64,000 bases of DNA from Candidatus Binatia bacterium (GTDB taxonomy: Bacteria > Desulfobacterota > Binatia > Bin18): contig OZ246888.1 of the NCBI GenBank assembly GCA_965231775.1, positions 338,853-402,852 of the forward strand. The letters run 5' to 3'. The notes below the pieces were generated by a model, which saw only the letters and a program-made list of their open reading frames with translations, had not been told where the DNA came from and searched no databases. Positions 1-64,000 of the stretch are shown here, piece after piece. Each line of letters starts with the position of its first letter. The first letter of the stretch is position 1. The position numbers and the translations under genes were made by a program.

Positions 1-613
1 CAAGTCCCGGAATTTCCTCTAAATGCGGCAAGGGACGGCCCAGCACATCGGAGAACAGGGTCAGCACACGCAAGGTGATACCCCAGATCATCTGGTCCTG
101 AAAACGGATCGCCGGATAGTACAGTGTCTTGCCGTCCGCAGACAATTTCAGGTGGGTGGCGTTCTCGGCCTGCCAGGGATGTGCCAACGGCATCCAGTAG
201 GCTTCGGCGACCTCGTGATTCAGCGTTAATGCCGGGATGGCCGGCCCCAGGTAATAGACCGCAGCAAAAAGGTCCAAGGGCTGGTCCCGTCCGCTCAGCC
301 GGATGGATACCGGGGCGAGCGAGCCCAGACGGTGGGCCGGGTCCAGGCGCAGGCCCACTTCTTCGTGGGTTTCGCGCTCGGCCGTGACCTGAAGATCGGC
401 ATCCTCGGGAGAAAAGCGCCCGCCCGGAAGGGCCATATGGCCCGACCACGGATCGCCCGATTTTTCAGCCCGCCGGATCATACATAGTCTTAGGTTGTCT
501 TCCCGCCCCACGAGTATCATGGCTACAGCGGCACAACCGCGATGGGCATTGAGACGATTAAGAGCAGGCTGATGGGCGGTCAGGGCGTTCCGGATTGCTT
601 CAACGCTCAACAC
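1..613 (-). CDS. NUDIX hydrolase, CoA pyrophosphatase-like (5' part; runs off window start)
   Basis: Manual translation of the minus strand gives a Nudix box, GGRFSPEDADLQVTAERETHEEVGL (GX5EX7REUXEEXGU pattern). GTG start at 611-613. Not in the ORF track because it is truncated at the window edge. Confidence 0.7.
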   Translation of the reverse strand, partial: MLSVEAIRNALTAHQPALNRLNAHRGCAAVAMILVGREDNLRLCMIRRAEKSGDPWSGHMALPGGRFSPEDADLQVTAERETHEEVGLRLDPAHRLGSLAPVSIRLSGRDQPLDLFAAVYYLGPAIPALTLNHEVAEAYWMPLAHPWQAENATHLKLSADGKTLYYPAIRFQDQMIWGITLRVLTLFSDVLGRPLPHLEEIPGL

Positions 614-659
614 AATCGACCTCCAGGGCTGTGCATCATCAGCCTAAAGCATCCTGAGC

Positions 660-1661
660 CTAGAACACTGCCAACGGATTGAGCGGCGAGCCCGTTCCGC
701 CAGGGACGCGCAAGGGCGCAGCCACAAAGAGGAAGGTCCAGCGTTTGCGTGCCTGCGCTTCACGGGCCAGGTCTTCGAGGTTTAGGTTATCCAGCAGCGG
801 CATGCCTAGGGCGACCACGGCCAGCCGGTGAATCGGAAACGGCATCCCTTCGATCCCGGACGGGAAGACTTCATTCGTGCCGTCAGAACCAACCGTTGCT
901 ACGTCGCGCGCCTTGAGCCAGGCTGCGACCGCAGCGTGCAGGCCCGAGGCCCGCTGGGTGAAATCCCAGGAGCCGACCTCCTGGTGTCGTTTGTACAGCC
1001 CGGTGCGGACCAGCAGCACATCGCCGCTTGTTATGTGTATGCCGGTCTTTTGTTCCCAGGCCTCCAGGTCTTCGACCCGGACTGCGGTGCCCGGTTCGAG
1101 ATAGGGCACGTCCTTTAACCAGGGCATATCCACCAGGATGCCGCGGGTAAAAATACCCTGGTGCATGGCCTGCACGCCGAGTTGCTCCGCGCCGTCGGGT
1201 TTTACCGCCGAGCGCGGGAAGCCGTTATACATCTTGCCCTGATGAAAAATATGACACAGCGCGTCCACATGCGAATGGGCAAAGCCGTGATATCGGATCG
1301 TATAGGTATCCTCGGCAAAGACGCCACCATCGTTCTCGTGCACCCGGAGGCTATGCTCAAGCGGAAACTCGTTATTGGTGCTGGCCTCTTTCGCCAAGTC
1401 AAAGGCCACAGAAACCGAGACGCCCTCGGTCACCAGCGCGGCCGCCTGACGCCGCTTCTCGGGGGTAATCAGATTGAGCGTGCCGAGTTCGTCGTCTTCT
1501 CCCCAGCGGCCCCAATTCGAGAGGCTGGACATCCACTGCTCCAGCGTCGCTGGCGTGAGCGGGGGGAGGGCGTCTGCCGCCTGAGCGACGTGTGGACGTT
1601 CCAGCATGAGAGCAGTCACCAGGATGATGCTCACCGGCAATACCATGGATCGATATCTCAT
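660..1661 (-). CDS. cyclase-family protein (kynurenine formamidase-like), secreted
   Basis: The 486-aa track ORF is over-extended at its 5' end. The real start is MRYRSMVLPVSIILVTALMLERPHVAQA (signal peptide) at 1661. The HxGTHxD-like motif YHGFAHSHVDALCH is typical of the cyclase family. Confidence 0.7.
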   Translation of the reverse strand: MRYRSMVLPVSIILVTALMLERPHVAQAADALPPLTPATLEQWMSSLSNWGRWGEDDELGTLNLITPEKRRQAAALVTEGVSVSVAFDLAKEASTNNEFPLEHSLRVHENDGGVFAEDTYTIRYHGFAHSHVDALCHIFHQGKMYNGFPRSAVKPDGAEQLGVQAMHQGIFTRGILVDMPWLKDVPYLEPGTAVRVEDLEAWEQKTGIHITSGDVLLVRTGLYKRHQEVGSWDFTQRASGLHAAVAAWLKARDVATVGSDGTNEVFPSGIEGMPFPIHRLAVVALGMPLLDNLNLEDLAREAQARKRWTFLFVAAPLRVPGGTGSPLNPLAVF

Positions 1662-1833
1662 CACTCCCCTCCTCGCTGGAATGTGTACTCGGGATGAGGC
1701 TGAAGAGCAAGCCAAGACAGGAACGCGCGCGGCGGGTTCCGTCGCCGCTGGAGTCTTTTGCAGCGGCCCGGCCACAGGTAAGCTGTCCCGGTATGGACGG
1801 GATGGATGCGAGGGACAAAAGGAGCCACAACAC

Positions 1834-2631
1834 ATGCCACGCCTGAGCAAGCTGAGTCGATCAATCACAGGGAAAATTGCGTTGGTGACCGGGGCCGCAA
1901 GCGGTATGGGACGGGCAACCGCCCATCTCTTTGCCGACGAAGAGGCCCAGGTTGCCGTGCTGGACAGAAATGCGGACGGCGTCGCCCGCGTCGTCGAGGA
2001 GATTACCCAAGCCGGCGGTACGGCCACGGGCTGGACCCTGGACCTTGCCAACGCTGTGGAGATCGAACCGACGCTGGCCCGGATTGTCGAACATTTCGGC
2101 GGACTCGACATTCTGGTCAATAATGCCGGTATCGATGCCTCCGCCCGTATTCAGAGCAGCAAATACGAAGAGGTCTGGGAGCGCTGTTTCAGCGTGAATC
2201 TGACGGCCCACCAGCGTCTCATTCGCGCGGCTCTGCCCTATCTCACAAAAAGCGGAGCCGGACGGATCGTGAATATCGCTTCGACCGAAGCGGTCGGCGG
2301 CAGCGCCTTTGCCAGCCCCTATACCGCAGCCAAGCACGGCGTTATGGGCCTCACCCGGGCGCTGGCGGTGGAACTGGCCACCCATGGCGTCACCGTCAAC
2401 TGCATTTGTCCGGGCGCAATTCATACCGGCCTGACCGCCACCATCCCGGAGAAAGCAAAAAACATCTTTGCCCGGCGGCGCGTGCCGCTCAAACGCTACG
2501 GCGACCCCGAAGAAGTCGCCCACGCGACGCTCAGCCTCGTCCTGCCGGCCGCGTCGTATATCAACGGCGCCACGCTGGTCGTCGACGGCGGCTTTACGAT
2601 TCAAAATAACGGTGGTGCGTTGAGCCGGTGA
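1834..2631 (+). CDS. SDR-family oxidoreductase
   Basis: TGAASGMG Rossmann motif, NNAG and the YxxxK-type catalytic region. RBS ggagcc precedes the ATG at 1834. The upstream part of the track ORF overlaps the cyclase gene. Confidence 0.85.
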   Translation: MPRLSKLSRSITGKIALVTGAASGMGRATAHLFADEEAQVAVLDRNADGVARVVEEITQAGGTATGWTLDLANAVEIEPTLARIVEHFGGLDILVNNAGIDASARIQSSKYEEVWERCFSVNLTAHQRLIRAALPYLTKSGAGRIVNIASTEAVGGSAFASPYTAAKHGVMGLTRALAVELATHGVTVNCICPGAIHTGLTATIPEKAKNIFARRRVPLKRYGDPEEVAHATLSLVLPAASYINGATLVVDGGFTIQNNGGALSR

Positions 2632-2709
2632 AGTACGCTCTCGCTCCCCCGACCGATGGTCCACGTCCTCACCTATCATTTGGATAGCCAAGGTCGGGAA
2701 GGCAAAGAC

Positions 2710-2928
2710 CTACGGGGCCCACTTCATGCGGAGTTTGCGTTCATTCATGGCACAGTCACGCAGGTATAAATTAATGAGGCTCTGGTATGGAATGCCTGTT
2801 TCCTCGGCCAGAGACTTAAAGTAGGCAATCGTGTCCCGGTCCAGGCGCATGGTCACTGGCTGTTTGAGATGCTTGAGGTAGGGGTTTTTCCGCCCCTTCA
2901 TCTTTGAGAAGTCATAATGGTCTCTCAT
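2710..2928 (-). CDS. BrnA-family (COG3514-like) ribbon-helix-helix antitoxin-like protein; no adjacent toxin
   Basis: The C-terminal 72 aa, MRDHYDF...VTMRLDRDTIAYFKSLAEETGIPYQSLINLYLRDCA, match the BrnA antitoxin pattern. The upstream extension in the track ORF is out of frame with the MFS gene 3' end. Confidence 0.55.
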   Translation of the reverse strand: MRDHYDFSKMKGRKNPYLKHLKQPVTMRLDRDTIAYFKSLAEETGIPYQSLINLYLRDCAMNERKLRMKWAP

Positions 2929-4276
2929 GTTTGTTGCCTCCAGTAATGTCGCTCCTCTCCGCCAGAGCCCGCCGCGCGGCCAGGCGCTCCACTTGGCCGG
3001 CCACCACGCGCACCTTGCGCGGACCGGCCAGCCACATGCTGCCAATGGACACGAAGGCAAACGTCAGCGCAATCCAGAAGGCAGCCGTATAACTGCCGGT
3101 GCGGTCAAAGAGCAGGCCGGTCACCCAGGGGCCGGTCCCGCCGCCCAGACTGCCGGCAATGCTCAGCGTGCCGTAGATACGGCCGTACTGTTTGCCCTGA
3201 AAAATCTCCGCCGGGATGGCGCCGAACACCGAGACTGTGCCGTAGCCCAACATGCCCTGGGCCGCAACCATGGCGTATAACAGCACCAGACTGGGCTGCT
3301 CGGGCATACCGAGCAGGATGACGTAACACAAGACAAAGCCCATCATGCTGATGGTCCAGACCCACTCGCGTCCAATCCGGTCGGAAAGCATGCCCAGCCC
3401 AATCTGGCCGCCGCAGGCGGTCAGCCCAACCAACCCGAGGGCAAAGGCCGCCACCTCGGGTGAAAAGCCGCTATCGGTCAGGTATTTGGTCTGATGCACC
3501 TGGATGGCGTACCAGGCGTACAGACTGCTGAAAAAAGAGAGACCCAACCACCAGAAACGGGAGGTGCGTATGGCGCGCGCCAGGGTCCAGTCGGTCGCGG
3601 CCCAGGCGTGGTCCACGACATTATCGGCCGGGCGCTGTCCACTGTGAATGCTGCTTGGGGCGAGGTCTCCGTCGGGCGCCAAGCCGAGGTCCTCGGGTCG
3701 CCGGCGTTGCAGGATCGCGTTCAACGGCAACACGATCACCACCAAGGTCCCGGCCACCACCCAACACGCCTCCCGCCAGCCGGCCTGATCAATAATGCTT
3801 TGGATCCACGGAAAGAGCAGGATGGAGCCAACGCCCACGCCGGAAAAGGCAAGCCCCAGGGCCAGCCCGCGGCGGCGCACAAACCAGTAGGGTAAAAACA
3901 GGGAGTGACCGAGATAGCTGATGGAGGTACTCGCACCGCCGACCAGGATGCCGAAGGTGACATACAGATGCCACGGCTGAGAGACCAGAGTAATCGAGAC
4001 CATGCCGATGCTGACCAGTACCGCGCCCAGCGGGATGACCACGCGTGGCCCCCAGCGATCCATGAGCATGCCGACCAGGGGGGCGTACACGGTGGCCGCC
4101 AGAAAACCGCAAGAAAAGGCCGCGGCCGTACTGCCCCGGTCCCAACCGAATTCCGCCAGAATGGGCGGAAACAACAAGGAGAAGGTCGTGCGCGTGTTCA
4201 CGCCGATCGCCAGGGTGACAAAGGCCACGGCCACGACCGCCCAGCCATAATAAAAGGGGAATTCTTTTCGCCGCAT
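2912..4276 (-). CDS. MFS transporter
   Basis: 12-TM hydrophobic profile with MFS-like loops. Start taken at MRRKEFPFYYGWAVVA (4276) rather than at the upstream track start. Confidence 0.8.
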   Translation of the reverse strand: MRRKEFPFYYGWAVVAVAFVTLAIGVNTRTTFSLLFPPILAEFGWDRGSTAAAFSCGFLAATVYAPLVGMLMDRWGPRVVIPLGAVLVSIGMVSITLVSQPWHLYVTFGILVGGASTSISYLGHSLFLPYWFVRRRGLALGLAFSGVGVGSILLFPWIQSIIDQAGWREACWVVAGTLVVIVLPLNAILQRRRPEDLGLAPDGDLAPSSIHSGQRPADNVVDHAWAATDWTLARAIRTSRFWWLGLSFFSSLYAWYAIQVHQTKYLTDSGFSPEVAAFALGLVGLTACGGQIGLGMLSDRIGREWVWTISMMGFVLCYVILLGMPEQPSLVLLYAMVAAQGMLGYGTVSVFGAIPAEIFQGKQYGRIYGTLSIAGSLGGGTGPWVTGLLFDRTGSYTAAFWIALTFAFVSIGSMWLAGPRKVRVVAGQVERLAARRALAERSDITGGNKHERPL

Positions 4277-4433
4277 CGGATAGCGTCGTGATGAAGGAGT
4301 AGACGCGCACCTTACACAAAGTCGGCGGCTTTGTCTGTGGCCGACCCGCCCATTGTCTTCCTTCCTCGGAGCGATTACCCTCGCCCCATCAGGCTGCTGT
4401 TCACCTGAGCGGCCGCACACAAGGAGGGAGCGT

Positions 4434-5288
4434 ATGGAATTTGAAACCTTGGCCAGCGGCTACGGACTCGTCGAGGGACCCCGGACCGACGAGCAGAATC
4501 GGCTCTATTATAGCGATGTGCGCGGTGGCGGGGTCTTCCGGCGCAGCCCCGACGGGGAGATTGAAACCTTGCTGGCGGACCGCAAGTTTGTTGGCGGCAT
4601 CGGCTTGAATGCCGGCGGCGGCATCTTGGTGACGGGCCTGTCGCTGGCGCACTGGGACGAGGCGTCCGGCGCGCTGCGGGATATCTTCGCCGAATGGCAG
4701 GGGAAGCCCCTGTTCGGCCTGAACGACCTCACCATGGATGACCAGGGCAGTATTTGGGTCGGTTCGTTTGGCTGCAATATCCATGAGTTCGATTTTAAGA
4801 GCACGCCACCACCGGGCTCGCTCTTCCGCATCGATCCACCGGGCCAGGTGACGCACCTCTGGGAGGGGGTGGAGGTGACCAACGGCCTGGGCTTCAGTCC
4901 GGACCGTAAATTGCTCTACCACTGTGATTCAACCACCAAGGCCGTCTGGGCCTATGGGGTGCGGGCCGACCGCACCGTCAGCGACCGGCAACTGTTCGCG
5001 CAGCTACCCGAGGGCATGCCCGACGGCATGACCGTTGATGTCGAAGGCGGGGTGTGGGTCGCCACGGTGGCCGGGCGGGGTGAGATCGTGCGTTTCAAAC
5101 CGGACGGCACGGTCGACCGGCGCATCAAGGTGCCGGCCAAAACGGTCACCAGCGTGGCCTTTGGCGGCCCCGACATGTCGGACCTGTACGTGGTCACCGC
5201 CAACAACGATCAACGCGAGCTCAAGGGCAGCGTCTTTCGGGCGCGTTCGGATATTCCTGGGCTGCCCGTACCCCAGGCACGCTTCTAA
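4434..5288 (+). CDS. SMP-30/gluconolactonase/LRE-family protein
   Basis: Beta-propeller lactonase-like sequence (YYSDV..GGV.R, NGLGFSPD, DGMTVD). RBS aaggaggg lies 6 nt upstream of the ATG at 4434. Confidence 0.8.
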   Translation: MEFETLASGYGLVEGPRTDEQNRLYYSDVRGGGVFRRSPDGEIETLLADRKFVGGIGLNAGGGILVTGLSLAHWDEASGALRDIFAEWQGKPLFGLNDLTMDDQGSIWVGSFGCNIHEFDFKSTPPPGSLFRIDPPGQVTHLWEGVEVTNGLGFSPDRKLLYHCDSTTKAVWAYGVRADRTVSDRQLFAQLPEGMPDGMTVDVEGGVWVATVAGRGEIVRFKPDGTVDRRIKVPAKTVTSVAFGGPDMSDLYVVTANNDQRELKGSVFRARSDIPGLPVPQARF

Positions 5289-5299
5289 GGAGGGAACCA

Positions 5300-5967
5300 T
5301 GTTAAAGTTTATGGCCGCTGTTCGGCGTCTGGATCATATTTCGCACGATGAGCTGGTCCACGCCTGGGAACACATTCACGCCCCGCATGTCGTTTCGCTG
5401 GTCAAGCCGGAACGCTATCGCATCACCTTCTTCGACCCGCCCTCGGACAGCGCCGATGCGGACAGCCGTCCACCGGACGGTATGGCCGAGCTGTGGTTCC
5501 GGGATAGAGAGCATTTTGAGACCACGATCGGACGGCAGGCCCCGCCCAATATAGACGCCGACAAATTCAGTACCTATGCCGCCATCCAACCGGGCTGCAA
5601 TCTGTTTGTGACCGAGCATCTCAACGTTGATGGGCCGACGACCCGCGACACCACCAAGCTCACCTTCTTTATCAAGAGACGCCAGGGAATCGAGCGCGCC
5701 CACCTGGACGACTACTGGCTGAAGGTCCATGTGCCGAACGTTGTTGCGGCCATCAATAATACGCCGGACGCGGTACGCTATTCCGTGGACTTGGTGGATC
5801 AGGCCGAGTCTGAGCGAGAGCGCACCTACGACGGCGTGGCCCAAATCTGCATCGACCATGCCAACGCCACCTTCGCCGACATCCAGGGCTATGAGCCGGA
5901 CGGTTTCGGCGAGCTGGTCGAACCCATGCTGGTGGTTAGTGGGCACGAGGTGCGTATTGTGGGCTGA
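5300..5967 (+). CDS. tandem EthD-like / dimeric alpha+beta-barrel protein
   Basis: Two internal repeats, each with the EthD-like pattern (HxxxH..P, W..VHVP). RBS aaggaggg precedes the ATG at 5300. Its last ~58 codons have a divergent second copy at 10859-11032. Confidence 0.6.
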
Positions 5968-5970
5968 CTG

Positions 5971-6243
5971 GTGTCGGGAACGACAATGAACGGGAACGAA
6001 CGCTCTATACCCCGAGATTTTGATCGAGATACGGCACCAGACCTGTCTAGGGACGGCTGGCCGGAGAAGTTCGCCAAGGCGACTGTCCGCCGTGGCCGGC
6101 TACCGGTCGCCAAACCGAAAGTGTCAACGACCATCCGTCTGTCACAGGACGTGATCGATCACTTCAAGGCCGGCGGTCGCGGCTGGCAGACGCGAATCGA
6201 TAAGGCGCTCCGCGAGTGGATCTGGAAACATAACGCCGCGTGA
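5971..6243 (+). CDS. BrnA-family ribbon-helix-helix protein (orphan)
   Basis: C-terminus KVSTTIRLSQDVIDHFKAGGRGWQTRIDKALREWI matches the BrnA/COG3514 signature (TIRLDxDVLDWFKAQGKGYQTRINAVLRAY). Starts 4 nt after the EthD stop. No BrnT-like ORF is adjacent. Confidence 0.6.
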   Translation: MSGTTMNGNERSIPRDFDRDTAPDLSRDGWPEKFAKATVRRGRLPVAKPKVSTTIRLSQDVIDHFKAGGRGWQTRIDKALREWIWKHNAA

Positions 6244-6268
6244 TGATGGATCGGCTGCGTGACCTTAC

Positions 6269-6519
6269 TCAGCTTCCATCCGCGAGAAGTGCCTTGAGCT
6301 TGGCTTCCGTCAAGCCGTTCGTGGATGCCTCCTCGCCCAAGGCATCCATCGTCATTGTCAGGCGTTCCCAGGCAGCGCCACGAAGTTGCTCATAGTGTTC
6401 ACCGACATCATCACGCCGACCACCCTGCCTTTCTTGGTCACACGCACGGGGGCGCGCTGCACAGCGTCAAGCAAATAGCCGAAGCGATTCTTGGCATCCC
6501 TGGCGGTAATTTCTTTCAT
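6269..6519 (-). pseudogene. Phd/YefM-family antitoxin, frameshifted (1-nt deletion near 6392)
   Basis: Manual translation: MKEITARDAKNRFGYLLDAVQRAPVRVTKKGRVVGVMMS, then a frame break. The next frame continues EHYEQLRGAAWERLTMTMDALGEEASTNGLTEAKLKALLADGS. Rejoined, this gives a typical ~83-aa Phd/YefM antitoxin. No cognate toxin gene is present. Confidence 0.55.
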
Positions 6520-6559
6520 GGGGGATGTAATAGCTACTATGCTCTCTTCTCACAATGAG

Positions 6560-6632
6560 AGATCACATCTTATAACTACAAATTATATGTATAATAAGGC
6601 ACGCCGTTATTTTCTTAAAGGCATAGAGTGAA
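6560..6632 (+). promoter_or_regulatory. AT-rich putative promoter region upstream of the STAND gene
   Basis: AT-rich stretch ...tacaaattatatgtataataaggcacg... containing a TATAAT-like hexamer, in an otherwise GC-rich context and immediately 5' of the 6633 ATG. Confidence 0.35.
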
Positions 6633-9600
6633 ATGTTTGACATCTCCAAGGATCAACTGCGCCAACTCAACGATGTGGATTTACGAGAATTGGTCGCTCG
6701 TTTGTGTGAAGCGGAATTGAGTCGCGCAGGGGCACCAGTCAGCGCGGTGAGATGGGGTGGTGCTCAGACCGCTCCCGATGGGGGCTTAGATGTTGAAATC
6801 CTAGTCAAAGACCAAGAGTTTGCAGGCGACTTCGTACCCCGTACTTGGACCGGAATTCAGGTCAAGAAATCAAACATGCCGGCTAGCAAGATCGCCGAGG
6901 AAATGTCTCCCAAAGGAGTTCTGAGACCCATCTTCCCGGAGCTTGCGAGACATAACGGCTGCTACATCATCGTTAGCCTGGCCGATGATCCCGCTGGCAC
7001 CAATCTTGGTGATCGAGAGAAGGCAATGCAGACGCAGATCGAGCCGGTCAAGGACCAGGGAGACCTGCGAGTAGAGTTTTACGGATGCGGCCGTCTTGCC
7101 GACCGGCTGCGTCAGCATCCTGGTGTCCAGCTTTGGGTGTGCGAAAAGCTGGGCTTGCCGTTGAGTGGATGGAGGCCGTTCGGGAGGTGGAGTACGACAC
7201 CGCCGGGCGTTGAGGACGACCTGATCTGCGAAGCGGGTGTTACTATTGCGCTTCCGGGAGGGAGGGACAAGTTAGATATCGCGCAAGGAATAGATGGAAT
7301 CCGAGAACTTATAAGAAGCTCAGGCAAAACGGTGCGGATTGTCGGTCTATCCGGGGTTGGTAAATCCCGAATCGTCCAAGCTTTGTTTGAAGAAACCGTC
7401 GGAGACAGACCCCTCGACAGACACCGTGCGATATACGCGGACCTTGGTGAGGTACCGGACCCGCCACCCCGAACGGTTCTTGGGCGTCTTGCTGCTGAAA
7501 AACATCTAGCAATCATAGTATTGGACAACTGTTCGTCCGATGTACACAACCGAATTGCTAGCCAAGCTGCTTCCTCGTCAAACCTTCGCCTTGTCACGGT
7601 CGAATACGACATCCGAGAGGACAAGCCCGAAGAGACCAGGGTTGTTCGGATTGATGCCGAAGGCCCCGAAATAGCTGAAACGCTAATTAAAAGACGGCAC
7701 CCTGACCTCGGTCCAGTCAATGCACAACGGGTCGCCGAGTTCTCGGGCGGCAACGCCCGGGTCGCGCTCGCGCTTGCAGACACGGCAAGTGAGGAGAAAG
7801 AAAGCCTTTTAAGTTTCTCCCCTGCACAACTCTTCGACAGGCTATTCTATCAGCGAGGTGCACCCGACGCAGACCTGCTCAAGGCTGCTGAGGTTTTGGC
7901 GCTCGTATACTCGTTTTCCATTAGCGCCAATGAAGGCGGTGTGGATGAACTCGCCACGCTTGCCGGATTGCTGGATCAGAATCGACGTGCACTACACAGG
8001 GAGGCACAAACGCTTGTTGAGCGACAGCTCGCGCAGAAGCGAGGAGCTTGGCGTGCAGTTTTGCCACATGCACTGTCCAATCGGCTTGCTAAAAGGGCAC
8101 TCGAAAATATCCCCGTTGACGACATCCTCAATACTTTTCAAGGGCTATCAAATCCTCGCCTGCTGAAGTCGTTCGGAAAACGTCTTGGATATCTCCATGA
8201 TCACGAGATCTCACAGGATATCGTCAAATCCTGGCTATCACCCGGTGGACTATTGCACGACCTGTATCTGCTTGATGAAGATGGTATCCAACTCCTTCTG
8301 AATGTGGCTCCGGTAGCTCCAGAAGATGTCTTGAACGCCATTGAGGCTCAGGATACAGGCGGAACAACTGAAATATCCTTCTCTAGGGGAAGTCTACGCC
8401 TCAGGGGAAACTCGCGCCTCTCTACATTTGCGGATCTCTTAGTCGCGATCGCATATGACCCCGATCTCTTCGAAAGATGCGTCGTCCGCCTAGCCAAGTT
8501 TGCTCTGATGGAAACAGAAGAAGAGGGGGAAAATGTCAGTGGTATACGGGGCCGTCTCTATGGTCTGTTTTCATTGTATTTTTCGGAGACCGAGGCTGGC
8601 CCAGACGCTCGTGAGCATGTTGCTCGCCGTTTTTTGTCAAGTGGAGACCGAAACGAACAGAGGCTTGGCTTGGGGATGCTCAGGGCAGCGTTGCGGGGTA
8701 CAAATCAGTTCTTGGCTGGGACTGTCGAATTCGGTGCTCGACTAAGGTTCTACGGTTACCATCCCCAGACTCACGAAGAACACGACCAGTGGTTTATACG
8801 GTTTGTTGCGCTAGCGTGGAAGATAGCCACTGGCGAAGATGTATATCTTTCGACTCAAGTGCGCGCTCTACTCGCGAGCGAGTTACGGGGGCTCTGGGAC
8901 CATTCGGGACTGCGCGAAGCGCTAGTGGATTTAGCGATGGCCCTCAATGAGCAGCGGCCTTGGCTGGAAGGTTGGCGGGCTGTCCGACAAATCAAGCACT
9001 ACGACTATCGCAGGACCCGTGGTACCAAATTATTAGATAAGCTCGATGAGATGCCAGAGTCAGAGCGACCGTCCGATAAAGAAACCAAAACCTATGTTCT
9101 CAGCGCACGATTATTAGATAAGCTGGATGAGACGCTGAAACCAAGAGGACTTGCCGATGAGGTCAGAACCTATGTTCTCAGAGCAGATCACGAACTGTCT
9201 ACCTTGGATGAAGAGTTCGACTTCGATGACAATCAGAGCTGGCAGGAGGCAAACAAACGCGCGGCTGCAAGGGCCTACGACCTTGGTACAGTCGTGGCAG
9301 ATGAGTCGAACGTCCTGAATGAGCTATCGGAGGAGCTCTTCACGGCTCAGAACGGCTATCTCTTTGAATTTGGGAAGGGTGTAGCGTCGAAGTGTAATGA
9401 CCTACAAGGTCTTTGGGAGCGTCTTATTGAGTGGCTCGAACTCGCTGGCGATCAGGCGTGCCATGGTGGTGTCTTGAATGGCGTCCTTAAGGTTACTCAC
9501 GAGCGCGATGAACCGTTAGCACAGAAAATCCTTGATGAAGCGGTACAAAAACGCATTCTCAGAAAATTCATTGTCAGCCTCCAGGTATCGGTTCCATTAG

Positions 9601-10559
9601 GTGATACAGGCGTTTACCGTCTTCACAGGTCACTCGACTTCGAAGATACGCCACTGCGACAATTCGGCAACCTTGCTTGGCATCGTCCGCTCAACACGCT
9701 AAGCGAAGCAGATATTCGGGACCTGATGCTAAAGATGTTGGGCAGGCCTGAAGGCGCTGAAGTCGTCCTTGATGGCTTGAGTATGCGACTGCACGTGTTG
9801 AAAAATGACAACCTCACCTTGGGCCCTGACCTCAAAGGAGCAGGCATACTTGCCTCCGCCGCACTGCTACGCCATAGAGCGGATTATTACGATGGTGGCT
9901 CAATCGATCTTCACCTGTCGGAAGTCTTGAAGTCCTGCATGGACGAAGTCGAGTTTCCCACAGAGACCGGTGAAGTCTTCGATGCGTTTCTCACCAGATT
10001 GAGAGCGTCGTATGGCTACGTGAGTGGTATAGAGAAGGCAGTAGCGGTTCTGGCGGAGAAGACAACATTTCGATTCCTCGATGGCATCTTCCTTGATGCT
10101 GCGCTTAAGGACTATCGCCACACGATTTTTCGGGTAGGGCGTGACGAGGAAAACCCGCTTTCTGGTGTCTCCGTTACGACACTATTAGATTGGTGTGGGC
10201 AAGACGACTTTCAGGAACGGCTGATCATGCTCTCGGAAGCGATTTATCCGTTTGAAAAAGAGCCAGAGGGTGATGGCATCGTATTGTCAGAACAAGCATA
10301 TGCCATTATAGACGCAACACAGGACCCCTCTACAGTTCTGAGAAATTTCTGCTCTTCTGCGAGGCCTAATGGATGGTCGGGGAGTTTGGCGAACATCATC
10401 GCGAAGCGAGGCCAGGCTTTTATGACATTGTTAGAGCATGGCCAATCCGATATCCGCGATGCGGCCGCAGCACAAATCGCTCAAATCAATCAGTGGGAAG
10501 AACAGCAGCGAAGCTACGAGCGGGCCGGGGATGAACAACGTGAGCAGCGTTTTGAGTAA
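6633..10559 (+). CDS. Avs/AVAST-like antiviral STAND NTPase with N-terminal Mrr-like PD-(D/E)xK nuclease domain
   Basis: N-terminus (aa 15-125) matches the Mrr_cat pattern: LRELVARLCEAEL...PDGGLDVEI...GIQVKK...CYIIVSLA (D...QxK). Walker A GLSGVGKS is at aa 238-245 (nt 7344-7367). Walker B is LAIIVLDNC. About 850 aa of helical-repeat C-terminus follow. Compositionally lower GC than the flanks. Confidence 0.65.
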   Translation: MFDISKDQLRQLNDVDLRELVARLCEAELSRAGAPVSAVRWGGAQTAPDGGLDVEILVKDQEFAGDFVPRTWTGIQVKKSNMPASKIAEEMSPKGVLRPIFPELARHNGCYIIVSLADDPAGTNLGDREKAMQTQIEPVKDQGDLRVEFYGCGRLADRLRQHPGVQLWVCEKLGLPLSGWRPFGRWSTTPPGVEDDLICEAGVTIALPGGRDKLDIAQGIDGIRELIRSSGKTVRIVGLSGVGKSRIVQALFEETVGDRPLDRHRAIYADLGEVPDPPPRTVLGRLAAEKHLAIIVLDNCSSDVHNRIASQAASSSNLRLVTVEYDIREDKPEETRVVRIDAEGPEIAETLIKRRHPDLGPVNAQRVAEFSGGNARVALALADTASEEKESLLSFSPAQLFDRLFYQRGAPDADLLKAAEVLALVYSFSISANEGGVDELATLAGLLDQNRRALHREAQTLVERQLAQKRGAWRAVLPHALSNRLAKRALENIPVDDILNTFQGLSNPRLLKSFGKRLGYLHDHEISQDIVKSWLSPGGLLHDLYLLDEDGIQLLLNVAPVAPEDVLNAIEAQDTGGTTEISFSRGSLRLRGNSRLSTFADLLVAIAYDPDLFERCVVRLAKFALMETEEEGENVSGIRGRLYGLFSLYFSETEAGPDAREHVARRFLSSGDRNEQRLGLGMLRAALRGTNQFLAGTVEFGARLRFYGYHPQTHEEHDQWFIRFVALAWKIATGEDVYLSTQVRALLASELRGLWDHSGLREALVDLAMALNEQRPWLEGWRAVRQIKHYDYRRTRGTKLLDKLDEMPESERPSDKETKTYVLSARLLDKLDETLKPRGLADEVRTYVLRADHELSTLDEEFDFDDNQSWQEANKRAAARAYDLGTVVADESNVLNELSEELFTAQNGYLFEFGKGVASKCNDLQGLWERLIEWLELAGDQACHGGVLNGVLKVTHERDEPLAQKILDEAVQKRILRKFIVSLQVSVPLGDTGVYRLHRSLDFEDTPLRQFGNLAWHRPLNTLSEADIRDLMLKMLGRPEGAEVVLDGLSMRLHVLKNDNLTLGPDLKGAGILASAALLRHRADYYDGGSIDLHLSEVLKSCMDEVEFPTETGEVFDAFLTRLRASYGYVSGIEKAVAVLAEKTTFRFLDGIFLDAALKDYRHTIFRVGRDEENPLSGVSVTTLLDWCGQDDFQERLIMLSEAIYPFEKEPEGDGIVLSEQAYAIIDATQDPSTVLRNFCSSARPNGWSGSLANIIAKRGQAFMTLLEHGQSDIRDAAAAQIAQINQWEEQQRSYERAGDEQREQRFE
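9030..9191 (+). repeat. in-frame tandem duplication (2 x 81 nt) inside the STAND gene C-terminal region
   Basis: ttattagataagctcgatgag...aaaacctatgttctcagcgcacga is directly followed by ttattagataagctggatgag...agaacctatgttctcagagcagat. The peptide repeat is LLDKLDEMPESERPSDKETKTYVLSA / LLDKLDETLKPRGLADEVRTYVLRA. Confidence 0.8.
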
Positions 10560-10608
10560 CTGTACGGAGCGCAAATATCCGAACGGTTGAGGGAAAGGTA
10601 GGCTTATC

Positions 10609-10869
10609 ATGAGTGGATACGATAAACCCCTCACCCCCAGACAGATCGCGACCACGAAGGACGAGAGCATCGATTTCAGCGATATTCCTGAGTTGGATGA
10701 GACCTTCTGGCAGCAGGCGGAACTCGTCGAACCCGACCTCACCGACCAGATTACCCTGCGTGTCAAACGGTCCGTGTTGGCCTATTTCAAGGCTCCGGGA
10801 AAGGGCTACCAGACGCGGATCAACCAGGTGCTCGAAAGCTACGTGCGGTCGCAACGCGGACCTGGTTGA
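10609..10869 (+). CDS. BrnA-family ribbon-helix-helix protein (orphan)
   Basis: ELDETFWQQAELVEP...ITLRVKRSVLAYFKAPGKGYQTRINQVLESYV is the BrnA/COG3514 signature. It starts 49 nt after the STAND gene stop. Its last 11 nt overlap the start of the EthD-like fragment. Confidence 0.6.
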   Translation: MSGYDKPLTPRQIATTKDESIDFSDIPELDETFWQQAELVEPDLTDQITLRVKRSVLAYFKAPGKGYQTRINQVLESYVRSQRGPG

Positions 10870-11032
10870 TCTGACCGATTCTGAGCGTGCTTACGGTGGC
10901 GTCGTACAAATCTGTATCGATCATCCCAACGCCACATTCGCGGATATTCAGGGCTATGAGCCAGACGGTTTTGGTGAGTCGGTCAAACCCATGCTGGTAA
11001 TCAGTAGGCATGAGGTTCATATTGTGAGTTGA
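10859..11032 (+). pseudogene. 3'-terminal fragment (~57 codons) of an EthD-like gene, divergent copy of 5788-5967
   Basis: DLVDLTDSERAYGGVVQICIDHPNATFADIQGYEPDGFGESVKPMLVISRHEVHIVS* aligns with DLVDQAESERERTYDGVAQICIDHANATFADIQGYEPDGFGELVEPMLVVSGHEVRIVG* of the intact gene. No start codon or N-terminal half. Third codon positions are AT-shifted relative to the intact copy. Confidence 0.75.
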
Positions 11033-11068
11033 TATAGGGGAGGCGGGGAAACCCATAGGGAAATCTAC

Positions 11069-12274
11069 ATGAGGCAGAGCATAGGCAAACATTCTGGCGT
11101 ATTGCTCTGTCTTCTCCTCTCCCATCTTCTGCTTGCTCCTTCGCTCTCTTCCGCGCAGGACACAGACGACCAGACGCGCGGGTTGCAACTCGACGGGTGG
11201 CAGGGAACGCGGCCAGCGCCACAACAAACTCCCCGGCCCTCTTCCCCGCAGCGCTATGCCCCCGCCCGGCCCCAAGTCCTGGAACTGCCGTCGGTCTCGC
11301 AACCGTCTATGCAGACCCTTCCGCGTCAACAGGACATTCCGCCTACGCATCTCCAAAAACGGACTCCAAGACCCACCCAACTCCTCACTGTCACTGTGAC
11401 AGATCAGAACGGTCAATATATCAACGGTCTGACCCCCGAGGATTTTATCATCTACGAAGGGGGCCAGTCTCAGCTCATTACCTATTTTAATACTGGCCAA
11501 CAGGAGCCGGTCAGTCTGGGCCTCCTGGTTGACATGAGTGAAAGCATGCACGGCAAACGGCGCCGGGCCGTCCTTGCCCTGCGGAGTTTTGCTCAAGCGA
11601 TTAAACCCGGCGATGAGGTTTTTCTTCTAGGGTTTAATCACCAGCTCACGATCTTACAGGACTTTACCGACAGTCCCAGCCTGTTGACGCAGGCTACGGC
11701 CGGTCTCCAGCCGAGCGGCGAGACGGCCCTGTACGACGCCGTGTTGGGCGGTCTGCAACGCATCCAACGCGGCCAGCGTCAGAAGAAAGCCCTCATCCTC
11801 ATGAGTGATGGCCTGGATACCTCAAGCACGGCCTCACGTGAAGACGCTTTTCGGGCGGCGCGGGAAGCCAACCTTCTCATATACACCATCGGTATCGGTA
11901 ATCTCAGCCAAGGTGTCCGAAGCCAGCGGATGCCCATGTGGGGGATGGGCGGGATGGGACGAATGGGCGGGATGGGTGGTCCCTTCATGCCCAGTCGGGG
12001 CCGGCCCAATCTTGGCTCGGTGGATGTTGACCTGCTGCAATCGCTGAGTGACACGACCGGTGCCCAACATTTTTTTCTGAATACGAAAGATATTCTGGGG
12101 AGCCATACAGTACTCGAACAAGCAACCCAGACCATTGCCCACGAACTTCGCCAGCAATACAGCATCGGCTACCTCTCGCCCCTCAAGGGAGATGTCTACC
12201 GCGACGTTCAAGTCGAGACGCGACATCCACAACATCAAGGACTCATCGTGCGGACGCATAAGGGGACGGGGTAG
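11069..12274 (+). CDS. secreted von Willebrand factor A (VWA) domain protein
   Basis: Signal peptide (LLCLLLSHLLLAPSLSSA) and a Pro/Gln-rich linker. VWA/MIDAS-like region DMSESM...SDGLDTSS. Gly-Met repeat MGGMGRMGGMGG. Confidence 0.65.
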   Translation: MRQSIGKHSGVLLCLLLSHLLLAPSLSSAQDTDDQTRGLQLDGWQGTRPAPQQTPRPSSPQRYAPARPQVLELPSVSQPSMQTLPRQQDIPPTHLQKRTPRPTQLLTVTVTDQNGQYINGLTPEDFIIYEGGQSQLITYFNTGQQEPVSLGLLVDMSESMHGKRRRAVLALRSFAQAIKPGDEVFLLGFNHQLTILQDFTDSPSLLTQATAGLQPSGETALYDAVLGGLQRIQRGQRQKKALILMSDGLDTSSTASREDAFRAAREANLLIYTIGIGNLSQGVRSQRMPMWGMGGMGRMGGMGGPFMPSRGRPNLGSVDVDLLQSLSDTTGAQHFFLNTKDILGSHTVLEQATQTIAHELRQQYSIGYLSPLKGDVYRDVQVETRHPQHQGLIVRTHKGTG

Positions 12275-12355
12275 CCCGCGTTTCCCCTTGCCTCCGCCGC
12301 CCGTCTCTTATATTTCTGGTTTTTTCACAGCAGTTTCACAGCAGGAGGACAGACT

Positions 12356-13705
12356 ATGCATTTCATGTGGTTCACGGAACGTGCGTATCACTACGACCCG
12401 GAAGAACATCCGGAGCAATACCGCGACCTCGAAAACGAGATTATTCGCAAACGCAGCTTTTTCGGGACGCCAAACCGCTATTTTGATCGCCAGCACGGCG
12501 CGCGGCTGCTCAATCAGTATCTCGACGAGAAGATCTATACCGACCAGGAGCTGATGAACTTTGACGGCATTATGCTCAACGAGCACCATGCCAACCCCTT
12601 CTGCCTGGGCGCGGTCATGGATGTCGAAGCCTCGGTCCTGGCCAAGGCGACCAGCCGGGTCAGAATGGCGCTGCTCGGCAACCCGGTTCCGACCGTATCG
12701 AACGCGCTCCGGCTGGCCGAAGAGCTGGCCATGATCGACCTGATCTCCAACGGCCGCCTGATCTCCGGCTGGGTGCGTGGCGCGGGCAGCGAACAGCTCG
12801 CCAATAATGCCAACCCGGCCTTTAATCGCGAATATTTTGAAGAGGGCATCGACTTTATCATCAAGTCGTGGACCAAACCCGGCCCGTTTCGGTATGAGGG
12901 CAAGCACTTCCACTTCCGGCACGTCAATCCCTGGGTGCTGCCCGTCCAAGAGCCGCATCCGCCCTTCTGGATTCCCGGTCTCATCAGCCCCGAAACGGTC
13001 GCGTGGTGCGCCAAGAATCGCTATCCCTACGTGGCCCTGGCCACCCGACTCGAACCGACCCTGGAGCTGTGGGATTTCTACAATACAGCCGCAGCCCGTG
13101 AAGGCTATCAGGCCGGGCCGGAGAATTTTGGCTATCTGCAACCCGTCATGGTCGCGGATACGCAGGAACGCGCGGAAGAAATGGGCAAGCGCATTCTGTA
13201 CGGTGGCGCCTTTGCGCATTTCGCCCGGCCCGAATGGATGTTCCCGCCGGGCTATAACTCGAAAGCGGCCACCCGCCGGCTGGCCCGGACGAACTTCGGC
13301 GTGAATGCCTCTGCCGGGCCGCTGTACGGTGAGGGCGGGGAAACGACGGTCGAAGAGATCGAGGCCGTCAAAAAGACTATTTACGATAGCTATCCCGGTG
13401 TCCTCAAAGATATGGTCATGATCGCGGGTACGCCGGACAACGTGATTCCGAAGCTCAAGAAAATCCAGGATATCCTGCGTCCGGGCATCTTCTCCTTCTG
13501 GCTGGACGGCCCGGTGCCGGCCAAGGACCGGATGCGCTGTCTGGAACTGCTCAACCGCGACGTCATTCCGGTCATGCGCGAGCACGGCAAGACGCTGGGG
13601 CTGGTTGACCCGTTTGAGCAAAAACCCGGCTCCCGGCCGCTGGCCAACGGCCGGCCCGAGCCCGTCAGCGATGCCGAGGCTTTGGCCGAGTTGATGGCCG
13701 CCTAA
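12356..13705 (+). CDS. LLM-class flavin-dependent oxidoreductase (luciferase-like monooxygenase)
   Basis: Luciferase-like TIM-barrel pattern (NEHHANPF, LISNGRL..GW). RBS aggagg precedes the ATG. Paralog of 57139-58479. Confidence 0.8.
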   Translation: MHFMWFTERAYHYDPEEHPEQYRDLENEIIRKRSFFGTPNRYFDRQHGARLLNQYLDEKIYTDQELMNFDGIMLNEHHANPFCLGAVMDVEASVLAKATSRVRMALLGNPVPTVSNALRLAEELAMIDLISNGRLISGWVRGAGSEQLANNANPAFNREYFEEGIDFIIKSWTKPGPFRYEGKHFHFRHVNPWVLPVQEPHPPFWIPGLISPETVAWCAKNRYPYVALATRLEPTLELWDFYNTAAAREGYQAGPENFGYLQPVMVADTQERAEEMGKRILYGGAFAHFARPEWMFPPGYNSKAATRRLARTNFGVNASAGPLYGEGGETTVEEIEAVKKTIYDSYPGVLKDMVMIAGTPDNVIPKLKKIQDILRPGIFSFWLDGPVPAKDRMRCLELLNRDVIPVMREHGKTLGLVDPFEQKPGSRPLANGRPEPVSDAEALAELMAA

Positions 13706-13718
13706 GGTTCATCTTGTT

Positions 13719-13746
13719 GACCGGCTCCTGCAAGCGGGAGCCGGTC
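13719..13746 (+). terminator. GC-rich hairpin downstream of the LLM gene (terminator-like)
   Basis: gaccggctcc-tgcaagc-gggagccggtc forms a 10-bp perfect stem. No U-tract follows. Confidence 0.35.
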
Positions 13747-13798
13747 AGTCTATCTCCCAACCCCAACTGCATCCTTCCGCGATGAGGGGAGAACAGCA

Positions 13799-14608
13799 AT
13801 GAGCGATATCGATCCAACCCAGCGCGGCTTTGTCAGCTATATCGACAAATCGCGCGAATACTACTTGGCGAAGGGCTACGGCAATCCCTACCGCTGGGCG
13901 TCCAACCCGGACGCGCCGTTTACGCCGCTAACCAAGCCGCTGGCTGAAAGCCGGGTCGCTCTGGTCACTACCGCGGCCCCGGACTTGCAAGGCGGACGGA
14001 AGCGCAGCCGCTATGCCGCGGCCACCCGACCTGCCCCCGAGGCGCTCTACACCCGGCACCTGTCGTGGCACAAAACGGCGACCCATACCGACGATGTCGA
14101 AACCTTCCTGCCGGTCCGCCGCTTAACCGAGTACGTGACCGAAGGCCGGCTGGGCAGCCTGTCGCCGCGCTTTTACGGCGTGCCCACGGTCTATAGTGCG
14201 CGCCAGACAGTTCAGGAGGATGCCCCGGCCGTGCTCGACTTCTGTCGTGAGGATAGGGTCGATATTGCCCTGCTGGTCGCCCTGTGACCGGTGTGTCACC
14301 AGACCGTGAGTCTGGTCGCCCGACATCTGGAGACGCAGGGTATTCCCACGGTCGTCCTCGGCTCGGCGCGCGATATTGTCGAGCAGTGTGGCGTGCCGCG
14401 CTTTGTCTTTACCGACTTTCCGCTCGGCAATCCGTGCGGCAAGCCCGACGACACGGCTATGCAGCGGGCTATCGTCGGCATGGCGCTCGACCTGCTTGAG
14501 ACCGCCCGCTATCCGCGCACGACGCTGCAAACGCCCTTTCAGTGGGACGAAACCGGCGAGTGGCGCGCAACGTATATGGAGCTTGCTGAGGACACGCAAG
14601 CGGCGTAG
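13799..14608 (+). CDS. selenoprotein, glycine/sarcosine/betaine/D-proline reductase protein B (GrdB/PrdB) family; selenocysteine encoded by TGA at 14285-14287
   Basis: The track ORFs 13799-14287 and 14291-14608 are in the same frame, separated only by TGA. Read-through gives ...ALLVAL-U-PVCHQTVSL, a UxxC redox motif. A stem-loop ccagac-cgtga-gtctgg starts about 14 nt after the UGA with GU in its loop (bacterial SECIS-like). The N-terminus resembles selenoprotein B family proteins, from recollection. Confidence 0.6.
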
Positions 14609-14649
14609 GGCAATTCATTATTCCGTATAGCCTGCCGGCCCCTGCCGTC

Positions 14650-14716
14650 ATTCCGGCGGAAGCCGGAATCCAGGCTTTCGACCCCTGACCTCTGGATGCC
14701 GGATCAAGTCCGGCAT
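14650..14716. terminator. two hairpins between convergent genes (bidirectional terminator-like)
   Basis: attccggc-ggaa-gccggaat (14650-14669) and atgccgga-tcaag-tccggcat (14696-14716). They lie between the selenoprotein stop and the stop of the minus-strand LLM gene. Confidence 0.35.
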
Positions 14717-14771
14717 GACGAGAGCGGAATGGCAGCCGCGCAGGTCGGGTTAGCCGTAGGCGTAATCCGAC

Positions 14772-16076
14772 CTACTGACTCTGGCCGCACAGATGCTCGC
14801 GCAGGGTCGTGCCCGTGTAGTCGTCCCGATACACTCCGCGTTTCTGGAGTTCCGGGACGAGGAGGTTCACCAGGTCTTCATAATAGTCGGGAGCATAGAA
14901 CGGCGGCGTAATCTGAAAGCCGTTGCCGCCGCCCGCTTCGAGGAAGTGCTGCATGGCGTCCGCCACCTGCGACGGAGTGCCGACCAAGGGATTGGTGTCG
15001 CTGCCAGCCAGATAGGTTTTGGCGATATCACGCAGCGTGATGTTGGCGTCGTATTTTTGATACATCTCGAACAGGCCCCTGGTGCCGGGCACGTCCAAGT
15101 CCTGGACCGGCACGTCAAGGTCAAACCGAGACAGGTCGAGATTGAAGTGCATCGACATCTGGGCCAAGGAGGCTTCGAGCGGAATCCGGGCGCGAATGGC
15201 GGCAAAGCGTTCACGCGCCTCGGCCCCACTCTCCGCCACCAGCGGCTGACCGGCCCACATGATGGGAATGTCGTCCGGATTGCGGCCCAGGCGTTCCGCC
15301 CGGCTGGCGATGTCCTCACAAAACGCCCGCATCTGCTTGACGCCGCGGGCGGCGCTGAATATGCCCTCGGCGTGCTGGGCGGCAAAGGCCCGACCCCGGT
15401 CCGACTGGCCGGCCTGAAACAGAAACGGCCGGCGGCGAACCGAGGGCATGACCGTAAACGGCCCCTGGACTTGGTACCACTGGCCCTGAAAATCGACGCG
15501 GTGAACCTTGGACGGGTCGGCAAAGACCTTGTGCTCCATGTCCATTTGGACGGCATCCGGGTCCCAACTGTTCCACAGGCCGTAACAGACCTGCATATAC
15601 TCGTCGGCGCGCTCATAGCGGTCGTCGTGGGCCGGCAGGCTCTCCAGCCCGAAGTTTCTCGCCTCGGCCGTCGAGGTCGAAGACACGATGTTCCAGCCAA
15701 TCCGACCCTGGGTCAGATGATCGAGCGTCGATAAGGTCCGGGCCAGCAGAAACGGCGGGTAAAACGTGGTGGACATGGTGACGGCGAAACCGAGTTTTTT
15801 GGCCACCGCCGAGAGATAGGTTATCAGCGAGACCGGGTCGTGGCTGGGGAATTGGATGGCGTAGCGCACCTGGTCGGGCTGGGTGCCGCCCGCCAGGCTG
15901 TCCGCGAAGAACAGCATGTCGAACTTGCCGCGCTCCAGGGTGCGGACCACGGCTTCCCAGTACTCGCCCTCATACCATTTGTGGCGAATTTTCTCGCGCG
16001 GATAGATCCACGACAGCGGCATATGCGGAGCCGGGGTAAAGAGGGCGAAGCCGGCGAGATGAATTTGCTTGGACAT
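14772..16076 (-). CDS. LLM-class flavin-dependent monooxygenase (NtaA/SnaA/DszA-like)
   Basis: Start MSKQIHLAGFALF, preceded by gaggatac. Family-typical motifs. Several antisense ORFs in the track overlap it and are spurious. Confidence 0.8.
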   Translation of the reverse strand: MSKQIHLAGFALFTPAPHMPLSWIYPREKIRHKWYEGEYWEAVVRTLERGKFDMLFFADSLAGGTQPDQVRYAIQFPSHDPVSLITYLSAVAKKLGFAVTMSTTFYPPFLLARTLSTLDHLTQGRIGWNIVSSTSTAEARNFGLESLPAHDDRYERADEYMQVCYGLWNSWDPDAVQMDMEHKVFADPSKVHRVDFQGQWYQVQGPFTVMPSVRRRPFLFQAGQSDRGRAFAAQHAEGIFSAARGVKQMRAFCEDIASRAERLGRNPDDIPIMWAGQPLVAESGAEARERFAAIRARIPLEASLAQMSMHFNLDLSRFDLDVPVQDLDVPGTRGLFEMYQKYDANITLRDIAKTYLAGSDTNPLVGTPSQVADAMQHFLEAGGGNGFQITPPFYAPDYYEDLVNLLVPELQKRGVYRDDYTGTTLREHLCGQSQ

Positions 16077-16199
16077 GGCCGTATCCTCATGAACGATCAA
16101 CGCAGGCGCGGACCATACCTAGCCTACTGCGTTCAGGGCCGCCTTGTCGAGCGTCTGGCAACGCTTGCTCTGAACACCGGACCGTTTTATGCTGAGCGC

Positions 16200-16571
16200 A
16201 TGGCACGTAAAAGACTCCCAAGGCGCATTCAACGCAAACGCACCAAAGACTGGAAGATGCCGAAAAACGCGGTCTATGTCGGACGGCCCGGTAAGTGGGG
16301 CAATCCGTTCTTTCGGCTCAAGGAAAACCCCGACATGACCGTTGACCGGGGCTTTCTGGTTGCGGTGTACAAGCTGTGGCTGAATGACCAGTTGGTCCCA
16401 GGGCTGGCCGCGCTTTTTACGAGCGGTGACACGCTCCCGCCTCCGCCCTCAGCCGAGACCATTCAGCAACACTTCAAAGGAAAGAACCTGGCCTGCTGGT
16501 GTCCGCTGGATGACGACTGTCACGCGGATGTGCTGCTCGCTATCGCAAACGAAGCGGGCCAGGAAGGCTAG
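16200..16571 (+). CDS. DUF4326 domain protein
   Basis: VYVGRPGKWGNPF...LACWCPLDDDCHADVLLAIANE matches the DUF4326 pattern. Start uncertain (16200 or 16257). The upstream part of the track ORF is antisense overlap with the LLM gene. Confidence 0.5.
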   Translation: MARKRLPRRIQRKRTKDWKMPKNAVYVGRPGKWGNPFFRLKENPDMTVDRGFLVAVYKLWLNDQLVPGLAALFTSGDTLPPPPSAETIQQHFKGKNLACWCPLDDDCHADVLLAIANEAGQEG

Positions 16572-16592
16572 GGGTCCTGCCCGCAGGCTGGC

Positions 16593-16859
16593 CTACCACC
16601 AGCCCAGCTCAAACGTATGCAGGGCGCGGCGCTTATAGTCGTACAGGGACGTGCCGCAGAACCCGCATTTAAGCGAGGACCACACCGAGCGCGGGCGAAT
16701 CGCCGCGTGGAGCGGCTTCATATAGTGCTGGTTGTCTTCCAGCAAATCCTGGGTGAGCGCCCAGCGCGTGATCTCGTACAGTGCATAGCCGCACTTCGGC
16801 TCCGGGCAGGTCAGGACCATCCCGGCGATAAAGGGTCGATTCGATATGGCGCGGGCCAC
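16593..16859 (-). CDS. hypothetical 4-Cys (zinc-ribbon-like) small protein
   Basis: CPEPKCG...CGFCG motif. Abuts the acyl-CoA dehydrogenase stop, giving an operon position. No recognised family. Confidence 0.35.
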   Translation of the reverse strand: MARAISNRPFIAGMVLTCPEPKCGYALYEITRWALTQDLLEDNQHYMKPLHAAIRPRSVWSSLKCGFCGTSLYDYKRRALHTFELGWW

Positions 16860-18080
16860 TTAGCGCACTCCTTTGGCATCGCGCTGAGTCCAGCGACCTA
16901 ATTGTGACATATGGACCTCGTCCGGCCCGTCGGCGATGCGGCAGAAGCGGCTGGTCAAAAACACGTGCTGGATCGGCGTGTCCTGACTGACCCCCTTGCC
17001 GCCGAAGGCCTGCGTGGCCCGGTCGGCCACGGTCTGGCACATCTGCGGGGCGACGATTTTGACCATGGAAATGAAATCGCGCGCACCCTTCGGTCCCTCG
17101 CGGTCCATCTTGTCTGCCGCCGCAAGCACCAGCAGCCGGCACTGCTCGATGTCACACCGGGAGCGGGCGATGTCATGTTGGATGCTGGTCTTTTTGCTGA
17201 GGGTCTCGCCAAATGCCACCCGGTCGCCCACCCGCTGGCACATGAGCTCAAGACAGCGCTGGGCCATGCCGACAAACATCATGGCGTACTGAAAGCGGCC
17301 CGGCCCCAATCGGCCCTGGGCAATCTCAAACCCGCGGCCTTCGCCCAGAATGAGGTTCTCTCTGGGGACGCGGACATCCTCAAATACAAGCTCGCCTTCT
17401 CCGCCGGGAGAGTGGTAGCTGCCAAAGGCCCTGAGTGGCCGGACAATCCGAAAGCCCGGCGTGTCAACCGGGACCAGGATGGTCGAGTGCTGGGAATGAC
17501 GCTCCGCCTCGGGATTCGACCTGCCCATGACCAACATGACCTGGCAGCGCTCGCTCAACACCCCGGTGATCCACCACTTGCGCCCGTTGAGCACATAGTG
17601 GTCCCCATCGCGCACGATAGACAGCTCCATATTCGTCGCGTCCGAGGAGGCAACCTGGGGTTCGGTCATGGCATAGGCCGACCGAATCTCCCCGTTCAGT
17701 AAGGGCTTGAGCCACTGCTCCTGCTGGGCCGGCGTCCCGTATTTTGCCAGGACCTCCATATTGCCCCGGTCCGGCGCGCTACAGTTGAAGACTTCCTGCG
17801 CCCAGAACACCTTGGCCATCACCTCCATGAGCGGCGCGAACTCCAGATTGGACAGGCCCGGACTCCAGGGCTCATATTCACGCGGCAGGAACCAGTTCCA
17901 GATACCGGCCGCCTTTGCCTTGCGCTTGAGGTCTTCAAAGAAGGGCGGATATTTCCACAGATTGTTCTGATCCTCGACAAACTCGTAATAGGCGGGCTCG
18001 ACCGGATAGATATGCTCGTCCATGAAGCGCTCAAGTTGTGCTCGCATGGCCAGGATCTTGTCGCTCGGGGCAAAGCTCAT
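16860..18080 (-). CDS. acyl-CoA dehydrogenase family protein
   Basis: ACAD fold motifs (YAMTEP, GRKWWITG, C-terminal FGG.G). 4-bp overlap with the upstream SDR gene. Confidence 0.85.
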   Translation of the reverse strand: MSFAPSDKILAMRAQLERFMDEHIYPVEPAYYEFVEDQNNLWKYPPFFEDLKRKAKAAGIWNWFLPREYEPWSPGLSNLEFAPLMEVMAKVFWAQEVFNCSAPDRGNMEVLAKYGTPAQQEQWLKPLLNGEIRSAYAMTEPQVASSDATNMELSIVRDGDHYVLNGRKWWITGVLSERCQVMLVMGRSNPEAERHSQHSTILVPVDTPGFRIVRPLRAFGSYHSPGGEGELVFEDVRVPRENLILGEGRGFEIAQGRLGPGRFQYAMMFVGMAQRCLELMCQRVGDRVAFGETLSKKTSIQHDIARSRCDIEQCRLLVLAAADKMDREGPKGARDFISMVKIVAPQMCQTVADRATQAFGGKGVSQDTPIQHVFLTSRFCRIADGPDEVHMSQLGRWTQRDAKGVR

Positions 18081-18868
18081 GGCAGGTCCTGCTCTTCCTT
18101 GGCCGCACCCAGGCGTTCCTGCAAACGGTTCATGCCCCTCAGCCAGCGATCATAGTCGCCGGTTTTGCGTTGCATATACTCCAGGACCTGGGGATGCGGC
18201 AAAATAAGGAAACGCTCGGCCCGCAGGCCCTCGACGACCACCTCGGCCAACTCCTCCGGCTCCATCAGGCCGTCAACACTCGCCGCGCGGCTGCTCTCAT
18301 TGTTCTCCAGCATGGGCGTTCTGACCGCTTGGGGACACAGCAGTGAAACCTTGATGCCCTGGTGCGCGTGTGTCAGCGCCAACCACTCCCCAAAGCCGAC
18401 CGTGGCATGTTTGGTCACACCATAGGAGGCCGAACCGATCTGATTGAGCAAGCCCGCGGCCGAGGCGGTATTCAGCAGATAGCCTCCACCCCGGGCAATC
18501 ATGCGCGGCACCAGCGTGCGGGCGGCATAGATATGCGACATGACGTTGACATCCCAACTCTTCTGCCAGACCTCGTCCGAGGTTTCCAGGCCACCGGTCA
18601 GCGCAATGCCGGCGTTGGAACAGAACAGATCGATCGGGCCGATGTCGCGCTCGGTGTGGTCAATCACCCGCACCACGTCAGCCTCTGTGGATACATCCGC
18701 CGTCATGGCGACCGCGCCAATCTCGGCCGCGACCTCAGCCGCCCCGGTCGCGTTCAGGTCCACCACCACGACCGACCGCGCGCCCTCGGCCGTAAAGCGC
18801 CGACACAGCGCTCTGCCGATGCCACTCGCCCCACCGGTGACGACGATGATTTTCTCCTTGAGTTCCAC
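18077..18868 (-). CDS. SDR-family oxidoreductase (GTG start)
   Basis: VVTGGASGIGRA motif. Strong RBS gaggagg lies 7 nt upstream of the GTG at 18868. The track's longer N-terminus lacks support. Confidence 0.75.
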   Translation of the reverse strand: MELKEKIIVVTGGASGIGRALCRRFTAEGARSVVVVDLNATGAAEVAAEIGAVAMTADVSTEADVVRVIDHTERDIGPIDLFCSNAGIALTGGLETSDEVWQKSWDVNVMSHIYAARTLVPRMIARGGGYLLNTASAAGLLNQIGSASYGVTKHATVGFGEWLALTHAHQGIKVSLLCPQAVRTPMLENNESSRAASVDGLMEPEELAEVVVEGLRAERFLILPHPQVLEYMQRKTGDYDRWLRGMNRLQERLGAAKEEQDLP

Positions 18869-18879
18869 CCTCAACCTCC

Positions 18880-20004
18880 TCAGCCCAACTGATACACCCG
18901 GGCGGCATTGCCGCCGACAATTTTGGCCCACTCTTCTTCGGTGCAGTCGGCCAGCAGGTCGCCGAGAAACTCCTGGCTCTTGGGAAAGGTCGATTCGAAA
19001 TGGGGGTAGTCGGAGCCCCACAACAGGCTGTCCACGCCAATGATATCCCGGTCACGAATCCCCAGCCCGTCTTCCTGAAAACTCAAAAAGACGTGGCGAT
19101 GAAAGAACTCGCTCGGCATAATGTCCTCTTTGAAGCGTTCCCCGGCAATCTCCCGTGCGCGCTGGGTATAATTATAGTCCAGACGGTCCAGGAAGTGGGG
19201 CACCCAGGACAGTTCCATTTCGACCGAACCGACCTGGAGTTTGGGATAGCGTTCAAACACGCCGCTGAAAATCATGTCGGTCAGACACACCCGCGGCCAG
19301 TGATCCAGATTGACGAAAAAGGACGGCTTGGCCGCGTCCAGCAGGAGGGCGCTCGGGTCGTCCGGGTCGGGCCGGTTGGTGGTGACGTGCAGGCTGATGG
19401 GTAGGGCCAAGTCCTGGGCTGCGGCCCACACGGGTTCGTACTCCGGCCTATCGTAGCTCATACCGCCCAGGGGCTGAATGGTAATCATAATGCCGCGATG
19501 GCCCAGCTTGGCGCAGTGTTCCATTTCCTCGATCCCCGACGGGATATCGTCGAGGTTAATCATGGCGATACCCCGCAGACGATCCGGAAAGGTGTCGCAG
19601 AACTCGGCCAGCCAGTCGTTATAGACCCGGAACAGGACGGTCAGCAGCTCGCTGTCCTGAATGCGCTGGTAGAGTTGCAGCCCGACGGTTGGATACACCA
19701 GCCCCATGTCGATGCCATCGGCATCCATGTCCTTGATATGCTCTTCCGGGATATAGGCGCCGGGTCGGACATTCTCTATCTTATCCTGAAAGCTCAGTCT
19801 GTCCGGGTCCTCGAAGCGCAGGCCGGCCTGCGCGGCGGCCGCCGCGGTCTGGACTTTAATGCCCTCGCAATACCACCAGTCGCCGTCCTCAGCCGGGATC
19901 ACTCGCGGGGCGCGGTCGCGAAATTTTTTATCCAGCCGCGTCGTCCACAGGTCGAGCGGTTCAAAAATATGATCGTCCGACGAAATGACCTTGTGCTTTT
20001 GCAT
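18880..20004 (-). CDS. amidohydrolase-2 family protein (ACMSD-like metal-dependent hydrolase)
   Basis: MQKHKVISSDDHIFEP...GSDYPH pattern of PF04909-type amidohydrolases. Paralog at 50147-51304. Confidence 0.75.
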   Translation of the reverse strand: MQKHKVISSDDHIFEPLDLWTTRLDKKFRDRAPRVIPAEDGDWWYCEGIKVQTAAAAAQAGLRFEDPDRLSFQDKIENVRPGAYIPEEHIKDMDADGIDMGLVYPTVGLQLYQRIQDSELLTVLFRVYNDWLAEFCDTFPDRLRGIAMINLDDIPSGIEEMEHCAKLGHRGIMITIQPLGGMSYDRPEYEPVWAAAQDLALPISLHVTTNRPDPDDPSALLLDAAKPSFFVNLDHWPRVCLTDMIFSGVFERYPKLQVGSVEMELSWVPHFLDRLDYNYTQRAREIAGERFKEDIMPSEFFHRHVFLSFQEDGLGIRDRDIIGVDSLLWGSDYPHFESTFPKSQEFLGDLLADCTEEEWAKIVGGNAARVYQLG

Positions 20005-20175
20005 ACGATCCCCTCCTATGGAAAGCGCTGTCTTATGGAAAGAACGGTTGTGCCCGCATTATCCGTCTGGAGGCGCAATTTTGTCAATCGAAACTGAGTA
20101 TTTCTGCATTGACCCGTCCGTTCTTTGGCGCTACAGGGAATCTCAGGCATCAATAGTATTGGCAGGAGGGACGAT

Positions 20176-20538
20176 ATGGAACTCAAAGTGACCCGTTGGA
20201 ACAGGCCCGAACCACCCACCCAGTCAGAACTGGTCCGCGCCCTGGAGGCCGAAGGGCTGGCCGCCTATATCGAGGACGACGAACCCAACCATTCCTATGA
20301 GGCGCATACCCACCCGAACGACGAGGTGCTGGTTGCCGTCCTGGGAGAGATCACCCTGGGCGTCGGCGACCAGAAGTGGGTGCTCAAACCCGGCGACCGG
20401 CTCGACCTGCCGGCCAATACGCTGCACTGGGCCGAAACCCCGTCGACCGGTCCCATCCGGCTGTTGGGCGTAAGCATCGGGGATGAATACGATCCGACCC
20501 GCGCAGACCGCTCCGAAGAAACCCGCGCACATCCGTAG
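20176..20538 (+). CDS. cupin domain protein
   Basis: RBS aggagg then ATG at 20176 (MELKV...). Cupin motifs (HTHPNDEVLVAV...G). Confidence 0.7.
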   Translation: MELKVTRWNRPEPPTQSELVRALEAEGLAAYIEDDEPNHSYEAHTHPNDEVLVAVLGEITLGVGDQKWVLKPGDRLDLPANTLHWAETPSTGPIRLLGVSIGDEYDPTRADRSEETRAHP

Positions 20539-20561
20539 GACAGCGCGGAGAAAGAACGCCT

Positions 20562-20963
20562 ATGCCGGCCCGAACCCCCAAGGAAGTAGAAGACCTCTTC
20601 CCCAGGGCGATGAACGCCCGCGATATTGACGCGATGCTGGCGCTCTATGAGCCGGACACGGTGTTCGTGCCTGAACCGGGGCAGGCTCCGGTCCAAGGCG
20701 AGCAGGCTCTCCGCGCGCACTTGCGCACGTTTACCGACGCGCAGCCTGAGCTCTCGACTGAGGTCAGACACGTTGTGCAGGCTGGAGATATCGCCCTGTC
20801 CTGGATTCCCTGGAGTATGAAGCGCACGAGAGCCGACGGCACGGAAGAAACCATCTCCGGCCGGGCGGTCAATGTCGTGCGCCGCCAGCCCGACGGCACC
20901 TGGCGCACGCTGATCGACAATCCATTCTTCGAGGAATACTGGGAAACACCAGCAGAGTCGTAG
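20562..20963 (+). CDS. NTF2-like (SnoaL/DUF4440-like) protein
   Basis: ARDIDAMLALYEPDTVF... is the ketosteroid-isomerase-like fold pattern. Confidence 0.6.
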   Translation: MPARTPKEVEDLFPRAMNARDIDAMLALYEPDTVFVPEPGQAPVQGEQALRAHLRTFTDAQPELSTEVRHVVQAGDIALSWIPWSMKRTRADGTEETISGRAVNVVRRQPDGTWRTLIDNPFFEEYWETPAES

Positions 20964-20972
20964 ATAGCCGGG

Positions 20973-22166
20973 CTACTTCATCGGCGGCGGAATCTCGTGC
21001 GGATCAAGACCCAGTTCTAGCGACCCGAGGCTGGACAGGCAGAAATCGCTGGGCGGAAACTGAATGGCGCCGACCGTACCATCCCGGAACAGCCGTTCCA
21101 GCGGCGAAGTCTTAAACAGGGTGTGCGCGCCGCCGAGGGTCAGGGCGTTGCGCCCGATGCGCGCCGCGGCTTCCCCGACCAGATATTTGGCCCGATACAG
21201 GGCGGCGATGGCGTTCTGCGTCGGGCCTTCGGTGTCGCTCAGCCAGGCCGAGTGATACACGCTCAGCCGTGCCGATTCGAGGTCGGCGTTCATCTCGGCA
21301 ATCTTTCGGCGCACGTCGGGATGATAGGCCATGGCTTGGGTAAAGCCCTTCGGCACCCGCGCCTGCACGACCTTCAGGATTTCGGCGTAAATCGCCGCGG
21401 CCACGCCCAAATAGACCGCCGTATACGAGGCCCAGAACCAGTTTGCCCCGCGGGCAATGGAAGGAAAGAAATTATCGGTGTCAAATACGACCGATTCTTC
21501 AGGCACAAAGCAGTTTTCTAGGAGCAGGCAGTCGCTCCGGGTACCGCGCATCCCCAGGACATCCCAGACCTCCTCAATCGTCTGACCGGGGGCGTCCCGC
21601 GGAACCAGAAAAACGATCGCCGCGCTGGGGGCGGTGGCGTCCTCACGACGGGCCGGGACCGCCCGGAAATCCGCCGCCCCAACCATGGACGAAAAAAACT
21701 TCTTGCCGTCTATGACATAGCCGCCGTCCACCGGTCTCGCCTGGGTGGCCGGGGCGTACGACGCCAGCAGGGCCGAGGTGCTCGCCTCGGACGTCGAGCC
21801 GGCAACCAGATTGTTGCCCTTGACCACCCAGTCTGCCACGCGCCGCTTCACGTCGGGTGTAATCTCGATATTTTCCATCAGATAGCCGACCCAGGCCAGG
21901 TGCATATTGAAGGACAGCGCCGTGGCCGGGCAGCCCAGGGCGAGCTGTTCCAGGGCGAGCGAGTGGCCGAACAGTTGTTCTCCCCAGCCGCCCAGCTCTG
22001 TGGGGATGTTGAGCGTGTGAAACCCGGCCTCGCGCAGCAGGGCATAGTTCTCGACCGGATTGCTCGCCTCGCGGTCGTGCTCGGCCGCCCTGGTGGCAAA
22101 GTCTGTGGCCAGCTCCCGGCACTGGGCCTGAATGCGCTTGTGTTGGGTCGTCAGCTCGAAATTCAT
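20973..22166 (-). CDS. acyl-CoA dehydrogenase family protein
   Basis: ACAD-like domains. Many small antisense and overlapping ORFs in the track are spurious. Confidence 0.75.
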   Translation of the reverse strand: MNFELTTQHKRIQAQCRELATDFATRAAEHDREASNPVENYALLREAGFHTLNIPTELGGWGEQLFGHSLALEQLALGCPATALSFNMHLAWVGYLMENIEITPDVKRRVADWVVKGNNLVAGSTSEASTSALLASYAPATQARPVDGGYVIDGKKFFSSMVGAADFRAVPARREDATAPSAAIVFLVPRDAPGQTIEEVWDVLGMRGTRSDCLLLENCFVPEESVVFDTDNFFPSIARGANWFWASYTAVYLGVAAAIYAEILKVVQARVPKGFTQAMAYHPDVRRKIAEMNADLESARLSVYHSAWLSDTEGPTQNAIAALYRAKYLVGEAAARIGRNALTLGGAHTLFKTSPLERLFRDGTVGAIQFPPSDFCLSSLGSLELGLDPHEIPPPMK

Positions 22167-22296
22167 ACCGCCCCCTTTGCTCTGCCCGGATGCTAGTCTT
22201 CGTTAGGCCGCAGAGTCAAGAGAAAAATACTTTGGCTCTCATCCCCAGTCGTGGTAAGAGACAGGAACGCAGGCGATGATCGCACAGGAGGAGCGT

Positions 22297-23115
22297 ATGG
22301 CTATCGTTGATTTTTCTTTGGATGGCAAAGTCGCCATTGTGACCGGTGGCTCCAAAGGCATCGGCCGGGCGATTGCCCTGGCCTTTGCCGAGCATGGCGC
22401 GGACCTGGTGCTGGCCGCGCGTAGACCGGAAGCCCTGGAGCGGGCCAAACAGGATGTCGCGGCGACCGGTCGCCGCGTTTTGACGGTACAGGCCGATATG
22501 TCGATCAGCGCGGACTGCGACAAGCTGTATCAGGCAACGCTTGAGGAATTCGGCGGCGTCGATATCCTGGTCAATAACGCCGCCGGCGTTTCACTGGTGA
22601 CCCTGGCTGAGGAAAACGAAGCGGATTTCCTCAGAGTCATGAAGACCAATGTCTGGACTCCGCTGCATTTGGCACGGCTGTGTCGGGAGTCCATGCGCCA
22701 GCGCGGCGGCGGCGCGGTGATTAACATCACCTCGAATGAGGGCGTCCGGCCGTCCATGGGTATCGGCACCTATGCCCTGTCCAAGGCGGCCCTGATCAAT
22801 ATGGCCCAACTCCTGGGCAAGGAGTGGGCGGCCGATAAAATTCGGGTGACCTGTATCGCGCCGGGTCTGATCCGGACCGACCTGGCAAAGGATTTGGTCG
22901 AGGCGGTTGAGACCAGCGGCTCGCCGATCAATCCGCAGAAGCGGGTGGGCGAACCCTACGAAATCGCCGGTCTGGCCTTATTCCTGGCCAGCCCGGCCGG
23001 GACGTTTGCGACCAGCATGACCTATGTGGTCGACGGTGGCGAGGTCAGCGCCGGGCCGGGCGACGTGGTGGTCATGACCGCCGAGGAAACGGTCCAGGCG
23101 CAGAAGCAGGACTGA
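22297..23115 (+). CDS. SDR-family oxidoreductase
   Basis: RBS aggagg then ATG at 22297. VTGGSKGIGRA and NNAA motifs. Confidence 0.85.
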   Translation: MAIVDFSLDGKVAIVTGGSKGIGRAIALAFAEHGADLVLAARRPEALERAKQDVAATGRRVLTVQADMSISADCDKLYQATLEEFGGVDILVNNAAGVSLVTLAEENEADFLRVMKTNVWTPLHLARLCRESMRQRGGGAVINITSNEGVRPSMGIGTYALSKAALINMAQLLGKEWAADKIRVTCIAPGLIRTDLAKDLVEAVETSGSPINPQKRVGEPYEIAGLALFLASPAGTFATSMTYVVDGGEVSAGPGDVVVMTAEETVQAQKQD

Positions 23116-23178
23116 AGAACGGATAGTATTCCCAGCGTCTGTTGTGACCCGCGATCCCTGTTGTATAAAGGCCGCCGG

Positions 23179-23415
23179 CTAACCCAGCGTCTGCCGGATG
23201 ATCGCGGCCACACGCTCCTGTTCTTGCGGCACCTCCGGGGGTTCAACCGGAATGGGCAAGCGGTCCAGCTCGTCCTTGACGACGCCGGTGAGCACCTCCG
23301 CCTCGTGGGTTGAGAGCTGCCACTGGGCAACGATGTCCTCGGGGCTCCACTGCACGATCTGTCGAAAGCCGTAATCCGCCACCGCTTTATTGCTAATCTC
23401 GATGAGCTTTTCCAT
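23179..23415 (-). CDS. hypothetical small protein (78 aa), co-transcribed with the SDR
   Basis: RBS aaggggga precedes the ATG. Lies immediately downstream of the SDR gene. No recognised domain. Confidence 0.45.
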   Translation of the reverse strand: MEKLIEISNKAVADYGFRQIVQWSPEDIVAQWQLSTHEAEVLTGVVKDELDRLPIPVEPPEVPQEQERVAAIIRQTLG

Positions 23416-23424
23416 AGTTCCCCC

Positions 23425-24195
23425 TTAGAGCCGACTGGCAACCGACCACGCGCCTCCGTCCACAATAAAGGTCGAACCGCTGATGTAGGAAGACTCGTCC
23501 GATGCCAGAAAGAGAATCGTGTTCGCAATCTCCTCGGGCCGACCAATCCGCCCCAGGGGATGGTAGCGGGCCGCTTTCTCGATGGCTTCCGTACTCTGGG
23601 TGCTGCCACGCGCCTGCGGCGTATCCACAAAACCGGGGGCGATGCAGTTCAGCCGAATGCCCTGAGACGTATATTGGCTGGCGGCTACCGAGTTGAGATG
23701 GATGATGCCGGCCTTACTGACGGCATAGGGTAGGGACTGACCATAGGCCTGGACACCGGCCATGGAGGCAATGTTGACGATGGAGCCGCCGCCGTTTTGC
23801 AGCATGGCCGGGATGGCGGCTTTGCAGCAAAAGAAGAGCCCTTTGAGATTGGTGGACATCATCAGGTCCCAGTGCCGTTCGTCCACTTCGGCTAGCGGTG
23901 GTGTCAGGATCAGGACCCCGGCCGCGTTGACCAGGACGTCCAGGCGACCGAAGCGCTCAACTGTGGCGTCAACCATCTGCGTGACCTGGTCCAGCTTGGA
24001 CACGTCTACGGTCACGGTCTCGATATCCGGGCCGATCTTTTGCGCCAGGCTTTTGGTCTGCTCCAGACCGCCCGGGTTGCGGTCGGCGGCCATGACCGCC
24101 GCCCCTTCTTCGGCGAAGCGGAGCACCGTCGCCCGCCCAATCCCTGAAGCGCCACCGGTCACAAGAGCGATTTTGTCCGTCAGTCTACCGGCCAT
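23425..24195 (-). CDS. SDR-family oxidoreductase
   Basis: LVTGGASGIGRA. Catalytic YxxxK region. Confidence 0.85.
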   Translation of the reverse strand: MAGRLTDKIALVTGGASGIGRATVLRFAEEGAAVMAADRNPGGLEQTKSLAQKIGPDIETVTVDVSKLDQVTQMVDATVERFGRLDVLVNAAGVLILTPPLAEVDERHWDLMMSTNLKGLFFCCKAAIPAMLQNGGGSIVNIASMAGVQAYGQSLPYAVSKAGIIHLNSVAASQYTSQGIRLNCIAPGFVDTPQARGSTQSTEAIEKAARYHPLGRIGRPEEIANTILFLASDESSYISGSTFIVDGGAWSVASRL

Positions 24196-24255
24196 ATTTT
24201 GCCTCCTCTGTTAGATGTAGACCTGCGCGGGTCCTCTTCCGAGATATTCCGGCGT

Positions 24256-25298
24256 TCACACCGGCGCGCCCCAGGTCAGCACGCGCCGCGGATTCTCCAC
24301 GATCAAGGTGTCGATCTGTTCGGTACTCAGGCCGCTGCGACTCAGCATGGGGACGACGTTCTTGACTAGGTGGGCGTAGCCCCAGCCGCCGTAGCGGGTG
24401 AGTTGGACCTTCATCGCAATATCGTGGGACAGGAGCAGCCGCTCCAAAAAACCCGCGTCGATCAGGCGTTTCAGCGCGACGACACTCCCGGCATCCGAGC
24501 CCGTGTAGCGGCCCACGCTGTCCACGTAGTATTCCATGCCAAAGAAGTCGTACTCAACATACGCGCCGCGCTTGGCCAAGGTCGTATGATAGGCCAAGTC
24601 ATCGCCCGTCGGGCTGAGATGGCACAGTATGACCTGATGCGGATTTGCGCCTTCGCCTTCGAGAATATCGAGGACTTCGATGCCGTTTTTCTGCCACGGC
24701 AGCAGATGGACACTGATCGGCGCTCCGGTGCGTCGCTGCGCACGAGCGGCGGCGCGTAAGACCTTCTGCTCGTTCTCGCGCACCTTGAAGCTGGTGCCGA
24801 TCTCGCCGATGAGGCCGGAGCGCACCCCGGTATCGGCAACGCCCTGCATGAGATCGGATTCAATCTCGTCGGCTATCATCTCAACGGACCGATCTACCAT
24901 GTCGTAGGGGTGAGAGCGGCCGATATAATAGCCTGAGCCCATAACGATGTTGATCTCGGTCGCCTGGGCAATTTTTGCTAAGGCCAGCGGTGTGCGTCCC
25001 AGGCCATTATTCGTACAGTCCACCACGCTACCGCCGCCGGCAGTCTTAAACCGGCGCAATTCCTCAATAGCCAGGGCGGTGTCATCCAGGACGCAGTTAT
25101 CCAGATTGCCGAATGGTTCGCGGCGAATTGCGCGAGCGTCGCCATTTCTACCGGCGCATGCACAAATGCCTTTTGCTCCTCGTCTTCGGACTCTTCGCAC
25201 CACACCCGGAGATCGATGAGCAGATGTTCATGCGTCAGGGTAATCCCCAGGGCCTCGGGCTCAATCGGGCCGAGAACGGTCATCACTTTGCCTTGCAT
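24256..25298 (-). pseudogene. phosphotriesterase-related (PTE/Php family) gene, frameshifted
   Basis: The N-terminus MQGKVMTVLGPIEPEALGITLTHEHL (track ORF 24978-25394) is in one frame. The remainder, ...VVDCTNNGLGRTPLAL...GSGYY...HLLPWQ..., is in another (track ORF 24256-25203). The frames switch near 25125-25145. RBS ggaggaagag precedes the ATG at 25298. Confidence 0.6.
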
Positions 25299-25455
25299 TG
25301 CTCTTCCTCCGCCGGAGTCATATTGAGGGAATACGCTATCGAGGCAGATGCAGGCTATACCAACTCTCATTTCAAAGAAAAGAGCGCCGAGCAAATTCTC
25401 GCTGTCTTATTCGGACGGAGGGCTGATCGCGCTCGAATTACAGGAGGCAGCCACC

Positions 25456-26013
25456 ATGCCGAACAGCACGCGACGCATCGTGACCGGACACGACATACAT
25501 GGGCGGGCAACTGTCCTGTCCGACACTCCAGCGCCGGTATTCCACCCAAAGAACCGGCCGGGGGTTGAGGTCACCAATCTATGGGTGACAACCGAGACGC
25601 CCGCCAGCCTGACCGACGCAACCGACCGGACACAGGGGTCGGTCGCCCTGATTCCTCCCGTACACGGTACGGTCTTGCGGATTGTCGAGTTTTCGCCGGA
25701 AAAGGACTGGATCGAGCAGCTAGACCGCAAGGCCGCGCGGGAGAGCTTCGCCTCGTTCGGAGCGGAGCAGGCCCTGGATGACTCGGAGCAGCCCCGGCAT
25801 CCGCTTATGCACAAGACCGAAACGATTGATTACGCGCTCGTGCTTTCGGGTGAATGCCATATGGTCCTGGACGACTCGGAGGTACTGGTCACAGCCGGTG
25901 ACGTGATTATCCAACGCGGCACCAATCACGCCTGGAGCAACCGCTCGGACCGGCCGTGTCGGATTGCCTTTGTGCTGATCGACGGAACAGGGGAGAAACC
26001 GGAGCAGGTCTGA
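25456..26013 (+). CDS. cupin domain protein
   Basis: RBS aggagg then ATG at 25456. C-terminal cupin barrel motifs. Confidence 0.65.
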   Translation: MPNSTRRIVTGHDIHGRATVLSDTPAPVFHPKNRPGVEVTNLWVTTETPASLTDATDRTQGSVALIPPVHGTVLRIVEFSPEKDWIEQLDRKAARESFASFGAEQALDDSEQPRHPLMHKTETIDYALVLSGECHMVLDDSEVLVTAGDVIIQRGTNHAWSNRSDRPCRIAFVLIDGTGEKPEQV

Positions 26014-26113
26014 CAGAGATACCCTTCCGCCCTACCGTCCTTTACGGAGGACTTACCCAGCTCTGCTATTCCGCTGCATTGTCCCAGATCCGTTACCAGA
26101 GTACTCTCTTGGC

Positions 26114-26377
26114 ATGGCTATCGCCCGATCACGCCTGACGGCACAGGGGCAGATTTCCATCCCGGCCGAGATCCGACGCCGACTCGGGATAGGGCCCGGC
26201 GCTGTACTTGAATGGGACCAGGTCGGGGAACAGATCGTCGTCAGAAGGGCCGAACAGTTTACTTCCGAAGATATTCATCGTGCCCTGTTTCCTCAGGGTC
26301 GTCCGAAGAGAGGAACACCTACGGAGATGAAAGAAGGCATAAAACAACACAGCAGAGACCGGTATGGACGCGGTTGA
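26114..26377 (+). CDS. AbrB/MazE/SpoVT-family antitoxin (VapB-like)
   Basis: QISIPAEIRRRLGIGPGAVLEW is the swapped-hairpin AbrB-type antitoxin signature. Confidence 0.65.
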   Translation: MAIARSRLTAQGQISIPAEIRRRLGIGPGAVLEWDQVGEQIVVRRAEQFTSEDIHRALFPQGRPKRGTPTEMKEGIKQHSRDRYGRG

Positions 26378-26504
26378 TATCAATCTCCTGGTCCGGTTGG
26401 TCCCGTGGGCTGGCCCCTTCAGCTCTTTCCTCCGTTTCCCCCTATCCCCCAGGCCGTCCTCTTGCCGTAACTGCGCAAGTTGCTTAGGCTTACGCCTCAG
26501 ATGA
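26364..26504 (+). pseudogene. possible truncated PIN/VapC toxin remnant (46 codons)
   Basis: Overlaps the antitoxin stop in ATGA fashion. It begins MDAVDINLLVRLV (compare the VapC N-terminal LDTNVL region), then runs into low-complexity sequence and the HlyD start. Confidence 0.25.
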
Positions 26505-27571
26505 AGAAACGCCTGCCATTTATTCTGCTCGGCCTGATCGCCATTGGGGCCGGTCTGTTTCTGTACACGAGAGCCGAGAAGAGCGAGCAACTCTCGTTCA
26601 CCGGTTTTGTTGAGGGCGAGGAGAAAGTCATCAAGAGTGAGATTAGCGGCCGGGTTGAGACCGTAGCGTTTACCGACGGCAGTCAGGTTGAGCAGGGCGA
26701 CCTGCTGGCCGAGATAGACGCGCGGGAATATCGCTCGCAGGTGGTCCAACAGGAGCTCAGCCTGGAACTCCGTAAAGCGAAAATCCGTCAGTTGGAGACC
26801 CAACTCGCCCTTGCCCAAGACACCCATCCGATCCAGCTTCGGACGGCGAAAGCCAATATTGCCAAGGCACGCTCGGACGTCAGCTTTGCCGAAAAAGAAC
26901 TGACGCGGCGGCAGGACCTGCTCGATACGGAATATCTGAGCCAACAGTCCTACGACCGAGCCGAAAATCAACTGGAGACGGCCCAGGCCGTGCTGGCCCG
27001 TGAGCAGGCGGCCCTGGCGCGGGCGGAAGCCAATCTGCGTCAAATAGAACTGGCTGAAAACGCGCTCGAAGTCCAAAAACAGGAACTGGCCGTGGATACC
27101 GAAAAGCTGGGGCAGATGCGTATCATCCTGGACAAATATACGATTCGCGCTCCGTGTGCCTGTACGGTGCAGACCCGTTTGATCCGCGCCGGCGAGTACG
27201 TCAATCCGGGCACGGGCGTTGCGACCCTGCTGGACCCACTCGATAAATATGTTCGCGTCTACGTTCCCGTACCCGACCTGGGCAAAGTCCATATTGGCGA
27301 CACGGTCAGCGTTGAACCCGATGCCCTGCCCGGTGTGTTGATTCCCGGTGAGATCAGCTTCATCCAAGACATCGCCCAGTTCACGCCCAAGAATATTGAA
27401 ATCAAGAGTGACCGCATGACCCAGGTGTTTGCGACCAAAGTGCGCATTTTAGACCAACTCGAACGCCTGAAACCGGGCATGGAAGGCACCGTGTACCTGA
27501 ACGGCGCGCGTCAGCCCGCGCAGCCGGACGAGCCGGCGGAGCGTCCCCAAGAGGCGCAGTCCTCGCCATGA
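26501..27571 (+). CDS. HlyD-family efflux periplasmic adaptor
   Basis: N-terminal TM then long coiled-coil. HlyD-like beta-barrel region. First gene of the ABC cluster. Confidence 0.8.
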   Translation: MKKRLPFILLGLIAIGAGLFLYTRAEKSEQLSFTGFVEGEEKVIKSEISGRVETVAFTDGSQVEQGDLLAEIDAREYRSQVVQQELSLELRKAKIRQLETQLALAQDTHPIQLRTAKANIAKARSDVSFAEKELTRRQDLLDTEYLSQQSYDRAENQLETAQAVLAREQAALARAEANLRQIELAENALEVQKQELAVDTEKLGQMRIILDKYTIRAPCACTVQTRLIRAGEYVNPGTGVATLLDPLDKYVRVYVPVPDLGKVHIGDTVSVEPDALPGVLIPGEISFIQDIAQFTPKNIEIKSDRMTQVFATKVRILDQLERLKPGMEGTVYLNGARQPAQPDEPAERPQEAQSSP

Positions 27572-28500
27572 CAGCACCGGTTGTCAGCCTGACGCAGCTC
27601 CATAAGCAGTTCGATGCCAGCGTCGCTCTGGACGGGATTGATCTCGTCATTGAGCGGCCGTGCATCTTTGGTGTGGTCGGCCCGGATGGCGCGGGCAAGA
27701 CCACCCTGTTGCGCTCTCTGGTTGGGCTGCTGGAGTTTGAGGCCGCCCAGGCCCACGTCTTGGGCTATGATGTCGTGCGCGAACCGCACCGCATCCGAGA
27801 ACATCTCGGCTATGTGCCGCAGGCGTTTGGGCTCTACCCTGAACTCAGCGTGCTGCATAACCTCAGGTTCTTTGCCGATATCCACGGCATTGCGGCTGCC
27901 ACGTTTCAGCAGCGCGCAGACGAGTTGCTGACGATTGCCGGGCTCAAGGATTTTCACACCCGCCTGACCGGCGATCTGTCGGGCGGGATGAAACAAAAGC
28001 TGGCGGTGATCTGTGCGTTGATCCATCGCCCCGAACTCTTGATCTTAGACGAGCCGAACAACGGCGTGGATGTCATCGCCCGGGCTGAGGTGTGGGAAAT
28101 TCTGCGCCACTTGCCGGACGTGACCATCATCATGTCCACCGGCTATCTTGACGAGGCCGAGCGGTGCGACGAGCTGATCTATCTGTATGAGGGCCGTATC
28201 CGTACCCGTGGCACGCCGGATGCCATTCGGTCGAACTACCCGTATCGGGCCTATCGGCTGGTCGGCAGGAACGTGGAGGCGGCGCTCGCCGCCCTCCAGC
28301 CCGCGGCCTGGCTCGTCCGAACGCAAACGCTGGCCGGCAGCGTCGTGCTGGAGGCAACGGCCGAGATTGCCCAAGTCCGCGCCGGGCTGCACGAGCTGGG
28401 CACGGCGGAGGTGTGGGTCGAGCCGCTGCCGCCGACCCTGGAGTTGGTCTTCACGCATCTGACCCACGAGGCCCAGGCCGATGACGCAGGCGGCCACTAG
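27568..28500 (+). CDS. ABC transporter ATP-binding protein
   Basis: Walker A GPDGAGKTT. LSGGMKQKL signature. Walker B LILDEP. Confidence 0.9.
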   Translation: MTAPVVSLTQLHKQFDASVALDGIDLVIERPCIFGVVGPDGAGKTTLLRSLVGLLEFEAAQAHVLGYDVVREPHRIREHLGYVPQAFGLYPELSVLHNLRFFADIHGIAAATFQQRADELLTIAGLKDFHTRLTGDLSGGMKQKLAVICALIHRPELLILDEPNNGVDVIARAEVWEILRHLPDVTIIMSTGYLDEAERCDELIYLYEGRIRTRGTPDAIRSNYPYRAYRLVGRNVEAALAALQPAAWLVRTQTLAGSVVLEATAEIAQVRAGLHELGTAEVWVEPLPPTLELVFTHLTHEAQADDAGGH

Positions 28501-29443
28501 CGCAGACGCGGTTCTTATCGCCGAAGACCTGACGCGGCGCTTTGGCGATTTTACGGCGGTCGACCGCGTCAGCTTTCAGGTGCGGCGGGGTGAGGTTTTC
28601 GGCTTCCTGGGCTCCAATGGGGGCGGCAAGTCCACCACGATTCGGATGTTCTGCGGCTTATTGGCCCCAACCGAGGGGACGGCCCGGGTTGCGGGCCTGG
28701 ATATTCAGACCCAGGCCGAAGCCGTGCGCGCGCGTATCGGCTATATGTCCCAGAAAGTTTCCCTCTATGCCAATCTGACCGTGGCGGAAAACCTCCGGTT
28801 TTTTTCCGGCCTGTACGGGGTGCCGAGTCAAAAAGTCGAACACCAGAAGCAGCACTTCTATCCCCGTCTGGGTCTGGAGGGGCTCGACCGGTCTTTTGTG
28901 CACTCCCTGCCGAGCGGCATCAAGCATCGGATCGCCCTGGTCTGCTCTCTGCTGCACGACCCGGACATCATCTTTCTGGACGAGCCGACGGCCGGGGTGG
29001 ACGTTGTCAATCGCCAGGTCTTCTGGCGATTGATCCGCGAGTTGGCCCAGGAGGGCCGGACGCTGTTTGTCACCACCCATTACCTGGACGAGATGGAGTA
29101 CACCGACCGGATGGGCTTTATTGATCGCGGCGAGTTGATCGGTCTGGATACCCCGACCGGCCTCAAAATCCAGTTCGCCGGCGGCTATCGGGTGCGCCTG
29201 GTCCATACGGATCAAACCGTTGCGCACAACGCGGCCCAACGCCTGGCCGAAACCCATCATATTCGGCGGCCTGAGGCGCAGGCCGCCTTGCTCCTCCTGC
29301 CTGATGACGCGGCACAGACGCTTCAACAGCTCCGCCAGGCGTTGATGGCGATCGATCCCGGACTGGGCTTCGCCCCGGCCCTGCCTTCCATTGAAGAGGT
29401 GTTTGCCGGCATGATACGCCAACGCCAGGAGGCGCATTCATGA
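28481..29443 (+). CDS. ABC transporter ATP-binding protein
   Basis: GSNGGGKSTT. LPSGIKHRI. IFLDEPT. Confidence 0.9.
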   Translation: MTQAATSADAVLIAEDLTRRFGDFTAVDRVSFQVRRGEVFGFLGSNGGGKSTTIRMFCGLLAPTEGTARVAGLDIQTQAEAVRARIGYMSQKVSLYANLTVAENLRFFSGLYGVPSQKVEHQKQHFYPRLGLEGLDRSFVHSLPSGIKHRIALVCSLLHDPDIIFLDEPTAGVDVVNRQVFWRLIRELAQEGRTLFVTTHYLDEMEYTDRMGFIDRGELIGLDTPTGLKIQFAGGYRVRLVHTDQTVAHNAAQRLAETHHIRRPEAQAALLLLPDDAAQTLQQLRQALMAIDPGLGFAPALPSIEEVFAGMIRQRQEAHS

Positions 29444-30585
29444 GCCGCTTACGGGTCAAGCTGGCACGCCTGCTGACCTTGCTGTGGCGCGAATCACTGG
29501 AACTGCGCCGTGACCGTTTTACGCTGGGCGTCCTGTTTCTGATGCCGGTCCTGCAACTGGTGCTGTTCTCCTACATCATTACCACTGACTTCGATCATCT
29601 GCCCTTGGGTGTCCTGGATCAGTCCCGGACCCGTCACAGTCGAGCCTTGCTGGAAGCCATCGAATCCACCGGCTATTTCAGCGTTTTGCCGCTGCGTGAC
29701 CTGGACGAAATCCATCACATGTTCGGCCGGGAACAGAGCCGGGCCGCTTTGGTCATCCCGTCGAACTTCAGCGAGACCATCGTCAACGGCAAAGAGGTGA
29801 GACTGGGGCTCCTGCTGGACGGCTCAGACACGACCCTGAGTACCAGTACCGAAGGGTTTCTGACGGCTATTGCGAGGACCTATTACACCCAGAGCCGGCT
29901 GGAGCGCAGCCCGCCCACGGAACGCAATCTCCGACCGGTCGGGCAGGTGACGACGACCCGGCGGGTGCTGTTCAACCCGAGCCTGTCGGGCACGGCCTAT
30001 ATGATCCCCGGCCTGCTGGGGTTGATCACCCTTTTTGTGACCGTGCTGAACACCACCCTGGCCATGGTCCGTGAGCGCGATGCCGGTACGCTCGAACAAC
30101 TCCTGGTCACCCCGGTGACGTCAACCGAGGTGGTGTTCGGGAAGATTCTGCCCTTTGGCGGGGTCGCCCTGGTGGCGGCGATGCTCATCGTGGTGGTGGG
30201 CTGGCTGTTCTTTGGCGTGATTCCCAAGGGCAGCCTGCTGCTGCTGCTGGCGGTGACGCCCATCTTTTTGCTGATCGGCCTGTCCATCGGCCTGCTCATC
30301 TCAAACTCGGCCACCTCGTCCGGGGAAGCCGTCGAACGCTCGGTCTTAACCATGGTGCCTCAGTTGATGCTCTCAGACGCCATTTTTCCGCTGTCGCTCA
30401 TGGCGACGCCCTTCCAGATCATTGGGGAGATCATCCCCCTGACCCACTATATACGGATTACGCGGGGGATTTATCTCAAGGGCCAGGGGCTGGATGAACT
30501 CTGGATCGAAATCGCCTTTTTGGTCGGCTTTCTGGTGTTGCTGCTGGTGCGCGCGGCCAAGGGGATTCAGAAGCAGGCGGCATAA
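29440..30585 (+). CDS. ABC-2 family transporter permease
   Basis: N-terminal TM, large periplasmic loop, then a cluster of C-terminal TMs. Confidence 0.8.
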   Translation: MSRLRVKLARLLTLLWRESLELRRDRFTLGVLFLMPVLQLVLFSYIITTDFDHLPLGVLDQSRTRHSRALLEAIESTGYFSVLPLRDLDEIHHMFGREQSRAALVIPSNFSETIVNGKEVRLGLLLDGSDTTLSTSTEGFLTAIARTYYTQSRLERSPPTERNLRPVGQVTTTRRVLFNPSLSGTAYMIPGLLGLITLFVTVLNTTLAMVRERDAGTLEQLLVTPVTSTEVVFGKILPFGGVALVAAMLIVVVGWLFFGVIPKGSLLLLLAVTPIFLLIGLSIGLLISNSATSSGEAVERSVLTMVPQLMLSDAIFPLSLMATPFQIIGEIIPLTHYIRITRGIYLKGQGLDELWIEIAFLVGFLVLLLVRAAKGIQKQAA

Positions 30586-30597
30586 GGATTGAGGCGT

Positions 30598-31725
30598 ATG
30601 CGTTTCCGCAATGTTTTGGCCATGGTCCGCAAAGAGGGCCGGACCATGTTGCACGATCATGCCCTGCTGGCCGCCATCCTGGCCCAGCCGGTGCTGTATC
30701 TCATCCTGTTTGGTCTGGCGATCACCAACGACGTCAATGATGCCCCCTGGATCGTGTACGACCAGTCGCAGTCGGTCATCTCGCGCCGGCTCATTCGTGA
30801 TCTGTCTTCCATGACGGCTCTCCAGCCGCCGGCGTTGGCCTCAAGCGAGGGCGCGGTCGTCGACTTCCTGCGTCGGCAGGACGGTATGGTCGGCGTGGTG
30901 GTTCCCTGGAACTTCGACGACAAACTCCAGCGCGGCGAGCCCGCTCCCATCCAGGTCTTGATTAATGGCGCCAAGCCCACCAGCGCCCTGCGCCTGACCA
31001 ATTATATCAACCAGGCGGCCGGCGCGTTTTCTCTCAGCCAGCTCCCCAGCCGCGACCGCGCCGAACGGCGCGTGACGAACGCCGCCATCTCTATCGAAAA
31101 ACGCTATTGGTACAACCCCGGTATTCAGGATCGCTACGGCTTCCTGTCCGCCATGCCGGCCAATATGCTGACCCAGATTCTGTTTATGATCGCCGCGATC
31201 TCGCTGGTCCGCGAACGCGAACGCGGCACCTTTGAGCAGTTGTTGTCTACGCCGCTGTCGCTCACCGAGATTATGGTCGGCAAAATGTTGCCCTATGTGG
31301 GCGTGGGCTATCTGGGCTTGTGCATTATGCTGACCGGTAGCTATCTCTGCTTCGGTATCAGCGTGCAGGGCAGTCTGCCGCTGCTGTTTGCGGTCGCCTT
31401 GGTGTTTATGCTGGCGACGCTGGCGTTTGGCATTTTCTGCTCGGCCTGGGCGGATAACCAGCAGCAGGCGATTTTTCTGAGCTTCTTTGTGATGTTTCCT
31501 TCGGTGATTATCACCGGCATCCTGGTCCCGACCGAGAATTATCCACCCTTCGTCAGCTTCCTGTCCCACTGCCTGCCCGCCCGCTATTTCGCCCATGCGC
31601 TGCGCTCCATTATTCTGAAAGGGGGCGACTTTGCCGCCGTCGCTCAGGATTTCATTTTTCTGACGAGCTTTTTTCTGGTCGCGTTGTGGGCCGCGGTCAA
31701 GGTCACCAAGCCCAAGCTGGGCTGA
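30598..31725 (+). CDS. ABC-2 family transporter permease
   Basis: Same architecture as the preceding gene. ATG at 30598. Confidence 0.8.
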   Translation: MRFRNVLAMVRKEGRTMLHDHALLAAILAQPVLYLILFGLAITNDVNDAPWIVYDQSQSVISRRLIRDLSSMTALQPPALASSEGAVVDFLRRQDGMVGVVVPWNFDDKLQRGEPAPIQVLINGAKPTSALRLTNYINQAAGAFSLSQLPSRDRAERRVTNAAISIEKRYWYNPGIQDRYGFLSAMPANMLTQILFMIAAISLVRERERGTFEQLLSTPLSLTEIMVGKMLPYVGVGYLGLCIMLTGSYLCFGISVQGSLPLLFAVALVFMLATLAFGIFCSAWADNQQQAIFLSFFVMFPSVIITGILVPTENYPPFVSFLSHCLPARYFAHALRSIILKGGDFAAVAQDFIFLTSFFLVALWAAVKVTKPKLG

Positions 31726-31842
31726 TCGCCGCTACAGGAGGGCGGGTTCAACATCTGCCCCTACTCACCGGACAGTACTCGTGCTATGGCGCAAAAAGAC
31801 CGCAGGACCGAAACCCACCCCGAGCTGGAGGAGAGGCAGGCC

Positions 31843-33339
31843 ATGTCATTCAAGCTGGAAGAAACGACTATCGCACAGATTCACACCGCCCTGCGCGCCG
31901 GTGAAATAACCTGCGTCGATCTTGTAAACGGCTATCTTGCCCGAATTGAGGCATACGACCGGCGCGGCCCGACAATTAATTCCATCGTGACCGTGAATCC
32001 GCACGCTCGGGACGAGGCCGCCCGGCTTGATGCCCAGCTCGCAACGTCCGGCCAGTTGTCAGGCCCGTTGCACGGCATCCCCGTTGTGGTGAAGGATCAG
32101 GCGGAAACGGCCGGGATTATGACCTGCTTTGGCTCGATAGCCTTGGACGGTTATATTCCCACCAAAGATGCGACCGCGATAGCCAAGCTCCATGCCGCCG
32201 GAGCGATCATTCTGGCCAAGACGGCCATGCCGGACTTTGCCACCTCCTGGTTCGGCTACTCGTCCAAGTCCGGCACAACCAGGAACCCGTATGAGCTGGC
32301 GCACGACCCGGGCGGCTCCAGCGGCGGCACCGGTGCGGCGGTGGCCGCTAATCTGGGGGCTATTGGGTTGGGTGAGGACACCGGCGGCTCGATCCGTCTG
32401 CCGTCTTCGTTCGATAATCTGGTCGGCCTCAAGGTCACACCCGGCCTCATCAGTCGGGCCGGCATGTCGCCGCTGGTGGTCTTTCAGGATTCTGCCGGAC
32501 CCATGTGTCGCACCGTGACGGATACGGCAAAAATGCTTGAGGTATTAGTTGGATTTGACCCGGCCGACCCATACACGGCGACGGCTGCTATTGCGGGCGC
32601 CGTCAAATATTCGGAACGGCTCGACAAGGCCGCCCTCTCGGCTGCCCGGATCGGTGTGGTCCGCCAGGTATTTGGGGATGCTTCCGACCCGCAGGCCGCC
32701 GAGGTCAATGCGGTCATCGAAGCGGCACTGGCAGCGATGGTCACCGCAGGCGCAACTCCGGTTGATATCGCGATCCCCGATCTACAGCACTATATCGAAT
32801 TATCTTCGATGTACGTTACGCATTCGCGCCACGATATCGACGGCTTTTTGGCAGCCCGCCCTCAACTGCCGCTGAAAACGTTGAAAGACATCGTCGATGC
32901 TAAAAAATACCACCCCAAATGCGACCTCATTGATGCCCTGGTCGAAGGCCCCGAAGACCCCTACTCCGACCCTGAGTACTATCAGCGCTATACCGCCCGC
33001 GAACAGTTCCAGCGGGTCGTGATCAACGAGATGGCAAAGGTCGGGGCAACAGCGCTCGTCTTTCCCACCACGCAAGTGCCCTCGCCGTCGAGGGCGGAGC
33101 TTGATGCGGGTAAATGGCCTCTGTTGGATTTCCCGACCAATACGCTCATCGCCGCCCAGACCTGGATGCCCGCCGTGAGCGTGCCGGCGGGCTTTACACC
33201 CAACGGTCTGCCCGTGGGTCTGGAGATCGTCGGCTTCCCGTATCGTGAAGCCGAGCTCCTTTCGTTGGCCTACGCGTATGAACAGCTCACCCGGCACCGC
33301 ACACCGTCCGTCCACGTTCCTGAGTTGACGGGGCAATAG
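31843..33339 (+). CDS. amidase (amidase-signature family)
   Basis: GGSSGGTGAAVAANLGAIGLGEDTGGSIRLPSS is the AS-family signature. RBS ggaggag precedes the ATG at 31843. Confidence 0.85.
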   Translation: MSFKLEETTIAQIHTALRAGEITCVDLVNGYLARIEAYDRRGPTINSIVTVNPHARDEAARLDAQLATSGQLSGPLHGIPVVVKDQAETAGIMTCFGSIALDGYIPTKDATAIAKLHAAGAIILAKTAMPDFATSWFGYSSKSGTTRNPYELAHDPGGSSGGTGAAVAANLGAIGLGEDTGGSIRLPSSFDNLVGLKVTPGLISRAGMSPLVVFQDSAGPMCRTVTDTAKMLEVLVGFDPADPYTATAAIAGAVKYSERLDKAALSAARIGVVRQVFGDASDPQAAEVNAVIEAALAAMVTAGATPVDIAIPDLQHYIELSSMYVTHSRHDIDGFLAARPQLPLKTLKDIVDAKKYHPKCDLIDALVEGPEDPYSDPEYYQRYTAREQFQRVVINEMAKVGATALVFPTTQVPSPSRAELDAGKWPLLDFPTNTLIAAQTWMPAVSVPAGFTPNGLPVGLEIVGFPYREAELLSLAYAYEQLTRHRTPSVHVPELTGQ

Positions 33340-33342
33340 GAT

Positions 33343-34632
33343 TCAGACCCGCTCCGTATCGAAGAAGCGCAGCAATATCCGGTGCAGATGAAACGCGTCG
33401 GCGGTCCCCGCGACCTCCCGAATAGAATGCATCGCCCACTGCGGGACGCCGACATCTATGGTGCGCACCCCAATCTCAGCCGCGGTCAGTGGTCCGATGG
33501 TGCTGCCACAGGCCATGTCGCTCCGTACGACAAATGCCTGGACCGGTACGTCCCTGTCCGCGGCCAGTTTGTGCAGGATGGCGCTGGTTTCGCTGTTGCT
33601 CGCATAGCGTTGGTTGGCATTGAGTTTGATGACCACGCCGTGATTCAGGCGGGGGCCGTGGTTGTCGTCGTGCCGGTCGGAAAAATTCGGATGCACGCCG
33701 TGGGCATTATCGGTCGAGATCAGCATGGAGCGGGCCAGGGCGCGTCCGCGCTCTTCCGCGTCCGGCATGACGCGTTCCAGCATGTGTTTCAGCATGGGTC
33801 CACACGCACCGGATGCCGACGTGCTGCCAACCTCTTCGTGATCGTTGCACACCAGCAACGCGCCGTGTTCGCTAGCGCTCGTCGTCAGGGCCTGGAGGCC
33901 GACAAAACAGCTTAATAAGTTGTCCAGGCGGGCCGAGGTGATGAACTCGTTTGCCAGGCCGACAAGCTGCGGCGGCTGGGTGTCATAAAAAAACAATTCG
34001 TAGTCCAGTACCCGAAGGACATCGGTGACGCCGTCCGCTGCGAGTCGCTTCTGCAGGAGCGCCTTGAAATCCGGCTTCTCACCAGCTTGACCGACGATGG
34101 GTGGCAGATAGGTCTGGGCGTTGATGGAGCGGCTCTTATTCGCCTCGCGGTCGAGATGAATGGCCAGGCTGGGAATAACGGCCATCGCTTGAGCGAAATC
34201 GAACAGCGCGTGGGCTACCTCGTTCCGCTGATTCAGATAACTGACCCGCCCGGCAATCGATAAATCGCGATCAAACCACGGGTTGAGCAGCGCGCCGCCA
34301 TAGACCTCGACCCCGAGTTGCAGATAGCCGTGGCGATGCAGTTCGGGCTGAGGCTTGACCTTCAGGCATGGCGAATCCGTGTGGGCGCCGACCAGGCGAA
34401 AGCCACTCTCGGCCAGGGGGCAGCGCGCCGGCATCCTCCAGGCAATAAGGGCCGAGTCGTTGCGGCTGAGCCAATAGCGACCGCCTGGGACGAGTTGCCA
34501 CGCCTCGGCCTCGTCCAGGTGCTCAAAGCCCGCGTCCGACAGCCGCGCGGTCATCTGGGCGACCGCGTGGAACGGAGTTGGCGATGATGCTAAGAATTCG
34601 ATCAGAGCCTGGTTGAACTGGTGTTGATCCAT
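33343..34632 (-). CDS. M18-family aminopeptidase
   Basis: Overall similarity pattern to aspartyl aminopeptidase (HTDSPCLKVKP..., HEEVGS). Confidence 0.75.
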   Translation of the reverse strand: MDQHQFNQALIEFLASSPTPFHAVAQMTARLSDAGFEHLDEAEAWQLVPGGRYWLSRNDSALIAWRMPARCPLAESGFRLVGAHTDSPCLKVKPQPELHRHGYLQLGVEVYGGALLNPWFDRDLSIAGRVSYLNQRNEVAHALFDFAQAMAVIPSLAIHLDREANKSRSINAQTYLPPIVGQAGEKPDFKALLQKRLAADGVTDVLRVLDYELFFYDTQPPQLVGLANEFITSARLDNLLSCFVGLQALTTSASEHGALLVCNDHEEVGSTSASGACGPMLKHMLERVMPDAEERGRALARSMLISTDNAHGVHPNFSDRHDDNHGPRLNHGVVIKLNANQRYASNSETSAILHKLAADRDVPVQAFVVRSDMACGSTIGPLTAAEIGVRTIDVGVPQWAMHSIREVAGTADAFHLHRILLRFFDTERV

Positions 34633-34757
34633 TGCTCCCTCCGCTCGTCACCGGGTGTGTAGATACGTAGATTTTCCAATACCACGAAGCGTCCAATGCG
34701 AGCCACGGCCATGAACGGAACGGCTATGAAAAGAAAACTGGGCGCGGGGAGGCTGAT

Positions 34758-34984
34758 ATGCACGGCATCACACTAGCACTGATCGCGTGGGCGCTTCTCC
34801 TTCCGTGGCTGCTACCGTCTTGGGCCTATGCTCATAGGGGCTTCGGACCGGCGGAGTTGGGCCTGCCGCTCGGAGCAACGGTGGGGCTCGGCGTTGTGTG
34901 CTATTGGGTCGTGATGCTCTGGCCCGCGTCGAAGAAGAAAGACTCCTCGGTACGGTCGGGGCGACGCATGCATCGCCCCGACTC

Positions 34985-34988
<4 letters not shown>
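34758..34988 (+). CDS. hypothetical small membrane protein
   Basis: RBS ggggagg precedes the ATG. Two hydrophobic helices. No recognised family. Confidence 0.3.
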
Positions 34989-37075
<2,087 letters not shown>

Positions 37076-37156
37076 AGTGCCACCTTCCTTCACTCCTGGT
37101 TCTCTCTTCCGCTGGGTTTGATGTCGAGTTCTTCCGTGCTGGCCAGCCTGTGACTC

Positions 37157-39223
37157 CTACAGCTCGCGACCACATTGCTCACCGTCAAAAATGGCCGCCG
37201 TCACATCTCGCGGGGCAGCTACATCGCCGATTCTGACGACTTCCGGGAAAGAATCTTTGGCCGCAACATAGAGTGCATCGTTGGGCGCGCGAAGAATCGA
37301 CATCACCACGCTATCGATCCGCTCTCGGGTTTCCAGTACTTCCGGCCCGACCCAGATATCATACACGTCGACTTCGCCAGGACGGATCGCTTCGACAAAA
37401 TATTGCTGGGTAATCCGTACGCCCAGCTGCTTCAGCCTCGGAAAGATATACATGATATCCAGGTTGCGAAAGAGGCGTTCGCCGGCAAACATGCGCGGGC
37501 TGAGGATTTCGACCTCCACCCCTGCTTTGGCCAGCACCTGGGCCAGGGCAAAAGGCAAATGGCTGCCCGTTTCATCCAGGATGAGCACGCGTGAGCCGAG
37601 TGCCTGGGTGTCTTCGAGGGCTCGCTTGGTTGCCGTGCCAACATCAAGCACGTGGGGGAGATCAGTTCCGGGAATGGCTTGGCGCTCAGGACGATAGAGG
37701 CTCTCACCAGTGCATTCGTAAGAGGCGCCGGTTGCAACCACAACGCTGGAGGCCTCGATATCCCGCAGGGATTGCCGGGTGACCTCAAGGCCGCAGCGGA
37801 CATCGACTCTCGCATTCTCGACCTCTCGCTCCAGGTTGTCGATCGCAATCGACCAGTCTGCCATTCCTGGCAGTTGTTCAAGCACGCGCAAATGGCCGCC
37901 TAGCTTGTCAGCGCGTTCAAGCAAGGTGACTGCGTGACCGCGCTTGGCCGCAACCGCGGCGGCTTTCATCCCAGCGGGCCCGCCACCGATGACCACAATA
38001 TGCTTTTGGTCCGCCTCCGGGACGCTCTTGAGCGAACCCTCTCCCCAGTAGGCTTCTCTGCCGCTGACCGGATTCAGGGTGCAGACGAGTTCACGGTGTT
38101 CAAACAGCCGCGCCCCGCATTCATTACATCGGTTGCAGCGGATGATCTCGTGTTCGCGGCCTTCGCGCGTCTTTTTCACCGTAAAGGGATCGGTCAGGAG
38201 CTGTCTGGCCAAGGCGACCATGTCTGCGGCGTCGCTTGCCAAGATGGCTTCCGCCGTGTGCAGATCACGGACCTTCCCCACAACAAAGACCTTGCCACGG
38301 TCGCCAACGATTTCTTTGGCGCGTTTACTGAACGGCGCCAGCCAGCCATCCGGCTCGTCCCCTTCCATACTGGGCAGCGCCAGATGGAGGGTGTGGTAGC
38401 CACCAGCCGAGATGTTGAAGAAGTCAAACAAGCCGGTCGCCGCCAGCACCTCGACCTGTTCTTCCGCCTGCTCCGGGGTAATCCCGCCCGCGGGGCCCAG
38501 GAATTCATCCCACGACAGCCGCACCCCTACCACAAAATCGGCCCCAACCCGCTTCCGTACCTGCTCGGCGCATTCGATGAGCAGTTGACAGCGCTTGGCC
38601 GGTGTCCCGCCGTAGGCGTCGTCGCGCTTATTATAGGTCGGGCTCATAAACTGGCCCAGGCCGTAGCTATGCGCGCCGTGCAACTCGACCCCGTCAAGTC
38701 CGGCTCGCTTGACGTTGGCCGCCGACTGCCCGAAGTCGCGGGTTAATTCCGCGATTTCGTCGGTCCCCATCACCAGGGGGATTTCGTTGTGGACGACCGA
38801 GGGGATACGTGACGCACCCCAGATGGGTTTGTTGCGGTCGATGAACATCCGGCCACGATCGTGGACACCCATGGAGGCGAGCTGGACAAAGATGCTGGTG
38901 TCATGCTGATGCACGGCGGCGGCCAGCTTGCTCATGGAGGGAATACAACCTTCATTCCAGACATCAACGATATGGAAAAACGAACCCAGCGCGCTCCGGG
39001 CTGCCGCCACGGTTTCGGTAATGCACAGCGCAACACCACCTTTGGCGCGCTCGCGAAAATAGGCGATCTGTCGGTCAGAGAACACATGGTCGCGCGGGTC
39101 GCCGTGCTGCGAGCTATGGGCCGGTTGCAGAATACGATTCCGCAGGGTGAGAGTGCCGAGTTGCAGCGGCTCCCACACGCGTGACAGATCGGAACTTTGT
39201 GGTTGCTGTGCCGACGTGCTCAT
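37157..39223 (-). CDS. 2,4-dienoyl-CoA reductase-like (OYE TIM barrel fused to FAD/NAD-binding oxidoreductase)
   Basis: N-terminal old-yellow-enzyme-like barrel. C-terminal GGGPAGMKAA dinucleotide-binding motif. Confidence 0.75.
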   Translation of the reverse strand: MSTSAQQPQSSDLSRVWEPLQLGTLTLRNRILQPAHSSQHGDPRDHVFSDRQIAYFRERAKGGVALCITETVAAARSALGSFFHIVDVWNEGCIPSMSKLAAAVHQHDTSIFVQLASMGVHDRGRMFIDRNKPIWGASRIPSVVHNEIPLVMGTDEIAELTRDFGQSAANVKRAGLDGVELHGAHSYGLGQFMSPTYNKRDDAYGGTPAKRCQLLIECAEQVRKRVGADFVVGVRLSWDEFLGPAGGITPEQAEEQVEVLAATGLFDFFNISAGGYHTLHLALPSMEGDEPDGWLAPFSKRAKEIVGDRGKVFVVGKVRDLHTAEAILASDAADMVALARQLLTDPFTVKKTREGREHEIIRCNRCNECGARLFEHRELVCTLNPVSGREAYWGEGSLKSVPEADQKHIVVIGGGPAGMKAAAVAAKRGHAVTLLERADKLGGHLRVLEQLPGMADWSIAIDNLEREVENARVDVRCGLEVTRQSLRDIEASSVVVATGASYECTGESLYRPERQAIPGTDLPHVLDVGTATKRALEDTQALGSRVLILDETGSHLPFALAQVLAKAGVEVEILSPRMFAGERLFRNLDIMYIFPRLKQLGVRITQQYFVEAIRPGEVDVYDIWVGPEVLETRERIDSVVMSILRAPNDALYVAAKDSFPEVVRIGDVAAPRDVTAAIFDGEQCGREL

Positions 39224-41412
39224 CTGCTTCCTCCTTTTTGGGACAACGGCTCGGGAGCGTCTCTCTGCTCAGGCTCCCCGGATTCAGGTAGAGCGAAGGG
39301 CAGGGGATCGGCAAAGCGGCGTACCACATTGGCCGTAATCTGGGCGATATCGTTGTCATAGCCATTGCGGGCAAGCGACCCAAACCACGAAATCGAGCCC
39401 ACTGAAAACACGGCCCCACCGGCCGGTGTCTCAAAAAACACCAAGTCTGCCCGGACAACCGGGTCAGGGGAGGGCACGACGGTCGATGCATGGATCTCTT
39501 CCTTGGTCCGGGTCATGTCGGGCCCAAACTCGGTTGCGGAAGCGAGGATAAGCGCGTGGGCGGGGGAACCGAGCGTTTGGCTATAGCGATCAACCTCCTG
39601 ACCGGCCGCCCCGCCACCGAGCCCTGAGGTGCCGATCTCTTCAGCCGGCACGCCTGCAAACATCCAGGCGGCACGAGAGGTATAGCTTGCCGCACTACGC
39701 CGATAGCCGATGGCCCGTTCAAAGCCCTGAGCGGCAAACCCCACTCCGACGAGGGTATTCGGCGCCCGACCTAAACGCCGCCACAAGCCGCCGTACTCAC
39801 CGGTAAAGGCGTGGTAAGACTCGCCCGGCTCGGTTTGCCAGTTGCGCACGCCGTCCTCAGCCCGCCGTAATTCGACTGCCCCAGGCCAGGCATCGCTCAG
39901 CGCCACCCGCCAATAAAATCCGTTACCGCCGAGATACATCAACCGCCCCCCCCGCCGCAGCCAGACTTCAAGAGTGTCGAGCATCTGGGTTGACCAATAC
40001 TCTGGGTGGGTGCCGGTCACAATGACTCGGTACGGAGCCAGCGCGGCTATCCCTTCGGCATGGACATCTTCGTCGGCGAGAATATCGTGACCAACCCGGA
40101 GATGGTCGAGGAAGGCGTTAATGTCCGTATCCGGTGTGAAATTCCAACCGTCCGCACCAGGCCGGAGTTGGAGCACCGGGCGGCGTCGAGAGCTGAACAT
40201 GACGCCACTGCCATCCGTGTGTTTCTCATACGTGGAGCGCCCAACTTCAGGATGATGGCGCAGATATTCGTGCTCAGGCCGCAGGCGGGAGCGCGTGGCG
40301 ATAAAGTCTGCGCCTTCAAACAGCATGCGGTGATTGGCGTAGGCCATATAGGTGCAGGAGGACATAAGCAGGGCGACGGCGGCCGTTGGCGCCTGCCGGG
40401 CGGGACGAACGAAAAACGGTATCCGATCCTGGCCCTGAGCGGTTCGGAGGCGAAAGGCATAGATGCCGCTCGCAAGATCAACTGGCAAGGTCAGCTCTGC
40501 GATGGCCGGCCAACCGGCGTCATAGACATCGTCAGTATGAAAATGAATGGCGTCATAATGTGAGGGCATCGCTGTCCAGGCTTGATGGCTGCCGTCCCAA
40601 GCGGGACCGGTGACCGCCCGAGCGGGAAGCTGGTGGAGGAGGCCGTGGCGTTCATGGCCGCTGACCTCAACGATCTGCCTGCCTCCCATGTCTTTGGAGA
40701 AGTCCCATTCCAGGGTCGTCGCATCAAGTGTCAGCACGGGTCTGGCAAGGCGACCGTCGAAGCGAGCGCCGTCAGCGGAAGCCGCGAACAAACAGCACTG
40801 GAGCGGTCCCGTTGGGATTTCGCTGAGTGAGGTGCGAGCGATGTGGGGCTCGAATCGCTCAAAGATGTCCTGGCCAGGTGAACGGCTGGGCTGGGGGGTG
40901 AGTGTTCCGGTAACAACTCCGTCCTTCAGGTCCGCCGTGATTTCGACTTGGTACCAGCGCTTGGCCTGGAGGGGTTGCTCTCGGAGCAGCAGCTCGGTCT
41001 TCCCCATGCGCGTAACAAGACGCCTCTTTGACAGCGCAAGTACCAGAATCGGTCCGGATTCAGCGACGACCGAAAACAGGGTCTGATCTTGGTCTGGGCG
41101 CGTCGCGAAGACGTGCACCTTGAATTTTATCTGTCGCGTTACCGAGAAACCCGACAGATCAACTGCGCCGTAAGAGCCGGGCTGTACACACTGCTCATGC
41201 AGCCCGACCTCGGTGGGGAGATCGCTCGGCACTTCGATTTCCTTGAAACCAGGTCCGCTCCGGGTCGGGTCGCCACAGATAATACGGACGAGATCGAGTC
41301 GGGCAGGGCCGGGCGTGTGGCTGGAGGCCATACAGCGGATCGATTCCCCGGCGCGGAGTGAAAGGGGTTCACAGTAGCCGGTAATGGTCTTTGTGTTCTG
41401 GGGATCGTCCAT
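39220..41412 (-). CDS. hypothetical protein, N,N-dimethylformamidase large-subunit (DmfA2)-like
   Basis: Large protein. Resemblance to the DmfA2-like family is from recollection only. Confidence 0.35.
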   Translation of the reverse strand: MDDPQNTKTITGYCEPLSLRAGESIRCMASSHTPGPARLDLVRIICGDPTRSGPGFKEIEVPSDLPTEVGLHEQCVQPGSYGAVDLSGFSVTRQIKFKVHVFATRPDQDQTLFSVVAESGPILVLALSKRRLVTRMGKTELLLREQPLQAKRWYQVEITADLKDGVVTGTLTPQPSRSPGQDIFERFEPHIARTSLSEIPTGPLQCCLFAASADGARFDGRLARPVLTLDATTLEWDFSKDMGGRQIVEVSGHERHGLLHQLPARAVTGPAWDGSHQAWTAMPSHYDAIHFHTDDVYDAGWPAIAELTLPVDLASGIYAFRLRTAQGQDRIPFFVRPARQAPTAAVALLMSSCTYMAYANHRMLFEGADFIATRSRLRPEHEYLRHHPEVGRSTYEKHTDGSGVMFSSRRRPVLQLRPGADGWNFTPDTDINAFLDHLRVGHDILADEDVHAEGIAALAPYRVIVTGTHPEYWSTQMLDTLEVWLRRGGRLMYLGGNGFYWRVALSDAWPGAVELRRAEDGVRNWQTEPGESYHAFTGEYGGLWRRLGRAPNTLVGVGFAAQGFERAIGYRRSAASYTSRAAWMFAGVPAEEIGTSGLGGGAAGQEVDRYSQTLGSPAHALILASATEFGPDMTRTKEEIHASTVVPSPDPVVRADLVFFETPAGGAVFSVGSISWFGSLARNGYDNDIAQITANVVRRFADPLPFALPESGEPEQRDAPEPLSQKGGSR

Positions 41413-41994
41413 TTACCGAACTTTGCCTGCTTGTGTTGCTTCGGGCACCTCTTCAAGCCTGCCCGTTTTGACGTCGTAGATATAACCGTAGATGGGGATA
41501 TCGCCGGGAACCAAGGGATGATTGCGGATGCGCGTTACGTCTTCGACCAGACTTTGTGCGCTGTCGGAGATCGTCAGCCAATCGACATAGCTGCCCTCTG
41601 TCGAACCGGGCCCCTGACCCGAGTCCTGCCAGCCGGAATCACCTATACTGGCGGTCCGCAGGCTGCTGGCCAGGAGATTGCGCATCACCTCATCGGTGAA
41701 GGTTTCCATGCCGCACTGGGTGTGATGAATCACAAACCATTCCCGCGTCCCCAGGAGTTTATACGAAATCACCAAGGAGCGGATGGCGTCATCACTCGCC
41801 CGTCCACCCGCGTTGCGGATCACATGCGCGTCGCCCTCCGCCAAGCCGGCGTATTGGGCGGGATCGAGCCGGGCGTCCATACAGGTCAGAATGGCAAAAC
41901 GTCTGCCGGGCGGGGCTGGCAGGTCGGCCTTCTTGCCAAAATCTTTCGCGTAGGCGGCGTTGGCCGCAAGGACTTCATCTCGAATCTGACTCAT
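41413..41994 (-). CDS. beta-class carbonic anhydrase
   Basis: [10 protein letters not shown] (CxDxR) and HTQCG motifs. Confidence 0.8.
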
Positions 41995-42135
41995 CAGGCG
42001 TCTCCTTTGCTGACACGTTGGTATACCGGATTATCGGGTCGCTGTCGTAGGCCCGCGTATGGGTGTGCCACCCGGCAGACGTTAGCCGTATAAACTGATA
42101 TGCCTCGACGAAAAGTAACGGAAAGGAAATCACGC

Positions 42136-42750
42136 ATGGCAAAACCTAAGCTGTACGGAATTTCGGGCTCGCGGGCGATACGTTCGCTCTGGGCTATTGA
42201 GGAGGTGGGCATCGAGTATGAGCACGTCTCGGTCAATTTCATGGACGAGTCGAAGAAGCCGGAGTATCTGGCGGTGAATCCGAACGGTCGTATTCCGGCC
42301 CTACAAGACGGCGAGGTGACCCTGTTTGAGTCCATGGCGATCAATCTCTATCTGGCCAAAACCTACGGCGGTGATCTCTATCCCCGTAATCCTGCCAATG
42401 AAGCCCTGGTTTGGCAATGGAGTGTGTGGGTCATGACCGAGATCGAGTCGGCGCAGATGGACATCGTGGTCCAAAAGTTTTTTACGCCCGAGGAAAAGCG
42501 CGACGCGGCTGTCCTCGTCGCTGCCGAGAAAACCCTGGCCCGACCCTTGAAGGTGCTTGACGACACCTTGGCCAATAAAGACTGGCTGCTTGGGGATGCC
42601 TTCAGCATCGCCGATCTCAACGTCTCCGGGGTGATGCTGATTTTAGCGATGGTGAAATTCGATTCCTCGGCCTACGCCAACGTGCAGCGCTGGACGGAGG
42701 CGTGCTATGCCCGGCCCTCGCTTGATCGGGCCAAGGCGGTGGGCAAGTAG
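42136..42750 (+). CDS. glutathione S-transferase
   Basis: N-terminal thioredoxin-like GST fold (KLYG...RIPALQDG..LFES). Confidence 0.75.
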   Translation: MAKPKLYGISGSRAIRSLWAIEEVGIEYEHVSVNFMDESKKPEYLAVNPNGRIPALQDGEVTLFESMAINLYLAKTYGGDLYPRNPANEALVWQWSVWVMTEIESAQMDIVVQKFFTPEEKRDAAVLVAAEKTLARPLKVLDDTLANKDWLLGDAFSIADLNVSGVMLILAMVKFDSSAYANVQRWTEACYARPSLDRAKAVGK

Positions 42751-42777
42751 GCTGCCGGAGACGCTCCGGTTCTCTTT

Positions 42778-43731
42778 TTACAGGCCGCGTAAAAAGCGCA
42801 GGATACAGGCGGTTGTTTCCTGCGGCTTTTCCGCCTGCACCCAATGCCCGGCGCCGTCAATGATTTCGAGCATGCGCAGGTCTTCAAACGCAGCTGGAAA
42901 CGTGGCGCGCCAGTCGGGATCGTAGAGCAGGACATCATCCGCCGCCCCGGCCACAAAGGCCGCCGGCTGGGAGAATTTTTTGCCTTCGAGCTCGGGCGTA
43001 ATGCCGTTATTCGTCGGGATATTGCGGTACCAGTTGACCGGCCCTCTGAAACCGCTCGTCCGGTACTGCTCGACGTAATAGTCGAGGTCTTCCCGTGTGA
43101 GCCAGCCTGGAAGTTGTTTTGGCTCGGGCAGCGCGTCCAGCAGGCCGCTCGACCGGGGGTGCTCCAGTTGCTTCATCCAACTCTGCACCGGCGCGTCGGC
43201 GCAGAGCCCGTAGTAGAGAATGCGCAGGCTGCGTTCCAGATCCTTTTCAAGCTCGGCTTCAACCCGGCCTTCTTCCTGAAAATAGCGCATATACCAGAAC
43301 TGGTCGTCCATGCCCGGCGGATTCAGCGCGGCATCCGTCATCCGCCAAAAGGGAACGGACAGGCCCATCACGGCCGTACAGCTATCCTCGTGCAGCAGGG
43401 CGGTATTCCAGGCCACAACACAGCCCCAATCATGGCCGATGAGGGTGAATTCATCATAGCCCAGGGCTGGAGCGATGCCAGCCACATCGGCGGCCAGCGT
43501 ACGAATATTGTAATCCGAAATATCGGGCGGACACTCACTGCCGCCATAGCCGCGTTGGTCGGGTACGGCGACGCGATAGCCCGCCGCCACGAGCGGGTCA
43601 ATCTGGTGTCGCCACAGATACCAGCACTGCGGCCAACCGTGGAGCAGAATCACCAGCGGTCCATCGCCCTCCACAACAGTCCGCAGCCGGACTCCGTTGG
43701 TTTGAATCATCTCAAAATTGCGATCGATCAT
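42778..43731 (-). CDS. alpha/beta hydrolase (epoxide hydrolase-like)
   Basis: HGWP motif and GHDWG nucleophile elbow. Confidence 0.75.
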   Translation of the reverse strand: MIDRNFEMIQTNGVRLRTVVEGDGPLVILLHGWPQCWYLWRHQIDPLVAAGYRVAVPDQRGYGGSECPPDISDYNIRTLAADVAGIAPALGYDEFTLIGHDWGCVVAWNTALLHEDSCTAVMGLSVPFWRMTDAALNPPGMDDQFWYMRYFQEEGRVEAELEKDLERSLRILYYGLCADAPVQSWMKQLEHPRSSGLLDALPEPKQLPGWLTREDLDYYVEQYRTSGFRGPVNWYRNIPTNNGITPELEGKKFSQPAAFVAGAADDVLLYDPDWRATFPAAFEDLRMLEIIDGAGHWVQAEKPQETTACILRFLRGL

Positions 43732-44660
43732 AGATTCCCCTTGTCTGCGGCGTCCGCGCTCGCCGCTCCGGTCAGGCCGGTCGCGGTTTGGATTTCCCGG
43801 CGCAGCTCCGCGCTGCCCAGGCCTTCTCCGTCTTGCTCACGGCCCAGGGCGTATTGTGGTCCGATGGACTCGGGGCCTTCTCCCGGTGGCAGTGGCGGCG
43901 TGTAATAGCCCAGGGCGTAACTCCCCAGCGTATAGCCGAGCAGGTCCTGCAATTCTGTTGATAGGGTTTTTGCAATCTCGGGCGGACAGGACAGGTACTG
44001 GTTTTCCTCCTGGCGTAGCCAGGCCAGCGAGTAGGTGATGTTCAGGCCGATACGGTCGTCGTCCGAGTCATTCGTGCCTGCGGCGTGCAAGACCGAGCCG
44101 GTATACAGCAGCACCGAGCCTCGCGTCATCTCGGCCTGAGCAATTTCGTCCTTGTCCGCCCGACGCCCGTCCGGCCAGTCCGGACTGCCCGGAATAACCC
44201 GCGTTGCGCCGTTTTTACGGGTAAAATCCGTCAGTGCCCACATGGTGTTGAACTGGGGCTCGATGCCTTTCAGATACGTTCCCCAGGCCCAGCGGTCCCG
44301 GTGGATCGCCTGCTTGGGTTGGCCGGGTCGGATGCGAATAATCTGGCCGAGATGAAGTTGAATGCGGGAGCAGTAGGGTGCCAGAAAGGTCCGGGCAGCT
44401 TTCAACACTGATTGATTGGTCACCAGGTCGCAGCACGCCGGCGAGCGGGCCACCAGCGCGCCTGTGCGTGTGGTCCGAAGGCCAACGAAAGGGTCCTGGC
44501 CGTTGCGCGTGGCGTCAATATACGGTCCGGTTTCGTTCAGAACCTGATCGACCCCGGCAGGGGTGAGCATATCCTTCAGGATAACCGCTCCGTCCCTTTC
44601 AATGATCGGGAGAATGTCCGTGGTGTCTGCCGTTGCCGGAAGGGTTGTCAGGTGTGCCAT
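43728..44660 (-). CDS. phytanoyl-CoA dioxygenase (PhyH) family protein
   Basis: Fe/2OG dioxygenase-like pattern. Moderate certainty. Confidence 0.5.
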   Translation of the reverse strand: MAHLTTLPATADTTDILPIIERDGAVILKDMLTPAGVDQVLNETGPYIDATRNGQDPFVGLRTTRTGALVARSPACCDLVTNQSVLKAARTFLAPYCSRIQLHLGQIIRIRPGQPKQAIHRDRWAWGTYLKGIEPQFNTMWALTDFTRKNGATRVIPGSPDWPDGRRADKDEIAQAEMTRGSVLLYTGSVLHAAGTNDSDDDRIGLNITYSLAWLRQEENQYLSCPPEIAKTLSTELQDLLGYTLGSYALGYYTPPLPPGEGPESIGPQYALGREQDGEGLGSAELRREIQTATGLTGAASADAADKGNL

Positions 44661-44694
44661 GATGCTCTCCTTCTAAATTTCTCCTGATCCATCG

Positions 44695-46314
44695 TTATGA
44701 GCTGCACGACAGCATGGAACAGCCGGGACGCTGGCGGGCCCAGTCGGGCCGTTTTTGGGCGTAGGCTTCTTGGTCCGGCTGCTCACCATAGGGATGGCGG
44801 AGGAGTTCCAGCAAGTCGTGCACCATGGAGGGGTCGCCCTGCTCGGCCTTGTCGATAGCGAGCTGGGCGAGATAGTTGCGGAGCACATATTTTGGGTTGA
44901 CGGCGTTCATCCGTTTTCGGCGCGTCTCGTTATCCGTTCCATCTTCCCTCACCCGGTCGTGATAGCGGCGTAGCCACGCGGCGATGCGGGTCGTTGTCTC
45001 CGGGGTTAGCTGTTCCGGGACGTAATAGGCGTCGAACAGGGGTTGTATGAAAGTGGCATCGTCGATCTGGTCTACAGGTTTGGCACCGAGCTCAAGGCTC
45101 GCCAGCCGTCGATAGAAGATAGTCATATCGGTCTCGGCCAGTTGCAAAATATCCAGCAGGCCGGCGACCAAGATGTCGTCCAGGTCGGGCTTGAAGGCTT
45201 GAAGGCCCAGTTTGTGGGCCATCATGGCTTGCCAGCACGACTCAAATTCCTGGCCGTAACTCTTCAGCGCTTTTTCCAGCGGTTCCGTCTGTTCAATCAG
45301 GGGGTAAATCGCGTTGGCAAGCTGAACCAGGTTCCAATGGGCAATCTGGGGCTGTTTGCCAAAGGCGTAGCGATGACCCGCGGCATCGGTGGTATTGGGC
45401 GTCCAGTTGGAGTCATAGTTTTCCAGCCAGCCGTACGGGCCGTAGTCTATCGTCAACCCCAGGATGGACATATTATCCGTGTTCATGACCCCGTGGACAA
45501 AGCCGACCCGCAGCCAGTGTACGATCATCTGGGCGGTTGTCCGGCAGACCTCCTCGAACCAAGCCAGATAGGTCGCCTGGGACGGCTCGCCCAGGTGAGG
45601 AAAGTCGGTGCGGATTGTGTAGTCTACCAACTGTTGTAATACGTCGATTTCCCCTCGGGCGGCAAAGATCTGAAAATTGCCAAAGCGCACAAAAGACGGT
45701 GCGACCCGACACACCACGGCTCCCGGCTCGGGTTTGGGGTTGCCATCGTAAAACATATCGCGGACGACGTGTTCACCCGTTGAGACCAGGCTGAGCGCCC
45801 GAGTGGTCGGGACACCGAGGTGGTACATGGCTTCGCTGCACAAGAACTCGCGGATGGACGAGCGCAGGACGGCCAGTCCGTCCGCGCTGCGCGAATAGGG
45901 CGTCAGGCCAGCACCCTTGAGCTGGACCGCCCAGTGTTTTCCGGTCGGACCGACGATCTCGCCCAGGTTAATGGCCCGGCCATCCCCGAGTTGCCCGGCC
46001 CAGTTGCCAAACTGATGACCGCCGTAACACATTGCGTAGGGGTCCATGCTGTCCAACACCCGATTCCCAGAGAAGATGTGTGGAAAATCGTCCGACTCGC
46101 AAAACGCGCGGGAAAGGCCCAATTCCTCGGCCACTTCCCAGGCGTAGGCAACCAACTGGGGTTGAGCGACCTGCGTCGGTTGGACACGGGAATAACACGC
46201 CCGCGTGACCTGACGGCGGGCGGTTCCGGTTTGAGGGTCGGCGGGCAATTCCCGCGTAAAGCGATTGTCGAAGGTGAGCGTCTCGTGCGGCTGGTATTCC
46301 TGTTGGGCATTCAT
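44695..46314 (-). CDS. selO: protein adenylyltransferase SelO (YdiU/UPF0061)
   Basis: Characteristic SelO kinase-like motifs (HGVMNTDNMSILGLTIDYGP). Confidence 0.8.
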   Translation of the reverse strand: MNAQQEYQPHETLTFDNRFTRELPADPQTGTARRQVTRACYSRVQPTQVAQPQLVAYAWEVAEELGLSRAFCESDDFPHIFSGNRVLDSMDPYAMCYGGHQFGNWAGQLGDGRAINLGEIVGPTGKHWAVQLKGAGLTPYSRSADGLAVLRSSIREFLCSEAMYHLGVPTTRALSLVSTGEHVVRDMFYDGNPKPEPGAVVCRVAPSFVRFGNFQIFAARGEIDVLQQLVDYTIRTDFPHLGEPSQATYLAWFEEVCRTTAQMIVHWLRVGFVHGVMNTDNMSILGLTIDYGPYGWLENYDSNWTPNTTDAAGHRYAFGKQPQIAHWNLVQLANAIYPLIEQTEPLEKALKSYGQEFESCWQAMMAHKLGLQAFKPDLDDILVAGLLDILQLAETDMTIFYRRLASLELGAKPVDQIDDATFIQPLFDAYYVPEQLTPETTTRIAAWLRRYHDRVREDGTDNETRRKRMNAVNPKYVLRNYLAQLAIDKAEQGDPSMVHDLLELLRHPYGEQPDQEAYAQKRPDWARQRPGCSMLSCSS

Positions 46315-46323
46315 GCCGACACG

Positions 46324-46434
46324 TTAGCCCAGCGTGGGAGAGCGCTCAAGGCGTGTAGAGCCGGGGATTCTCTTGTCAGACGACCTATACGGGGGGATGA
46401 ACGGCGTTACATGGGTGTCGAGCAGCAGAGTCAC
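46324..46434 (-). pseudogene. truncated PIN/VapC toxin stub (36 codons)
   Basis: GTG overlaps the antitoxin stop (GTGA). Begins VTLLLDTHV, the VapC N-terminal motif, then terminates. SelO starts 10 nt further on. Confidence 0.4.
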
Positions 46435-46664
46435 GCCAACATGTCCCAGTCGTCGGTCGAGTCAGTGTAGACGAGGTCGCCGTGAATAGTCATCTGGCCC
46501 TTCAGCCCACCGAGTTGTTTGCCCGCAGGAAGTTCTGCGAACGGCTGGATGGCCACAAGGGGTTTTCCACGCAGCGTCACGATCATGGGCTCGCGGGAAC
46601 ACTGGACTTCCTTGAGTACAGCTATGCACTTTGCTTTGAATTCAGACACGAGCATTGTCTTCAT
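46431..46664 (-). CDS. Phd/YefM-type antitoxin (VapB-like)
   Basis: MKTMLVSEFKAKCIAVLKEV...PMIVTLRGKPLVAIQP is a typical prevent-host-death family antitoxin. Confidence 0.65.
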   Translation of the reverse strand: MKTMLVSEFKAKCIAVLKEVQCSREPMIVTLRGKPLVAIQPFAELPAGKQLGGLKGQMTIHGDLVYTDSTDDWDMLA

Positions 46665-46806
46665 GGGAAAATCCTAATCGGGTCAAGTTGAAGTGAAGTG
46701 TCGACGAACGTCATTCTTTAGTATGTCAGACCTTCTCTCTTCTTGAGATGCGTGCAAAATTGAGGGGCTGTGTTGTCAGCCTGTTCGAGTGTAAGCCGCG
46801 GGCTTT

Positions 46807-47301
46807 TTACGGCGTCTCCGATTCTCCATAGAGCGGTTCCGCTACTGGCTCCGTGTCATACTTGCGCATTAACTCGAGGAGGGCGCGTTGGTCCGGCGGT
46901 TTTCCGTCTTTGGTGAGTTCGGCCAGACCCTCGAAATATTTCTCGCGCGAGTCGGCCGGACAAAACATGATCAACAATACTGAGCGCTGCGCGCCTGGGT
47001 TGGAGAAGGCGTGTATCGCTTCCTTGGGGACGAGGGCGGTCGTTCCGGCCTGGGCCGTCATCTTCTCGTCCCCGACGAGGAGTTCGATTGCGCCCTCGAC
47101 CACGTAGAATATTTCCGCCATCTGGCGGTGAATATGGCGGCGCGGTCCCTCAGTCCCAGGTTCCATCGTATACTCGAACAGACCGAAATGACCCTCGGTG
47201 TCTTTTCCCCTCACCTTAAAGGTACACCGGGTGCCGGTCCCAATGGCTACCGAGTCGCCCTCTCCCCGCTGAAGCACGATGGCAGAATCAGGCAGTGTCA
47301 T
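46807..47301 (-). CDS. cupin domain protein
   Basis: RBS aaggagag precedes the ATG at 47301. Cupin motifs. Confidence 0.65.
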   Translation of the reverse strand: MTLPDSAIVLQRGEGDSVAIGTGTRCTFKVRGKDTEGHFGLFEYTMEPGTEGPRRHIHRQMAEIFYVVEGAIELLVGDEKMTAQAGTTALVPKEAIHAFSNPGAQRSVLLIMFCPADSREKYFEGLAELTKDGKPPDQRALLELMRKYDTEPVAEPLYGESETP

Positions 47302-47311
47302 CCCGCTCTCC

Positions 47312-48472
47312 TTACACGACCCCAAAGACCTGCTCGACCGCAGCCTGAATAGGCTTGAAGGTCACCGTGGGATTATGGACCATGCGGTTGTGACAGATCG
47401 CCACCGCTAGGCGCGCGTCCGGGTCGGCCCAGGCAATCGCTCCGCCGGCACCCGGATGAAACACTGTATGTGGATTCAAACCTGCCAGGCGAAACGGATA
47501 TTTGGGATCTTTCACCCCACCGACCCACAGCCCGGCGGTCCCCATGCGGATCGCCATGCCCAGCACCGTGTCCGGCTGATCGGTATCGGGACGTGGGGTG
47601 CTGAACGTCTTCACCCGATCTTCGGACAGTAAGCGCACGCCGTCCAGTTCTCCGCCATTGGCCAGCATGGCAAATAGCCGGGCTGAGCTGCGGGCGTTCA
47701 TAATGCCGTGGGCACCCGGAATGCAGCCGCGTCGCATATCGGAACGGCCGAAGACCTCCTCAGTCGCTCCGACCTGAGGCGGCATGGCACGCAGGATCGG
47801 CGCATCTGCCGGTAAGGGCAGTGGAGGCGCGTTCTTCAGCCGAGCCACGTGCGGTTCGGCTTCTTCAGGAATCCCGATCCAGAGATCCGTCATGCCAAGC
47901 GGCGCACATATCTCTTCCTGTACGAACGTGCTGTATGGCCGATGTTTGGGATCGGTCCGGCGCACGCACTCGGCAATGACCCAGCCGAAGGTGTAACACA
48001 TATAGGCATTCTGCGTGCCGGCCGCAAAGATCGGCTTCATATTAGCCAGTTGATCGACCATCCAGTCATAATTGCTCATGAGTTCGGGCGTGACGCCCTC
48101 GGGCATATACGGAATGCCCAGGCGGTGGCTCAGCGCATCCCGGACGGTGGCGGTGTCTTTGCCGTGCGCCGCGAACTCGGGCCAGTAGTGCGCAATCGGC
48201 GTGTCATACTCAATCAAGCCCCGTTCGGCCTGGAGGTGGAGCGCAGTTGCCGTGGTCGCCTTGATGACAGAGAAGGAGGGGAAGAGCGTATCCCCATCGA
48301 CTGCTCGTCCAGTGGTCTCGTCGGCAATACCACCCCAGACATCCACGACTTGCTCGCCATCGAGATACACGGCAACTTGCATCCCAAGCTCACCGTTCTC
48401 CTGGAGCGTGGTTGCAACGGCCTGTTGAAAAATGCTGTTTGCCTCTGGTTTACGTTCCGCCGTCGCTGGCAT
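47312..48472 (-). CDS. serine hydrolase (beta-lactamase/esterase family)
   Basis: SVIK (SxxK) active-site motif. RBS aagggggg precedes the ATG. Confidence 0.75.
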   Translation of the reverse strand: MPATAERKPEANSIFQQAVATTLQENGELGMQVAVYLDGEQVVDVWGGIADETTGRAVDGDTLFPSFSVIKATTATALHLQAERGLIEYDTPIAHYWPEFAAHGKDTATVRDALSHRLGIPYMPEGVTPELMSNYDWMVDQLANMKPIFAAGTQNAYMCYTFGWVIAECVRRTDPKHRPYSTFVQEEICAPLGMTDLWIGIPEEAEPHVARLKNAPPLPLPADAPILRAMPPQVGATEEVFGRSDMRRGCIPGAHGIMNARSSARLFAMLANGGELDGVRLLSEDRVKTFSTPRPDTDQPDTVLGMAIRMGTAGLWVGGVKDPKYPFRLAGLNPHTVFHPGAGGAIAWADPDARLAVAICHNRMVHNPTVTFKPIQAAVEQVFGVV

Positions 48473-48517
48473 GGATTGTTCCCCCCTTTTCTCTGACGTA
48501 CACGTCTTACTGCTGGT

Positions 48518-48631
48518 TTGACTCTTCCTCCTGAGCGGCCTCGTCTCGTATCCGGTCTGCCCGTTGGGCGAGCAGGCCGACCAGAACCAAAGCGATAAGA
48601 AAGAACGCGGTTATCGCAAGGATGGTAGTCA
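48518..48631 (-). CDS. possible 37-aa single-TM peptide
   Basis: Strong RBS gaaggaggg lies 5 nt upstream of the ATG. Translates as MTTILAITAFFLIALVLVGLLAQRADRIRDEAAQEEESNQQ. Below the ORF-track size cut-off. Confidence 0.3.
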
Positions 48632-48713
48632 TGAAACCCTCCTTCACTCAGTCTCTTCTTTACCTCTCTACTCCTTCTCACTACTGGAAATCAACGCTTT
48701 CGAGCGAGTTTTG

Positions 48714-49991
48714 TCACGGCCGCGCGGCATCTCCGCCATGCCGGTTAGGATCGAGGACTTCGGTTTTGATCGTCACGATCGAGGTGAACCACTGCTCCAT
48801 GCTCGTCGCGTCCATGTGCGACCAGTCGGGAATTTCCAGGACGAGCGCGCGTCCGAGCTGATTGCCAAATCTCACCAAGTCGTTGTTGGTGTCGGTCCGG
48901 GTTGTGTCCCACTGGTTGAGAGCCGCTTCGAATGAGCTATGAGTCGTGAGTGCTTCGCCCAGGGCGATGGCATCGTTAATCCCTTTGAGTGCGCCGGCAG
49001 CGGTGTGTGGGCGGGCGAAGGCCCCGGCGTCGCCGACCAAACAGACCCGGCCTTTGCGATAGGCTGGGACTTCACAATCATAAATGGCGTAGGCAAAGGT
49101 GTCCCGGCAGGTAGCGACGATCTCGGCATAATAGTCGGGTAGCCGTTCGGAGGCGCGCCGTTTCAACTCGGCTTCCGTGGCCAAGGGCATACCACCGGGG
49201 GGGAGCGATCCCGAGTGTACGTGGCCGTCTTTGTCAGTCAGAAAATCCGTCAGCCGGGAGGCGGCAACCGGGACATACATCCCCCAATTTACCAGACGCT
49301 TGCCCGGCGCAACCGCTCCGTCCAAGCCTGGCACAAAGTAAAAAATGCCGTGCCCGCCCGGATAGCCCAAACAGCGTACGCCGCTTGCGAGCGGCTGTGA
49401 TTCTTCAAGTTCCTCCTCAAGCAGGAAGCCCCGCCACAAGACATAGCCGGCATACCGCAGGGCGATATCGGGGAAGAGGGTACGCCGGCCCAGCGAGGTG
49501 TAGCCATCCGCACAGACCACCAGATCAAATACAGCCGTGGACCCATCGGCCAACTCCACCCGGACCGTCCCATCGGGTCGCTGGTGCAAGGCCACGGCTT
49601 GCTGCCCTGAGCGATATACCCTGTCCGGAACGCGTTTGCGCAGGTTTCTATACAACCCGCCCCAGTTGAGCAAGGCCAGATTTGCGGGCTGGTCCCAGGC
49701 AAGATAGCCGTAGCGGCGCTCTTTTTCTGTGCGCCAGATACGCGTGAAGGCATGACCGGCGAAGAAGGGGGTATCGGCGTCAACCAGGTCACGCTCAATG
49801 AAGGTGTCCATGACCGAGGGCGGAACGCCGATACCCGCCCCTCTATCCTTCAAGGTGTCGCCCGTGCGCTCTAAAAGCGTGACCTCGCAGCCTGCCCGCA
49901 GCAGTTCGATCGCCGCAGTACAGCCGGCAATTGACCCGCCGATAATGCCGACTCGGAGTCCTTGTGTGAGTGTACTGTTTGTTGCTGGCAT
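48714..49991 (-). CDS. FAD-dependent monooxygenase
   Basis: VGIIGGSIAGCTAA dinucleotide-binding motif. RBS gaggaggggg precedes the ATG at 49991. Confidence 0.75.
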   Translation of the reverse strand: MPATNSTLTQGLRVGIIGGSIAGCTAAIELLRAGCEVTLLERTGDTLKDRGAGIGVPPSVMDTFIERDLVDADTPFFAGHAFTRIWRTEKERRYGYLAWDQPANLALLNWGGLYRNLRKRVPDRVYRSGQQAVALHQRPDGTVRVELADGSTAVFDLVVCADGYTSLGRRTLFPDIALRYAGYVLWRGFLLEEELEESQPLASGVRCLGYPGGHGIFYFVPGLDGAVAPGKRLVNWGMYVPVAASRLTDFLTDKDGHVHSGSLPPGGMPLATEAELKRRASERLPDYYAEIVATCRDTFAYAIYDCEVPAYRKGRVCLVGDAGAFARPHTAAGALKGINDAIALGEALTTHSSFEAALNQWDTTRTDTNNDLVRFGNQLGRALVLEIPDWSHMDATSMEQWFTSIVTIKTEVLDPNRHGGDAARP

Positions 49992-50146
49992 GGCCCCCTC
50001 CTCTGACGTTGTGTCCCCCCTACCACAAGTCCCTATAGAAATCACTGTTTCGCCTGCTTTCTTGAAAAGAGAGAGAGCTTTCCGTACTCTGGGCCGCAAG
50101 CGTTTGTATGTAATCCTCGATCCGATCTGGAACGGAGAGCAACAGA

Positions 50147-51304
50147 ATGATGCAAGAGATACCAGCGGGAATCATTTCATCGGACGGCCATGTGTGTGAG
50201 CCGGCCAATTGTTATATCGACTATATTGAACCAAAATACCGGGATGTCGCGCCGCGCATCGTGGAACAACCGGACGGCACGGACGCCTTTGTCGTCCACG
50301 GCATGAAGCGGCCGATTCCCCTGGGATTCATTGATGGCGCCGGCTTCACGGTCACGGAGCGCAATAAACGCGCAAAAAAAGCCAAGTTCTCGGATATCCG
50401 TGAGGGAGCCTACGGCGGCCATGCACGGATTCCGTATATGGACCAGGATGGGATTGCGGCTGAAGTCATCTACGCTTCTATTGGGATGGGCCTGTGCATG
50501 CACCGCGACCCCGATTATAAAAACGCCTGCATGTTAGCCTATAACCGTTGGCTGCAAGCCATGTGCGGCGAAGCGCCGAACCGCATCCTGGGTCTGGCCC
50601 AGACGGCGGTCTTGAGCGTGGACAGTGCGATTGAGGATTTCCGGCGCGCCAAGGACATGGGTATGGTCGGCATGATGATGCCCGGTCGGCCCATCTACGA
50701 AGACTATGATCACGCCGACTACGACGCCCTGTGGGAGTGCGCAACGGACCTCGGTCTGCCGATCTGTTTTCATATTCTGACCTCGCGCGACGGCAGCCTG
50801 AACATGCCGCACCGCGGCCATGAGATGAATAATTTTCTGGGCATTATCCGGGCCGTCCAGGATGTTGTCGGCCTCCTGGTCCTGGGTGGCGTCTTCGAGC
50901 GTCATCCGCAATTGAAACTGGTGTGTGCCGAGGGCGACGCCGGCTGGATGCCGCACTATATGTACCGCATGGACCACGCCGCCAAAATTAACGCCGAGGG
51001 CGGAATCATGGACGGCCTGTCACAACTGCCCAGCGCATATATCAAACGCAACGTATGGATGACGTTCCAGGACGACCCGACGGCGTTTCATGCGGTCGAT
51101 ATCATGCCGCACCAGCAACTGCTGTGGGCCAGCGATTTTCCGCATACGGATTCCACCTGGCCGCGCTCCCAGCAATTACTGGCCGACCACGCGGCCCATA
51201 TCACCGAAGAGCAACGCCAGGACATCATGCGCGAGAATGCCGCCAAGCTGTTTAATCTGCCGGCGGGAAAGAAGTCGTGGCGGATGCATGAGGCCCCTGT
51301 GTAG
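50147..51304 (+). CDS. amidohydrolase-2 family protein
   Basis: Paralog of 18880-20004 (ASDFPH motif). Confidence 0.75.
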   Translation: MMQEIPAGIISSDGHVCEPANCYIDYIEPKYRDVAPRIVEQPDGTDAFVVHGMKRPIPLGFIDGAGFTVTERNKRAKKAKFSDIREGAYGGHARIPYMDQDGIAAEVIYASIGMGLCMHRDPDYKNACMLAYNRWLQAMCGEAPNRILGLAQTAVLSVDSAIEDFRRAKDMGMVGMMMPGRPIYEDYDHADYDALWECATDLGLPICFHILTSRDGSLNMPHRGHEMNNFLGIIRAVQDVVGLLVLGGVFERHPQLKLVCAEGDAGWMPHYMYRMDHAAKINAEGGIMDGLSQLPSAYIKRNVWMTFQDDPTAFHAVDIMPHQQLLWASDFPHTDSTWPRSQQLLADHAAHITEEQRQDIMRENAAKLFNLPAGKKSWRMHEAPV

Positions 51305-51308
51305 GGAA

Positions 51309-51345
51309 ACCCTCACCCTGGCCCTCTCCCAGAGGGAGAAGGGAA
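51309..51345. repeat. partial copy of the GC-rich inverted-repeat element found complete at 57037-57132
   Basis: ccctcaccctggccctctcccagagggagaaggg contains the hairpin ccctctccc-aga-gggagaaggg. The first ~37 nt are near-identical to 57040-57076. The second hairpin and the closing outer stem are lacking. Confidence 0.6.
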
Positions 51346-51352
51346 ATGCACT

Positions 51353-51514
51353 TTACGAACTCGGCTGCATGCCAAGGTCCTTTAACGGCGTGCGGTCCAC
51401 GATCGGCAGGCGGCGTGTCCTCGGCGTGAGTTTGACCGAGCCCGGTACGCGGCTGAACTGATCGACCAGGTCGATTTCCTTGGCGTATGTTGCGGGGCTG
51501 GTGAAGTTGCTCAT
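51353..51514 (-). pseudogene. 3' fragment (~50 codons) of an LLM monooxygenase; copy of the 3' end of 57139-58479
   Basis: Minus-strand translation ...YAKEIDLVDQFSRVPGSVKLTPRTRRLPIVDRTPLKDLGMQPSS* aligns with YAKEIELVDQFTRVPGSVKLTPGTRRLPIVDRTPLKDLGLQPKA*. High nucleotide identity over ~150 nt. No N-terminal body. Confidence 0.7.
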
Positions 51515-51573
51515 TGGGTCATCTTAGTATTACGTCTGATGGGTTTATCAATGATTACCCGTCCTCTAATACT

Positions 51574-52206
51574 CTACTTTGAGCGCTCCCATATCCTGCC
51601 GAAATACTCTAAGGTTCTATCGCCGAAGAATAAGAGTGTGATGACAAGGATACCAAAACAGGCACTTGCCCATAACGGCGCGCAAAGCCACTCTGCCCTC
51701 ACAAGGACAAGAAGCGTCCCGAAGACCAAAAACAAAGCGATCGCGGTGAATCCGCTACGCTGGCATCGATTGAGCCAGAAAAGCTTCTCTGTGTTCGGCT
51801 GAACCGCTTGACGACATTCCCACAGTATAGCCGTGATTTCTTCCCGCAGTGCATCTTCATGTGATAGCTCCTGGAAATCATACACGGTTTCCAGCGCCAC
51901 CCGATATGGTTTCCTGACACTCAATACTTTGATCGCATAGAACAACCCTTTTCCTAGGAAAAGGACGCTGGCTAGAAAAGCAACCAGAAGAAGCCACCTG
52001 CTATCCCCGGCGATCTTTACGAGGGATTCAATTCTCGGAACGATGAGGCTAGCAAGGACGCCGAGTATTGCTAGCATCGCCGTGGCGCGGGTCTCAGCAG
52101 CTTTACCACGTTCTACCTCTTGTACCGCACGCTGTTTGACGAATGTGAGTGACTGCTCCAAAACTTTGACATCGTTTGACGTGATACAGTTCCGTATATC
52201 AAGCAT
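51574..52206 (-). CDS. 4-TM membrane protein (last gene of the ATP-grasp operon)
   Basis: Four hydrophobic segments with a ~60-aa soluble insert. Its ATG overlaps the ATP-grasp stop (ATGCTTGA). Low-GC sequence. Confidence 0.5.
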   Translation of the reverse strand: MLDIRNCITSNDVKVLEQSLTFVKQRAVQEVERGKAAETRATAMLAILGVLASLIVPRIESLVKIAGDSRWLLLVAFLASVLFLGKGLFYAIKVLSVRKPYRVALETVYDFQELSHEDALREEITAILWECRQAVQPNTEKLFWLNRCQRSGFTAIALFLVFGTLLVLVRAEWLCAPLWASACFGILVITLLFFGDRTLEYFGRIWERSK

Positions 52207-53182
52207 GAATCTCTTCCCGCACATTGAGACAGTCAATAATCGCGTCTCTGATCGGATACCCAACCTTTCGCTCTATCCACGCCCACTGCCCATTCGGATT
52301 CAATTCGAGAAAGTAGAATTCATTGTCAGTGCCCTTCACGAGGTCAATTGCTGAGTACTTTAAGCCAAAGTGACGCGTAATAGCGCGACACCTACACGCT
52401 ATCGGGTTCGGCAACTGGATCGCCTCGTGCTTCAGGTCAAACGCATTAACATCCCACAAACGCCAGTCAACTTCAGTTTCAGAGTAATCCTGCGAATGGA
52501 TCGCAGTGGCAAAAACCTGATCCCCGACAACCGTCACCCTGATATCAAACAGCTTTGGAATTTCTCGCTGGTAGATCATCGGTACTGGCGCATACTTATC
52601 GAAGTCGCTCAGAAATTGCTGATCGACTCTTTTCGTAGGTGCTACGGTTACGATATTCTCCCCCCGAGTAAATCCGTGCTTCACGGCCTTACAGACAACG
52701 CGTCCACCATGCATTCTATGAAAGGCACGCACCCGTGCCCCTGTCATGGTTACGCAAGTCTCAGGGATCAAGTAACCGAGGCCACGGGCTACTGAAAGCT
52801 GCTCTATTTTGTTGGAAGCTAACCACAGATCGCGCGGATGATTTAGCCATATATCCCGATCAATCAGCCGCCAAAGGCTCCTGAGAGCTTCCTTCAACTC
52901 TCGATGTACGAAGGGGCGGTCAGCGCATGCTACAGTGTCTGGAACACTTGGCGAAATCGGCTGCCGGAAATAAACTGCTGAAACTGACGAATTCGAGATT
53001 GTCTGGCCGTCCGCCTTGGTGAGACGAAAATCAGACGAAGATGCGCTGAGCTCAACCTCCAGATCAAAACGGATACCAAAATCCTCAGTATTCAGTCGCG
53101 TAAAGGGAATGCCACGTTCTTTGAGACGTAAGATAAGGTAATCGCACGCTAGGTCCGTTTTATTGGTGACAATTAGTAACAT
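52199..53182 (-). CDS. MvdD-family ATP-grasp ribosomal peptide maturase (graspetide ligase)
   Basis: MLLIVTNKTDLACDYLILRLKERGIPFTRLNTEDF, DIRVTVVGDQVFATAIHSQDY..VDWR and YSAIDLVKGTDNEFYFLELNPNGQWAWIE align along their length with microviridin ligase MvdD (recollected). Confidence 0.7.
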   Translation of the reverse strand: MLLIVTNKTDLACDYLILRLKERGIPFTRLNTEDFGIRFDLEVELSASSSDFRLTKADGQTISNSSVSAVYFRQPISPSVPDTVACADRPFVHRELKEALRSLWRLIDRDIWLNHPRDLWLASNKIEQLSVARGLGYLIPETCVTMTGARVRAFHRMHGGRVVCKAVKHGFTRGENIVTVAPTKRVDQQFLSDFDKYAPVPMIYQREIPKLFDIRVTVVGDQVFATAIHSQDYSETEVDWRLWDVNAFDLKHEAIQLPNPIACRCRAITRHFGLKYSAIDLVKGTDNEFYFLELNPNGQWAWIERKVGYPIRDAIIDCLNVREEIHA

Positions 53183-53412
53183 CCCTCATCCTCGGGATCA
53201 GGATCATCGTCACCGGGGGCTGCGAAAGTCTTAGACTCAGTCCTAATAGAATCCTCTTTAGAAACCAGGGGAGACCTCGTTCCATCCCGGGTTACGATAT
53301 TGATCTGTTGGTCTTCATCATAGTGAACGACTACATCTTCCAACTCGTACTGTTTTGCAGTCACAAGAAGGTACGCACGTTTTCCAGTCACTAGACCCCT
53401 CCTATCCTCCAT
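53173..53412 (-). CDS. small acidic protein; candidate graspetide precursor peptide
   Basis: 79 aa. Its stop overlaps the ATP-grasp start by 10 nt. The C-terminal region TRDGTRSPLVSKEDSIRTESKTFAAPGDDDPDPEDEGCY is rich in Thr/Ser/Lys donors and Asp/Glu acceptors. Confidence 0.4.
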   Translation of the reverse strand: MEDRRGLVTGKRAYLLVTAKQYELEDVVVHYDEDQQINIVTRDGTRSPLVSKEDSIRTESKTFAAPGDDDPDPEDEGCY

Positions 53413-53496
53413 GGACGTTATCTTCTGGCATGTCCCGAATGGCTCCCTTAAACGGACTCCAATAATAGCCGAAGGGGAGACTTGAAGAATATTCCT

Positions 53497-56334
53497 TCAG
53501 CGACGTTCCGACAAGTTAAGCATCAGTAACTCCCGAAGAACCTCGTCATCGCTCACATCCGCGTTCCAGCCGTAAGCTGCCGCCACGGCGGCATCAAGGG
53601 CAGTGTGTGCATCAGTCAACCATTGCGGGCGGGTGTTGTAGAGATTGGTCAGGGTGCGTTTCTTGAGTGCTTTCGCTACGTCCTCGTTGCGGGGAACCGG
53701 GCGTTTGGGATAGCCGGGGACCGGCTCGTCTACCCACTCCACCCATTCCGGCGGGTTGAGCCAATTATCACGCAACTCGACCTGCCGCCGGGCGGCCTCA
53801 GCAATGGCAATGGCGCGGGGGTCCTTGGCGTAATCGGATGCGGGGATATCGGGCGACAGTCCATCTGGAAACGGGAACGTCTCAAATGTTGTGGTCGGCG
53901 TGTAGCGCGGGCGGTCTTCCAAGGTGGTGCCGAGCCGGAGCGACCATATTTCATGAAACCGACTATGCAAAATGCCGAAGGTCGTGTCATCGTCGCGGGC
54001 GACGACAACCAACAGATTCTCGGGGTAGATTGCCGGATCGCGCCAGACAAACAATCGGTATTTTGCTGTCATCGACGTTGCGATGTAGCGGGAAACGGTT
54101 TTAATTTTCCTGAACATGGCCTGTCCAGAACGGTCATGCCGCCACCAGTTTTTCCGCAAATCAGTGCGCCGATTGAGGTCCCTTTCGGGCTTTACATGCT
54201 TTTGAACATAGGCGAACGGCGCTTCGTAAAGTGCCGCGTCGGCTTCGCTCATTTCGTGCCCGAAGTCGATGACCCATTTGTCGGCTGGCCGCCGGGTAAC
54301 ATCCATACCGTTGATCCACGGCTTGAGAACATCCGCGTTGGGTCTGCCGTTCGGGTTCGTGGGCAGACAGAGCCATTCACGAGCCAGATCGCCCGGAATG
54401 TCGAAACTTCCCCTTTTGTATCCTCCCCGGAAAGCCGTCTGTCTATTTCGTTCTTGCTCTCGGGCTTCCGTAAGATCGACAATTCCGCCCGTCAGGTCAG
54501 CGTTGATTTGCGGAGCGGCGTTCCCATTGAGGCGAACGGGCAGCTTGGCCGCTTTGTCGGTAAAGCAAACCAGAGACACGCGGACAGCGGCGCCATCAAT
54601 CACCCATGGCTCATCCGACCAAGCATCGTAAATCGTCGAATGCCCAACAATCCGGCTCAGCACGGTGCGATTCTTTCCGTCGCGGATCGAATTCGTCGCG
54701 ACCAAACCAGCGCGGGCGAGCTTGCGATCGGCTACCAGACGAGTAGCCTTGTCGAACCAGTAGCAAACGAGATCGGCGAAGGCTGGTACCAATCCCTTTC
54801 GGGATCGATAAAGGTTTTCCGTATAGGCGTCGCCAAGCACTTGGCGCATCCTCTTGTTCCCCAAAAACGGTGGATTGCCGATCACGACATCGGCCTTGGG
54901 CCAGTCGGATTCACTACCCTCTGGCGTCAGGATGGCGTCCCGGCATTCGATGGTGTCAAGCGGTTTGAGAATCGGGTCGCGAGATTCGTTGAATCCGTTG
55001 CGCCGCATCCATTGGATTTCGCCAATCCACACCGACACACGGGCTAACTCCGCAGCGTAGGCGTTAATCTCGATGCCCTTGACGTTGGCCGGGCCGATAG
55101 CAGGGAATTCTCTCTCTAAGCCCAGCGCTTCGGCCTCCAACTGTACACGATGCTCCAAGTCCTTGAGGGCATGCAGCGCCAGATAAAGGAAGTTGCCCGA
55201 GCCGCAGGCCGGGTCAAGCACGGTGAAGCTCCGCAGCCGGTGGAGAAACGCGCTCAACAGGCGCTCGGCTTCGGCCTGTCGGCGCGTGCGCGTGGCCGTG
55301 GATTTGGCGGTCTCCGCTTTTTCCAGGACAGCAGCGATCTCGGCCTTGGCCGTCTCCCACTCGGTCAACCAGGGGCGAATGATTACCGGCGCGACAATCA
55401 GCATGATCTTGTCGCGGTCGGTGTAATGCGCGCCCAGTTGCGAGCGCTTGTCAGGGTCAAGCCCGCGCTCGAACAGCGTACCGAGAATTGAGGGATCAAT
55501 CTCCGACCAGTCGAGGGCCGCAGCCGCGAGTACGGTATCAATGTCGGTTTTCTCCAGTGGTAGGGTCGTATCGTCGTTAAACAACCCACCGTTGAACCAC
55601 GCCACCGGCTCAAAGCCGACCAGGCCGCCTCTGGCCATCGCCCCGAACAGGGCACGGGCCATCGTGGCGAACTCTTCAGGCCGCTTGTGGGCCTCCTCCA
55701 GCATCCGCGTGAACATGTTGTTCGGCAGCAGGCCCACGTCTTCGGCGAACATGCAGAACACAAGCCGGTTCACGAAATGCGCTACAACGTGACTCTCGTG
55801 GCGGCGTTCCCGTAATGCCTGCGCCAGGGTGGCAAAAGTGGTGGCTGCGCGTTCGGTGACGGTTTGGCGCGTTTCGCCGGGCCGGAGCCGTTCGGGCTCG
55901 GCCATCGCCCATTTTAAGATATTGCGCGTGGCTGCGTCCGCGAGATCGTCCAGCGTAAACTCGTGGGTCTCGCTGACGCTGTTGGTCCAGTTGGTGCGGA
56001 TACGGAACCGCGCCATGTCCGAGACGATCAACAGTGGCGGATTCTCCAGTGCCAGGGCGTACTGCCGTAACTGATTGAAGGCCGCGTCCAGATTCTTGTG
56101 TTTGCCCTTGTACTCCCAGGCAAAGTGATATCGCTTCCACACATCGGCCCAGCCCTTGCCGCCGGTGTCTTTACGCGCGCCACGCTCGAAGCAGTAATGG
56201 TCGCCGGTGGGGTCGGCTTGGGCCGGCGTGGATTCACCGAGCAGACGACACAGGTCAATGAAATGCTCTTGCGACGCCGAACGCTCTTTTAGCTCCGAGG
56301 CGCGCCACTTGGTAATGAATTCGCTTGGCGTCAT
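53497..56334 (-). CDS. MmeI-like type IIL restriction-modification enzyme (single-chain endonuclease + gamma-class N6-adenine methyltransferase + TRD)
   Basis: The N-terminus aligns with the MmeI nuclease domain (D...EYK in DTGGKGWADVWKRYHFAWEYKGK, then PPLLIVSDMARFRIRTNW). Motif I is VLDPACGSGNFL. Motif IV is VVIGNPPF. The 945-aa length matches the family. Confidence 0.7.
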   Translation of the reverse strand: MTPSEFITKWRASELKERSASQEHFIDLCRLLGESTPAQADPTGDHYCFERGARKDTGGKGWADVWKRYHFAWEYKGKHKNLDAAFNQLRQYALALENPPLLIVSDMARFRIRTNWTNSVSETHEFTLDDLADAATRNILKWAMAEPERLRPGETRQTVTERAATTFATLAQALRERRHESHVVAHFVNRLVFCMFAEDVGLLPNNMFTRMLEEAHKRPEEFATMARALFGAMARGGLVGFEPVAWFNGGLFNDDTTLPLEKTDIDTVLAAAALDWSEIDPSILGTLFERGLDPDKRSQLGAHYTDRDKIMLIVAPVIIRPWLTEWETAKAEIAAVLEKAETAKSTATRTRRQAEAERLLSAFLHRLRSFTVLDPACGSGNFLYLALHALKDLEHRVQLEAEALGLEREFPAIGPANVKGIEINAYAAELARVSVWIGEIQWMRRNGFNESRDPILKPLDTIECRDAILTPEGSESDWPKADVVIGNPPFLGNKRMRQVLGDAYTENLYRSRKGLVPAFADLVCYWFDKATRLVADRKLARAGLVATNSIRDGKNRTVLSRIVGHSTIYDAWSDEPWVIDGAAVRVSLVCFTDKAAKLPVRLNGNAAPQINADLTGGIVDLTEAREQERNRQTAFRGGYKRGSFDIPGDLAREWLCLPTNPNGRPNADVLKPWINGMDVTRRPADKWVIDFGHEMSEADAALYEAPFAYVQKHVKPERDLNRRTDLRKNWWRHDRSGQAMFRKIKTVSRYIATSMTAKYRLFVWRDPAIYPENLLVVVARDDDTTFGILHSRFHEIWSLRLGTTLEDRPRYTPTTTFETFPFPDGLSPDIPASDYAKDPRAIAIAEAARRQVELRDNWLNPPEWVEWVDEPVPGYPKRPVPRNEDVAKALKKRTLTNLYNTRPQWLTDAHTALDAAVAAAYGWNADVSDDEVLRELLMLNLSERR

Positions 56335-56455
56335 GGCGTTATTATTTTGGAGTGCCTGTGCATGGATGACGTTCCAAGACGATCCAAAATCGTTTCATCT
56401 TTGGAAAAGGGGGAAGAGATGTTGGGGAAGTTAGATTGAGGGGGCTCCGTGTAGT

Positions 56456-56797
56456 TTAGCCACCAAGAATATCATGCAATAATTCTTGGAGAGTCTTTTG
56501 ATCCTGCTCCCCTAAGCGGCCCAGCTTCTTGAGAATAAGCGTTTTTTCGATAGTGGCCAGTACTGGTTTGATGGTAGACGGTTTCAAAAGGCCGGCTGCT
56601 TTCCAGCCCACAATATGGGCCTCCCCCCGTGTGGATGTTGGTCTGGCCTGACTGGTGATTGCAATAATGATGAGGTCAAGGCGACCTCGGTTATAAGCAG
56701 ACGAACTCACTACCGCTGCCGGGCGCTGTTTACTTGTGGTCTGGTCCGTAAAAGGAAAGGGCGCGAGGACGATGTCTCCAAACTCATAGCTGGTCAT
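56456..56797 (-). CDS. MazF/PemK-family toxin
   Basis: MTSYEFGDIVLAPFPFTD...KQRPAAVVSS...DLIIIAITS is the PemK/MazF signature. Start chosen at 56797. Confidence 0.65.
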   Translation of the reverse strand: MTSYEFGDIVLAPFPFTDQTTSKQRPAAVVSSSAYNRGRLDLIIIAITSQARPTSTRGEAHIVGWKAAGLLKPSTIKPVLATIEKTLILKKLGRLGEQDQKTLQELLHDILGG

Positions 56798-56999
56798 AGT
56801 CGGCATCGTCCGGATTATCCCAGACGCGAGCAAAGGCCGACTCGGACAACTTGGTCGCTGCCTGGCTTAGGCGACGGTCGGCGTCACGCTGACAGAGAAA
56901 ATCGACAAAGTCTTCAACCTCGGAGACTTTAGCCGGTGGCAGGAGCCGGATTTTTTCGATCAGCTCCCGGACATGTGTATCATCAGTAGCCATTCTCAC
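56784..56999 (-). CDS. putative antitoxin of the MazF-like toxin
   Basis: 71-aa acidic protein immediately upstream of the toxin and overlapping it. LPPAKVSEVEDFVDFL is the antitoxin-like motif. Confidence 0.5.
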   Translation of the reverse strand: MRMATDDTHVRELIEKIRLLPPAKVSEVEDFVDFLCQRDADRRLSQAATKLSESAFARVWDNPDDADYDQL

Positions 57000-57036
57000 C
57001 TCTGTATTGTGTCGATAGGCTTTTTAATAATACCTC

Positions 57037-57132
57037 AAGGAACCCTCACCCCGGCCCTCTCCCAGCGGGAGAGGGGATAAAAGGTAGGGGCAACCCCCTG
57101 TGGTTGCCCGGTCCCCCGTCGGTGAGGGAAAA
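57037..57132. repeat. structured GC-rich element with nested inverted repeats, 3' of the LLM gene (terminator or REP-like)
   Basis: The outer stem cctcacc...ggtgagg encloses two hairpins: ccctctccc-agc-gggagaggg and gggcaacc-ccctgt-ggttgccc. A partial copy lies at 51309-51345. Confidence 0.6.
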
Positions 57133-57138
57133 CCCAAC

Positions 57139-58479
57139 CTACGCCTTCGGTTGCAGGCCAAGGTCCTTCAAGGGTGTGCGGTCCACGATCGGCAGGCGGC
57201 GTGTCCCCGGCGTGAGTTTGACCGAACCCGGTACGCGGGTGAACTGATCGACCAGCTCGATTTCCTTGGCGTATTCTTTGACCGCAGGAATGACCTCCTG
57301 GCCCATCAGGCGGATGCTGTTCAGCCGGTCTTCGTTGCCGACTGGCCCTTGAACCTGGAAGCAGGCGAACGTCCCTGGCCGCAGCACGCGGATCATGGTC
57401 TTGATCTTTTCAATCACGGTCTTGGGCGAGCCGACGATCATCAGGTAGTCGTCCTGGGCGCGCTTATACGACTTCTCCAGCTTACGACGGACCTCACCCA
57501 GGTCCGTACTCCTCTTTTTCCGGCCCTGCTGGGCCTCCTTGAGCCGGTCCGAATCAACCCCGACCCAGCCGCCGCTCGGACGCTGGGCCAGCAGGCGAAT
57601 GGCGTTTTTGGAATTATAGCCCGGCGGTAAGGTGTGTTCCGGTCTGGAGAAGGAACTCGCTCCACCGCCCCACACAAACCCTTTGCCCAGCTCCTGAGCC
57701 TTTTCATCCGTGTCCGCGCAGAACACCCCAATCAAATAGGCAAAATTTTCCGTGCCGGCCTGATAGCCGTTTTCGGCCGCGGTATCGGCGTAATAGTCCA
57801 GCAGGTCGCAGGTTGGACTCAGGGCGGTCACCAGGGCCAGATAGGGATAGTTATGCTGGGCCGCCCAGTGCACCGTCTCGGGGCTCAACACGCCGGGAAT
57901 CCACATTTGCGGATGCGGCTTCTGGTAGGGTAGCGCCCACGGATTGACATGGCGGTAGTGAAAATGCTTGCCCTCGTAGCGCCACGGGCCGGGCTTGGTC
58001 CACGCCTGGATAATGAAGTCGTGGGCTTCGTTGAACATCTCGCGGTTATAGGCCGGGTTGGCATTATTGAAGAACTGCTCGCTGCCCGCCCCGCGCACCC
58101 AGCCGGTGACGAGACGCCCGCGTGAGATCAGATCGATCTCGGCCAGCTCTTCGGCCATGCGCAGCGGATGCTTCAGCACCGGCAACGGATTGCCGATCAG
58201 GACGATCTTGGCCTTGCTGGTAATACGCGCCAGGATGGCGGCTTCGACATTCATGACGCTGCCCATACAGAAGGGGTTGCCGTGGTGCTCGTTCAGCATG
58301 AGCGCATCAAAACCGACCTCTTCGGCATAGCAATATTCATCTAGAAAAAAGTTATAATCGTCGGCCGCCTTTTCGCGGTCAAAGCGCGCGTTGGGCAGGG
58401 CAAAGAAACCCCGGTGTTCAAGCACTTCGTCTTCGTCGACCCAGCGATACGGTCGCTCAGTAAAATAGCCAAATAGCAT
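57139..58479 (-). CDS. LLM-class flavin-dependent oxidoreductase
   Basis: Paralog of 12356-13705 (NEHHGNPFC, LISRGRLVTGWVRGAGSEQ). Confidence 0.8.
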   Translation of the reverse strand: MLFGYFTERPYRWVDEDEVLEHRGFFALPNARFDREKAADDYNFFLDEYCYAEEVGFDALMLNEHHGNPFCMGSVMNVEAAILARITSKAKIVLIGNPLPVLKHPLRMAEELAEIDLISRGRLVTGWVRGAGSEQFFNNANPAYNREMFNEAHDFIIQAWTKPGPWRYEGKHFHYRHVNPWALPYQKPHPQMWIPGVLSPETVHWAAQHNYPYLALVTALSPTCDLLDYYADTAAENGYQAGTENFAYLIGVFCADTDEKAQELGKGFVWGGGASSFSRPEHTLPPGYNSKNAIRLLAQRPSGGWVGVDSDRLKEAQQGRKKRSTDLGEVRRKLEKSYKRAQDDYLMIVGSPKTVIEKIKTMIRVLRPGTFACFQVQGPVGNEDRLNSIRLMGQEVIPAVKEYAKEIELVDQFTRVPGSVKLTPGTRRLPIVDRTPLKDLGLQPKA

Positions 58480-58562
58480 ATCCGTCTCTCCTTTTTGTCA
58501 GTGTCCTGAAATGAGTAAACGTGCCAACATCTGCCTATCTATTCTATTAAGCGCGCGTTGAC

Positions 58563-59348
58563 TCATTTGAATACAGGCTTCCGTTTTTCCACAAACGCCC
58601 GGGCCGCCTCTTTGGCATCCTCGCTCCCCGTCAGCTCGTGCGTCATATTTTGCTCAAAGCGGTAGCCATCGCGCAGCTCCATGAATTCAATCGCATTCAT
58701 AGCATGTTTGGCAAGCCGGATGGCCAGCGGACTCTTGTCGGCAATCACTTGGGCCTGGGCGCGGGCTTCGTCCATGAGTTGCTCCGGCGGAACAACTTTT
58801 TCCACAATGCCCCGACGGTATAGCTCCTGCGCGTCGAGCCGTTCTCCCGTGTACATCATCTTGCGGGCTTTATAGACACCAAAGAGGCGCTGGGTATGGC
58901 GACCGCCGCCCAACAGACCAACGTCGATTTCGGGCAGACCGAGCAGCGCCCGTTCCGACGCAATCAGCATATCGCACGATGCCACCAGGGCCAGCCCTCC
59001 ACCCAGAGCCGGGCCATTGATCGCGCCGATGACCGGGACGGAACATTCCAGAATAGAATGAAAAGCTTCGCGGGCGGCCCGCGAGTGGGCCCACATGGCT
59101 CCGTGACGCGGCTGTTGTGCGCCGTCATCCAGCGAGCGCGAACGCGCCTTCATATCCGCGCCAGCACAAAAACATTTTCCCGCCCCGGTAAAGATGGCCA
59201 CCCGGACATCGGCACGATTATTCAGGGCATCGAAGGCGGCTTGAATCTCGTCAAACATCTGCCGGTTCATGGCATTCACGGGCGGGCGATCGATCGTGAC
59301 CGTGGCAATATAGTCTCTGATATCGGTTTTAATGCTTGCGGTGTCCAT
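58563..59348 (-). CDS. enoyl-CoA hydratase/isomerase family protein
   Basis: Crotonase fold motifs (AFCAGADMK, GGGLALV). Confidence 0.85.
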   Translation of the reverse strand: MDTASIKTDIRDYIATVTIDRPPVNAMNRQMFDEIQAAFDALNNRADVRVAIFTGAGKCFCAGADMKARSRSLDDGAQQPRHGAMWAHSRAAREAFHSILECSVPVIGAINGPALGGGLALVASCDMLIASERALLGLPEIDVGLLGGGRHTQRLFGVYKARKMMYTGERLDAQELYRRGIVEKVVPPEQLMDEARAQAQVIADKSPLAIRLAKHAMNAIEFMELRDGYRFEQNMTHELTGSEDAKEAARAFVEKRKPVFK

Positions 59349-59418
59349 TATACACCTCTTGAGTCTTGAAGCGCACTGTACGGGAAGTTCGGGGAGATGT
59401 CGATAATTCCCAGGCCGG

Positions 59419-59784
59419 CTAGCGCAGTGTTCTTTTACTCTGCTCGTTGGCTTTCCGGGTCTGCCGGGGCAGAGAAAAGAGATCGACCCACCACCATACC
59501 CCGATAACGGGCAGGGCCAGCAGCCCGCTCACCAGGGGCAGGCTTGGCGAGGGGATGGTGAACACAAGATTCTGCCACAGCCTCGACAATGCCAGTCCAA
59601 TGACAATCGGGATACTCGGCGAAGGAAGAATGAGCACCTGGGTAAGTGCCCAGAGTCCGGCCCAGGTCGCAAGCAAAAAAAAGACCCCCTTCCGTGGCTT
59701 TCCCAAGTAGATCGTATGCAGGCCAGCAAGTCCAAAAAGACTCAGAGCAAAGAAGAGGTAGGCCCAGCCAAGCGACTTTTTCAT
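59419..59784 (-). CDS. TM2 domain membrane protein
   Basis: GLHTIYLGKPRKG TM2-domain motif plus hydrophobic helices. Confidence 0.55.
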   Translation of the reverse strand: MKKSLGWAYLFFALSLFGLAGLHTIYLGKPRKGVFFLLATWAGLWALTQVLILPSPSIPIVIGLALSRLWQNLVFTIPSPSLPLVSGLLALPVIGVWWWVDLFSLPRQTRKANEQSKRTLR

Positions 59785-59944
59785 CTTTGTTCGTCCAGAG
59801 ACGGATAGTGAACTTATCGTAATCGGTCAGCGGATAAAGGCCAAGGCGTAGCCGCGTGTGGTGCTTCTCGCCGGGTTCTGTTAGAGCACAATTCTGTTAG
59901 AGAGCAGGACAGTCGCAGAGTCAGTCGAATGAGGAGAGATGCTT

Positions 59945-60712
59945 ATGCCAGGACGATTAGCGGATAAGGTCGTATTAATTACAGGCTCCGGCGGTGGACA
60001 GGGACGCGCCGCTGCGCTGATGTTCGCCCAGGAAGGCGCAAAAGTCGTTGTCACAGACATTAAAGTCGAGGGTGGCAACGAGACGGTCGAGCTGGTCAAA
60101 GCAGCCGGGGGAGACGCGGTGTTTCAAGAGACCGACGTCTCAAATGCAGCCAATATCAAAACGGCGGTTGACTGTGCGGTCGAGACGTACGGGGGTTTAC
60201 ACATCATGTATAACAACGCGGCTGTCCTGCATAAGCACGACACGACCGTCACCAACCTTGAAGAGGAGATGTGGGATTTCGTTCTGAATGTGAATCTCAA
60301 GAGCGTCTACTTGGGCTGTAAATATGCGATTCCCGAAATGACTAAGGTCGGGGGTGGATCGATTATCAACGTTTCTTCGTTGGCCGGGATCCTGGGCGTT
60401 GGTAATGTCCATGCGTATACTGCGGCCAAAGGGGGCGTGGTTTCGCTCACCAAGGCGATTGCGACGGCCTATGCTTCCAAGAACATTCGTTGCAATGTCA
60501 TGTGTCCCGGCGCTGTGGATACGCCGATGATGGCCCATGTTCTGCATAGTTCCAATCCCAAACGCCTGGAACGTGTGGCCAAGAGCCACCCGCTTGGTCG
60601 TGTGGGCACGCCAGAAGACGTTGCATCCATGGGGCTCTTTCTGGCCTCGGATGAGTCGTCATGGGTCACTGGTTCGGTGTTCACGGTTGACGGGGGATAT
60701 GCAGCCCAATAG
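59945..60712 (+). CDS. SDR-family oxidoreductase
   Basis: ITGSGGGQGRA motif and NNAA. RBS gaggagag is spaced better for the ATG at 59945 than for 59939. Confidence 0.85.
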   Translation: MPGRLADKVVLITGSGGGQGRAAALMFAQEGAKVVVTDIKVEGGNETVELVKAAGGDAVFQETDVSNAANIKTAVDCAVETYGGLHIMYNNAAVLHKHDTTVTNLEEEMWDFVLNVNLKSVYLGCKYAIPEMTKVGGGSIINVSSLAGILGVGNVHAYTAAKGGVVSLTKAIATAYASKNIRCNVMCPGAVDTPMMAHVLHSSNPKRLERVAKSHPLGRVGTPEDVASMGLFLASDESSWVTGSVFTVDGGYAAQ

Positions 60713-60747
60713 GTCATGGGTGTTACGAAATCGAAAGGAGAGGCTGG

Positions 60748-62136
60748 ATGCGGAGCGAGCCTGGACGGATTAAACATCTTCTCGACCTGAGCGTAGGACT
60801 CATCGGCCTGCTTGGTTGCAGTCTCGTTTTTTACGCGCAGCCCCTCTGGGCCGTGGAAGACCAGAACGGGCGACCGGAGAAAACCTGGAAGAAGCTGGCC
60901 GAGCTCTCCGAAGAAGAGCGGAGCGCCATCGATATGGCGCAGGACACGCCGCGCGATGCGACCATCCCGTATCTGCCGGCCGAAGCCTATCCGTTTCGTG
61001 CTCCCTACACAGCTGAGGAAATGGGCTTTCGCGCTATGGAATTCCCGCATATGCCGCGCTGGAACTGCGTTCAGGTCGAGGATATGGGGCTGCTGACTCC
61101 CAGCGGCTCCCTGTCCAGTTCACAAATTCTCGTCCTGGTGCATTATCGAAAACCCGAGGGTCTGATTGGACACCTGACCGCGCAACCGGGGGAACTGTTG
61201 ACGCACTGGCTGACGCAGGGTCTCTCTCCACCTGAAAATTACGGCAATCAAATGCTCTTCATGACCTACCGGACCGACCAGGAAAAGCGCACCAAGGCCG
61301 ACCTGTTCGGCTACTCGCCGGCCATCCGTCGGGTGCGCCGCTTCCCGCAACCCCAGCGCGAAGACAAAATGGCCACCTGGCCGATGACATTCGATGATTC
61401 GCTCGGGCGCGACGCCTGGGAGTTTTCGTGGCGCGTACTCGGAACCGATACCCTGACCGAGACGGTCCGCTTCCCGAAAACGCGCCCGATCATTACTCTG
61501 GCGACCGCGGAGGGAAGCTTTACCGACGTTCCGGTCCAGGACCTGAAAATCATGGGGGACGACTATCCACACTATCAGCCGGACGGGGGCGTGCGCACCT
61601 ACGTCCTGGAATCCCGTCCAAAGTCGGACTGGTTGCCAGATTATTACGCCACTAAGGTCCTGTATTGGTTAGAGCAGTACTATTTCTATCCGCTGCGGAT
61701 AGAGGTCTACGGGCAGCAGGACGAGCTTATCTTTGTTGAGGAGCGGATGACCCAAATGATGAATCCGAACCTCGGGGAGCGTGGCTATCACAACCTGATT
61801 GCGGTCTGGTGGGACGCCCAGGCCGACTATTATGGCTACACCCTGCACGACGCCATGCAGGTCAAAGACTGGTCACAGAAAGATGTGGATGTGTTCTTCT
61901 CACCCGACTTTATGCGGCGCGGCTGGTTCCCCGCACCTCTAAAAACTCAAGCGATCATCAGAACTCCGGAAGAATTCTTTTTACGTCCGCACTTATACAA
62001 GGACAAGTTTCCTGAGGAGCGCAACTTGCAGTTATCGCCTACAATCGAAGCGCGTATTCGCGCCCAGGATGCGGCCGGCCAGATTGTCTTTGGGGAAGAG
62101 CCGGAACTCGTCAAGACGAATACCGCACCGAACTGA
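60748..62136 (+). CDS. secreted hypothetical protein (DUF1329/LolA-like fold suspected)
   Basis: N-terminal signal/TM. No catalytic motif recognised. Family assignment is from weak recollection. Confidence 0.4.
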   Translation: MRSEPGRIKHLLDLSVGLIGLLGCSLVFYAQPLWAVEDQNGRPEKTWKKLAELSEEERSAIDMAQDTPRDATIPYLPAEAYPFRAPYTAEEMGFRAMEFPHMPRWNCVQVEDMGLLTPSGSLSSSQILVLVHYRKPEGLIGHLTAQPGELLTHWLTQGLSPPENYGNQMLFMTYRTDQEKRTKADLFGYSPAIRRVRRFPQPQREDKMATWPMTFDDSLGRDAWEFSWRVLGTDTLTETVRFPKTRPIITLATAEGSFTDVPVQDLKIMGDDYPHYQPDGGVRTYVLESRPKSDWLPDYYATKVLYWLEQYYFYPLRIEVYGQQDELIFVEERMTQMMNPNLGERGYHNLIAVWWDAQADYYGYTLHDAMQVKDWSQKDVDVFFSPDFMRRGWFPAPLKTQAIIRTPEEFFLRPHLYKDKFPEERNLQLSPTIEARIRAQDAAGQIVFGEEPELVKTNTAPN

Positions 62137-62144
62137 AGCGCGCC

Positions 62145-62891
62145 CTAATCCGCCAGGGGCTTGAAGCCGCCAAAAATCGCAAAATTCAGAAACTTCCAAT
62201 AGCAGTCCACAATAGTGAAGCCGGCCTCTCGCCACCAGTTTAGCTGAGGTTCCAGTGGAGCAATATGGCTACTCTGCCCCTTGGGACGCTGCATGGCGGT
62301 CCGCACCTGGCGAATTTCTTCGAGCGAGTGCAGCTCTCCTGTCTGCTCCTGGACCTGCTGCTGGATAACCCGATCCGCCAAGGGGGTGAACTGGTCGCGT
62401 AACGCAGGCTCCCCGGCAACCACGTCATTGTTGAGGAACAGGCCGCCAGGCTGGAGCAGACCGAACACCTCAGCACAAAGCGTTCGCTTGCGCTCATCGG
62501 TCAGGTGATGCAGCGCAATGGCTGAGACTGCGGCATGAAACGGTCCGGGCAGATCGGCGTGCCAGGTGGGATCGGCCAGATCGCGCAGAAAAAGTTCGAC
62601 TTGCACGCCATACTTGCTGAGGCGGGGCTCGGCATGCTCGTGCATGGCGGTCGAGCCGTCAACCCAGGTGACTGTTGCGTGTGGATAATAGGAGAGAATC
62701 GTCTCTGTGACCGCCCCATAGCCCGCGCCTAAATCGAGCACACGGATCGGTTCATCAGCCGACCAAGGGAAGAGGTCGAGCAAGGTATTGAGTTGCTCAA
62801 GGCGCTTCGGAATCAAAAACGCGCTCCGCTGTACAAAATAGTCAACTTTGTCTTGATCTCCCCAGCCACACAGGGTATCCGGCTCGGCCAT
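62145..62891 (-). CDS. class I SAM-dependent methyltransferase
   Basis: VLDLGAGYGAVT motif I. Small-molecule MTase size. Confidence 0.7.
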   Translation of the reverse strand: MAEPDTLCGWGDQDKVDYFVQRSAFLIPKRLEQLNTLLDLFPWSADEPIRVLDLGAGYGAVTETILSYYPHATVTWVDGSTAMHEHAEPRLSKYGVQVELFLRDLADPTWHADLPGPFHAAVSAIALHHLTDERKRTLCAEVFGLLQPGGLFLNNDVVAGEPALRDQFTPLADRVIQQQVQEQTGELHSLEEIRQVRTAMQRPKGQSSHIAPLEPQLNWWREAGFTIVDCYWKFLNFAIFGGFKPLAD

Positions 62892-63050
62892 GAGTCTCCC
62901 TCCCGTATAATCTCGATTCTGTCATCAATGCGTAAGAACGGTCTGCGCAGGCTCCTCCCTCATAAAGGTTCCGTTGCTCTGGGGTCAATCCTCTAGCTAA
63001 TGTATCGCGTGAATCATTGAAGTGGTATGACGCATACCAAGGAGGGAGCC

Positions 63051-64000
63051 ATGATCGTCCCAGCGCGCAAACAATACAAAGTCACCACCGAAGAGAATGT
63101 GCCGATGACAACCCGGGATGGGATCACGCTGTACGCCGACGTGGTCCGGCCGGACTCGGACGAGCGTTTTCCCGTCCTGCTGAGCCGGACGCCCTATGGC
63201 AAAAAGGGCTCCGCCGACCCCAACGGTCTCAATGCCTCGTATGCGCAGTATGGCTATGTCTGTATGACCCAGGACTGTCGCGGCCGTTTTGCGTCCGAAG
63301 GAGAATACGACACCATCTTTCAGGAGGCTGCCGACGGCTACGATGCCGTGGAATGGGCCGCCCGCCTGCCGTGGTCGAACGGTCGGGTAGGGACGACCGG
63401 CCAGTCCTATTTGGGGCTGACGCAGTATCTGATTGCCTGTAACGACCCCATGCCGCCGTCCCTCCAGTGCATGGCGCCGGTTTCCGCTTCGGCCGACTAT
63501 CATGCCAGTTGGATCTATCAGACCGGCGGGGTGTCAAAATGGGGCTGGATGGTGCCGTATGCCATCTTCAAGGGCCTCGACACACTCAAGCGCCAGGGCC
63601 GCAGAGACCTGATGGAAAAGATGAAGGAGTATGTCGAAGGCGGCAAGTTAGCCGGCGTGCGGACGACCCGCTGGGGCTTGAACGCCTTCACCCCCCTGAC
63701 AGACGAATGGTATCGCCACCTGCCGATCAAAGACTGGGGTGAACTGCTCAAAGAAACCGCTCCGTATATGGCCGAGCACATCGCCCATGCCGATGACGGA
63801 GAATATTGGGACCGGGCCAATGTGAACCGTTTTGCTGAGACGATCAGCACGCCGATGCTGCATGTCACCTCGTGGTACGATACGTTTGCCGAGGGTGGAC
63901 CGGCCGCCTATCAGAGCATCACTCGTAGAAGTCAGTTTGAGGTAGCCCGAACCGGCCAACGGCTGATCATCGGACCGTGGGGCCATCTCTTACCCTATAC
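63051..64000 (+). CDS. CocE/NonD-family (S15 X-Pro dipeptidyl-peptidase-like) hydrolase, 3' truncated by window end
   Basis: RBS aaggaggg precedes the ATG at 63051. GQSYLG nucleophile motif. Not in the track because it has no stop within the window. Confidence 0.7.
   Translation, partial: MIVPARKQYKVTTEENVPMTTRDGITLYADVVRPDSDERFPVLLSRTPYGKKGSADPNGLNASYAQYGYVCMTQDCRGRFASEGEYDTIFQEAADGYDAVEWAARLPWSNGRVGTTGQSYLGLTQYLIACNDPMPPSLQCMAPVSASADYHASWIYQTGGVSKWGWMVPYAIFKGLDTLKRQGRRDLMEKMKEYVEGGKLAGVRTTRWGLNAFTPLTDEWYRHLPIKDWGELLKETAPYMAEHIAHADDGEYWDRANVNRFAETISTPMLHVTSWYDTFAEGGPAAYQSITRRSQFEVARTGQRLIIGPWGHLLPY

Follow-up and report, generated by a model that had tools for sequence, protein, structure and literature searches.

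The window, a 64,000-nt stretch of a Candidatus Binatia chromosome, holds two islands in which G+C falls from about 0.61 in the surroundings to 0.50-0.56, and both raise the question of how accessory genes came to lie between an intact gene and a displaced copy of that same gene's 3' end. A preliminary description had stated that copies of the 3' end of an EthD-domain gene bound island 1 and copies of the 3' end of a luciferase-like monooxygenase gene (LLM2) bound island 2, that each island places defence-type cargo between the intact gene and the displaced tail, and that neither contains an integrase or transposase; all of this held on analysis, the tails measuring about 56 codons for EthD and 45 for LLM2. 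A direct-repeat search of the 64 kb (12-nt seed, minimum length 40) returned only two families, the EthD tail (5818-5967 versus 10883-11032; 150 nt, 80%) and the LLM2 tail (51328-51488 versus 57114-57274; 161 nt, 86%). With BLAST the EthD repeat was longer (5784-5967 and 10855-11032; 78%, with one 6-nt gap), and the LLM pair was 93% identical over 128 coding nt. Both repeats terminate at a stop codon (5967 and 57139). No tRNA gene and no Rfam match was found in the window.

At site 1, the intact EthD-domain gene (5296-5967, plus strand; Pfam EthD; start codon uncertain) has a 95% identical homologue (P0001), and its last ~56 codons constitute repeat copy A (5784-5967, plus strand). Homology of the window to relatives L081 and L082 ends exactly at the EthD stop codon at 5967. 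An orphan BrnA antitoxin gene without its BrnT toxin partner follows (5971-6243, plus strand; Pfam BrnA_antitoxin, 1.6e-19), 91% identical to positions 2545-2813 of L082, where BrnT lies ahead of BrnA. Beyond it is a broken Phd/YefM-type antitoxin remnant with no PIN toxin (6268-6559, minus strand), consisting of two short ORFs (6269-6355 and 6358-6519, minus strand) and 88% identical to the Phd antitoxin region of L082 (1767-2059). The main cargo (6633-10559, plus strand) encodes a PD-Lambda-4_A-type P-loop protein of 1308 aa, which matches PADLOC PDLC03991 (PD-Lambda-4_A) along its entire length (E=0) and Pfam AAA_16 weakly. A second orphan BrnA antitoxin gene (10609-10869, plus strand; Pfam BrnA_antitoxin, 7e-13) has a stop codon that overlaps the start of the displaced EthD fragment, EthD' (10855-11032, plus strand; ~56 codons plus stop). 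EthD' is contiguous with the ancestral downstream gene, a VWA-domain gene (11069-12274, plus strand; Pfam VWA_2) that forms the native right flank of the site, and this is followed by LLM1 (12356-13705, plus strand; Pfam Bac_luciferase), a paralogue of LLM2 with which it forms an inverted repeat in the window. The EthD'-VWA-LLM1 segment is collinear with L081 (92%), in which an orthologous EthD' (13528-13643) also lies upstream of VWA but behind other cargo. In L168 the gene order is EthD-VWA-LLM1, EthD being followed directly by VWA, while in relatives lacking VWA (L082 and L084) LLM1 adjoins the site.

At site 2, LLM2 is encoded on the minus strand, so that the intact copy lies to the right of the island and the displaced copy to the left. 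Intact LLM2 (57139-58479, minus strand; Pfam Bac_luciferase) has orthologues with 96-98% identity in 16 Binatia genomes, and its last 45 codons (57139-57274, minus strand) form the second copy of the repeat. Downstream of it lie a REP-like hairpin (57043-57075) and a toxin-antitoxin (TA) pair, the DUF2281 antitoxin (56784-56999, minus strand) and its partner, a PemK/MazF toxin (56456-56833, minus strand), which occurs at the same site in L004, L011, L014 and L022. Next comes an MmeI-family type IIG restriction-modification enzyme (53497-56334, minus strand; five Pfam MmeI domains; PADLOC REase_MTase_IIG, 3.7e-300), with orthologues of 73-85% identity at the same site in L006, L009, L011 and L043. 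Module D (51574-53412, minus strand), made up of a 79-aa ORF, an ATP-grasp (MvdC/D-like) protein and a PycTM-like membrane protein, was not found at any of the 16 orthologous loci, but is linked to an MmeI C-terminus in L169. A non-coding cargo tail (51489-51573, minus strand) then runs up to the putatively illegitimate junction with the displaced LLM2 fragment, LLM' (51353-51488, minus strand; 45 codons plus stop). BLAST homology to L170 passes the stop codon of the membrane-protein gene and reaches 51531; where the window passes into LLM', the sequence of L170 is unrelated. Inspected by eye, the part of the cargo tail after 51531 bears a loose resemblance to L170. Beside LLM' there is a second REP-like hairpin (51310-51342), part of the native empty-site spacer, and then an amidohydrolase gene (50147-51304, plus strand; Pfam Amidohydro_2), which is convergent with LLM2 and forms the native flank of the site. 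The hairpin thus lies 3' of each LLM copy, within the LLM repeat unit, and these are its 2 matches in the window, against 0 expected by chance.

The two copies of each tail are alleles and not products of decay. Differences between the intact and displaced copies at codon positions 1/2/3 number 3/2/8 for LLM2 and 7/5/20 for EthD, so that 28 of 45 fall at third positions (p=6.8e-5); together with three pairs from relatives (L067, 0/1/9; L014, 0/0/4; L082, 6/4/13) the figure is 54 of 82 (p=1.8e-9). The 10 nucleotide differences between the L067 copies, 9 of them at third positions, cause no amino-acid change. This bias indicates that the copies diverged as working alleles in separate lineages and not as a decayed local duplicate. 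LLM' is 81-94% identical to its counterparts in relatives, which places it inside the allelic range of the orthologues and hence shows no decay, and two orthologous displaced EthD' copies differ from one another by 3/3/4, a neutral-looking distribution. A local segmental duplication, in which the tail was copied in place and cargo was then inserted or the spare copy decayed, as two independent accidents, would account for the bare existence of direct repeats. It predicts copies that start out identical, and a non-functional copy in which later differences fall equally on all codon positions; it is refuted by the pooled codon-position test, since the third-position bias requires that both copies evolved as working gene ends. 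The position of LLM' inside the range of orthologous alleles and the recurrence of the pattern at other genes (see below) also speak against it, and we regard it as very improbable.

Comparison with relatives revealed that both sites are variable gene-transfer hotspots between conserved genes of the Candidatus Binatia chromosome: the flanking genes are the same and conserved, the accessory content varies, and close relatives have empty sites. The preliminary description had called for a search for such empty sites, and they exist at both loci. At site 2, the gap between LLM2 (96-98% identical) and the amidohydrolase gene is empty in 7 of the 16 relatives and measures 64-108 nt, while the other 9 are occupied by differing mixes of TA, MmeI, VapC, DndB or HEPN genes, with other cargo and lacking the copied LLM tail. 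At the EthD site, L168 (EthD-VWA) and L084 (EthD-LLM1) are empty, and four unrelated cargoes occur in L081, L082, L083 and L163. On the LLM'-REP-amidohydrolase side, the window (51205-51488) is collinear with the empty-site relative L003 (85.7% over 293 nt), and on the opposite side the LLM2-spacer-REP-TA-MmeI arrangement is collinear with the occupied relative L011 (92% over 808 nt, then 83%). Nearest neighbours form a mosaic along the flanks, above all on the amidohydrolase side, which is the pattern that frequent homologous recombination should produce, and the LLM tail alleles are mosaic too; within LLM2 of the window no recombination breakpoint could be placed. Most cargo-bearing relatives show no tail duplication at either site. 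Duplicated junctions are common, being present in about 4 of the 10 genomes with cargo at site 2 and in 3 of the 5 at site 1.

The same scar was found in relatives at three further unrelated genes; the preliminary description had named further instances of the layout of gene, cargo and tail as something to look for. In L067, a molybdopterin dehydrogenase gene is followed by a PIN toxin-antitoxin pair and then by the displaced tail, a layout confirmed by eight empty-site relatives; the corresponding genes and cargoes are a secretin gene and a DUF4258/HTH pair in L014, and an HTH antitoxin gene and BrnTA in L082. The smallest cargo is a single TA pair of ~650 nt. All seven tail scars lie at 3' ends and none at 5' ends. 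These instances also bear on an assembly artefact, in which a metagenome assembler would have joined occupied and empty haplotypes of one site. The source is evidently metagenome-assembled and both haplotype types are present in the population, but the junction of the cargo end with LLM' joins non-homologous sequences, which mis-joining of the graph at a shared repeat would not create, EthD' recurs in the independent assembly L081, and analogous scars occur in several independent assemblies. An artefact of this kind is hardly credible.

The preliminary description had further suggested that 3' ends of protein-coding genes may act as att sites in place of tRNA genes, with a recombinase encoded at a distant locus as one candidate mechanism. 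In such site-specific integration, an attP with a replacement tail would have completed the gene, and the integrase would since have been lost, leaving a CIME-like remnant, or would act in trans. An intact gene, cargo and a displaced, diverged tail are the layout that such elements make, the two copies are allelic, and direct repeats with a foreign replacement tail occur alongside empty sites in relatives, as with integrative elements. In L083, moreover, a 67-nt, 94% identical repeat across the EthD stop codon flanks 9.8 kb, and ~10 nt past this stop are common to the window and both L083 copies. The boundaries of the duplicated unit, however, differ between genomes: the 5' boundary at EthD lies at codon -56 in the window, -38 in L081 and -12 in L083, and that at site 2 lies at codon -45 in the window but 55 nt past the LLM stop codon in L001 and 26 nt past it in L014. 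With three differing boundaries at each of the two sites, neither target gene has one fixed crossover position, and among seven boundaries at five unrelated genes there is no shared motif or core. In a Pfam search (E<=1e-5) no integrase, resolvase, recombinase or transposase (DDE) domain was found in the two islands or among the window's ~50 main ORFs, of which four matched no family; within the source genome of ~5 Mb this search covers the 64-kb window. No recombinase domain was detected in the scanned cargo ORFs of the relatives at either site, the sole mobility gene being an IS982-like transposase in L022, and no integrase-bearing element, cognate or other, was present in the stretches examined at the 16 orthologous site-2 and 9 orthologous site-1 loci. 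In most relatives with an occupied site, the same TA/MmeI cargo is present without tail duplication, and cargo reduced to one TA pair of the size given above is likewise at odds with an integrative element. The att-site reading is thus not supported, and site-specific integration appears improbable.

We consider it reasonably probable that the gene-tail scars arose from donor DNA anchored by homology in a flanking gene and attached by one illegitimate join, as the comparison with relatives suggests. The recombination steps and the direction of transfer we infer as follows. Cargo, comprising TA pairs, restriction systems and other defence genes, would turn over at these hotspots without an element-encoded recombinase. 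In the usual case, cargo-carrying DNA from a related strain would recombine by homology in both flanking genes and leave no scar, and the duplicated tails would represent events with homology at one end only. A donor strand would pair with the recipient inside the flanking gene, EthD or LLM2, or further upstream, and contribute its own complete gene tail together with the cargo, the far end of which would be joined illegitimately to the recipient inside the 3' end of the same gene. The donor tail would thereby keep the gene intact, while the recipient tail would be stranded past the cargo, still joined to its native downstream neighbours. Such a process would be homology-facilitated illegitimate recombination (HFIR) or a close equivalent; in agreement with it, one side of the structure is collinear with a donor-type arrangement, the other is an abrupt join without extended homology, and the junction position varies between events and is not sequence-specific. 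Selection may weed out every join that disrupts either flanking gene, and would thus concentrate the scars in gene tails and spacers, although it explains their occurrence solely at 3' ends only in part. Of the shared mechanism put forward in the preliminary description, the common footprint stands and is best fitted by HFIR or replacement by incoming DNA; the distal recombinase acting on gene tails is not supported. For T6SS and Rhs loci, too, HFIR has been put forward as the source of displaced 3' ends (PMC5361080); integrases are missing from many hotspots, and the core genes beside these show an excess of recombination (PMC5635113); and TA-only islets have been suggested to spread by recombination of their flanks (PMC13617665).

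Against HFIR stands its reported rarity, orders of magnitude below that of clean homologous recombination (as cited in PMC5361080), when duplicated junctions are common here. Simple HFIR also sits poorly with the two LLM2 copies, which look like reciprocal chimeras with respect to the allele of the closest genome, L002, and are better explained by one crossover inside the repeat. Campbell-type integration would provide this: a non-replicating circle or circularised fragment, carrying cargo and 60-180 nt of gene tail, would enter by a single reciprocal homologous crossover in the tail, giving an exact duplication of the homology arm whose copies are reciprocal chimeras. Being RecA-dependent and in no need of a recombinase, it is a variant of the best explanation. 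The LLM2 copies do form a reciprocal mosaic, the first 3 differing sites being L002-like in the displaced copy and most later ones in the intact copy; the duplicated unit is sharp-ended on both sides, and recombination between the repeats of such a structure would regenerate the circle. The mosaic, however, comprises ~10 sites of alleles that are mosaic in the population anyway, and lacks significance. There is no chimerism in EthD', where I and H are derived and confined to the displaced copies; at the DH-P-NATF position, P is common among intact EthD homologues (P0001-P0004) and the A of the window is derived. Crossover between arms of 130-170 nt with 80-93% identity would also be inefficient. 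We therefore hold a Campbell-type origin to be unlikely, though less so than site-specific integration.

The scar is real and recurrent, but probably of a kind already known from integrase-less hotspots, HFIR and C-terminal displacement. Integrative elements such as e14 and phage 21 at icd, or ICESt1 and ICESt3 at fda, target a 3' gene end, carry a replacement tail and use a cognate integrase with one fixed crossover core per target; CIMEs are recombinase-less derivatives of such elements. In all of these, as in the Binatia islands, a foreign tail completes the gene and is followed by cargo and by the original tail as a diverged direct repeat, but in the latter no integrase was found, boundaries vary between genomes and there is no common core. 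With HFIR the islands share one homologous anchor, one illegitimate join, the lack of sequence specificity and variable junctions. Experimental cases of HFIR usually delete recipient DNA beside the anchor, whereas here the join would lie upstream of the end of homology, so that recipient DNA is duplicated and not lost. HFIR is known from transformation studies in Acinetobacter, Pseudomonas and Streptococcus (as cited in PMC5361080). In the C-terminal displacement of Rhs and T6SS loci (Jackson et al. 2009; Kirchberger et al. 2017, PMC5361080) an incoming module likewise uses the conserved upstream region of a gene to recombine and pushes the old 3' end downstream as an orphan fragment, without an integrase. 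The tips displaced in those loci are toxin domains of variable function, accompanied by immunity genes, and their displacement makes the gene itself more diverse; the Binatia tails, by contrast, are the ends of ordinary metabolic genes, alike in function, and the cargo has nothing to do with the gene. Chromosomal TA islets (PMC13617665) and the folA-apaH ccdO157 region (PMC3184786) resemble the Binatia sites in having tiny TA-only insertions between core genes, no mobility genes, a REP hairpin in the variable spacer, and orphan and eroded TA genes; the passages searched in these two papers make no mention of tail duplication in a flanking gene. The closely similar integrase-less or core defence hotspots (Oliveira et al. 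2017, PMC5635113; Johnson et al. 2023, PMC10250203) have fixed conserved flanking genes, highly variable defence and TA content among close relatives, empty sites, no integrase or transposase, and mosaic, recombining flanks. In those studies replacement is clean and proceeds via both flanks, whereas at the Binatia sites, which belong to an uncultured phylum, a sizeable share of events left a duplicated, allelically diverged tail of 60-180 nt.

Self-comparison of the window, at the settings used, returned only two families of direct repeats in 64 kb. The first (5784-5967 versus 10855-11032) is the 3' end of an EthD-domain gene, comprising about 56 codons and the stop. The second (57114-57274 versus 51328-51488) takes in the 45 terminal codons and stop of the minus-strand luciferase-like monooxygenase gene LLM2 (57139-58479), together with part of the sequence downstream. 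Orthologues of the LLM2 protein in 16 metagenome-assembled Binatia chromosomes and contigs share 96-98% identity with it. Island 1 (5968-10854), lying between the EthD copies, encodes two BrnA antitoxins, both orphans, with a broken Phd-type antitoxin and a 1308-aa protein matching PADLOC PD-Lambda-4_A end to end between them. Island 2 (51489-57113), lying between the LLM2 copies, encodes a DUF2281/PemK toxin-antitoxin (TA) pair, an MmeI-family type IIG restriction-modification enzyme, and a three-gene module (79-aa ORF, ATP-grasp enzyme and PycTM-like membrane protein). Recombinase or transposase domains were found neither in the islands nor among the roughly 50 main ORFs that the window contains (four without a Pfam match at E<=1e-5), and no tRNA gene or Rfam family was found in the window, island borders included. 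These repeats, the cargo content and the missing recombinase domains among the Pfam-scanned ORFs bear out the preliminary description, in which gene-tail duplications were said to surround recombinase-less, defence-type cargo.

Several other features of the window were recorded. The TA components of island 1 are orphan or eroded and shuffled relative to locus L082 of a related genome: two brnA genes lack brnT (5971-6243 and 10609-10869), and a split Phd antitoxin gene (6268-6559) lacks its PIN toxin partner. The island 2 module (51574-53412, minus strand; 72-79 aa ORF, MvdC/D-like ATP-grasp, PycTM-like membrane protein) has counterparts in loci L169 and L170, and in L169 it lies downstream of an MmeI gene, an order also found in the window. 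Its ATP-grasp gene, which has more than 1000 homologues across phyla, scores under the NCBIfam cut-offs for peptide maturases; the module may represent a graspetide cluster or, alternatively, a defence system not yet described. LLM2 and LLM1 (12356-13705, plus strand) are inverted paralogues of about 75% nucleotide identity over more than 700 nt; they enclose 44 kb of catabolic genes, each adjoins one of the two hotspots, and a further LLM gene lies at 14772-16100.

Empty sites, which were to be sought by comparative genomics, were found for both islands. Among 16 orthologous loci compared at the LLM2 site, 7 were empty, with convergent LLM2 and amidohydrolase genes only 64-108 nt apart, and 9 harbored other cargo: the window's DUF2281/PemK pair alone (L004 and L014), other genes accompanied by TA, MmeI or both (L006, L009, L011 and L043), a VapC-type PIN toxin (L002), a small uncharacterised ORF (L001), or, behind the TA pair, an IS982-like transposase and two DndB-like proteins, one with a ParB-HTH (L022, 12323-16197). 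The closest genome overall, L002, is 97-99% identical along the left flank and its cargo is wholly different. None of the 9 occupied relatives carries the LLM coding tail twice. As loci L045-L080 from the LLM2 scan represent a third LLM paralogue, distinct from LLM1, EthD homologues and a scan of metagenomes supplied the comparators for the first site. The order EthD-VWA-LLM1 is uninterrupted in L168, and EthD is directly followed by LLM1 in L084. At the same site, other loci carry a SIR2/NB-ARC/TPR STAND protein gene (L081, 10350-13527, minus strand), three TA modules (L082), over 10 kb of other DNA (L083), or an unrelated amidohydrolase gene (L163).

A self-comparison of 100 loci (1.84 Mb) revealed the same scar, an intact gene followed by cargo and a displaced copy of its tail, at three unrelated genes: a molybdopterin dehydrogenase gene with a PIN toxin-antitoxin pair and a 92-nt displaced tail (L067), a secretin gene with a DUF4258/HTH pair and a 133-nt tail (L014), and an HTH antitoxin gene with BrnTA and a 174-nt tail (L082). 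The L067 site is empty in 8 orthologous loci, where a single gene tail runs into the flank found behind the displaced copy of L067. All seven scars are at 3' ends, and next to the intact tail there is usually a co-oriented TA operon. Further direct repeats were seen in L025, L054, L075, L013, L003 and L157. One candidate, L080 (17753-18981), was rejected, being a tandem 5' partial duplication (66 nt, 94% identical) of an HTH-type gene with no cargo between the copies. Adjoining the PIN-TA insertion of L067 is a second small insertion (70-811) with a HicB-like antitoxin gene and a 74-aa ORF, in which 46 nt of empty-site sequence are replaced and nothing is duplicated.

The origin of the displaced tails was approached through their alignment to related loci. 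The empty L003 site is the collinear counterpart of window segment 51205-51488, which comprises the displaced LLM2 tail (LLM'), the hairpin and the amidohydrolase gene (85.7% over 293 nt). The intact LLM2, its spacer, hairpin, TA pair and MmeI gene have their collinear counterpart in the occupied L011 site, with 92% over 808 nt followed by 83%. Likewise, the displaced EthD tail (EthD') with VWA and LLM1 shows 92% identity to the arrangement in L081, in which the orthologous EthD' lies behind different cargo. By these alignments, the displaced tails are the native gene ends. The differences between intact and displaced copies at codon positions 1, 2 and 3, respectively, number 3/2/8 for LLM2, 7/5/20 for EthD, 0/1/9 for L067, 0/0/4 for L014 and 6/4/13 for L082, so that third positions account for 54 of 82 differences over the five pairs (P = 1.8e-9) and for 28 of 45 in the two window pairs (P = 6.8e-5). 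In L067 the 31 residues encoded by the displaced tail are those of the intact one, though 10 nt differ (9 at third positions). The control pair, the orthologous EthD' copies of the window and L081, differs by 3/3/4, as would be expected of neutral pseudogene fragments. Local duplication followed by decay is ruled out by this third-position bias together with the LLM' sequence, which falls inside the allelic range of the orthologues. Each scar thus joins functional alleles of two lineages, one of which would have come with or next to the cargo, the other being resident. The LLM2 copies also look like reciprocal chimeras, a hint, from very few sites, that a crossover may have taken place within the repeat.

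With regard to the junctions, the EthD duplication begins at codon -56 (window), -38 (L081) or -12 (L083), and in L083 the repeat also reaches at least 31 nt beyond the stop; the shorter EthD' of L081 may or may not reflect a deletion that truncated its SIR2/NB-ARC gene, the domain layout speaking for neither view. At the LLM2 site the window duplication begins at codon -45, that of L001 55 nt and that of L014 26 nt past the LLM stop, so that only spacer and hairpin are duplicated in the latter two; the other genomes show no duplication, and the cargo has its left edge either directly at the stop codon or beyond the hairpin. The cargo end adjoining LLM' is non-coding, with BLAST homology to L170 reaching 51531; L170 runs on into unrelated sequence at the point where the window changes to LLM'. 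An assembly artefact was rejected on the basis of this non-homologous join and the recurrence of scars in other loci. No motif was shared among the seven duplication boundaries examined, and the joins do not appear to be site-specific. The suggestion that gene 3' ends serve as att sites for an integrase was not upheld, given the variable boundaries, the lack of a shared motif and the lack of a recombinase domain in the ORFs scanned; individual events such as L083 may nevertheless have had such an origin. The L083 cargo showed no recombinase domain among the larger ORFs scanned, its final 3.5 kb containing short ORFs only. The L083 insert after EthD (9.8 kb, 6345-16225) displays strong positive GC skew, scarce long ORFs, a 117-nt repeat present three times (10450, 12409 and 13779), and a GAAATCGTGAAATAT motif downstream of both flanking-repeat copies. 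The spacer of the LLM2 site is occupied by a REP-like G+C-rich hairpin (CCCTCACCCYGGCCCTCTCCC NNN GGGAGARGG) that is dispersed in Binatia genomes; the window holds just two, one downstream of each LLM copy (51310-51342 and 57043-57075), others occur in L014 (8192-8227 and 8400-8438) and L043 (108-137), and in L022 the hairpin flanks the cargo on both sides.

We propose that hotspot content is swapped by homologous recombination within the flanking genes, and that the duplicated tails would mark events with one homologous end, the other having been joined illegitimately inside the 3' end of the gene; in a close variant, a single crossover would involve a circularised fragment bearing a tail-sized homology arm. 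Survivors would be those joins that leave both neighboring genes whole, so that scars would accumulate in gene tails and spacers. The flanks show a mosaic nearest-neighbor pattern, strongest on the amidohydrolase side, in agreement with frequent recombination. A donor-tract search placed no breakpoint inside the window LLM2, because its differences from L002 are evenly distributed. Homology-facilitated illegitimate recombination (HFIR) is reported to be rare, and duplicated junctions occur more often than this rarity would predict. Binatia might instead possess a dedicated route moving small promoterless TA/defence cassettes through a short gene-tail homology arm, either with the duplicated tails letting the cassette alternate between chromosome and circle or with an unrecognised trans-acting factor inserting it at gene 3' ends. 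Such a route would explain the frequent scar, its constant 3' end and the TA operon that usually reads outward from the host gene; in view of HFIR rarity, the 3'-only scars, the TA orientation and the LLM2 chimerism we grant it a slim chance, and regard it as improbable. That known recombination processes account for the scars remains an inference, but one that the comparison of loci supports well.

Overall, defence and TA genes can enter and leave the chromosome without mobile-element machinery, here in a little-known uncultured phylum. Intact and displaced tails differing mostly at silent positions offer a simple diagnostic that alleles of two lineages were joined, as opposed to a local duplication, and a duplicated gene tail alone should not be taken as att-site evidence in island annotation. 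In population genomic data, such scars could also serve to count primary one-sided acquisitions separately from the clean replacement of alleles. Real and recurrent, the feature is a fresh example of known phenomena: each ingredient of the Binatia scars has already been described, in integrase-less hotspots with recombining flanks (PMC5635113, PMC10250203), in the HFIR-type 3'-end displacement proposed for T6SS and Rhs loci (PMC5361080), and in TA-only islets that probably spread through flank recombination (PMC13617665).

What the first reader, a model, noticed from the sequence alone, without database searches (positions are those of the whole stretch)
5968..11040. Lower-GC insertion (island 1) lodged in the 3' end of an EthD-like gene, with a divergent displaced 3' copy and no recombinase
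- The intact EthD-like gene ends at 5967.
- About 4.9 kb later, at 10859-11032, comes a second copy of only its last ~57 codons. It is in the same orientation and ends in a stop.
- The copy is about 80% identical at nucleotide level and AT-shifted at third positions.
- Everything between looks lower in G+C by eye than the flanking genes: two BrnA-like genes, a Phd pseudogene and a 1308-aa STAND nuclease.
- The layout [intact gene][cargo][3' gene fragment] is the footprint of site-specific integration into a gene's 3' end, or of co-transfer of donor flanking DNA.
- Neither an integrase, a transposase nor short direct repeats are visible.
- The fragment is foreign-looking and the intact 3' end is host-looking. 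That is the reverse of the simplest attL/attR expectation, so the mechanism is genuinely unclear.
Basis: seen in the sequence. Interest (0 to 1): 0.7.

Follow-up and report, generated by a model that had tools for sequence, protein, structure and literature searches.

The report
Old scar in a defence hotspot
The duplicated gene tail is real, but it is an old, decaying scar in a fast-changing slot between two core genes of Binatia bacteria where anti-phage and toxin-antitoxin genes are swapped in and out; the low-GC cargo is a known anti-phage sensor gene (Avs8), so this is an ordinary defence hotspot.

Summary
Observation confirmed. EthD (5296-5967) has a second copy of its last ~56 codons at 10855-11032 (78-83% identity, E 1e-37), and G+C drops between them.

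- The low-GC, odd-tetranucleotide stretch is only ~6250-10600. It is essentially one gene, a full-length PD-lambda-4A/Avs8 homologue. BrnA1 and BrnA2 are close to host composition.
- About 25 related Candidatus Binatia assemblies show that the EthD-to-luciferase-like interval is hypervariable, from 112 bp to over 10 kb. It holds TA modules, R-M genes, a SIR2-STAND gene and one integrase relic.
- The fragment, with BrnA2 and VWA, occurs in relatives that lack Avs8.
- Phd-Avs8-BrnA2-fragment lies at this locus in L080, L081 and L170 (VWA called in L080/L081 only) and Avs8-BrnA2 in L171, about as diverged as the flanks.
- The fragment is therefore an older shared scar, not the footprint of the Avs8 insertion.
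- It evolves as a pseudogene: a frameshift in three relatives, substitutions spread evenly over codon positions, and 17 of 21 ancestral differences GC-to-AT. This can explain its foreign look.
- Relatives carry further EthD-tail repeats of 30-82 nt at cassette borders, so insertion at the EthD stop codon recurs.

Whether by att-type or one-sided homologous recombination is unresolved. Interest is low to moderate.

The parts
5296..5967 (+). Intact EthD-family gene. It is the left core flank of the hotspot.
   Evidence: Pfam EthD 2.4e-14; NCBIfam TIGR02118. Orthologues of 85-98% aa identity, with the same MFS and SGL neighbours, occur in 20 close relatives (L001-L019, L036), and in L080, L090 and L170 as well.
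5938..5985 (+). Recurrent junction block: the last 30 nt of EthD, the TGA stop, and the conserved CTGGTGTCGGGAACGACA.
   Evidence: The same block recurs as displaced copies of 30-82 nt in L001, L005, L008, L009, L011, L012, L013, L036 and L090. Each copy is followed by TTGGTGTCGG.
5986..6243 (+). BrnA1, an orphan BrnA-like antitoxin gene 18 nt after the EthD stop. The ORF can also start at GTG 5971.
   Evidence: Pfam BrnA_antitoxin 1.6e-19. It has the same position in L002, L007 and L008, and a different position in other relatives. No BrnT was found.
6268..6595 (-). Phd/YefM antitoxin pseudogene (6268-6519) with its promoter region.
   Evidence: Pfam PhdYeFM 1.2e-08 on the N-terminal 41 aa. 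It is frameshifted relative to the intact 83-aa gene of L080. The module is shared at 86-88% identity with 10 relatives, where it heads a Phd-PIN operon.
6613..10585 (+). Avs8 / PD-lambda-4A cassette (CDS 6633-10559). This is the only clearly foreign-composition DNA.
   Evidence: PADLOC PD-Lambda-4_A, 1166 bits, full length. Invariant D53, Q76xK78, Walker A G238-K244 and D298. GC3 is 0.53. Similarity to homologues in other contexts starts at 6613/6616 and, in L082, ends at 10585.
10595..10869 (+). BrnA2 with its ribosome-binding region (CDS 10609-10869).
   Evidence: Pfam BrnA_antitoxin 7e-13. It follows Avs8 in the window, L080, L081, L170 and L171. It follows BrnA1 directly in six other relatives.
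10855..11032 (+). Displaced EthD 3' fragment ('F184'), a pseudogene.
   Evidence: establish the copy. It is shared with L003, L005, L006, L080, L081 and L170, with L004 (76-nt remnant), and with 5' remnants in L010, L011, L015 and L171. It shows a neutral substitution pattern, and L080, L081 and L170 carry a frameshift.
11033..12274 (+). Conserved 36-nt spacer plus the VWA-domain gene (11069-12274). This is itself variable hotspot content.
   Evidence: Pfam VWA_2, and TIGR03436 at 8.6e-49. It is present in only some relatives. The spacer is 97-100% conserved.
12275..13705 (+). Right border of the hotspot (12275-12282) and the luciferase-like monooxygenase gene (12356-13705), the right core flank.
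   Evidence: In the relatives that retain the Lux flank intact within the stretch held, similarity to the window resumes at 12275-12282. Pfam Bac_luciferase 3.4e-27.

Best explanation
The region is one state of a hypervariable defence and toxin-antitoxin hotspot. The hotspot lies between two core genes of a Candidatus Binatia lineage: EthD on the left and a luciferase-like monooxygenase on the right.

Cargo (shown). The low-GC cargo is a single gene for an Avs8 (PD-lambda-4A) STAND immune sensor with an N-terminal Mrr-type nuclease. By homology it should sense phage major capsid protein and cut DNA.

How the gene sits here.
- Shown: it occupies the slot between a Phd antitoxin promoter and BrnA2 as a bare gene, with about 20 nt of upstream and 26 nt of downstream sequence of its own.
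- Inferred: it has been resident at this locus across several species, and has been lost or replaced in most.

The fragment.
- Shown: the EthD 3' fragment is an older scar, unrelated to the arrival of Avs8.
- Inferred: DNA anchored by homology in EthD was joined in at or near the EthD stop codon, ahead of the then-downstream VWA gene. This left a second EthD tail.
- Inferred: the same kind of event later recurred several times in relatives, giving repeats of 30, 61-66 and 82 nt.
- Shown: the scar then evolved without coding constraint, and occasional gene conversion from the intact copy took place.
- Inferred: its differences from the intact tail are mostly GC-to-AT, which would make it look foreign. 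Polarising these changes with the only outgroup was inconclusive.

Mechanism (unresolved). Content is mainly exchanged between lineages by homologous recombination in the conserved flanks and shared modules, so no recombinase is needed in cis. The original joins could be att-type site-specific events or one-sided homologous plus illegitimate recombination. Neither has been shown.
For: Hotspot:
- The EthD-Lux interval ranges from 112 bp (L017) to over 10 kb, with different cargo in nearly every relative.
- That cargo includes a SIR2-NB-ARC-TPR protein plus an HNH protein, a type II MTase with a GHKL ATPase, DUF6414, PIN-VapB, HigBA-like modules, an integrase relic and a DDE transposase.
- The right border is fixed at window 12275-12282.
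- The closest relative, L001 (4-fold divergence ~0.09-0.10), shares only the Phd module and BrnA1 (plus a partial second EthD-tail/BrnA1 junction) with the window's hotspot. It lacks Avs8, BrnA2, this fragment and VWA.

Avs8:
- PADLOC full-length hit and conserved catalytic motifs.
- Literature on Avs8: bioRxiv 10.1101/2025.07.02.662641 and 10.64898/2026.01.04.697583.
- Homologues elsewhere are solo genes beside R-M systems.
- Similarity to L082 is limited to 6616-10585.

Residence at this locus:
- L080, L081, L170 and L171 carry Avs8-BrnA2 in the same hotspot.
- Window versus L080 4-fold divergence is 0.22 for Avs8, against 0.15-0.35 for the core flanks.

The fragment is older than, and independent of, Avs8:
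- BrnA2-fragment-VWA occurs without Avs8 in L003, L005 and L006. L004 keeps a 76-nt remnant of the fragment plus VWA.
- 5' remnants of the fragment occur in L010, L011, L015 and L171.

Pseudogene behaviour:
- A 1-nt deletion in L080, also visible in L170 and present in L081.
- Private changes fall 5/6/9 by codon position, against 27/12/122 in intact copies (Fisher p 0.007).
- 17 of 21 differences between the inferred ancestors of the intact and fragment copies are G/C in the intact copy and A/T in the fragment.
- Divergence equals the local 4-fold rate.

Gene conversion: seen in L006 and L003.

Recurrent tail repeats: a ~36-nt direct repeat flanks the PIN-VapB cassette, with L080 as its exact empty site. 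A 77-nt repeat lies 9.85 kb apart in L090.
Against: - The differences between the fragment ancestor and the intact ancestor are third-position rich (2/4/15). That pattern resembles coding constraint more than pure decay. Part of the divergence may therefore predate the scar, meaning the tail came from a diverged functional allele or a donor flank.
- Polarising the 21 changes with L019 gave 9 on the intact branch and 8 on the fragment branch, so AT-biased decay of the fragment is not established.
- No relative shows a clean EthD|VWA empty junction. L019 has 585 nt between them.
- No species tree was built. 'Ancestral with losses' versus 'spread by recombination' is not formally resolved for any module.
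- BrnA2 and VWA are less diverged between the window and L080 (0-0.10) than the flanks, which points to recent exchange.
- All comparison genomes are metagenome assemblies. Misassembly in a repeat-rich hotspot cannot be excluded for any individual locus.
Confidence: 0.75

Rival explanations
1. Tandem accretion of integrative elements. The last ~36-50 bp of EthD plus ~15 bp downstream would be a true attachment site. Successive elements integrated there by a tyrosine (or other) recombinase, each leaving an attR-like EthD tail, and then lost their integrases. The result would be a CIME-like array.
For: - All displaced tails are in direct orientation and run to the stop codon.
- The 30-82-nt class is followed by the same TTGGTGTCGG, whereas a cassette placed directly after the intact gene diverges right after TGA.
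- The PIN-VapB cassette has a ~36-nt direct repeat and a precise empty site.
- L090 has a 77-nt repeat plus a 40-nt repeat spanning the stop codon.
- L014 carries a frameshifted tyrosine integrase, truncated by an IS3 element, inside the hotspot.
Against: - No intact integrase lies next to EthD in any of the ~25 loci.
- The L014 relic is 94-96% identical to ICE integrases that, in L088, sit beside a tRNA-like 3' end rather than EthD.
- Repeat lengths vary (30, 61-66, 76, 82, 156-184 nt).
- No identical core longer than 14 nt survives in the window.
- No circular form has been observed.
Confidence: 0.3
2. Donor-flank co-transfer by one-sided homologous plus illegitimate recombination (sequential displacement). 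Incoming DNA from a relative's EthD locus paired within EthD, and its far end joined illegitimately inside or near the recipient's EthD tail. For the 184-nt fragment specifically, the tail and VWA may derive from a relative with lower GC3.
For: - Stem substitutions are third-position biased, like those of functional copies (2/4/15).
- The fragment ancestor, the intact ancestor and the L019 tail are roughly equidistant.
- VWA has GC3 0.64, below the core value of ~0.77.
- The distant relative L019 has EthD-VWA-Lux synteny.
- Variable repeat lengths are what illegitimate joins would give.
- The same logic is proposed for strings of orphaned 3' regions in T6SS, Rhs and CDI loci (PMC5361080).
Against: - At protein level the fragment ancestor is closest to the same clade (45/49), and no other lineage matches better.
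- No donor configuration or junction microhomology could be examined.
- Illegitimate joins would not obviously favour the stop codon so consistently.
Confidence: 0.35
3. One reading: 5968-11040 is one recently acquired ~5-kb island that integrated into the EthD 3' end and generated the fragment.
For: The layout, and the G+C drop between the two copies.
Against: - The fragment occurs without Avs8 in several relatives.
- BrnA1 and BrnA2 are adjacent in six relatives.
- The low-GC DNA is confined to 6250-10600.
- Avs8 divergence between species matches that of the flanks.
Confidence: 0.04
4. The fragment is the remnant of a second, tandem EthD paralogue whose 5' part was deleted.
For: The copies are 78-83% identical and lie in the same orientation. 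Deletions are frequent in the hotspot.
Against: - No relative retains a longer second copy. The maximum is ~184 nt, always starting at the BrnA2 stop codon.
- Younger short tails of 30-82 nt show that partial duplication of the tail is the recurrent process.
Confidence: 0.08

Closest known systems
Core defence hotspots flanked by conserved genes (P. aeruginosa cDHS1/2, PMC10250203; E. coli defence-island hotspots, PMC10121019)
   Same: - Fixed core-gene flanks.
- Content that differs between close relatives, with sizes from ~0.1 to over 10 kb.
- Lower G+C than the surrounding genome.
- Enrichment for defence genes.
- Usually no mobility genes.
- Exchange by homologous recombination in the flanks has been proposed for these hotspots.
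   Different: - This one is in uncultured Candidatus Binatia.
- It is small and rich in orphan antitoxin genes.
- It is marked by a series of displaced copies of the left flank gene's 3' end. The Pseudomonas paper argues that exchange by flank homology would leave no MGE-derived scars.
Avs8 / PD-lambda-4 (Vassallo et al. 2022 system; bioRxiv 10.1101/2025.07.02.662641; 10.64898/2026.01.04.697583)
   Same: - Full-length HMM match.
- Mrr-type D-QxK motif.
- Walker A and Walker B motifs.
- A long C-terminal region.
- Homologues are solo genes in defence islands.
   Different: - No Avs8B-like partner. In this hotspot a BrnA-like gene follows instead.
- Only sequence-level evidence was obtained here. 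There was no phage test and no Pfam or PDB sequence match.
Accretion of integrative elements and cis-mobilizable elements at the 3' end of protein genes (reviewed in PMC5704250)
   Same: [intact gene][cargo][gene 3' fragment] repeated in tandem, with elements lacking their own recombinase.
   Different: - No functional integrase is associated with the site.
- Repeat lengths are variable.
- Excision has not been observed.
Sequential displacement arrays of orphaned 3' regions (T6SS effector-immunity arrays, Rhs/CDI loci; PMC5361080)
   Same: A constant 5' anchor gene is followed by a string of displaced 3' ends with small downstream genes. One-sided homologous plus illegitimate recombination has been proposed as the mechanism.
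   Different: - The EthD tails are near-identical copies, not alternative toxin domains.
- EthD is not a polymorphic toxin.
- The downstream genes are antitoxin-like or defence genes, not cognate immunity genes.

Membership tests
Avs8 / PD-lambda-4A | Full-length similarity to the PD-Lambda-4_A profile | tested here: met
   PDLC03991, 1166 bits; residues 1-1308 match profile positions 3-1283 of 1283.
Avs8 / PD-lambda-4A | N-terminal Mrr-type PD-(D/E)xK nuclease | tested here: inconclusive
   D53 and Q76-x-K78 are invariant in 15 homologues of 50-85% identity. However, no Pfam family matched residues 1-203 and there was no PDB sequence match. The fold was not modelled.
Avs8 / PD-lambda-4A | STAND P-loop NTPase with Walker A and Walker B | tested here: met
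   Invariant G238-L-S-G-x-G-K244 and L297-D298. A weak AAA_16 hit covers the same site.
Avs8 / PD-lambda-4A | Second gene, Avs8B (reported as dispensable) | tested here: not met
   The downstream gene is BrnA-like and has no PADLOC hit. Homologues in L082, L083 and L086 have no conserved partner.
Avs8 / PD-lambda-4A | Anti-phage activity triggered by major capsid protein | not testable with these tools
   Known only from the literature for E. coli Avs8.
Site-specific integrative island in a gene's 3' end | Recombinase encoded in the element | tested here: not met
   None in 5968-11040. tblastn with the L014-type integrase finds only the L014 relic among 25 loci.
Site-specific integrative island in a gene's 3' end | Direct repeats (attL/attR) that include the target gene's 3' end | tested here: met
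   150-184 nt at 78-83% identity in the window. The longest exact core is only 14 nt.
Site-specific integrative island in a gene's 3' end | An empty site in relatives whose borders match the repeats | tested here: not met
   No relative has EthD joined to VWA at these borders. An exact empty site does exist for a different, younger cassette: PIN-VapB in L005 against L080.
Site-specific integrative island in a gene's 3' end | Excision to a circular form | not testable with these tools
   Needs read-level or experimental data.
Core defence hotspot | Conserved flanking core genes with variable content in close relatives | tested here: met
   MFS-SGL-EthD on the left in all 20 close loci, and Lux-orf162 on the right in most (Lux was not reached within the stretch held for L012 and L018 and is largely deleted in L015). 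The interval is 112 bp to over 10 kb.
Core defence hotspot | Enrichment for defence systems | tested here: met
   Avs8; SIR2-NB-ARC-TPR, an HNH protein, a type II MTase with a GHKL ATPase, and DUF6414. Some cargo is not defensive, for example glycosyltransferases in L001.
BrnTA toxin-antitoxin | BrnA antitoxin domain | tested here: met
   PF14384 at 1.6e-19 and 7e-13.
BrnTA toxin-antitoxin | Cognate BrnT toxin gene immediately upstream | tested here: not met
   Upstream of BrnA1 is EthD, and upstream of BrnA2 is Avs8 (or BrnA1 in relatives). No BrnT-like ORF is present.
Sequential displacement by one-sided homologous plus illegitimate recombination | Constant anchor gene followed by direct-orientation orphaned 3' ends | tested here: met
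Sequential displacement by one-sided homologous plus illegitimate recombination | Microhomology at the illegitimate joins, and an identifiable donor configuration | not tested
   No donor loci were found for any junction.

The most novel reading that the evidence does not exclude
The EthD stop-codon region (about 36 nt of coding tail plus TTGGTGTCGGGAACG) may be a dedicated attachment site. A recombinase acting in trans would load and stack recombinase-less cassettes there, both TA modules and single defence genes such as Avs8. This would be a chromosomal cassette array in Binatia, functionally analogous to integrons or Xer/pdif modules but using a protein gene's tail as the recombination site.
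Probability: 0.15. Interest if true: 0.6.

Novelty: new member of a known kind. Interest (0 to 1): 0.3.

Why it matters
- It documents a compact defence and TA hotspot in an uncultured class, Candidatus Binatia, and places an Avs8 capsid-sensing immune gene there.
- It gives a clear example of how a core gene's displaced tail can mislead composition-based reasoning. An old pseudogene scar that differs mostly by GC-to-AT changes looks 'foreign'.
- The nested series of EthD-tail repeats across about 25 genomes is a useful natural record of how integrase-free hotspots are built. It could be used to decide between att-type and one-sided homologous insertion.
- None of this changes current concepts.

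Tried and rejected
Approaches that led nowhere:
- Exact-sequence look-ups of the window's EthD and 1308-aa proteins, and of P0075, found nothing.
- The PDB sequence search, Rfam scan and tRNA scan of the region were empty.
- Pfam on the Avs8 N-terminus gave nothing.
- The single metagenome scan added only one close locus, L090.

The integrase relic:
- The integrase relic in L014 looked like the missing recombinase.
- Its intact relatives belong to ICEs with F-type transfer genes and, in L088, sit beside a tRNA-like 3' end rather than EthD.
- I therefore treat it as weak evidence only.

A foreign donor lineage for the fragment:
- C-termini of 74 EthD homologues were compared, and the same clade is closest.
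- Polarising the substitutions with L019 is confounded by that genome's own low G+C.

Ideas considered and rejected:
- BrnA2 as an Avs8 partner. It also occurs without Avs8, and Avs8 homologues elsewhere lack it.
- A polymorphic-toxin (Rhs/CDI-like) locus. The tails are near-identical and EthD is an enzyme-like family.
- A dif/Xer-like site in the EthD tail, judged by eye. Only a partial match to one arm and no dyad symmetry; not pursued.

Other checks:
- A possible short direct repeat around BrnA1 (TGGTGTCGGGAACGACA against TGGATCGGCTGCGTGACC) is too degenerate to count.
- L017, at first taken as a pristine empty site, actually retains a remnant of the BrnA1 start. It is a deletion derivative.

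Full report
**1. The observation**

- SGL lactonase, 4353-5288.
- EthD, 5296-5967.
- A BrnA-like gene at 5971/5986-6243.
- The N-terminal part of a Phd/YefM antitoxin on the minus strand, 6358-6519.
- A 1308-aa ORF at 6633-10559 with only a weak P-loop hit.
- A second BrnA-like gene, 10609-10869.
- A VWA gene, 11069-12274.
- A luciferase-like monooxygenase, 12356-13705.

The second copy of the EthD tail is real.
- MAFFT gives 83% mean column identity.
- blastn gives 77.7% over 184 nt with E 1.2e-37.
- The repeat finder gives 150 ungapped nt at 80%, and this is the only long repeat in 5200-12400.
- The copy has a 6-nt deletion and ends in TGA.
- The longest exact runs are 14, 13 and 10 nt.

There is no tRNA in the whole window, no Rfam match in 5000-12600, and no integrase or transposase domain in the region. 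The Phd gene is frameshifted after about residue 41 relative to an intact 83-aa orthologue.

**2. Composition**

The G+C drop is genuine but narrower than stated.
- 6250-10594 has G+C 0.528. That is rank 3 of 597 windows of this size, against a window-wide mean of 0.592 (sd 0.025).
- Tetranucleotide distance is an outlier only at 7-11 kb, and again at 51-53 kb.

| Feature | GC3 |
|---|---|
| Core genes | 0.74-0.79 |
| BrnA2 | 0.72 |
| BrnA1 | 0.69 |
| VWA | 0.64 |
| 1308-aa gene | 0.53 |
| EthD fragment | 0.48 |

The foreign-looking DNA is therefore essentially one gene plus the fragment.

**3. What the cargo is**

- The 1308-aa protein matches the PADLOC profile PD-Lambda-4_A end to end, at 1166 bits.
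- In an alignment with 14 homologues of 50-85% identity, several motifs are invariant. These are D53 and Q76-x-K78 (the Mrr-type D-QxK motif), the Walker A GLSGxGK(244), and a Walker B aspartate (D298).
- PD-lambda-4A has been renamed Avs8. It is a STAND NTPase with an Mrr nuclease domain that is activated by phage major capsid proteins. Its operon partner Avs8B is dispensable (bioRxiv 10.1101/2025.07.02.662641 and 10.64898/2026.01.04.697583).
- Homologues in other genomes are solo genes beside type I, type ISP or type IIG restriction-modification systems, with no conserved small partner.
- Nucleotide similarity to the homologue at an unrelated locus (L082, 84%) spans only window 6616-10585. 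That is the gene plus 17 nt upstream and 26 nt downstream.
- In L171 the left limit is 6613.

The gene therefore moves as a bare cassette without a promoter-sized leader.

**4. Comparative genomics**

A scan of species-representative genomes with EthD returned 20 Candidatus Binatia loci with 81-98% identical EthD and 10-kb flanks. Further loci came from look-ups of Avs8 homologues and from one metagenome hit.

Synteny by tblastn and blastn shows a conserved left flank (MFS, SGL, EthD) in all and a conserved right flank (Lux, orf162) in most. Lux was not reached within the stretch held for L012 and L018, and is largely deleted in L015. The interval between the flanks is extremely variable.
- L017: 112 bp.
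- L002, L007, L008 and L009: about 1.2 kb.
- L012, L018 and L090: 10 kb or more.
- In loci that retain the Lux flank intact, similarity to the window resumes at 12275-12282, just after the VWA stop codon.

VWA is thus itself variable content.

Cargo in relatives:
- PIN-VapB and Phd-PIN operons, and HigBA-like pairs.
- A 1039-aa SIR2-NB-ARC-TPR protein with an HNH protein.
- A type II methyltransferase with a GHKL ATPase.
- DUF6414.
- Glycosyltransferases.
- A DDE transposase.
- In L014, a frameshifted tyrosine integrase truncated by an IS3 element.

This is the pattern of a core defence hotspot as described for Pseudomonas and E. coli (PMC10250203, PMC10121019).

**5. The 5-kb 'island' is not one unit**

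- No close relative among L001-L019 and L036 has any nucleotide match to window 6596-10594.
- The pieces around it are widespread without it.
- In six relatives (L003, L005, L007, L011, L013, L036), window 6249 is joined directly to window 10595. This is a BrnA1-BrnA2 tandem.
- In L005, the stretch BrnA2-fragment-VWA-Lux is collinear with window 10595-14500 at 92.9%.
- The same fragment type also precedes VWA in L003 and L006. L004 has a 76-nt remnant of it.
- 5' remnants of the fragment attached to BrnA2 survive in L010, L011, L015 and L171, where the rest and VWA have been deleted.
- Conversely, Phd-Avs8-BrnA2-fragment is collinear with the window in L080/L081 (window 6268-14610, 89.1%, with VWA called as a gene). 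It is also collinear in L170 (87.3%), where no VWA gene was called.
- Avs8-BrnA2 lies in the same hotspot in L171.
- The window differs from L080 only by having BrnA1 between EthD and the Phd module. That arrangement is shared with L008.

Four-fold-site divergence, window versus L080:

| Gene | Divergence |
|---|---|
| MFS | 0.29 |
| SGL | 0.35 |
| EthD | 0.18 |
| Avs8 | 0.22 |
| BrnA2 | 0.00 |
| VWA | 0.10 |
| Lux | 0.15 |

Avs8 is as old at this locus as the species split. Its neighbours to the right have been exchanged more recently. The nearest relative, L001 (4-fold divergence about 0.09-0.10), shares only the Phd module and BrnA1 with the window's hotspot. It lacks Avs8, BrnA2, this fragment and VWA.

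**6. The fragment is a decaying pseudogene**

- The copies in L080 and L170 show a 1-nt deletion, and L081 carries it too (its blastn match has the same length as L080's). The window, L005 and L080 share the 6-nt deletion.
- Private substitutions in the three fragments fall 5/6/9 over codon positions. Non-synonymous codon changes outnumber synonymous ones.
- Intact copies give 27/12/122 (Fisher p 0.007).
- Window-to-L080 divergence of the fragment (about 10%) equals the local 4-fold rate.
- Of 21 differences between the inferred fragment ancestor and the intact ancestor, 17 are G/C in the intact copy and A/T in the fragment. Polarising them with L019 put 9 on the intact branch and 8 on the fragment branch, and L019's own low G+C confounds this. 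The direction of change is therefore not established.
- This pattern can account for the 'foreign' third-position composition without requiring a foreign origin.
- The fragment in L006 is almost identical to that genome's own intact tail. The L003 fragment is a mosaic. Gene conversion from the intact copy therefore occurs.
- The 36 nt between the fragment's stop and the VWA start are 97-100% conserved. They probably carry the VWA translation signals.

One caveat remains. The ancestral differences are third-position rich (2/4/15). That is indistinguishable from the pattern in functional copies and is marginally different from the neutral tips. Part of the divergence may therefore have accumulated while the tail belonged to a functional allele of lower GC3. 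At protein level the fragment ancestor is still closest to the same clade (45/49), so no donor lineage can be named.

**7. Recurrent insertion at the EthD stop codon**

Searching the relatives with the last 210 nt of EthD revealed further displaced tails.
- 28-30 nt in L005, L009, L012, L013, L036 and L090.
- 61-66 nt in L008 and L011.
- 82 nt in L001.
- All are in direct orientation and run to the stop codon.
- All are followed by TTGGTGTCGG(GAACG), the sequence that follows the intact gene in genomes with no cassette there: the window, L002, L017 and L080.
- Where a cassette sits directly after the intact gene, similarity breaks immediately after TGA.

Two cases are especially clear.
- The PIN-VapB cassette of about 0.8 kb is flanked by a ~36-nt direct repeat, and L080 is its exact empty site.
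- L090 has a 9.85-kb insert flanked by a 77-nt (90%) repeat plus a 40-nt repeat spanning the stop codon.

The window's 184-nt fragment is simply the oldest and longest of these scars. It sits next to what was then the downstream gene, VWA. The more distant L019 still has EthD-VWA-Lux.

**8. Mechanism**

Shown:
- Content turns over between conserved flanks.
- Shared modules recombine, producing mosaic arrangements and gene conversion.
- Deletions are frequent.

Inferred: present-day exchange needs no recombinase in cis, because homologous recombination in EthD, Lux and the shared TA modules suffices.

How the tail duplications were first made is unresolved between two models.
- *Att-type accretion.* For: constant orientation, a constant end point and a precise empty site. 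Against: no integrase is associated with EthD in about 25 loci. The one relic (L014) is 94-96% identical to ICE integrases that, in L088, lie beside a tRNA-like 3' end.
- *One-sided homologous plus illegitimate recombination.* This is the mechanism proposed for strings of orphaned 3' regions in T6SS, Rhs and CDI loci (PMC5361080). For: variable repeat lengths and the third-position-rich stem. It remains untested, because no donor junction is available.

**9. Verdict**

- The sequence observation is correct.
- The single-island interpretation is not.
- The region is a member of a known kind: a core-gene-flanked defence hotspot carrying an Avs8 homologue, orphan antitoxin genes and an old gene-tail scar.
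- It is a tidy example, and it is in a little-studied class.
- It is not surprising to a specialist.
- The only reading with real novelty is that the EthD tail is a dedicated attachment site for recombinase-less cassettes. The evidence leaves this open at low probability.

Noticed in passing
window 51000-56400: A second compositional outlier (G+C 0.50-0.54, tetranucleotide distance over 1.5 sd). It carries an MmeI-type IIG restriction-modification gene (53497-56334, minus strand) and an MvdD-like ATP-grasp gene (52199-53182, minus strand). It is probably another defence or accessory island.
   Followed up: partly
window 9029-9185: An internal tandem duplication of about 78-81 nt (27 aa, '...LLDKLDE...TYVL...') inside the Avs8 C-terminal region. 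It shows up as two repeat pairs of 91-92% identity and as offset blastn hits to L080, L081 and L170.
   Followed up: no
window 5986-6243 and 10609-10869; L003, L005, L007, L011, L013, L036: Two different BrnA-like antitoxin genes lie in direct tandem in six relatives, with no BrnT toxin gene anywhere nearby. BrnA2 has zero 4-fold divergence between the window and L080, although the flanks differ by 0.15-0.35. The function of these orphan antitoxin-like genes is unexplained.
   Followed up: partly
L090 6309-6427 and 16159-16305: A 9.85-kb insert is bounded by a 77-nt (90%) direct repeat plus a 40-nt direct repeat that span the EthD stop codon. Inside it is a small array of three repeated cassettes (repeat families D1-D5) with 31-34-nt inverted repeats. 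Almost none of its ORFs has a Pfam match.
   Followed up: partly
L014 11107-12429; L088 and L089 9724-10967: The L014 hotspot contains a frameshifted tyrosine integrase cut by an IS3-family element. Intact copies of 96% identity head elements with a second integrase and, in L089, F-type conjugation genes (TraL, TraE, TraK, TrbI, TraV). In L088 the element abuts a tRNA-like 3' end.
   Followed up: yes
L006 12856-13013; L003 11891-12061: Gene conversion between the intact EthD tail and the displaced fragment. The L006 fragment is nearly identical to its own intact copy, and the L003 fragment is a mosaic of intact-type and fragment-type sequence.
   Followed up: yes
window 11033-11068: The 36-nt spacer between the fragment's stop codon and the VWA start is 97-100% identical in L080, L005 and L003, while the adjacent fragment is only 84-93% identical. 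This suggests conserved expression signals for VWA.
   Followed up: no
L010 10754-15863: The same hotspot in another species holds a 1039-aa SIR2-NB-ARC/NACHT-TPR protein and a 362-aa HNH protein. A different STAND-type defence gene thus occupies the slot that Avs8 occupies here.
   Followed up: partly
window 11936-11980: A short in-frame tandem repeat in the VWA gene encodes a Gly/Met-rich stretch (MGGMGRMGGMGG).
   Followed up: no

What the first reader, a model, noticed from the sequence alone, without database searches (positions are those of the whole stretch)
6633..10559. 1308-aa Mrr-nuclease / STAND NTPase / helical-repeat protein: candidate Avs-like antiviral sensor
- The domain order is read directly from the sequence. 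An Mrr_cat-like PD-(D/E)xK nuclease fold comes first (PDGGLDVEI ... IQVKK). A STAND-type P-loop follows (GLSGVGKS, then hhhhLDNC Walker B). About 850 aa of helical repeats complete the protein.
- Known AVAST/Avs proteins (bacterial NLR-like antiviral STANDs) have exactly this effector-NTPase-sensor order and similar length.
- The gene is the sole large cargo of a horizontally acquired segment.
- It is unusually flanked on both sides by BrnA-type ribbon-helix-helix genes and preceded by a decayed Phd antitoxin. It could therefore be a distinct or regulated variant rather than a textbook Avs.
Basis: partly seen in the sequence, partly recalled or inferred. Interest (0 to 1): 0.75.

Follow-up and report, generated by a model that had tools for sequence, protein, structure and literature searches.

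The report
Avs8 (PD-λ-4) antiphage STAND nuclease
The 1308-residue gene is a real, intact bacterial antiviral sensor, but it belongs to the already named and tested Avs8 (PD-λ-4) family, which detects phage capsid protein and then destroys DNA, so it is a new member of a known kind.

Summary
The ORF at 6633-10559 (+) is real and intact. Residues 1-195 model as a PD-(D/E)xK, Mrr-like nuclease fold, with E26, D49, D53, Q76 and K78 invariant. Residues ~200-540 model as a STAND NTPase, with Walker A K244 and Walker B D298 invariant. About 770 further residues follow.

It is not a new kind of Avs. The PADLOC model PD-Lambda-4_A matches it end to end (E=0, 1166 bits). It aligns along its whole length, at 37% identity, with the E. 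coli Avs8A locus, identified by its neighbour Avs8B (WP_000443183.1). Two 2025-26 preprints show that E. coli Avs8A binds HK97-fold major capsid protein monomers and then degrades dsDNA in an ATP- and Mg-dependent way, and that Avs8B is dispensable.

The window has no Avs8B. That gene occurs only in Enterobacteriaceae loci.

The two flanking BrnA genes and the broken Phd gene are real, but they are not a conserved part of the system:
- BrnA lies next to Avs8A only in this lineage, at one chromosomal site.
- The upstream BrnA is a 282-bp indel absent from the closest relative.
- A third orphan BrnA-like gene lies 3 kb away.

The gene is compositionally foreign (GC3 0.53 against 0.64-0.79 for neighbours) and is bracketed by a duplicated 3' end of the EthD gene.

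Verdict: new member of a known family; low interest.

The parts
6633..10559 (+). Avs8A (PD-lambda-4A) family gene, 1308 aa, intact
   Evidence: ORF. PADLOC PD-Lambda-4_A PDLC03991 matches residues 1-1308 against profile positions 3-1283 of 1283, E=0, 1166 bits. 37% identity and 54% positives over the full length with the E. coli Avs8A allele.
6633..7217 (+). N-terminal PD-(D/E)xK (Mrr-like) nuclease effector domain, aa 1-195. Motif residues: E26, D49-G-G-L-D53 (nt 6777-6791), Q76-V-K78 (nt 6858-6866)
7218..8252 (+). STAND NTPase module (nucleotide-binding, helical and winged-helix-like parts), aa ~196-540. Walker A G238-S245 (nt 7344-7367); Walker B around D298 (nt 7512-7532)
   Evidence: AF2 model of aa 1-540, pLDDT 84.5. 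The top Foldseek PDB hits are STAND proteins: 6mfv at 1.7e-7, then NRC3, NLRC4, NOD2, NRC4, CED-4 and EfAvs5. G238, L239, S240, G241, G243, K244, D298, N299 and C300 are invariant. Pfam gives only a weak AAA_16 match at 229-263.
8253..10556 (+). C-terminal sensor region, aa 541-1308 (not modelled here)
   Evidence: Aligns along its whole length with the E. coli Avs8A sensor, but at only 29% identity. [quoted passage not shown] The helical-repeat structure of this region was not tested here.
9029..9185 (+). Internal tandem duplication of about 26 aa within the sensor (KLLDKLDE...TYVLSA / RLLDKLDE...TYVLRA)
   Evidence: Direct repeats D5 and D7, spaced 78-81 nt apart. The extra copy is present only in the window protein and in P0002, P0006 and P0013. 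It is absent from more distant homologues, including E. coli.
10609..10869 (+). BrnA-2: orphan BrnA-type ribbon-helix-helix antitoxin-like gene, 49 nt downstream of Avs8A
   Evidence: Pfam BrnA_antitoxin, E 7e-13. Also present after Avs8A in L001, L002 and L094, which share the same chromosomal site. There is no room for a BrnT gene.
5986..6243 (+). BrnA-1: orphan BrnA-type gene upstream (the ORF can also be read from GTG at 5971)
   Evidence: Pfam BrnA_antitoxin, E 1.6e-19. It lies in a 282-bp segment (5986-6267) that starts at its ATG and is absent from the syntenic relative L001.
6269..6520 (-). Phd/YefM-type antitoxin pseudogene (frameshifted), divergent from Avs8A
   Evidence: Pfam PhdYeFM_antitox matches the N-terminal 53-aa ORF. 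Two ORF pieces in different frames each match the intact 83-aa Phd of L001 at about 1e-19.
5818..5967 (+). 3' end of the intact EthD-domain gene: left copy of the direct repeat bracketing the island
   Evidence: the repeat finder family D1: 150 nt, 80% identity, spacing 5065 nt. Pfam EthD match for 5302-5964.
10883..11032 (+). Remnant copy of the EthD 3' end: right copy of the direct repeat
   Evidence: Repeat D1. It translates to ...QICIDHPNATFADIQGYEPDGFGESVKPMLVISRHEVHIVS*, parallel to the end of the intact gene. The same remnant is present in L001.

Best explanation
The gene encodes an Avs8A (PD-lambda-4A) family antiviral STAND protein. It is a single-polypeptide pattern-recognition receptor. 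By homology with E. coli Avs8A, the C-terminal sensor binds a newly made, unassembled HK97-fold major capsid protein of an infecting tailed phage. Binding, together with ATP at the STAND NTPase, drives oligomerisation, probably into a tetramer. That activates the N-terminal Mrr-like PD-(D/E)xK nuclease, which degrades double-stranded DNA without discrimination and aborts the infection.

Shown here: family membership, the nuclease fold with intact catalytic residues, the STAND fold with intact Walker motifs, an intact ORF, and a compositionally foreign island.

Inferred from the literature on a 37%-identical homologue: the trigger (capsid protein), the ATP and Mg dependence, the DNA degradation and the oligomeric state.

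The gene acts alone. No Avs8B is present, and the flanking BrnA and Phd genes are orphan antitoxin-type genes of a variable region rather than parts of the system.
For: - **Family profile.** PADLOC PD-Lambda-4_A matches end to end, E=0, 1166 bits, and no other PADLOC family reaches E<=1.
- **Alignment with the tested homologue.** The protein aligns along its full length with the E. coli EC71 Avs8A allele: 37% identity, 54% positives, E=0. That locus is identified by its neighbour WP_000443183.1, the Avs8B accession given in the Whiteley-lab preprint.
- **Nuclease domain.** The N-terminal model matches PD-(D/E)xK nucleases, including Mrr-type AF1548, LlaBIII and Avs4. E26, D49, D53, Q76 and K78 are invariant.
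- **NTPase domain.** The model matches STAND proteins first. Walker A K244 and Walker B D298 are invariant.
- **Published mechanism for Avs8A.** It binds lambda gpE (Kd 127 nM) and the Bas21 capsid protein (Kd 14 nM). It shows capsid-protein-triggered, ATP- and Mg-dependent dsDNA degradation. Nuclease active-site mutants lose defence, and Avs8B is dispensable.
- **Independent confirmation.** A second group found that Avs8 senses major capsid proteins and binds the A-domain penton/hexon interface.
- **Defence-type neighbourhoods.** Homologues sit beside type I and type ISP restriction-modification genes, Abi genes, a reverse transcriptase, transposases and plasmid genes.
Against: - The sensor region is only 29% identical to the E. 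coli sensor, against 45% for the nuclease and 51% for the NTPase module. It also carries a lineage-specific 26-aa duplication. The trigger or its phage range could therefore differ.
- The C-terminal fold was not modelled here.
- No experiment exists for this protein or its host, which is known only from metagenome-type assemblies.
Confidence: 0.8

Rival explanations
1. It is an Avs8-family protein whose diverged sensor recognises something other than the HK97 major capsid protein. It would share the effector and switch but have a different trigger.
For: Sensor identity to E. coli Avs8A is only 29%, and the sensor is the fastest-diverging part across the family. There is a clade-specific 26-aa duplication inside the sensor. 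[quoted passage not shown]
Against: The sensor aligns over its full length without rearrangement and ends in the same REQRFE C-terminus. The PADLOC full-length profile covers it entirely. E. coli Avs8A already recognises capsid proteins that share under 15% sequence identity, so recognition depends on the fold and tolerates sequence drift. [quoted passage not shown]
Confidence: 0.12
2. Phd, Avs8A and BrnA form a regulated, toxin-antitoxin-like module. The orphan ribbon-helix-helix and Phd proteins would repress or neutralise the toxic Avs8A in this lineage.
For: BrnA-2 follows Avs8A by 49 nt on the same strand, the position an antitoxin holds after a BrnT toxin. Phd is divergently oriented across a short AT-rich intergenic region. 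The trio Phd-Avs8A-BrnA is conserved in L001, L002 and L094, whose Avs8A proteins are 81-85% identical to the window's.
Against: The trio is found only at one chromosomal site. Avs8A genes 75-79% identical, sitting at other sites (L003, L091, L092, L093), have no BrnA or Phd. A BrnA profile finds no BrnA-like ORF (E < 0.1) anywhere in the other 87 family loci then held, and the four fetched later show none in their Pfam gene tables. Phd is frameshifted in the window while Avs8A remains intact. BrnA-1 is a 282-bp indel absent from L001. A third orphan BrnA/CopG gene lies at 2710-3060, unrelated to Avs8A. E. coli Avs8A works alone.
Confidence: 0.06
3. It is a decaying, non-functional relic of a horizontally acquired defence gene.
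For: The neighbouring Phd is a pseudogene. There is no integrase or other mobility gene in the island. Some family members are truncated or interrupted, for example L081 and L017.
Against: The 3927-nt ORF is uninterrupted, and every invariant catalytic and nucleotide-binding residue is kept. Orthologues at the same site in diverged genomes (about 89% nt identity) are also intact.
Confidence: 0.02

Closest known systems
E. coli Avs8A = PD-lambda-4A (ECOR07 WP_000963924.1; allele WP_217823150.1 in strain EC71). Sources: Vassallo et al. 2022 (PMC9519451); bioRxiv 10.1101/2025.07.02.662641; bioRxiv 10.64898/2026.01.04.697583
   Same: The two proteins align along their whole length and have nearly the same size (1308 against 1283 aa). 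They share the domain order Mrr-like nuclease, STAND NTPase, large sensor. The nuclease motifs (APDGGxD, Q-x-K-K), Walker A (GLSGVGK[ST]R) and Walker B (LDNC) are identical, and the C-terminal EQRFE is shared.
   Different: Overall identity is 37%, and 29% in the sensor. The window has no Avs8B gene downstream; Avs8B occurs only in Enterobacteriaceae loci. The window protein has a 26-aa tandem duplication in the sensor. The host is a high-GC uncultured lineage rather than Enterobacteriaceae, and the nearest species-representative genomes are MAGs labelled Entotheonella, Binatia and Alphaproteobacteria.
Avs4 and Avs3 (AVAST types with an Mrr-like nuclease effector; PDB 8dgf)
   Different: No PADLOC family other than PD-Lambda-4_A matches at E<=1. 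The sensors differ, and Avs3 and Avs4 sense terminase and portal respectively, not the capsid protein.
Avs7 and Avs10 (other STAND sensors of the major capsid protein)
   Same: [quoted passage not shown]
   Different: Their sensor architectures differ, and no sequence similarity to them was detected here.
BrnTA and Phd-Doc/YoeB type II toxin-antitoxin systems (for the flanking genes only)
   Same: The flanking ORFs match the BrnA_antitoxin and PhdYeFM_antitox families above Pfam's gathering scores.
   Different: No cognate toxin gene is present, and the gaps are too short to hold one. Phd is frameshifted. These are orphan antitoxin-type genes.

Membership tests
Avs8 / PD-lambda-4A | Full-length match to the family's sequence profile | tested here: met
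   PADLOC PDLC03991 PD-Lambda-4_A: residues 1-1308 against profile positions 3-1283 of 1283, E=0, 1166 bits. Two shorter PD-Lambda-4_A models also match.
Avs8 / PD-lambda-4A | Full-length, same-order homology with the experimentally characterised E. coli Avs8A | tested here: met
   BLASTP: 37% identity, 54% positives over 1314 columns, E=0. The E. coli locus is identified by the adjacent Avs8B, WP_000443183.1.
Avs8 / PD-lambda-4A | N-terminal Mrr-family PD-(D/E)xK nuclease effector with intact catalytic residues | tested here: met
Avs8 / PD-lambda-4A | C-terminal TPR-like alpha-helical sensor of the Avs8 structural cluster | tested here: inconclusive
   The sequence aligns with the E. coli sensor over its whole length, but at 29% identity.
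Avs8 / PD-lambda-4A | Activation by direct binding of monomeric HK97-fold major capsid protein | not testable with these tools
   Shown only for E. coli Avs8A.
Avs8 / PD-lambda-4A | ATP- and Mg-dependent dsDNA degradation, and phage defence lost in nuclease mutants | not testable with these tools
   Shown only for E. coli Avs8A.
PD-lambda-4 two-gene operon as first defined (A + B) | Avs8B (PD-lambda-4B) gene immediately downstream | tested here: not met
   tblastn of Avs8B against the whole window gives a best E of 3.2. PADLOC gives no hit for the neighbouring ORFs. Avs8B is present in only 8 of 90 family loci, all Enterobacteriaceae. Avs8B is dispensable for defence.
STAND NTPase superfamily | P-loop nucleotide-binding domain with Walker A and B, followed by helical and winged-helix-like domains, closest in structure to STAND/NLR proteins rather than other AAA+ proteins | tested here: met
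   Foldseek against the PDB: 6mfv (a STAND-TPR protein) at 1.7e-7, then NRC3, NLRC4, NRC1, NOD2 and NRC4. ORC/Cdc6, RuvB and p97 rank mostly below these, alongside CED-4 and EfAvs5. Walker residues are invariant.
AVAST types Avs1-5 (Gao et al. 2020) | Sequence match to the Avs1-5 profiles | tested here: not met
   Only PD-Lambda-4_A models match in PADLOC-DB at E<=1. That PADLOC-DB includes Avs1-5 models rests on my own knowledge of that database.
BrnTA toxin-antitoxin system (flanking genes) | A BrnT toxin gene adjacent to BrnA | tested here: not met
   The gaps next to BrnA-1 (5968-5985, 6244-6268) and BrnA-2 (10560-10608, 10870-10882) cannot hold a gene. The neighbouring ORFs are EthD, Phd and Avs8A.

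The most novel reading that the evidence does not exclude
In this lineage the orphan antitoxin-type DNA-binding proteins around the gene have been co-opted as transcriptional regulators that keep the toxic Avs8A sensor in check. These are BrnA-2, 49 nt downstream on the same strand, and the divergently transcribed Phd. That would be a toxin-antitoxin-derived control layer on a bacterial NLR-like receptor. The trio is conserved at this site in three related genomes. The evidence does not exclude this reading, but most comparative data speak against a required link.
Probability: 0.08. Interest if true: 0.45.

Novelty: new member of a known kind. Interest (0 to 1): 0.2.

Why it matters
The gene adds a divergent, intact Avs8 capsid sensor from a high-GC uncultured lineage to a family that has so far been studied only in Enterobacteriaceae.

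- **Family definition.** The family is a single-gene system across many phyla, and Avs8B is an enterobacterial add-on. Annotation rules that require both A and B genes would probably miss loci like this one; that is my inference and was not tested.
- **Comparative material.** The conserved nuclease and NTPase residues, set against the fast-evolving sensor (29% identity to E. coli), give useful material for mapping which sensor surfaces are constrained by capsid-fold recognition.
- **Limits.** It does not open a new question. The mechanism and family were already published in 2022-2026.

Tried and rejected
- **Avs8B is absent.** I searched the window and the neighbouring ORFs and found none.
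- **BrnA and Phd are not conserved partners.** I tested this with phmmer, with a three-sequence BrnA HMM run at --max over all ORFs of the 90 loci then held, and with the Pfam gene tables of four further loci (L091-L094) in the >=75% clade. The association was rejected. I also prepared a Pfam count of flanking small ORFs, but dropped it because naive ORF calling in high-GC loci was too noisy.
- **The promoter and terminator scan was uninformative.** Counts were no higher than in shuffled sequence.
- **No integration target RNA.** Rfam and tRNA scans of the window were empty, so there is no tRNA integration site.
- **The source organism could not be identified.** The exact protein is on record from a 5.19-Mb NCBI/ENA contig, but without a name, and the look-up of encoding contigs did not return it.
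- **Rejected readings.** A non-defence STAND regulator is unlikely because the N-terminus has a nuclease fold rather than a DNA-binding effector. A pseudogene is unlikely because the ORF is intact and all invariant residues are kept.
Full report
**Observation**

The window holds an uninterrupted ATG-started ORF at 6633-10559 (+) that encodes 1308 residues.

Base composition drops across the gene. GC is 0.53 and GC3 is 0.53. Neighbouring genes have GC3 of 0.64-0.79.

**Identity**

Pfam gives only a sub-threshold AAA_16 match at the P-loop, and NCBIfam gives nothing. PADLOC-DB matches the whole protein to PD-Lambda-4_A: residues 1-1308 against profile positions 3-1283 of 1283, E=0, 1166 bits. 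No other defence family reaches E<=1.

PD-lambda-4 was found by functional selection in E. coli (Vassallo et al. 2022, PMC9519451). Two preprints have since renamed it Avs8.

I retrieved an E. coli locus in which a 1283-aa gene is followed by WP_000443183.1, the exact Avs8B accession given in bioRxiv 10.1101/2025.07.02.662641. The window protein aligns with that Avs8A allele from end to end: 37% identity, 54% positives, E=0. The nuclease motifs, Walker A, Walker B and the C-terminal EQRFE are all shared. By domain, identity is 45% for the nuclease, 51% for the NTPase module and 29% for the sensor.

**Independent tests of the domain reading**

- *NTPase module.* An AlphaFold2 model of residues 1-540 (36-sequence alignment, pLDDT 84.5) matches STAND proteins first in a Foldseek search of the PDB. 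The top hit is the STAND-TPR protein 6mfv (1.7e-7), followed by plant NRC resistosomes, NLRC4 and NOD2. Generic AAA+ proteins rank mostly below these, alongside CED-4 and EfAvs5.
- *Conservation.* E26, D49, G51, D53, Q76 and K78 are invariant in 26 homologues from Proteobacteria, Firmicutes, Chloroflexi, Nitrospirales, Cyanobacteria and others. The Walker A residues, including K244, and D298-N299-C300 are invariant too.
- *Limits.* Sequence methods alone did not recognise the nuclease domain. The C-terminal region was not modelled, so its helical-repeat nature rests on homology and on the literature.

**Mechanism (inferred by homology)**

These results are for E. coli Avs8A:
- It binds lambda gpE (Kd 127 nM) and the Bas21 major capsid protein (Kd 14 nM).
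- It then degrades linear dsDNA, and this requires ATP and Mg.
- It is not triggered by assembled virions.
- It loses defence when nuclease active-site residues are mutated.
- It is predicted to form a tetramer.
- Avs8B is dispensable.

Lee et al. (bioRxiv 10.64898/2026.01.04.697583) independently found capsid-protein sensing by Avs8. Their AlphaFold3/AF-multimer model places the capsid protein's A-domain penton/hexon interface in the sensor.

The window protein keeps every catalytic and nucleotide-binding residue, so the same mechanism is the best-supported explanation. The identity of the trigger is the least secure step, because the sensor has diverged most.

**Family spread and context**

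The family is large. There are 1953 database proteins at E<=1e-5. Relatives occur in 339 stretches of the species-representative genome collection, and on plasmids of Rhizobium, Leptospira, Enterobacter, Burkholderia, Bacillus and others.

The nearest named genomes are MAGs labelled Entotheonella (66%), Binatia (57%), Alphaproteobacteria (53-54%), Aphanocapsa feldmannii (46%) and Dadabacteria (64%, P0043). To my own knowledge several of these lineages are sponge-associated. That is an inference, not a result.

Avs8B occurs in only 8 of 90 loci, all Enterobacteriaceae. It is absent from the window.

**The island**

A 150-nt direct repeat (80% identity, 5065 nt apart) duplicates the 3' end of the EthD-domain gene on either side of the segment.

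The closest relative's Avs8A is 85% identical, on a 4.4-Mb contig (L001). That contig is collinear with the window at about 89% nucleotide identity. Its gene order is SGL, EthD, Phd (intact), Avs8A, BrnA, EthD remnant, VWA, luciferase-like monooxygenase. L094 (81%) shows the same order from SGL to BrnA and then the monooxygenase; no VWA gene is called there, and the EthD remnant was not checked.

The insertion therefore predates the split of these genomes. The island carries no integrase.

Avs8A genes 75-79% identical sit at other chromosomal sites (L003, L091, L092, L093). This indicates that the gene moves between sites.

**The flanking antitoxin-type genes**

Both BrnA ORFs and the Phd fragment are real, but they are not part of a conserved system.
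- BrnA next to Avs8A is confined to the EthD site (window, L001, L002, L094). It is absent at the other sites in the same clade. No BrnA-like ORF (E < 0.1) turns up anywhere in the other 87 family loci then held, even with a permissive profile search.
- BrnA-1 is a 282-bp segment (5986-6267) that begins at its own ATG and is missing from L001.
- Phd is frameshifted in the window.
- A third BrnA/CopG-type ORF lies at 2710-3060 (-), where L001 instead has an MNT/HEPN pair.

Small orphan antitoxin-type genes therefore appear to be variable fillers of intergenic slots in this genome. Other family loci carry different small genes nearby, such as DUF2442 or HicB-like genes.

**Verdict**

The protein is a divergent member of the already characterised Avs8/PD-lambda-4A family, so this is a new member of a known kind and of low interest.

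The most novel reading not excluded is that BrnA-2 and Phd regulate Avs8A in this lineage. I put that at about 8%.

Noticed in passing
window 5986-6267: BrnA-1 is a gene-sized indel. This 282-bp segment begins exactly at the gene's ATG and ends 24 nt after its stop. It is absent from the otherwise collinear relative L001, where only 2 nt separate the same flanks.
   Followed up: partly
window 2634-2957 (ORF 2710-3060, - strand) vs L001 3592-4552: A third orphan BrnA/CopG-type antitoxin-like ORF (Pfam E 3e-9) fills an intergenic slot after the MFS transporter gene. The relative L001 carries an MNT/HEPN (NTP_transf_2 + HEPN) pair at the same place. Small toxin-antitoxin-type cassettes seem to be swapped at fixed intergenic slots between these genomes.
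   Followed up: partly
window 5818-5967 and 10883-11032: The last ~50 codons of the EthD-domain gene are duplicated (150 nt, 80% identity) on both sides of the Phd-Avs8A-BrnA segment. The downstream copy still reads as an open frame ending at the equivalent stop. This looks like the footprint of an insertion into the 3' end of EthD that brought its own replacement end. No integrase is present, and no empty site was looked for.
   Followed up: partly
window 9029-9185 (aa ~799-851 of the protein): There is a tandem duplication of about 26 residues (LLDKLDE...TYVL) inside the sensor region. It is present only in the closest clade (P0002, P0006, P0013) and absent from all more distant Avs8A proteins.
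   Followed up: partly
loci L011, L012, L015, L017, L081; protein P0043: The nearest relatives of this Avs8A (46-71% identity) come from MAGs of very different phyla: Entotheonella, Binatia, the cyanobacterium Aphanocapsa feldmannii, Dadabacteria, Ca. Foliamicus and Rariloculaceae. To my knowledge several of these are sponge-associated, which would suggest gene exchange within one habitat. L081 (match to residues 1-622; longest ORF 725 aa) and L017 (match spread over 5.7 kb) look truncated or interrupted.
   Followed up: no
window 16845-18091 vs L001 18003-18030: A 1.25-kb segment holding an acyl-CoA dehydrogenase gene (16860-18080, - strand) is present in the window but absent from the collinear relative L001.
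   Followed up: no
L010 10898-11644; L048, L040, L049, L038, L037, L062, L041: Avs8B, the dispensable second gene of the original PD-lambda-4 operon, is found only downstream of the enterobacterial Avs8A genes. In L009 (E. coli STEC434) a reverse-transcriptase gene follows Avs8A in its place.
   Followed up: partly
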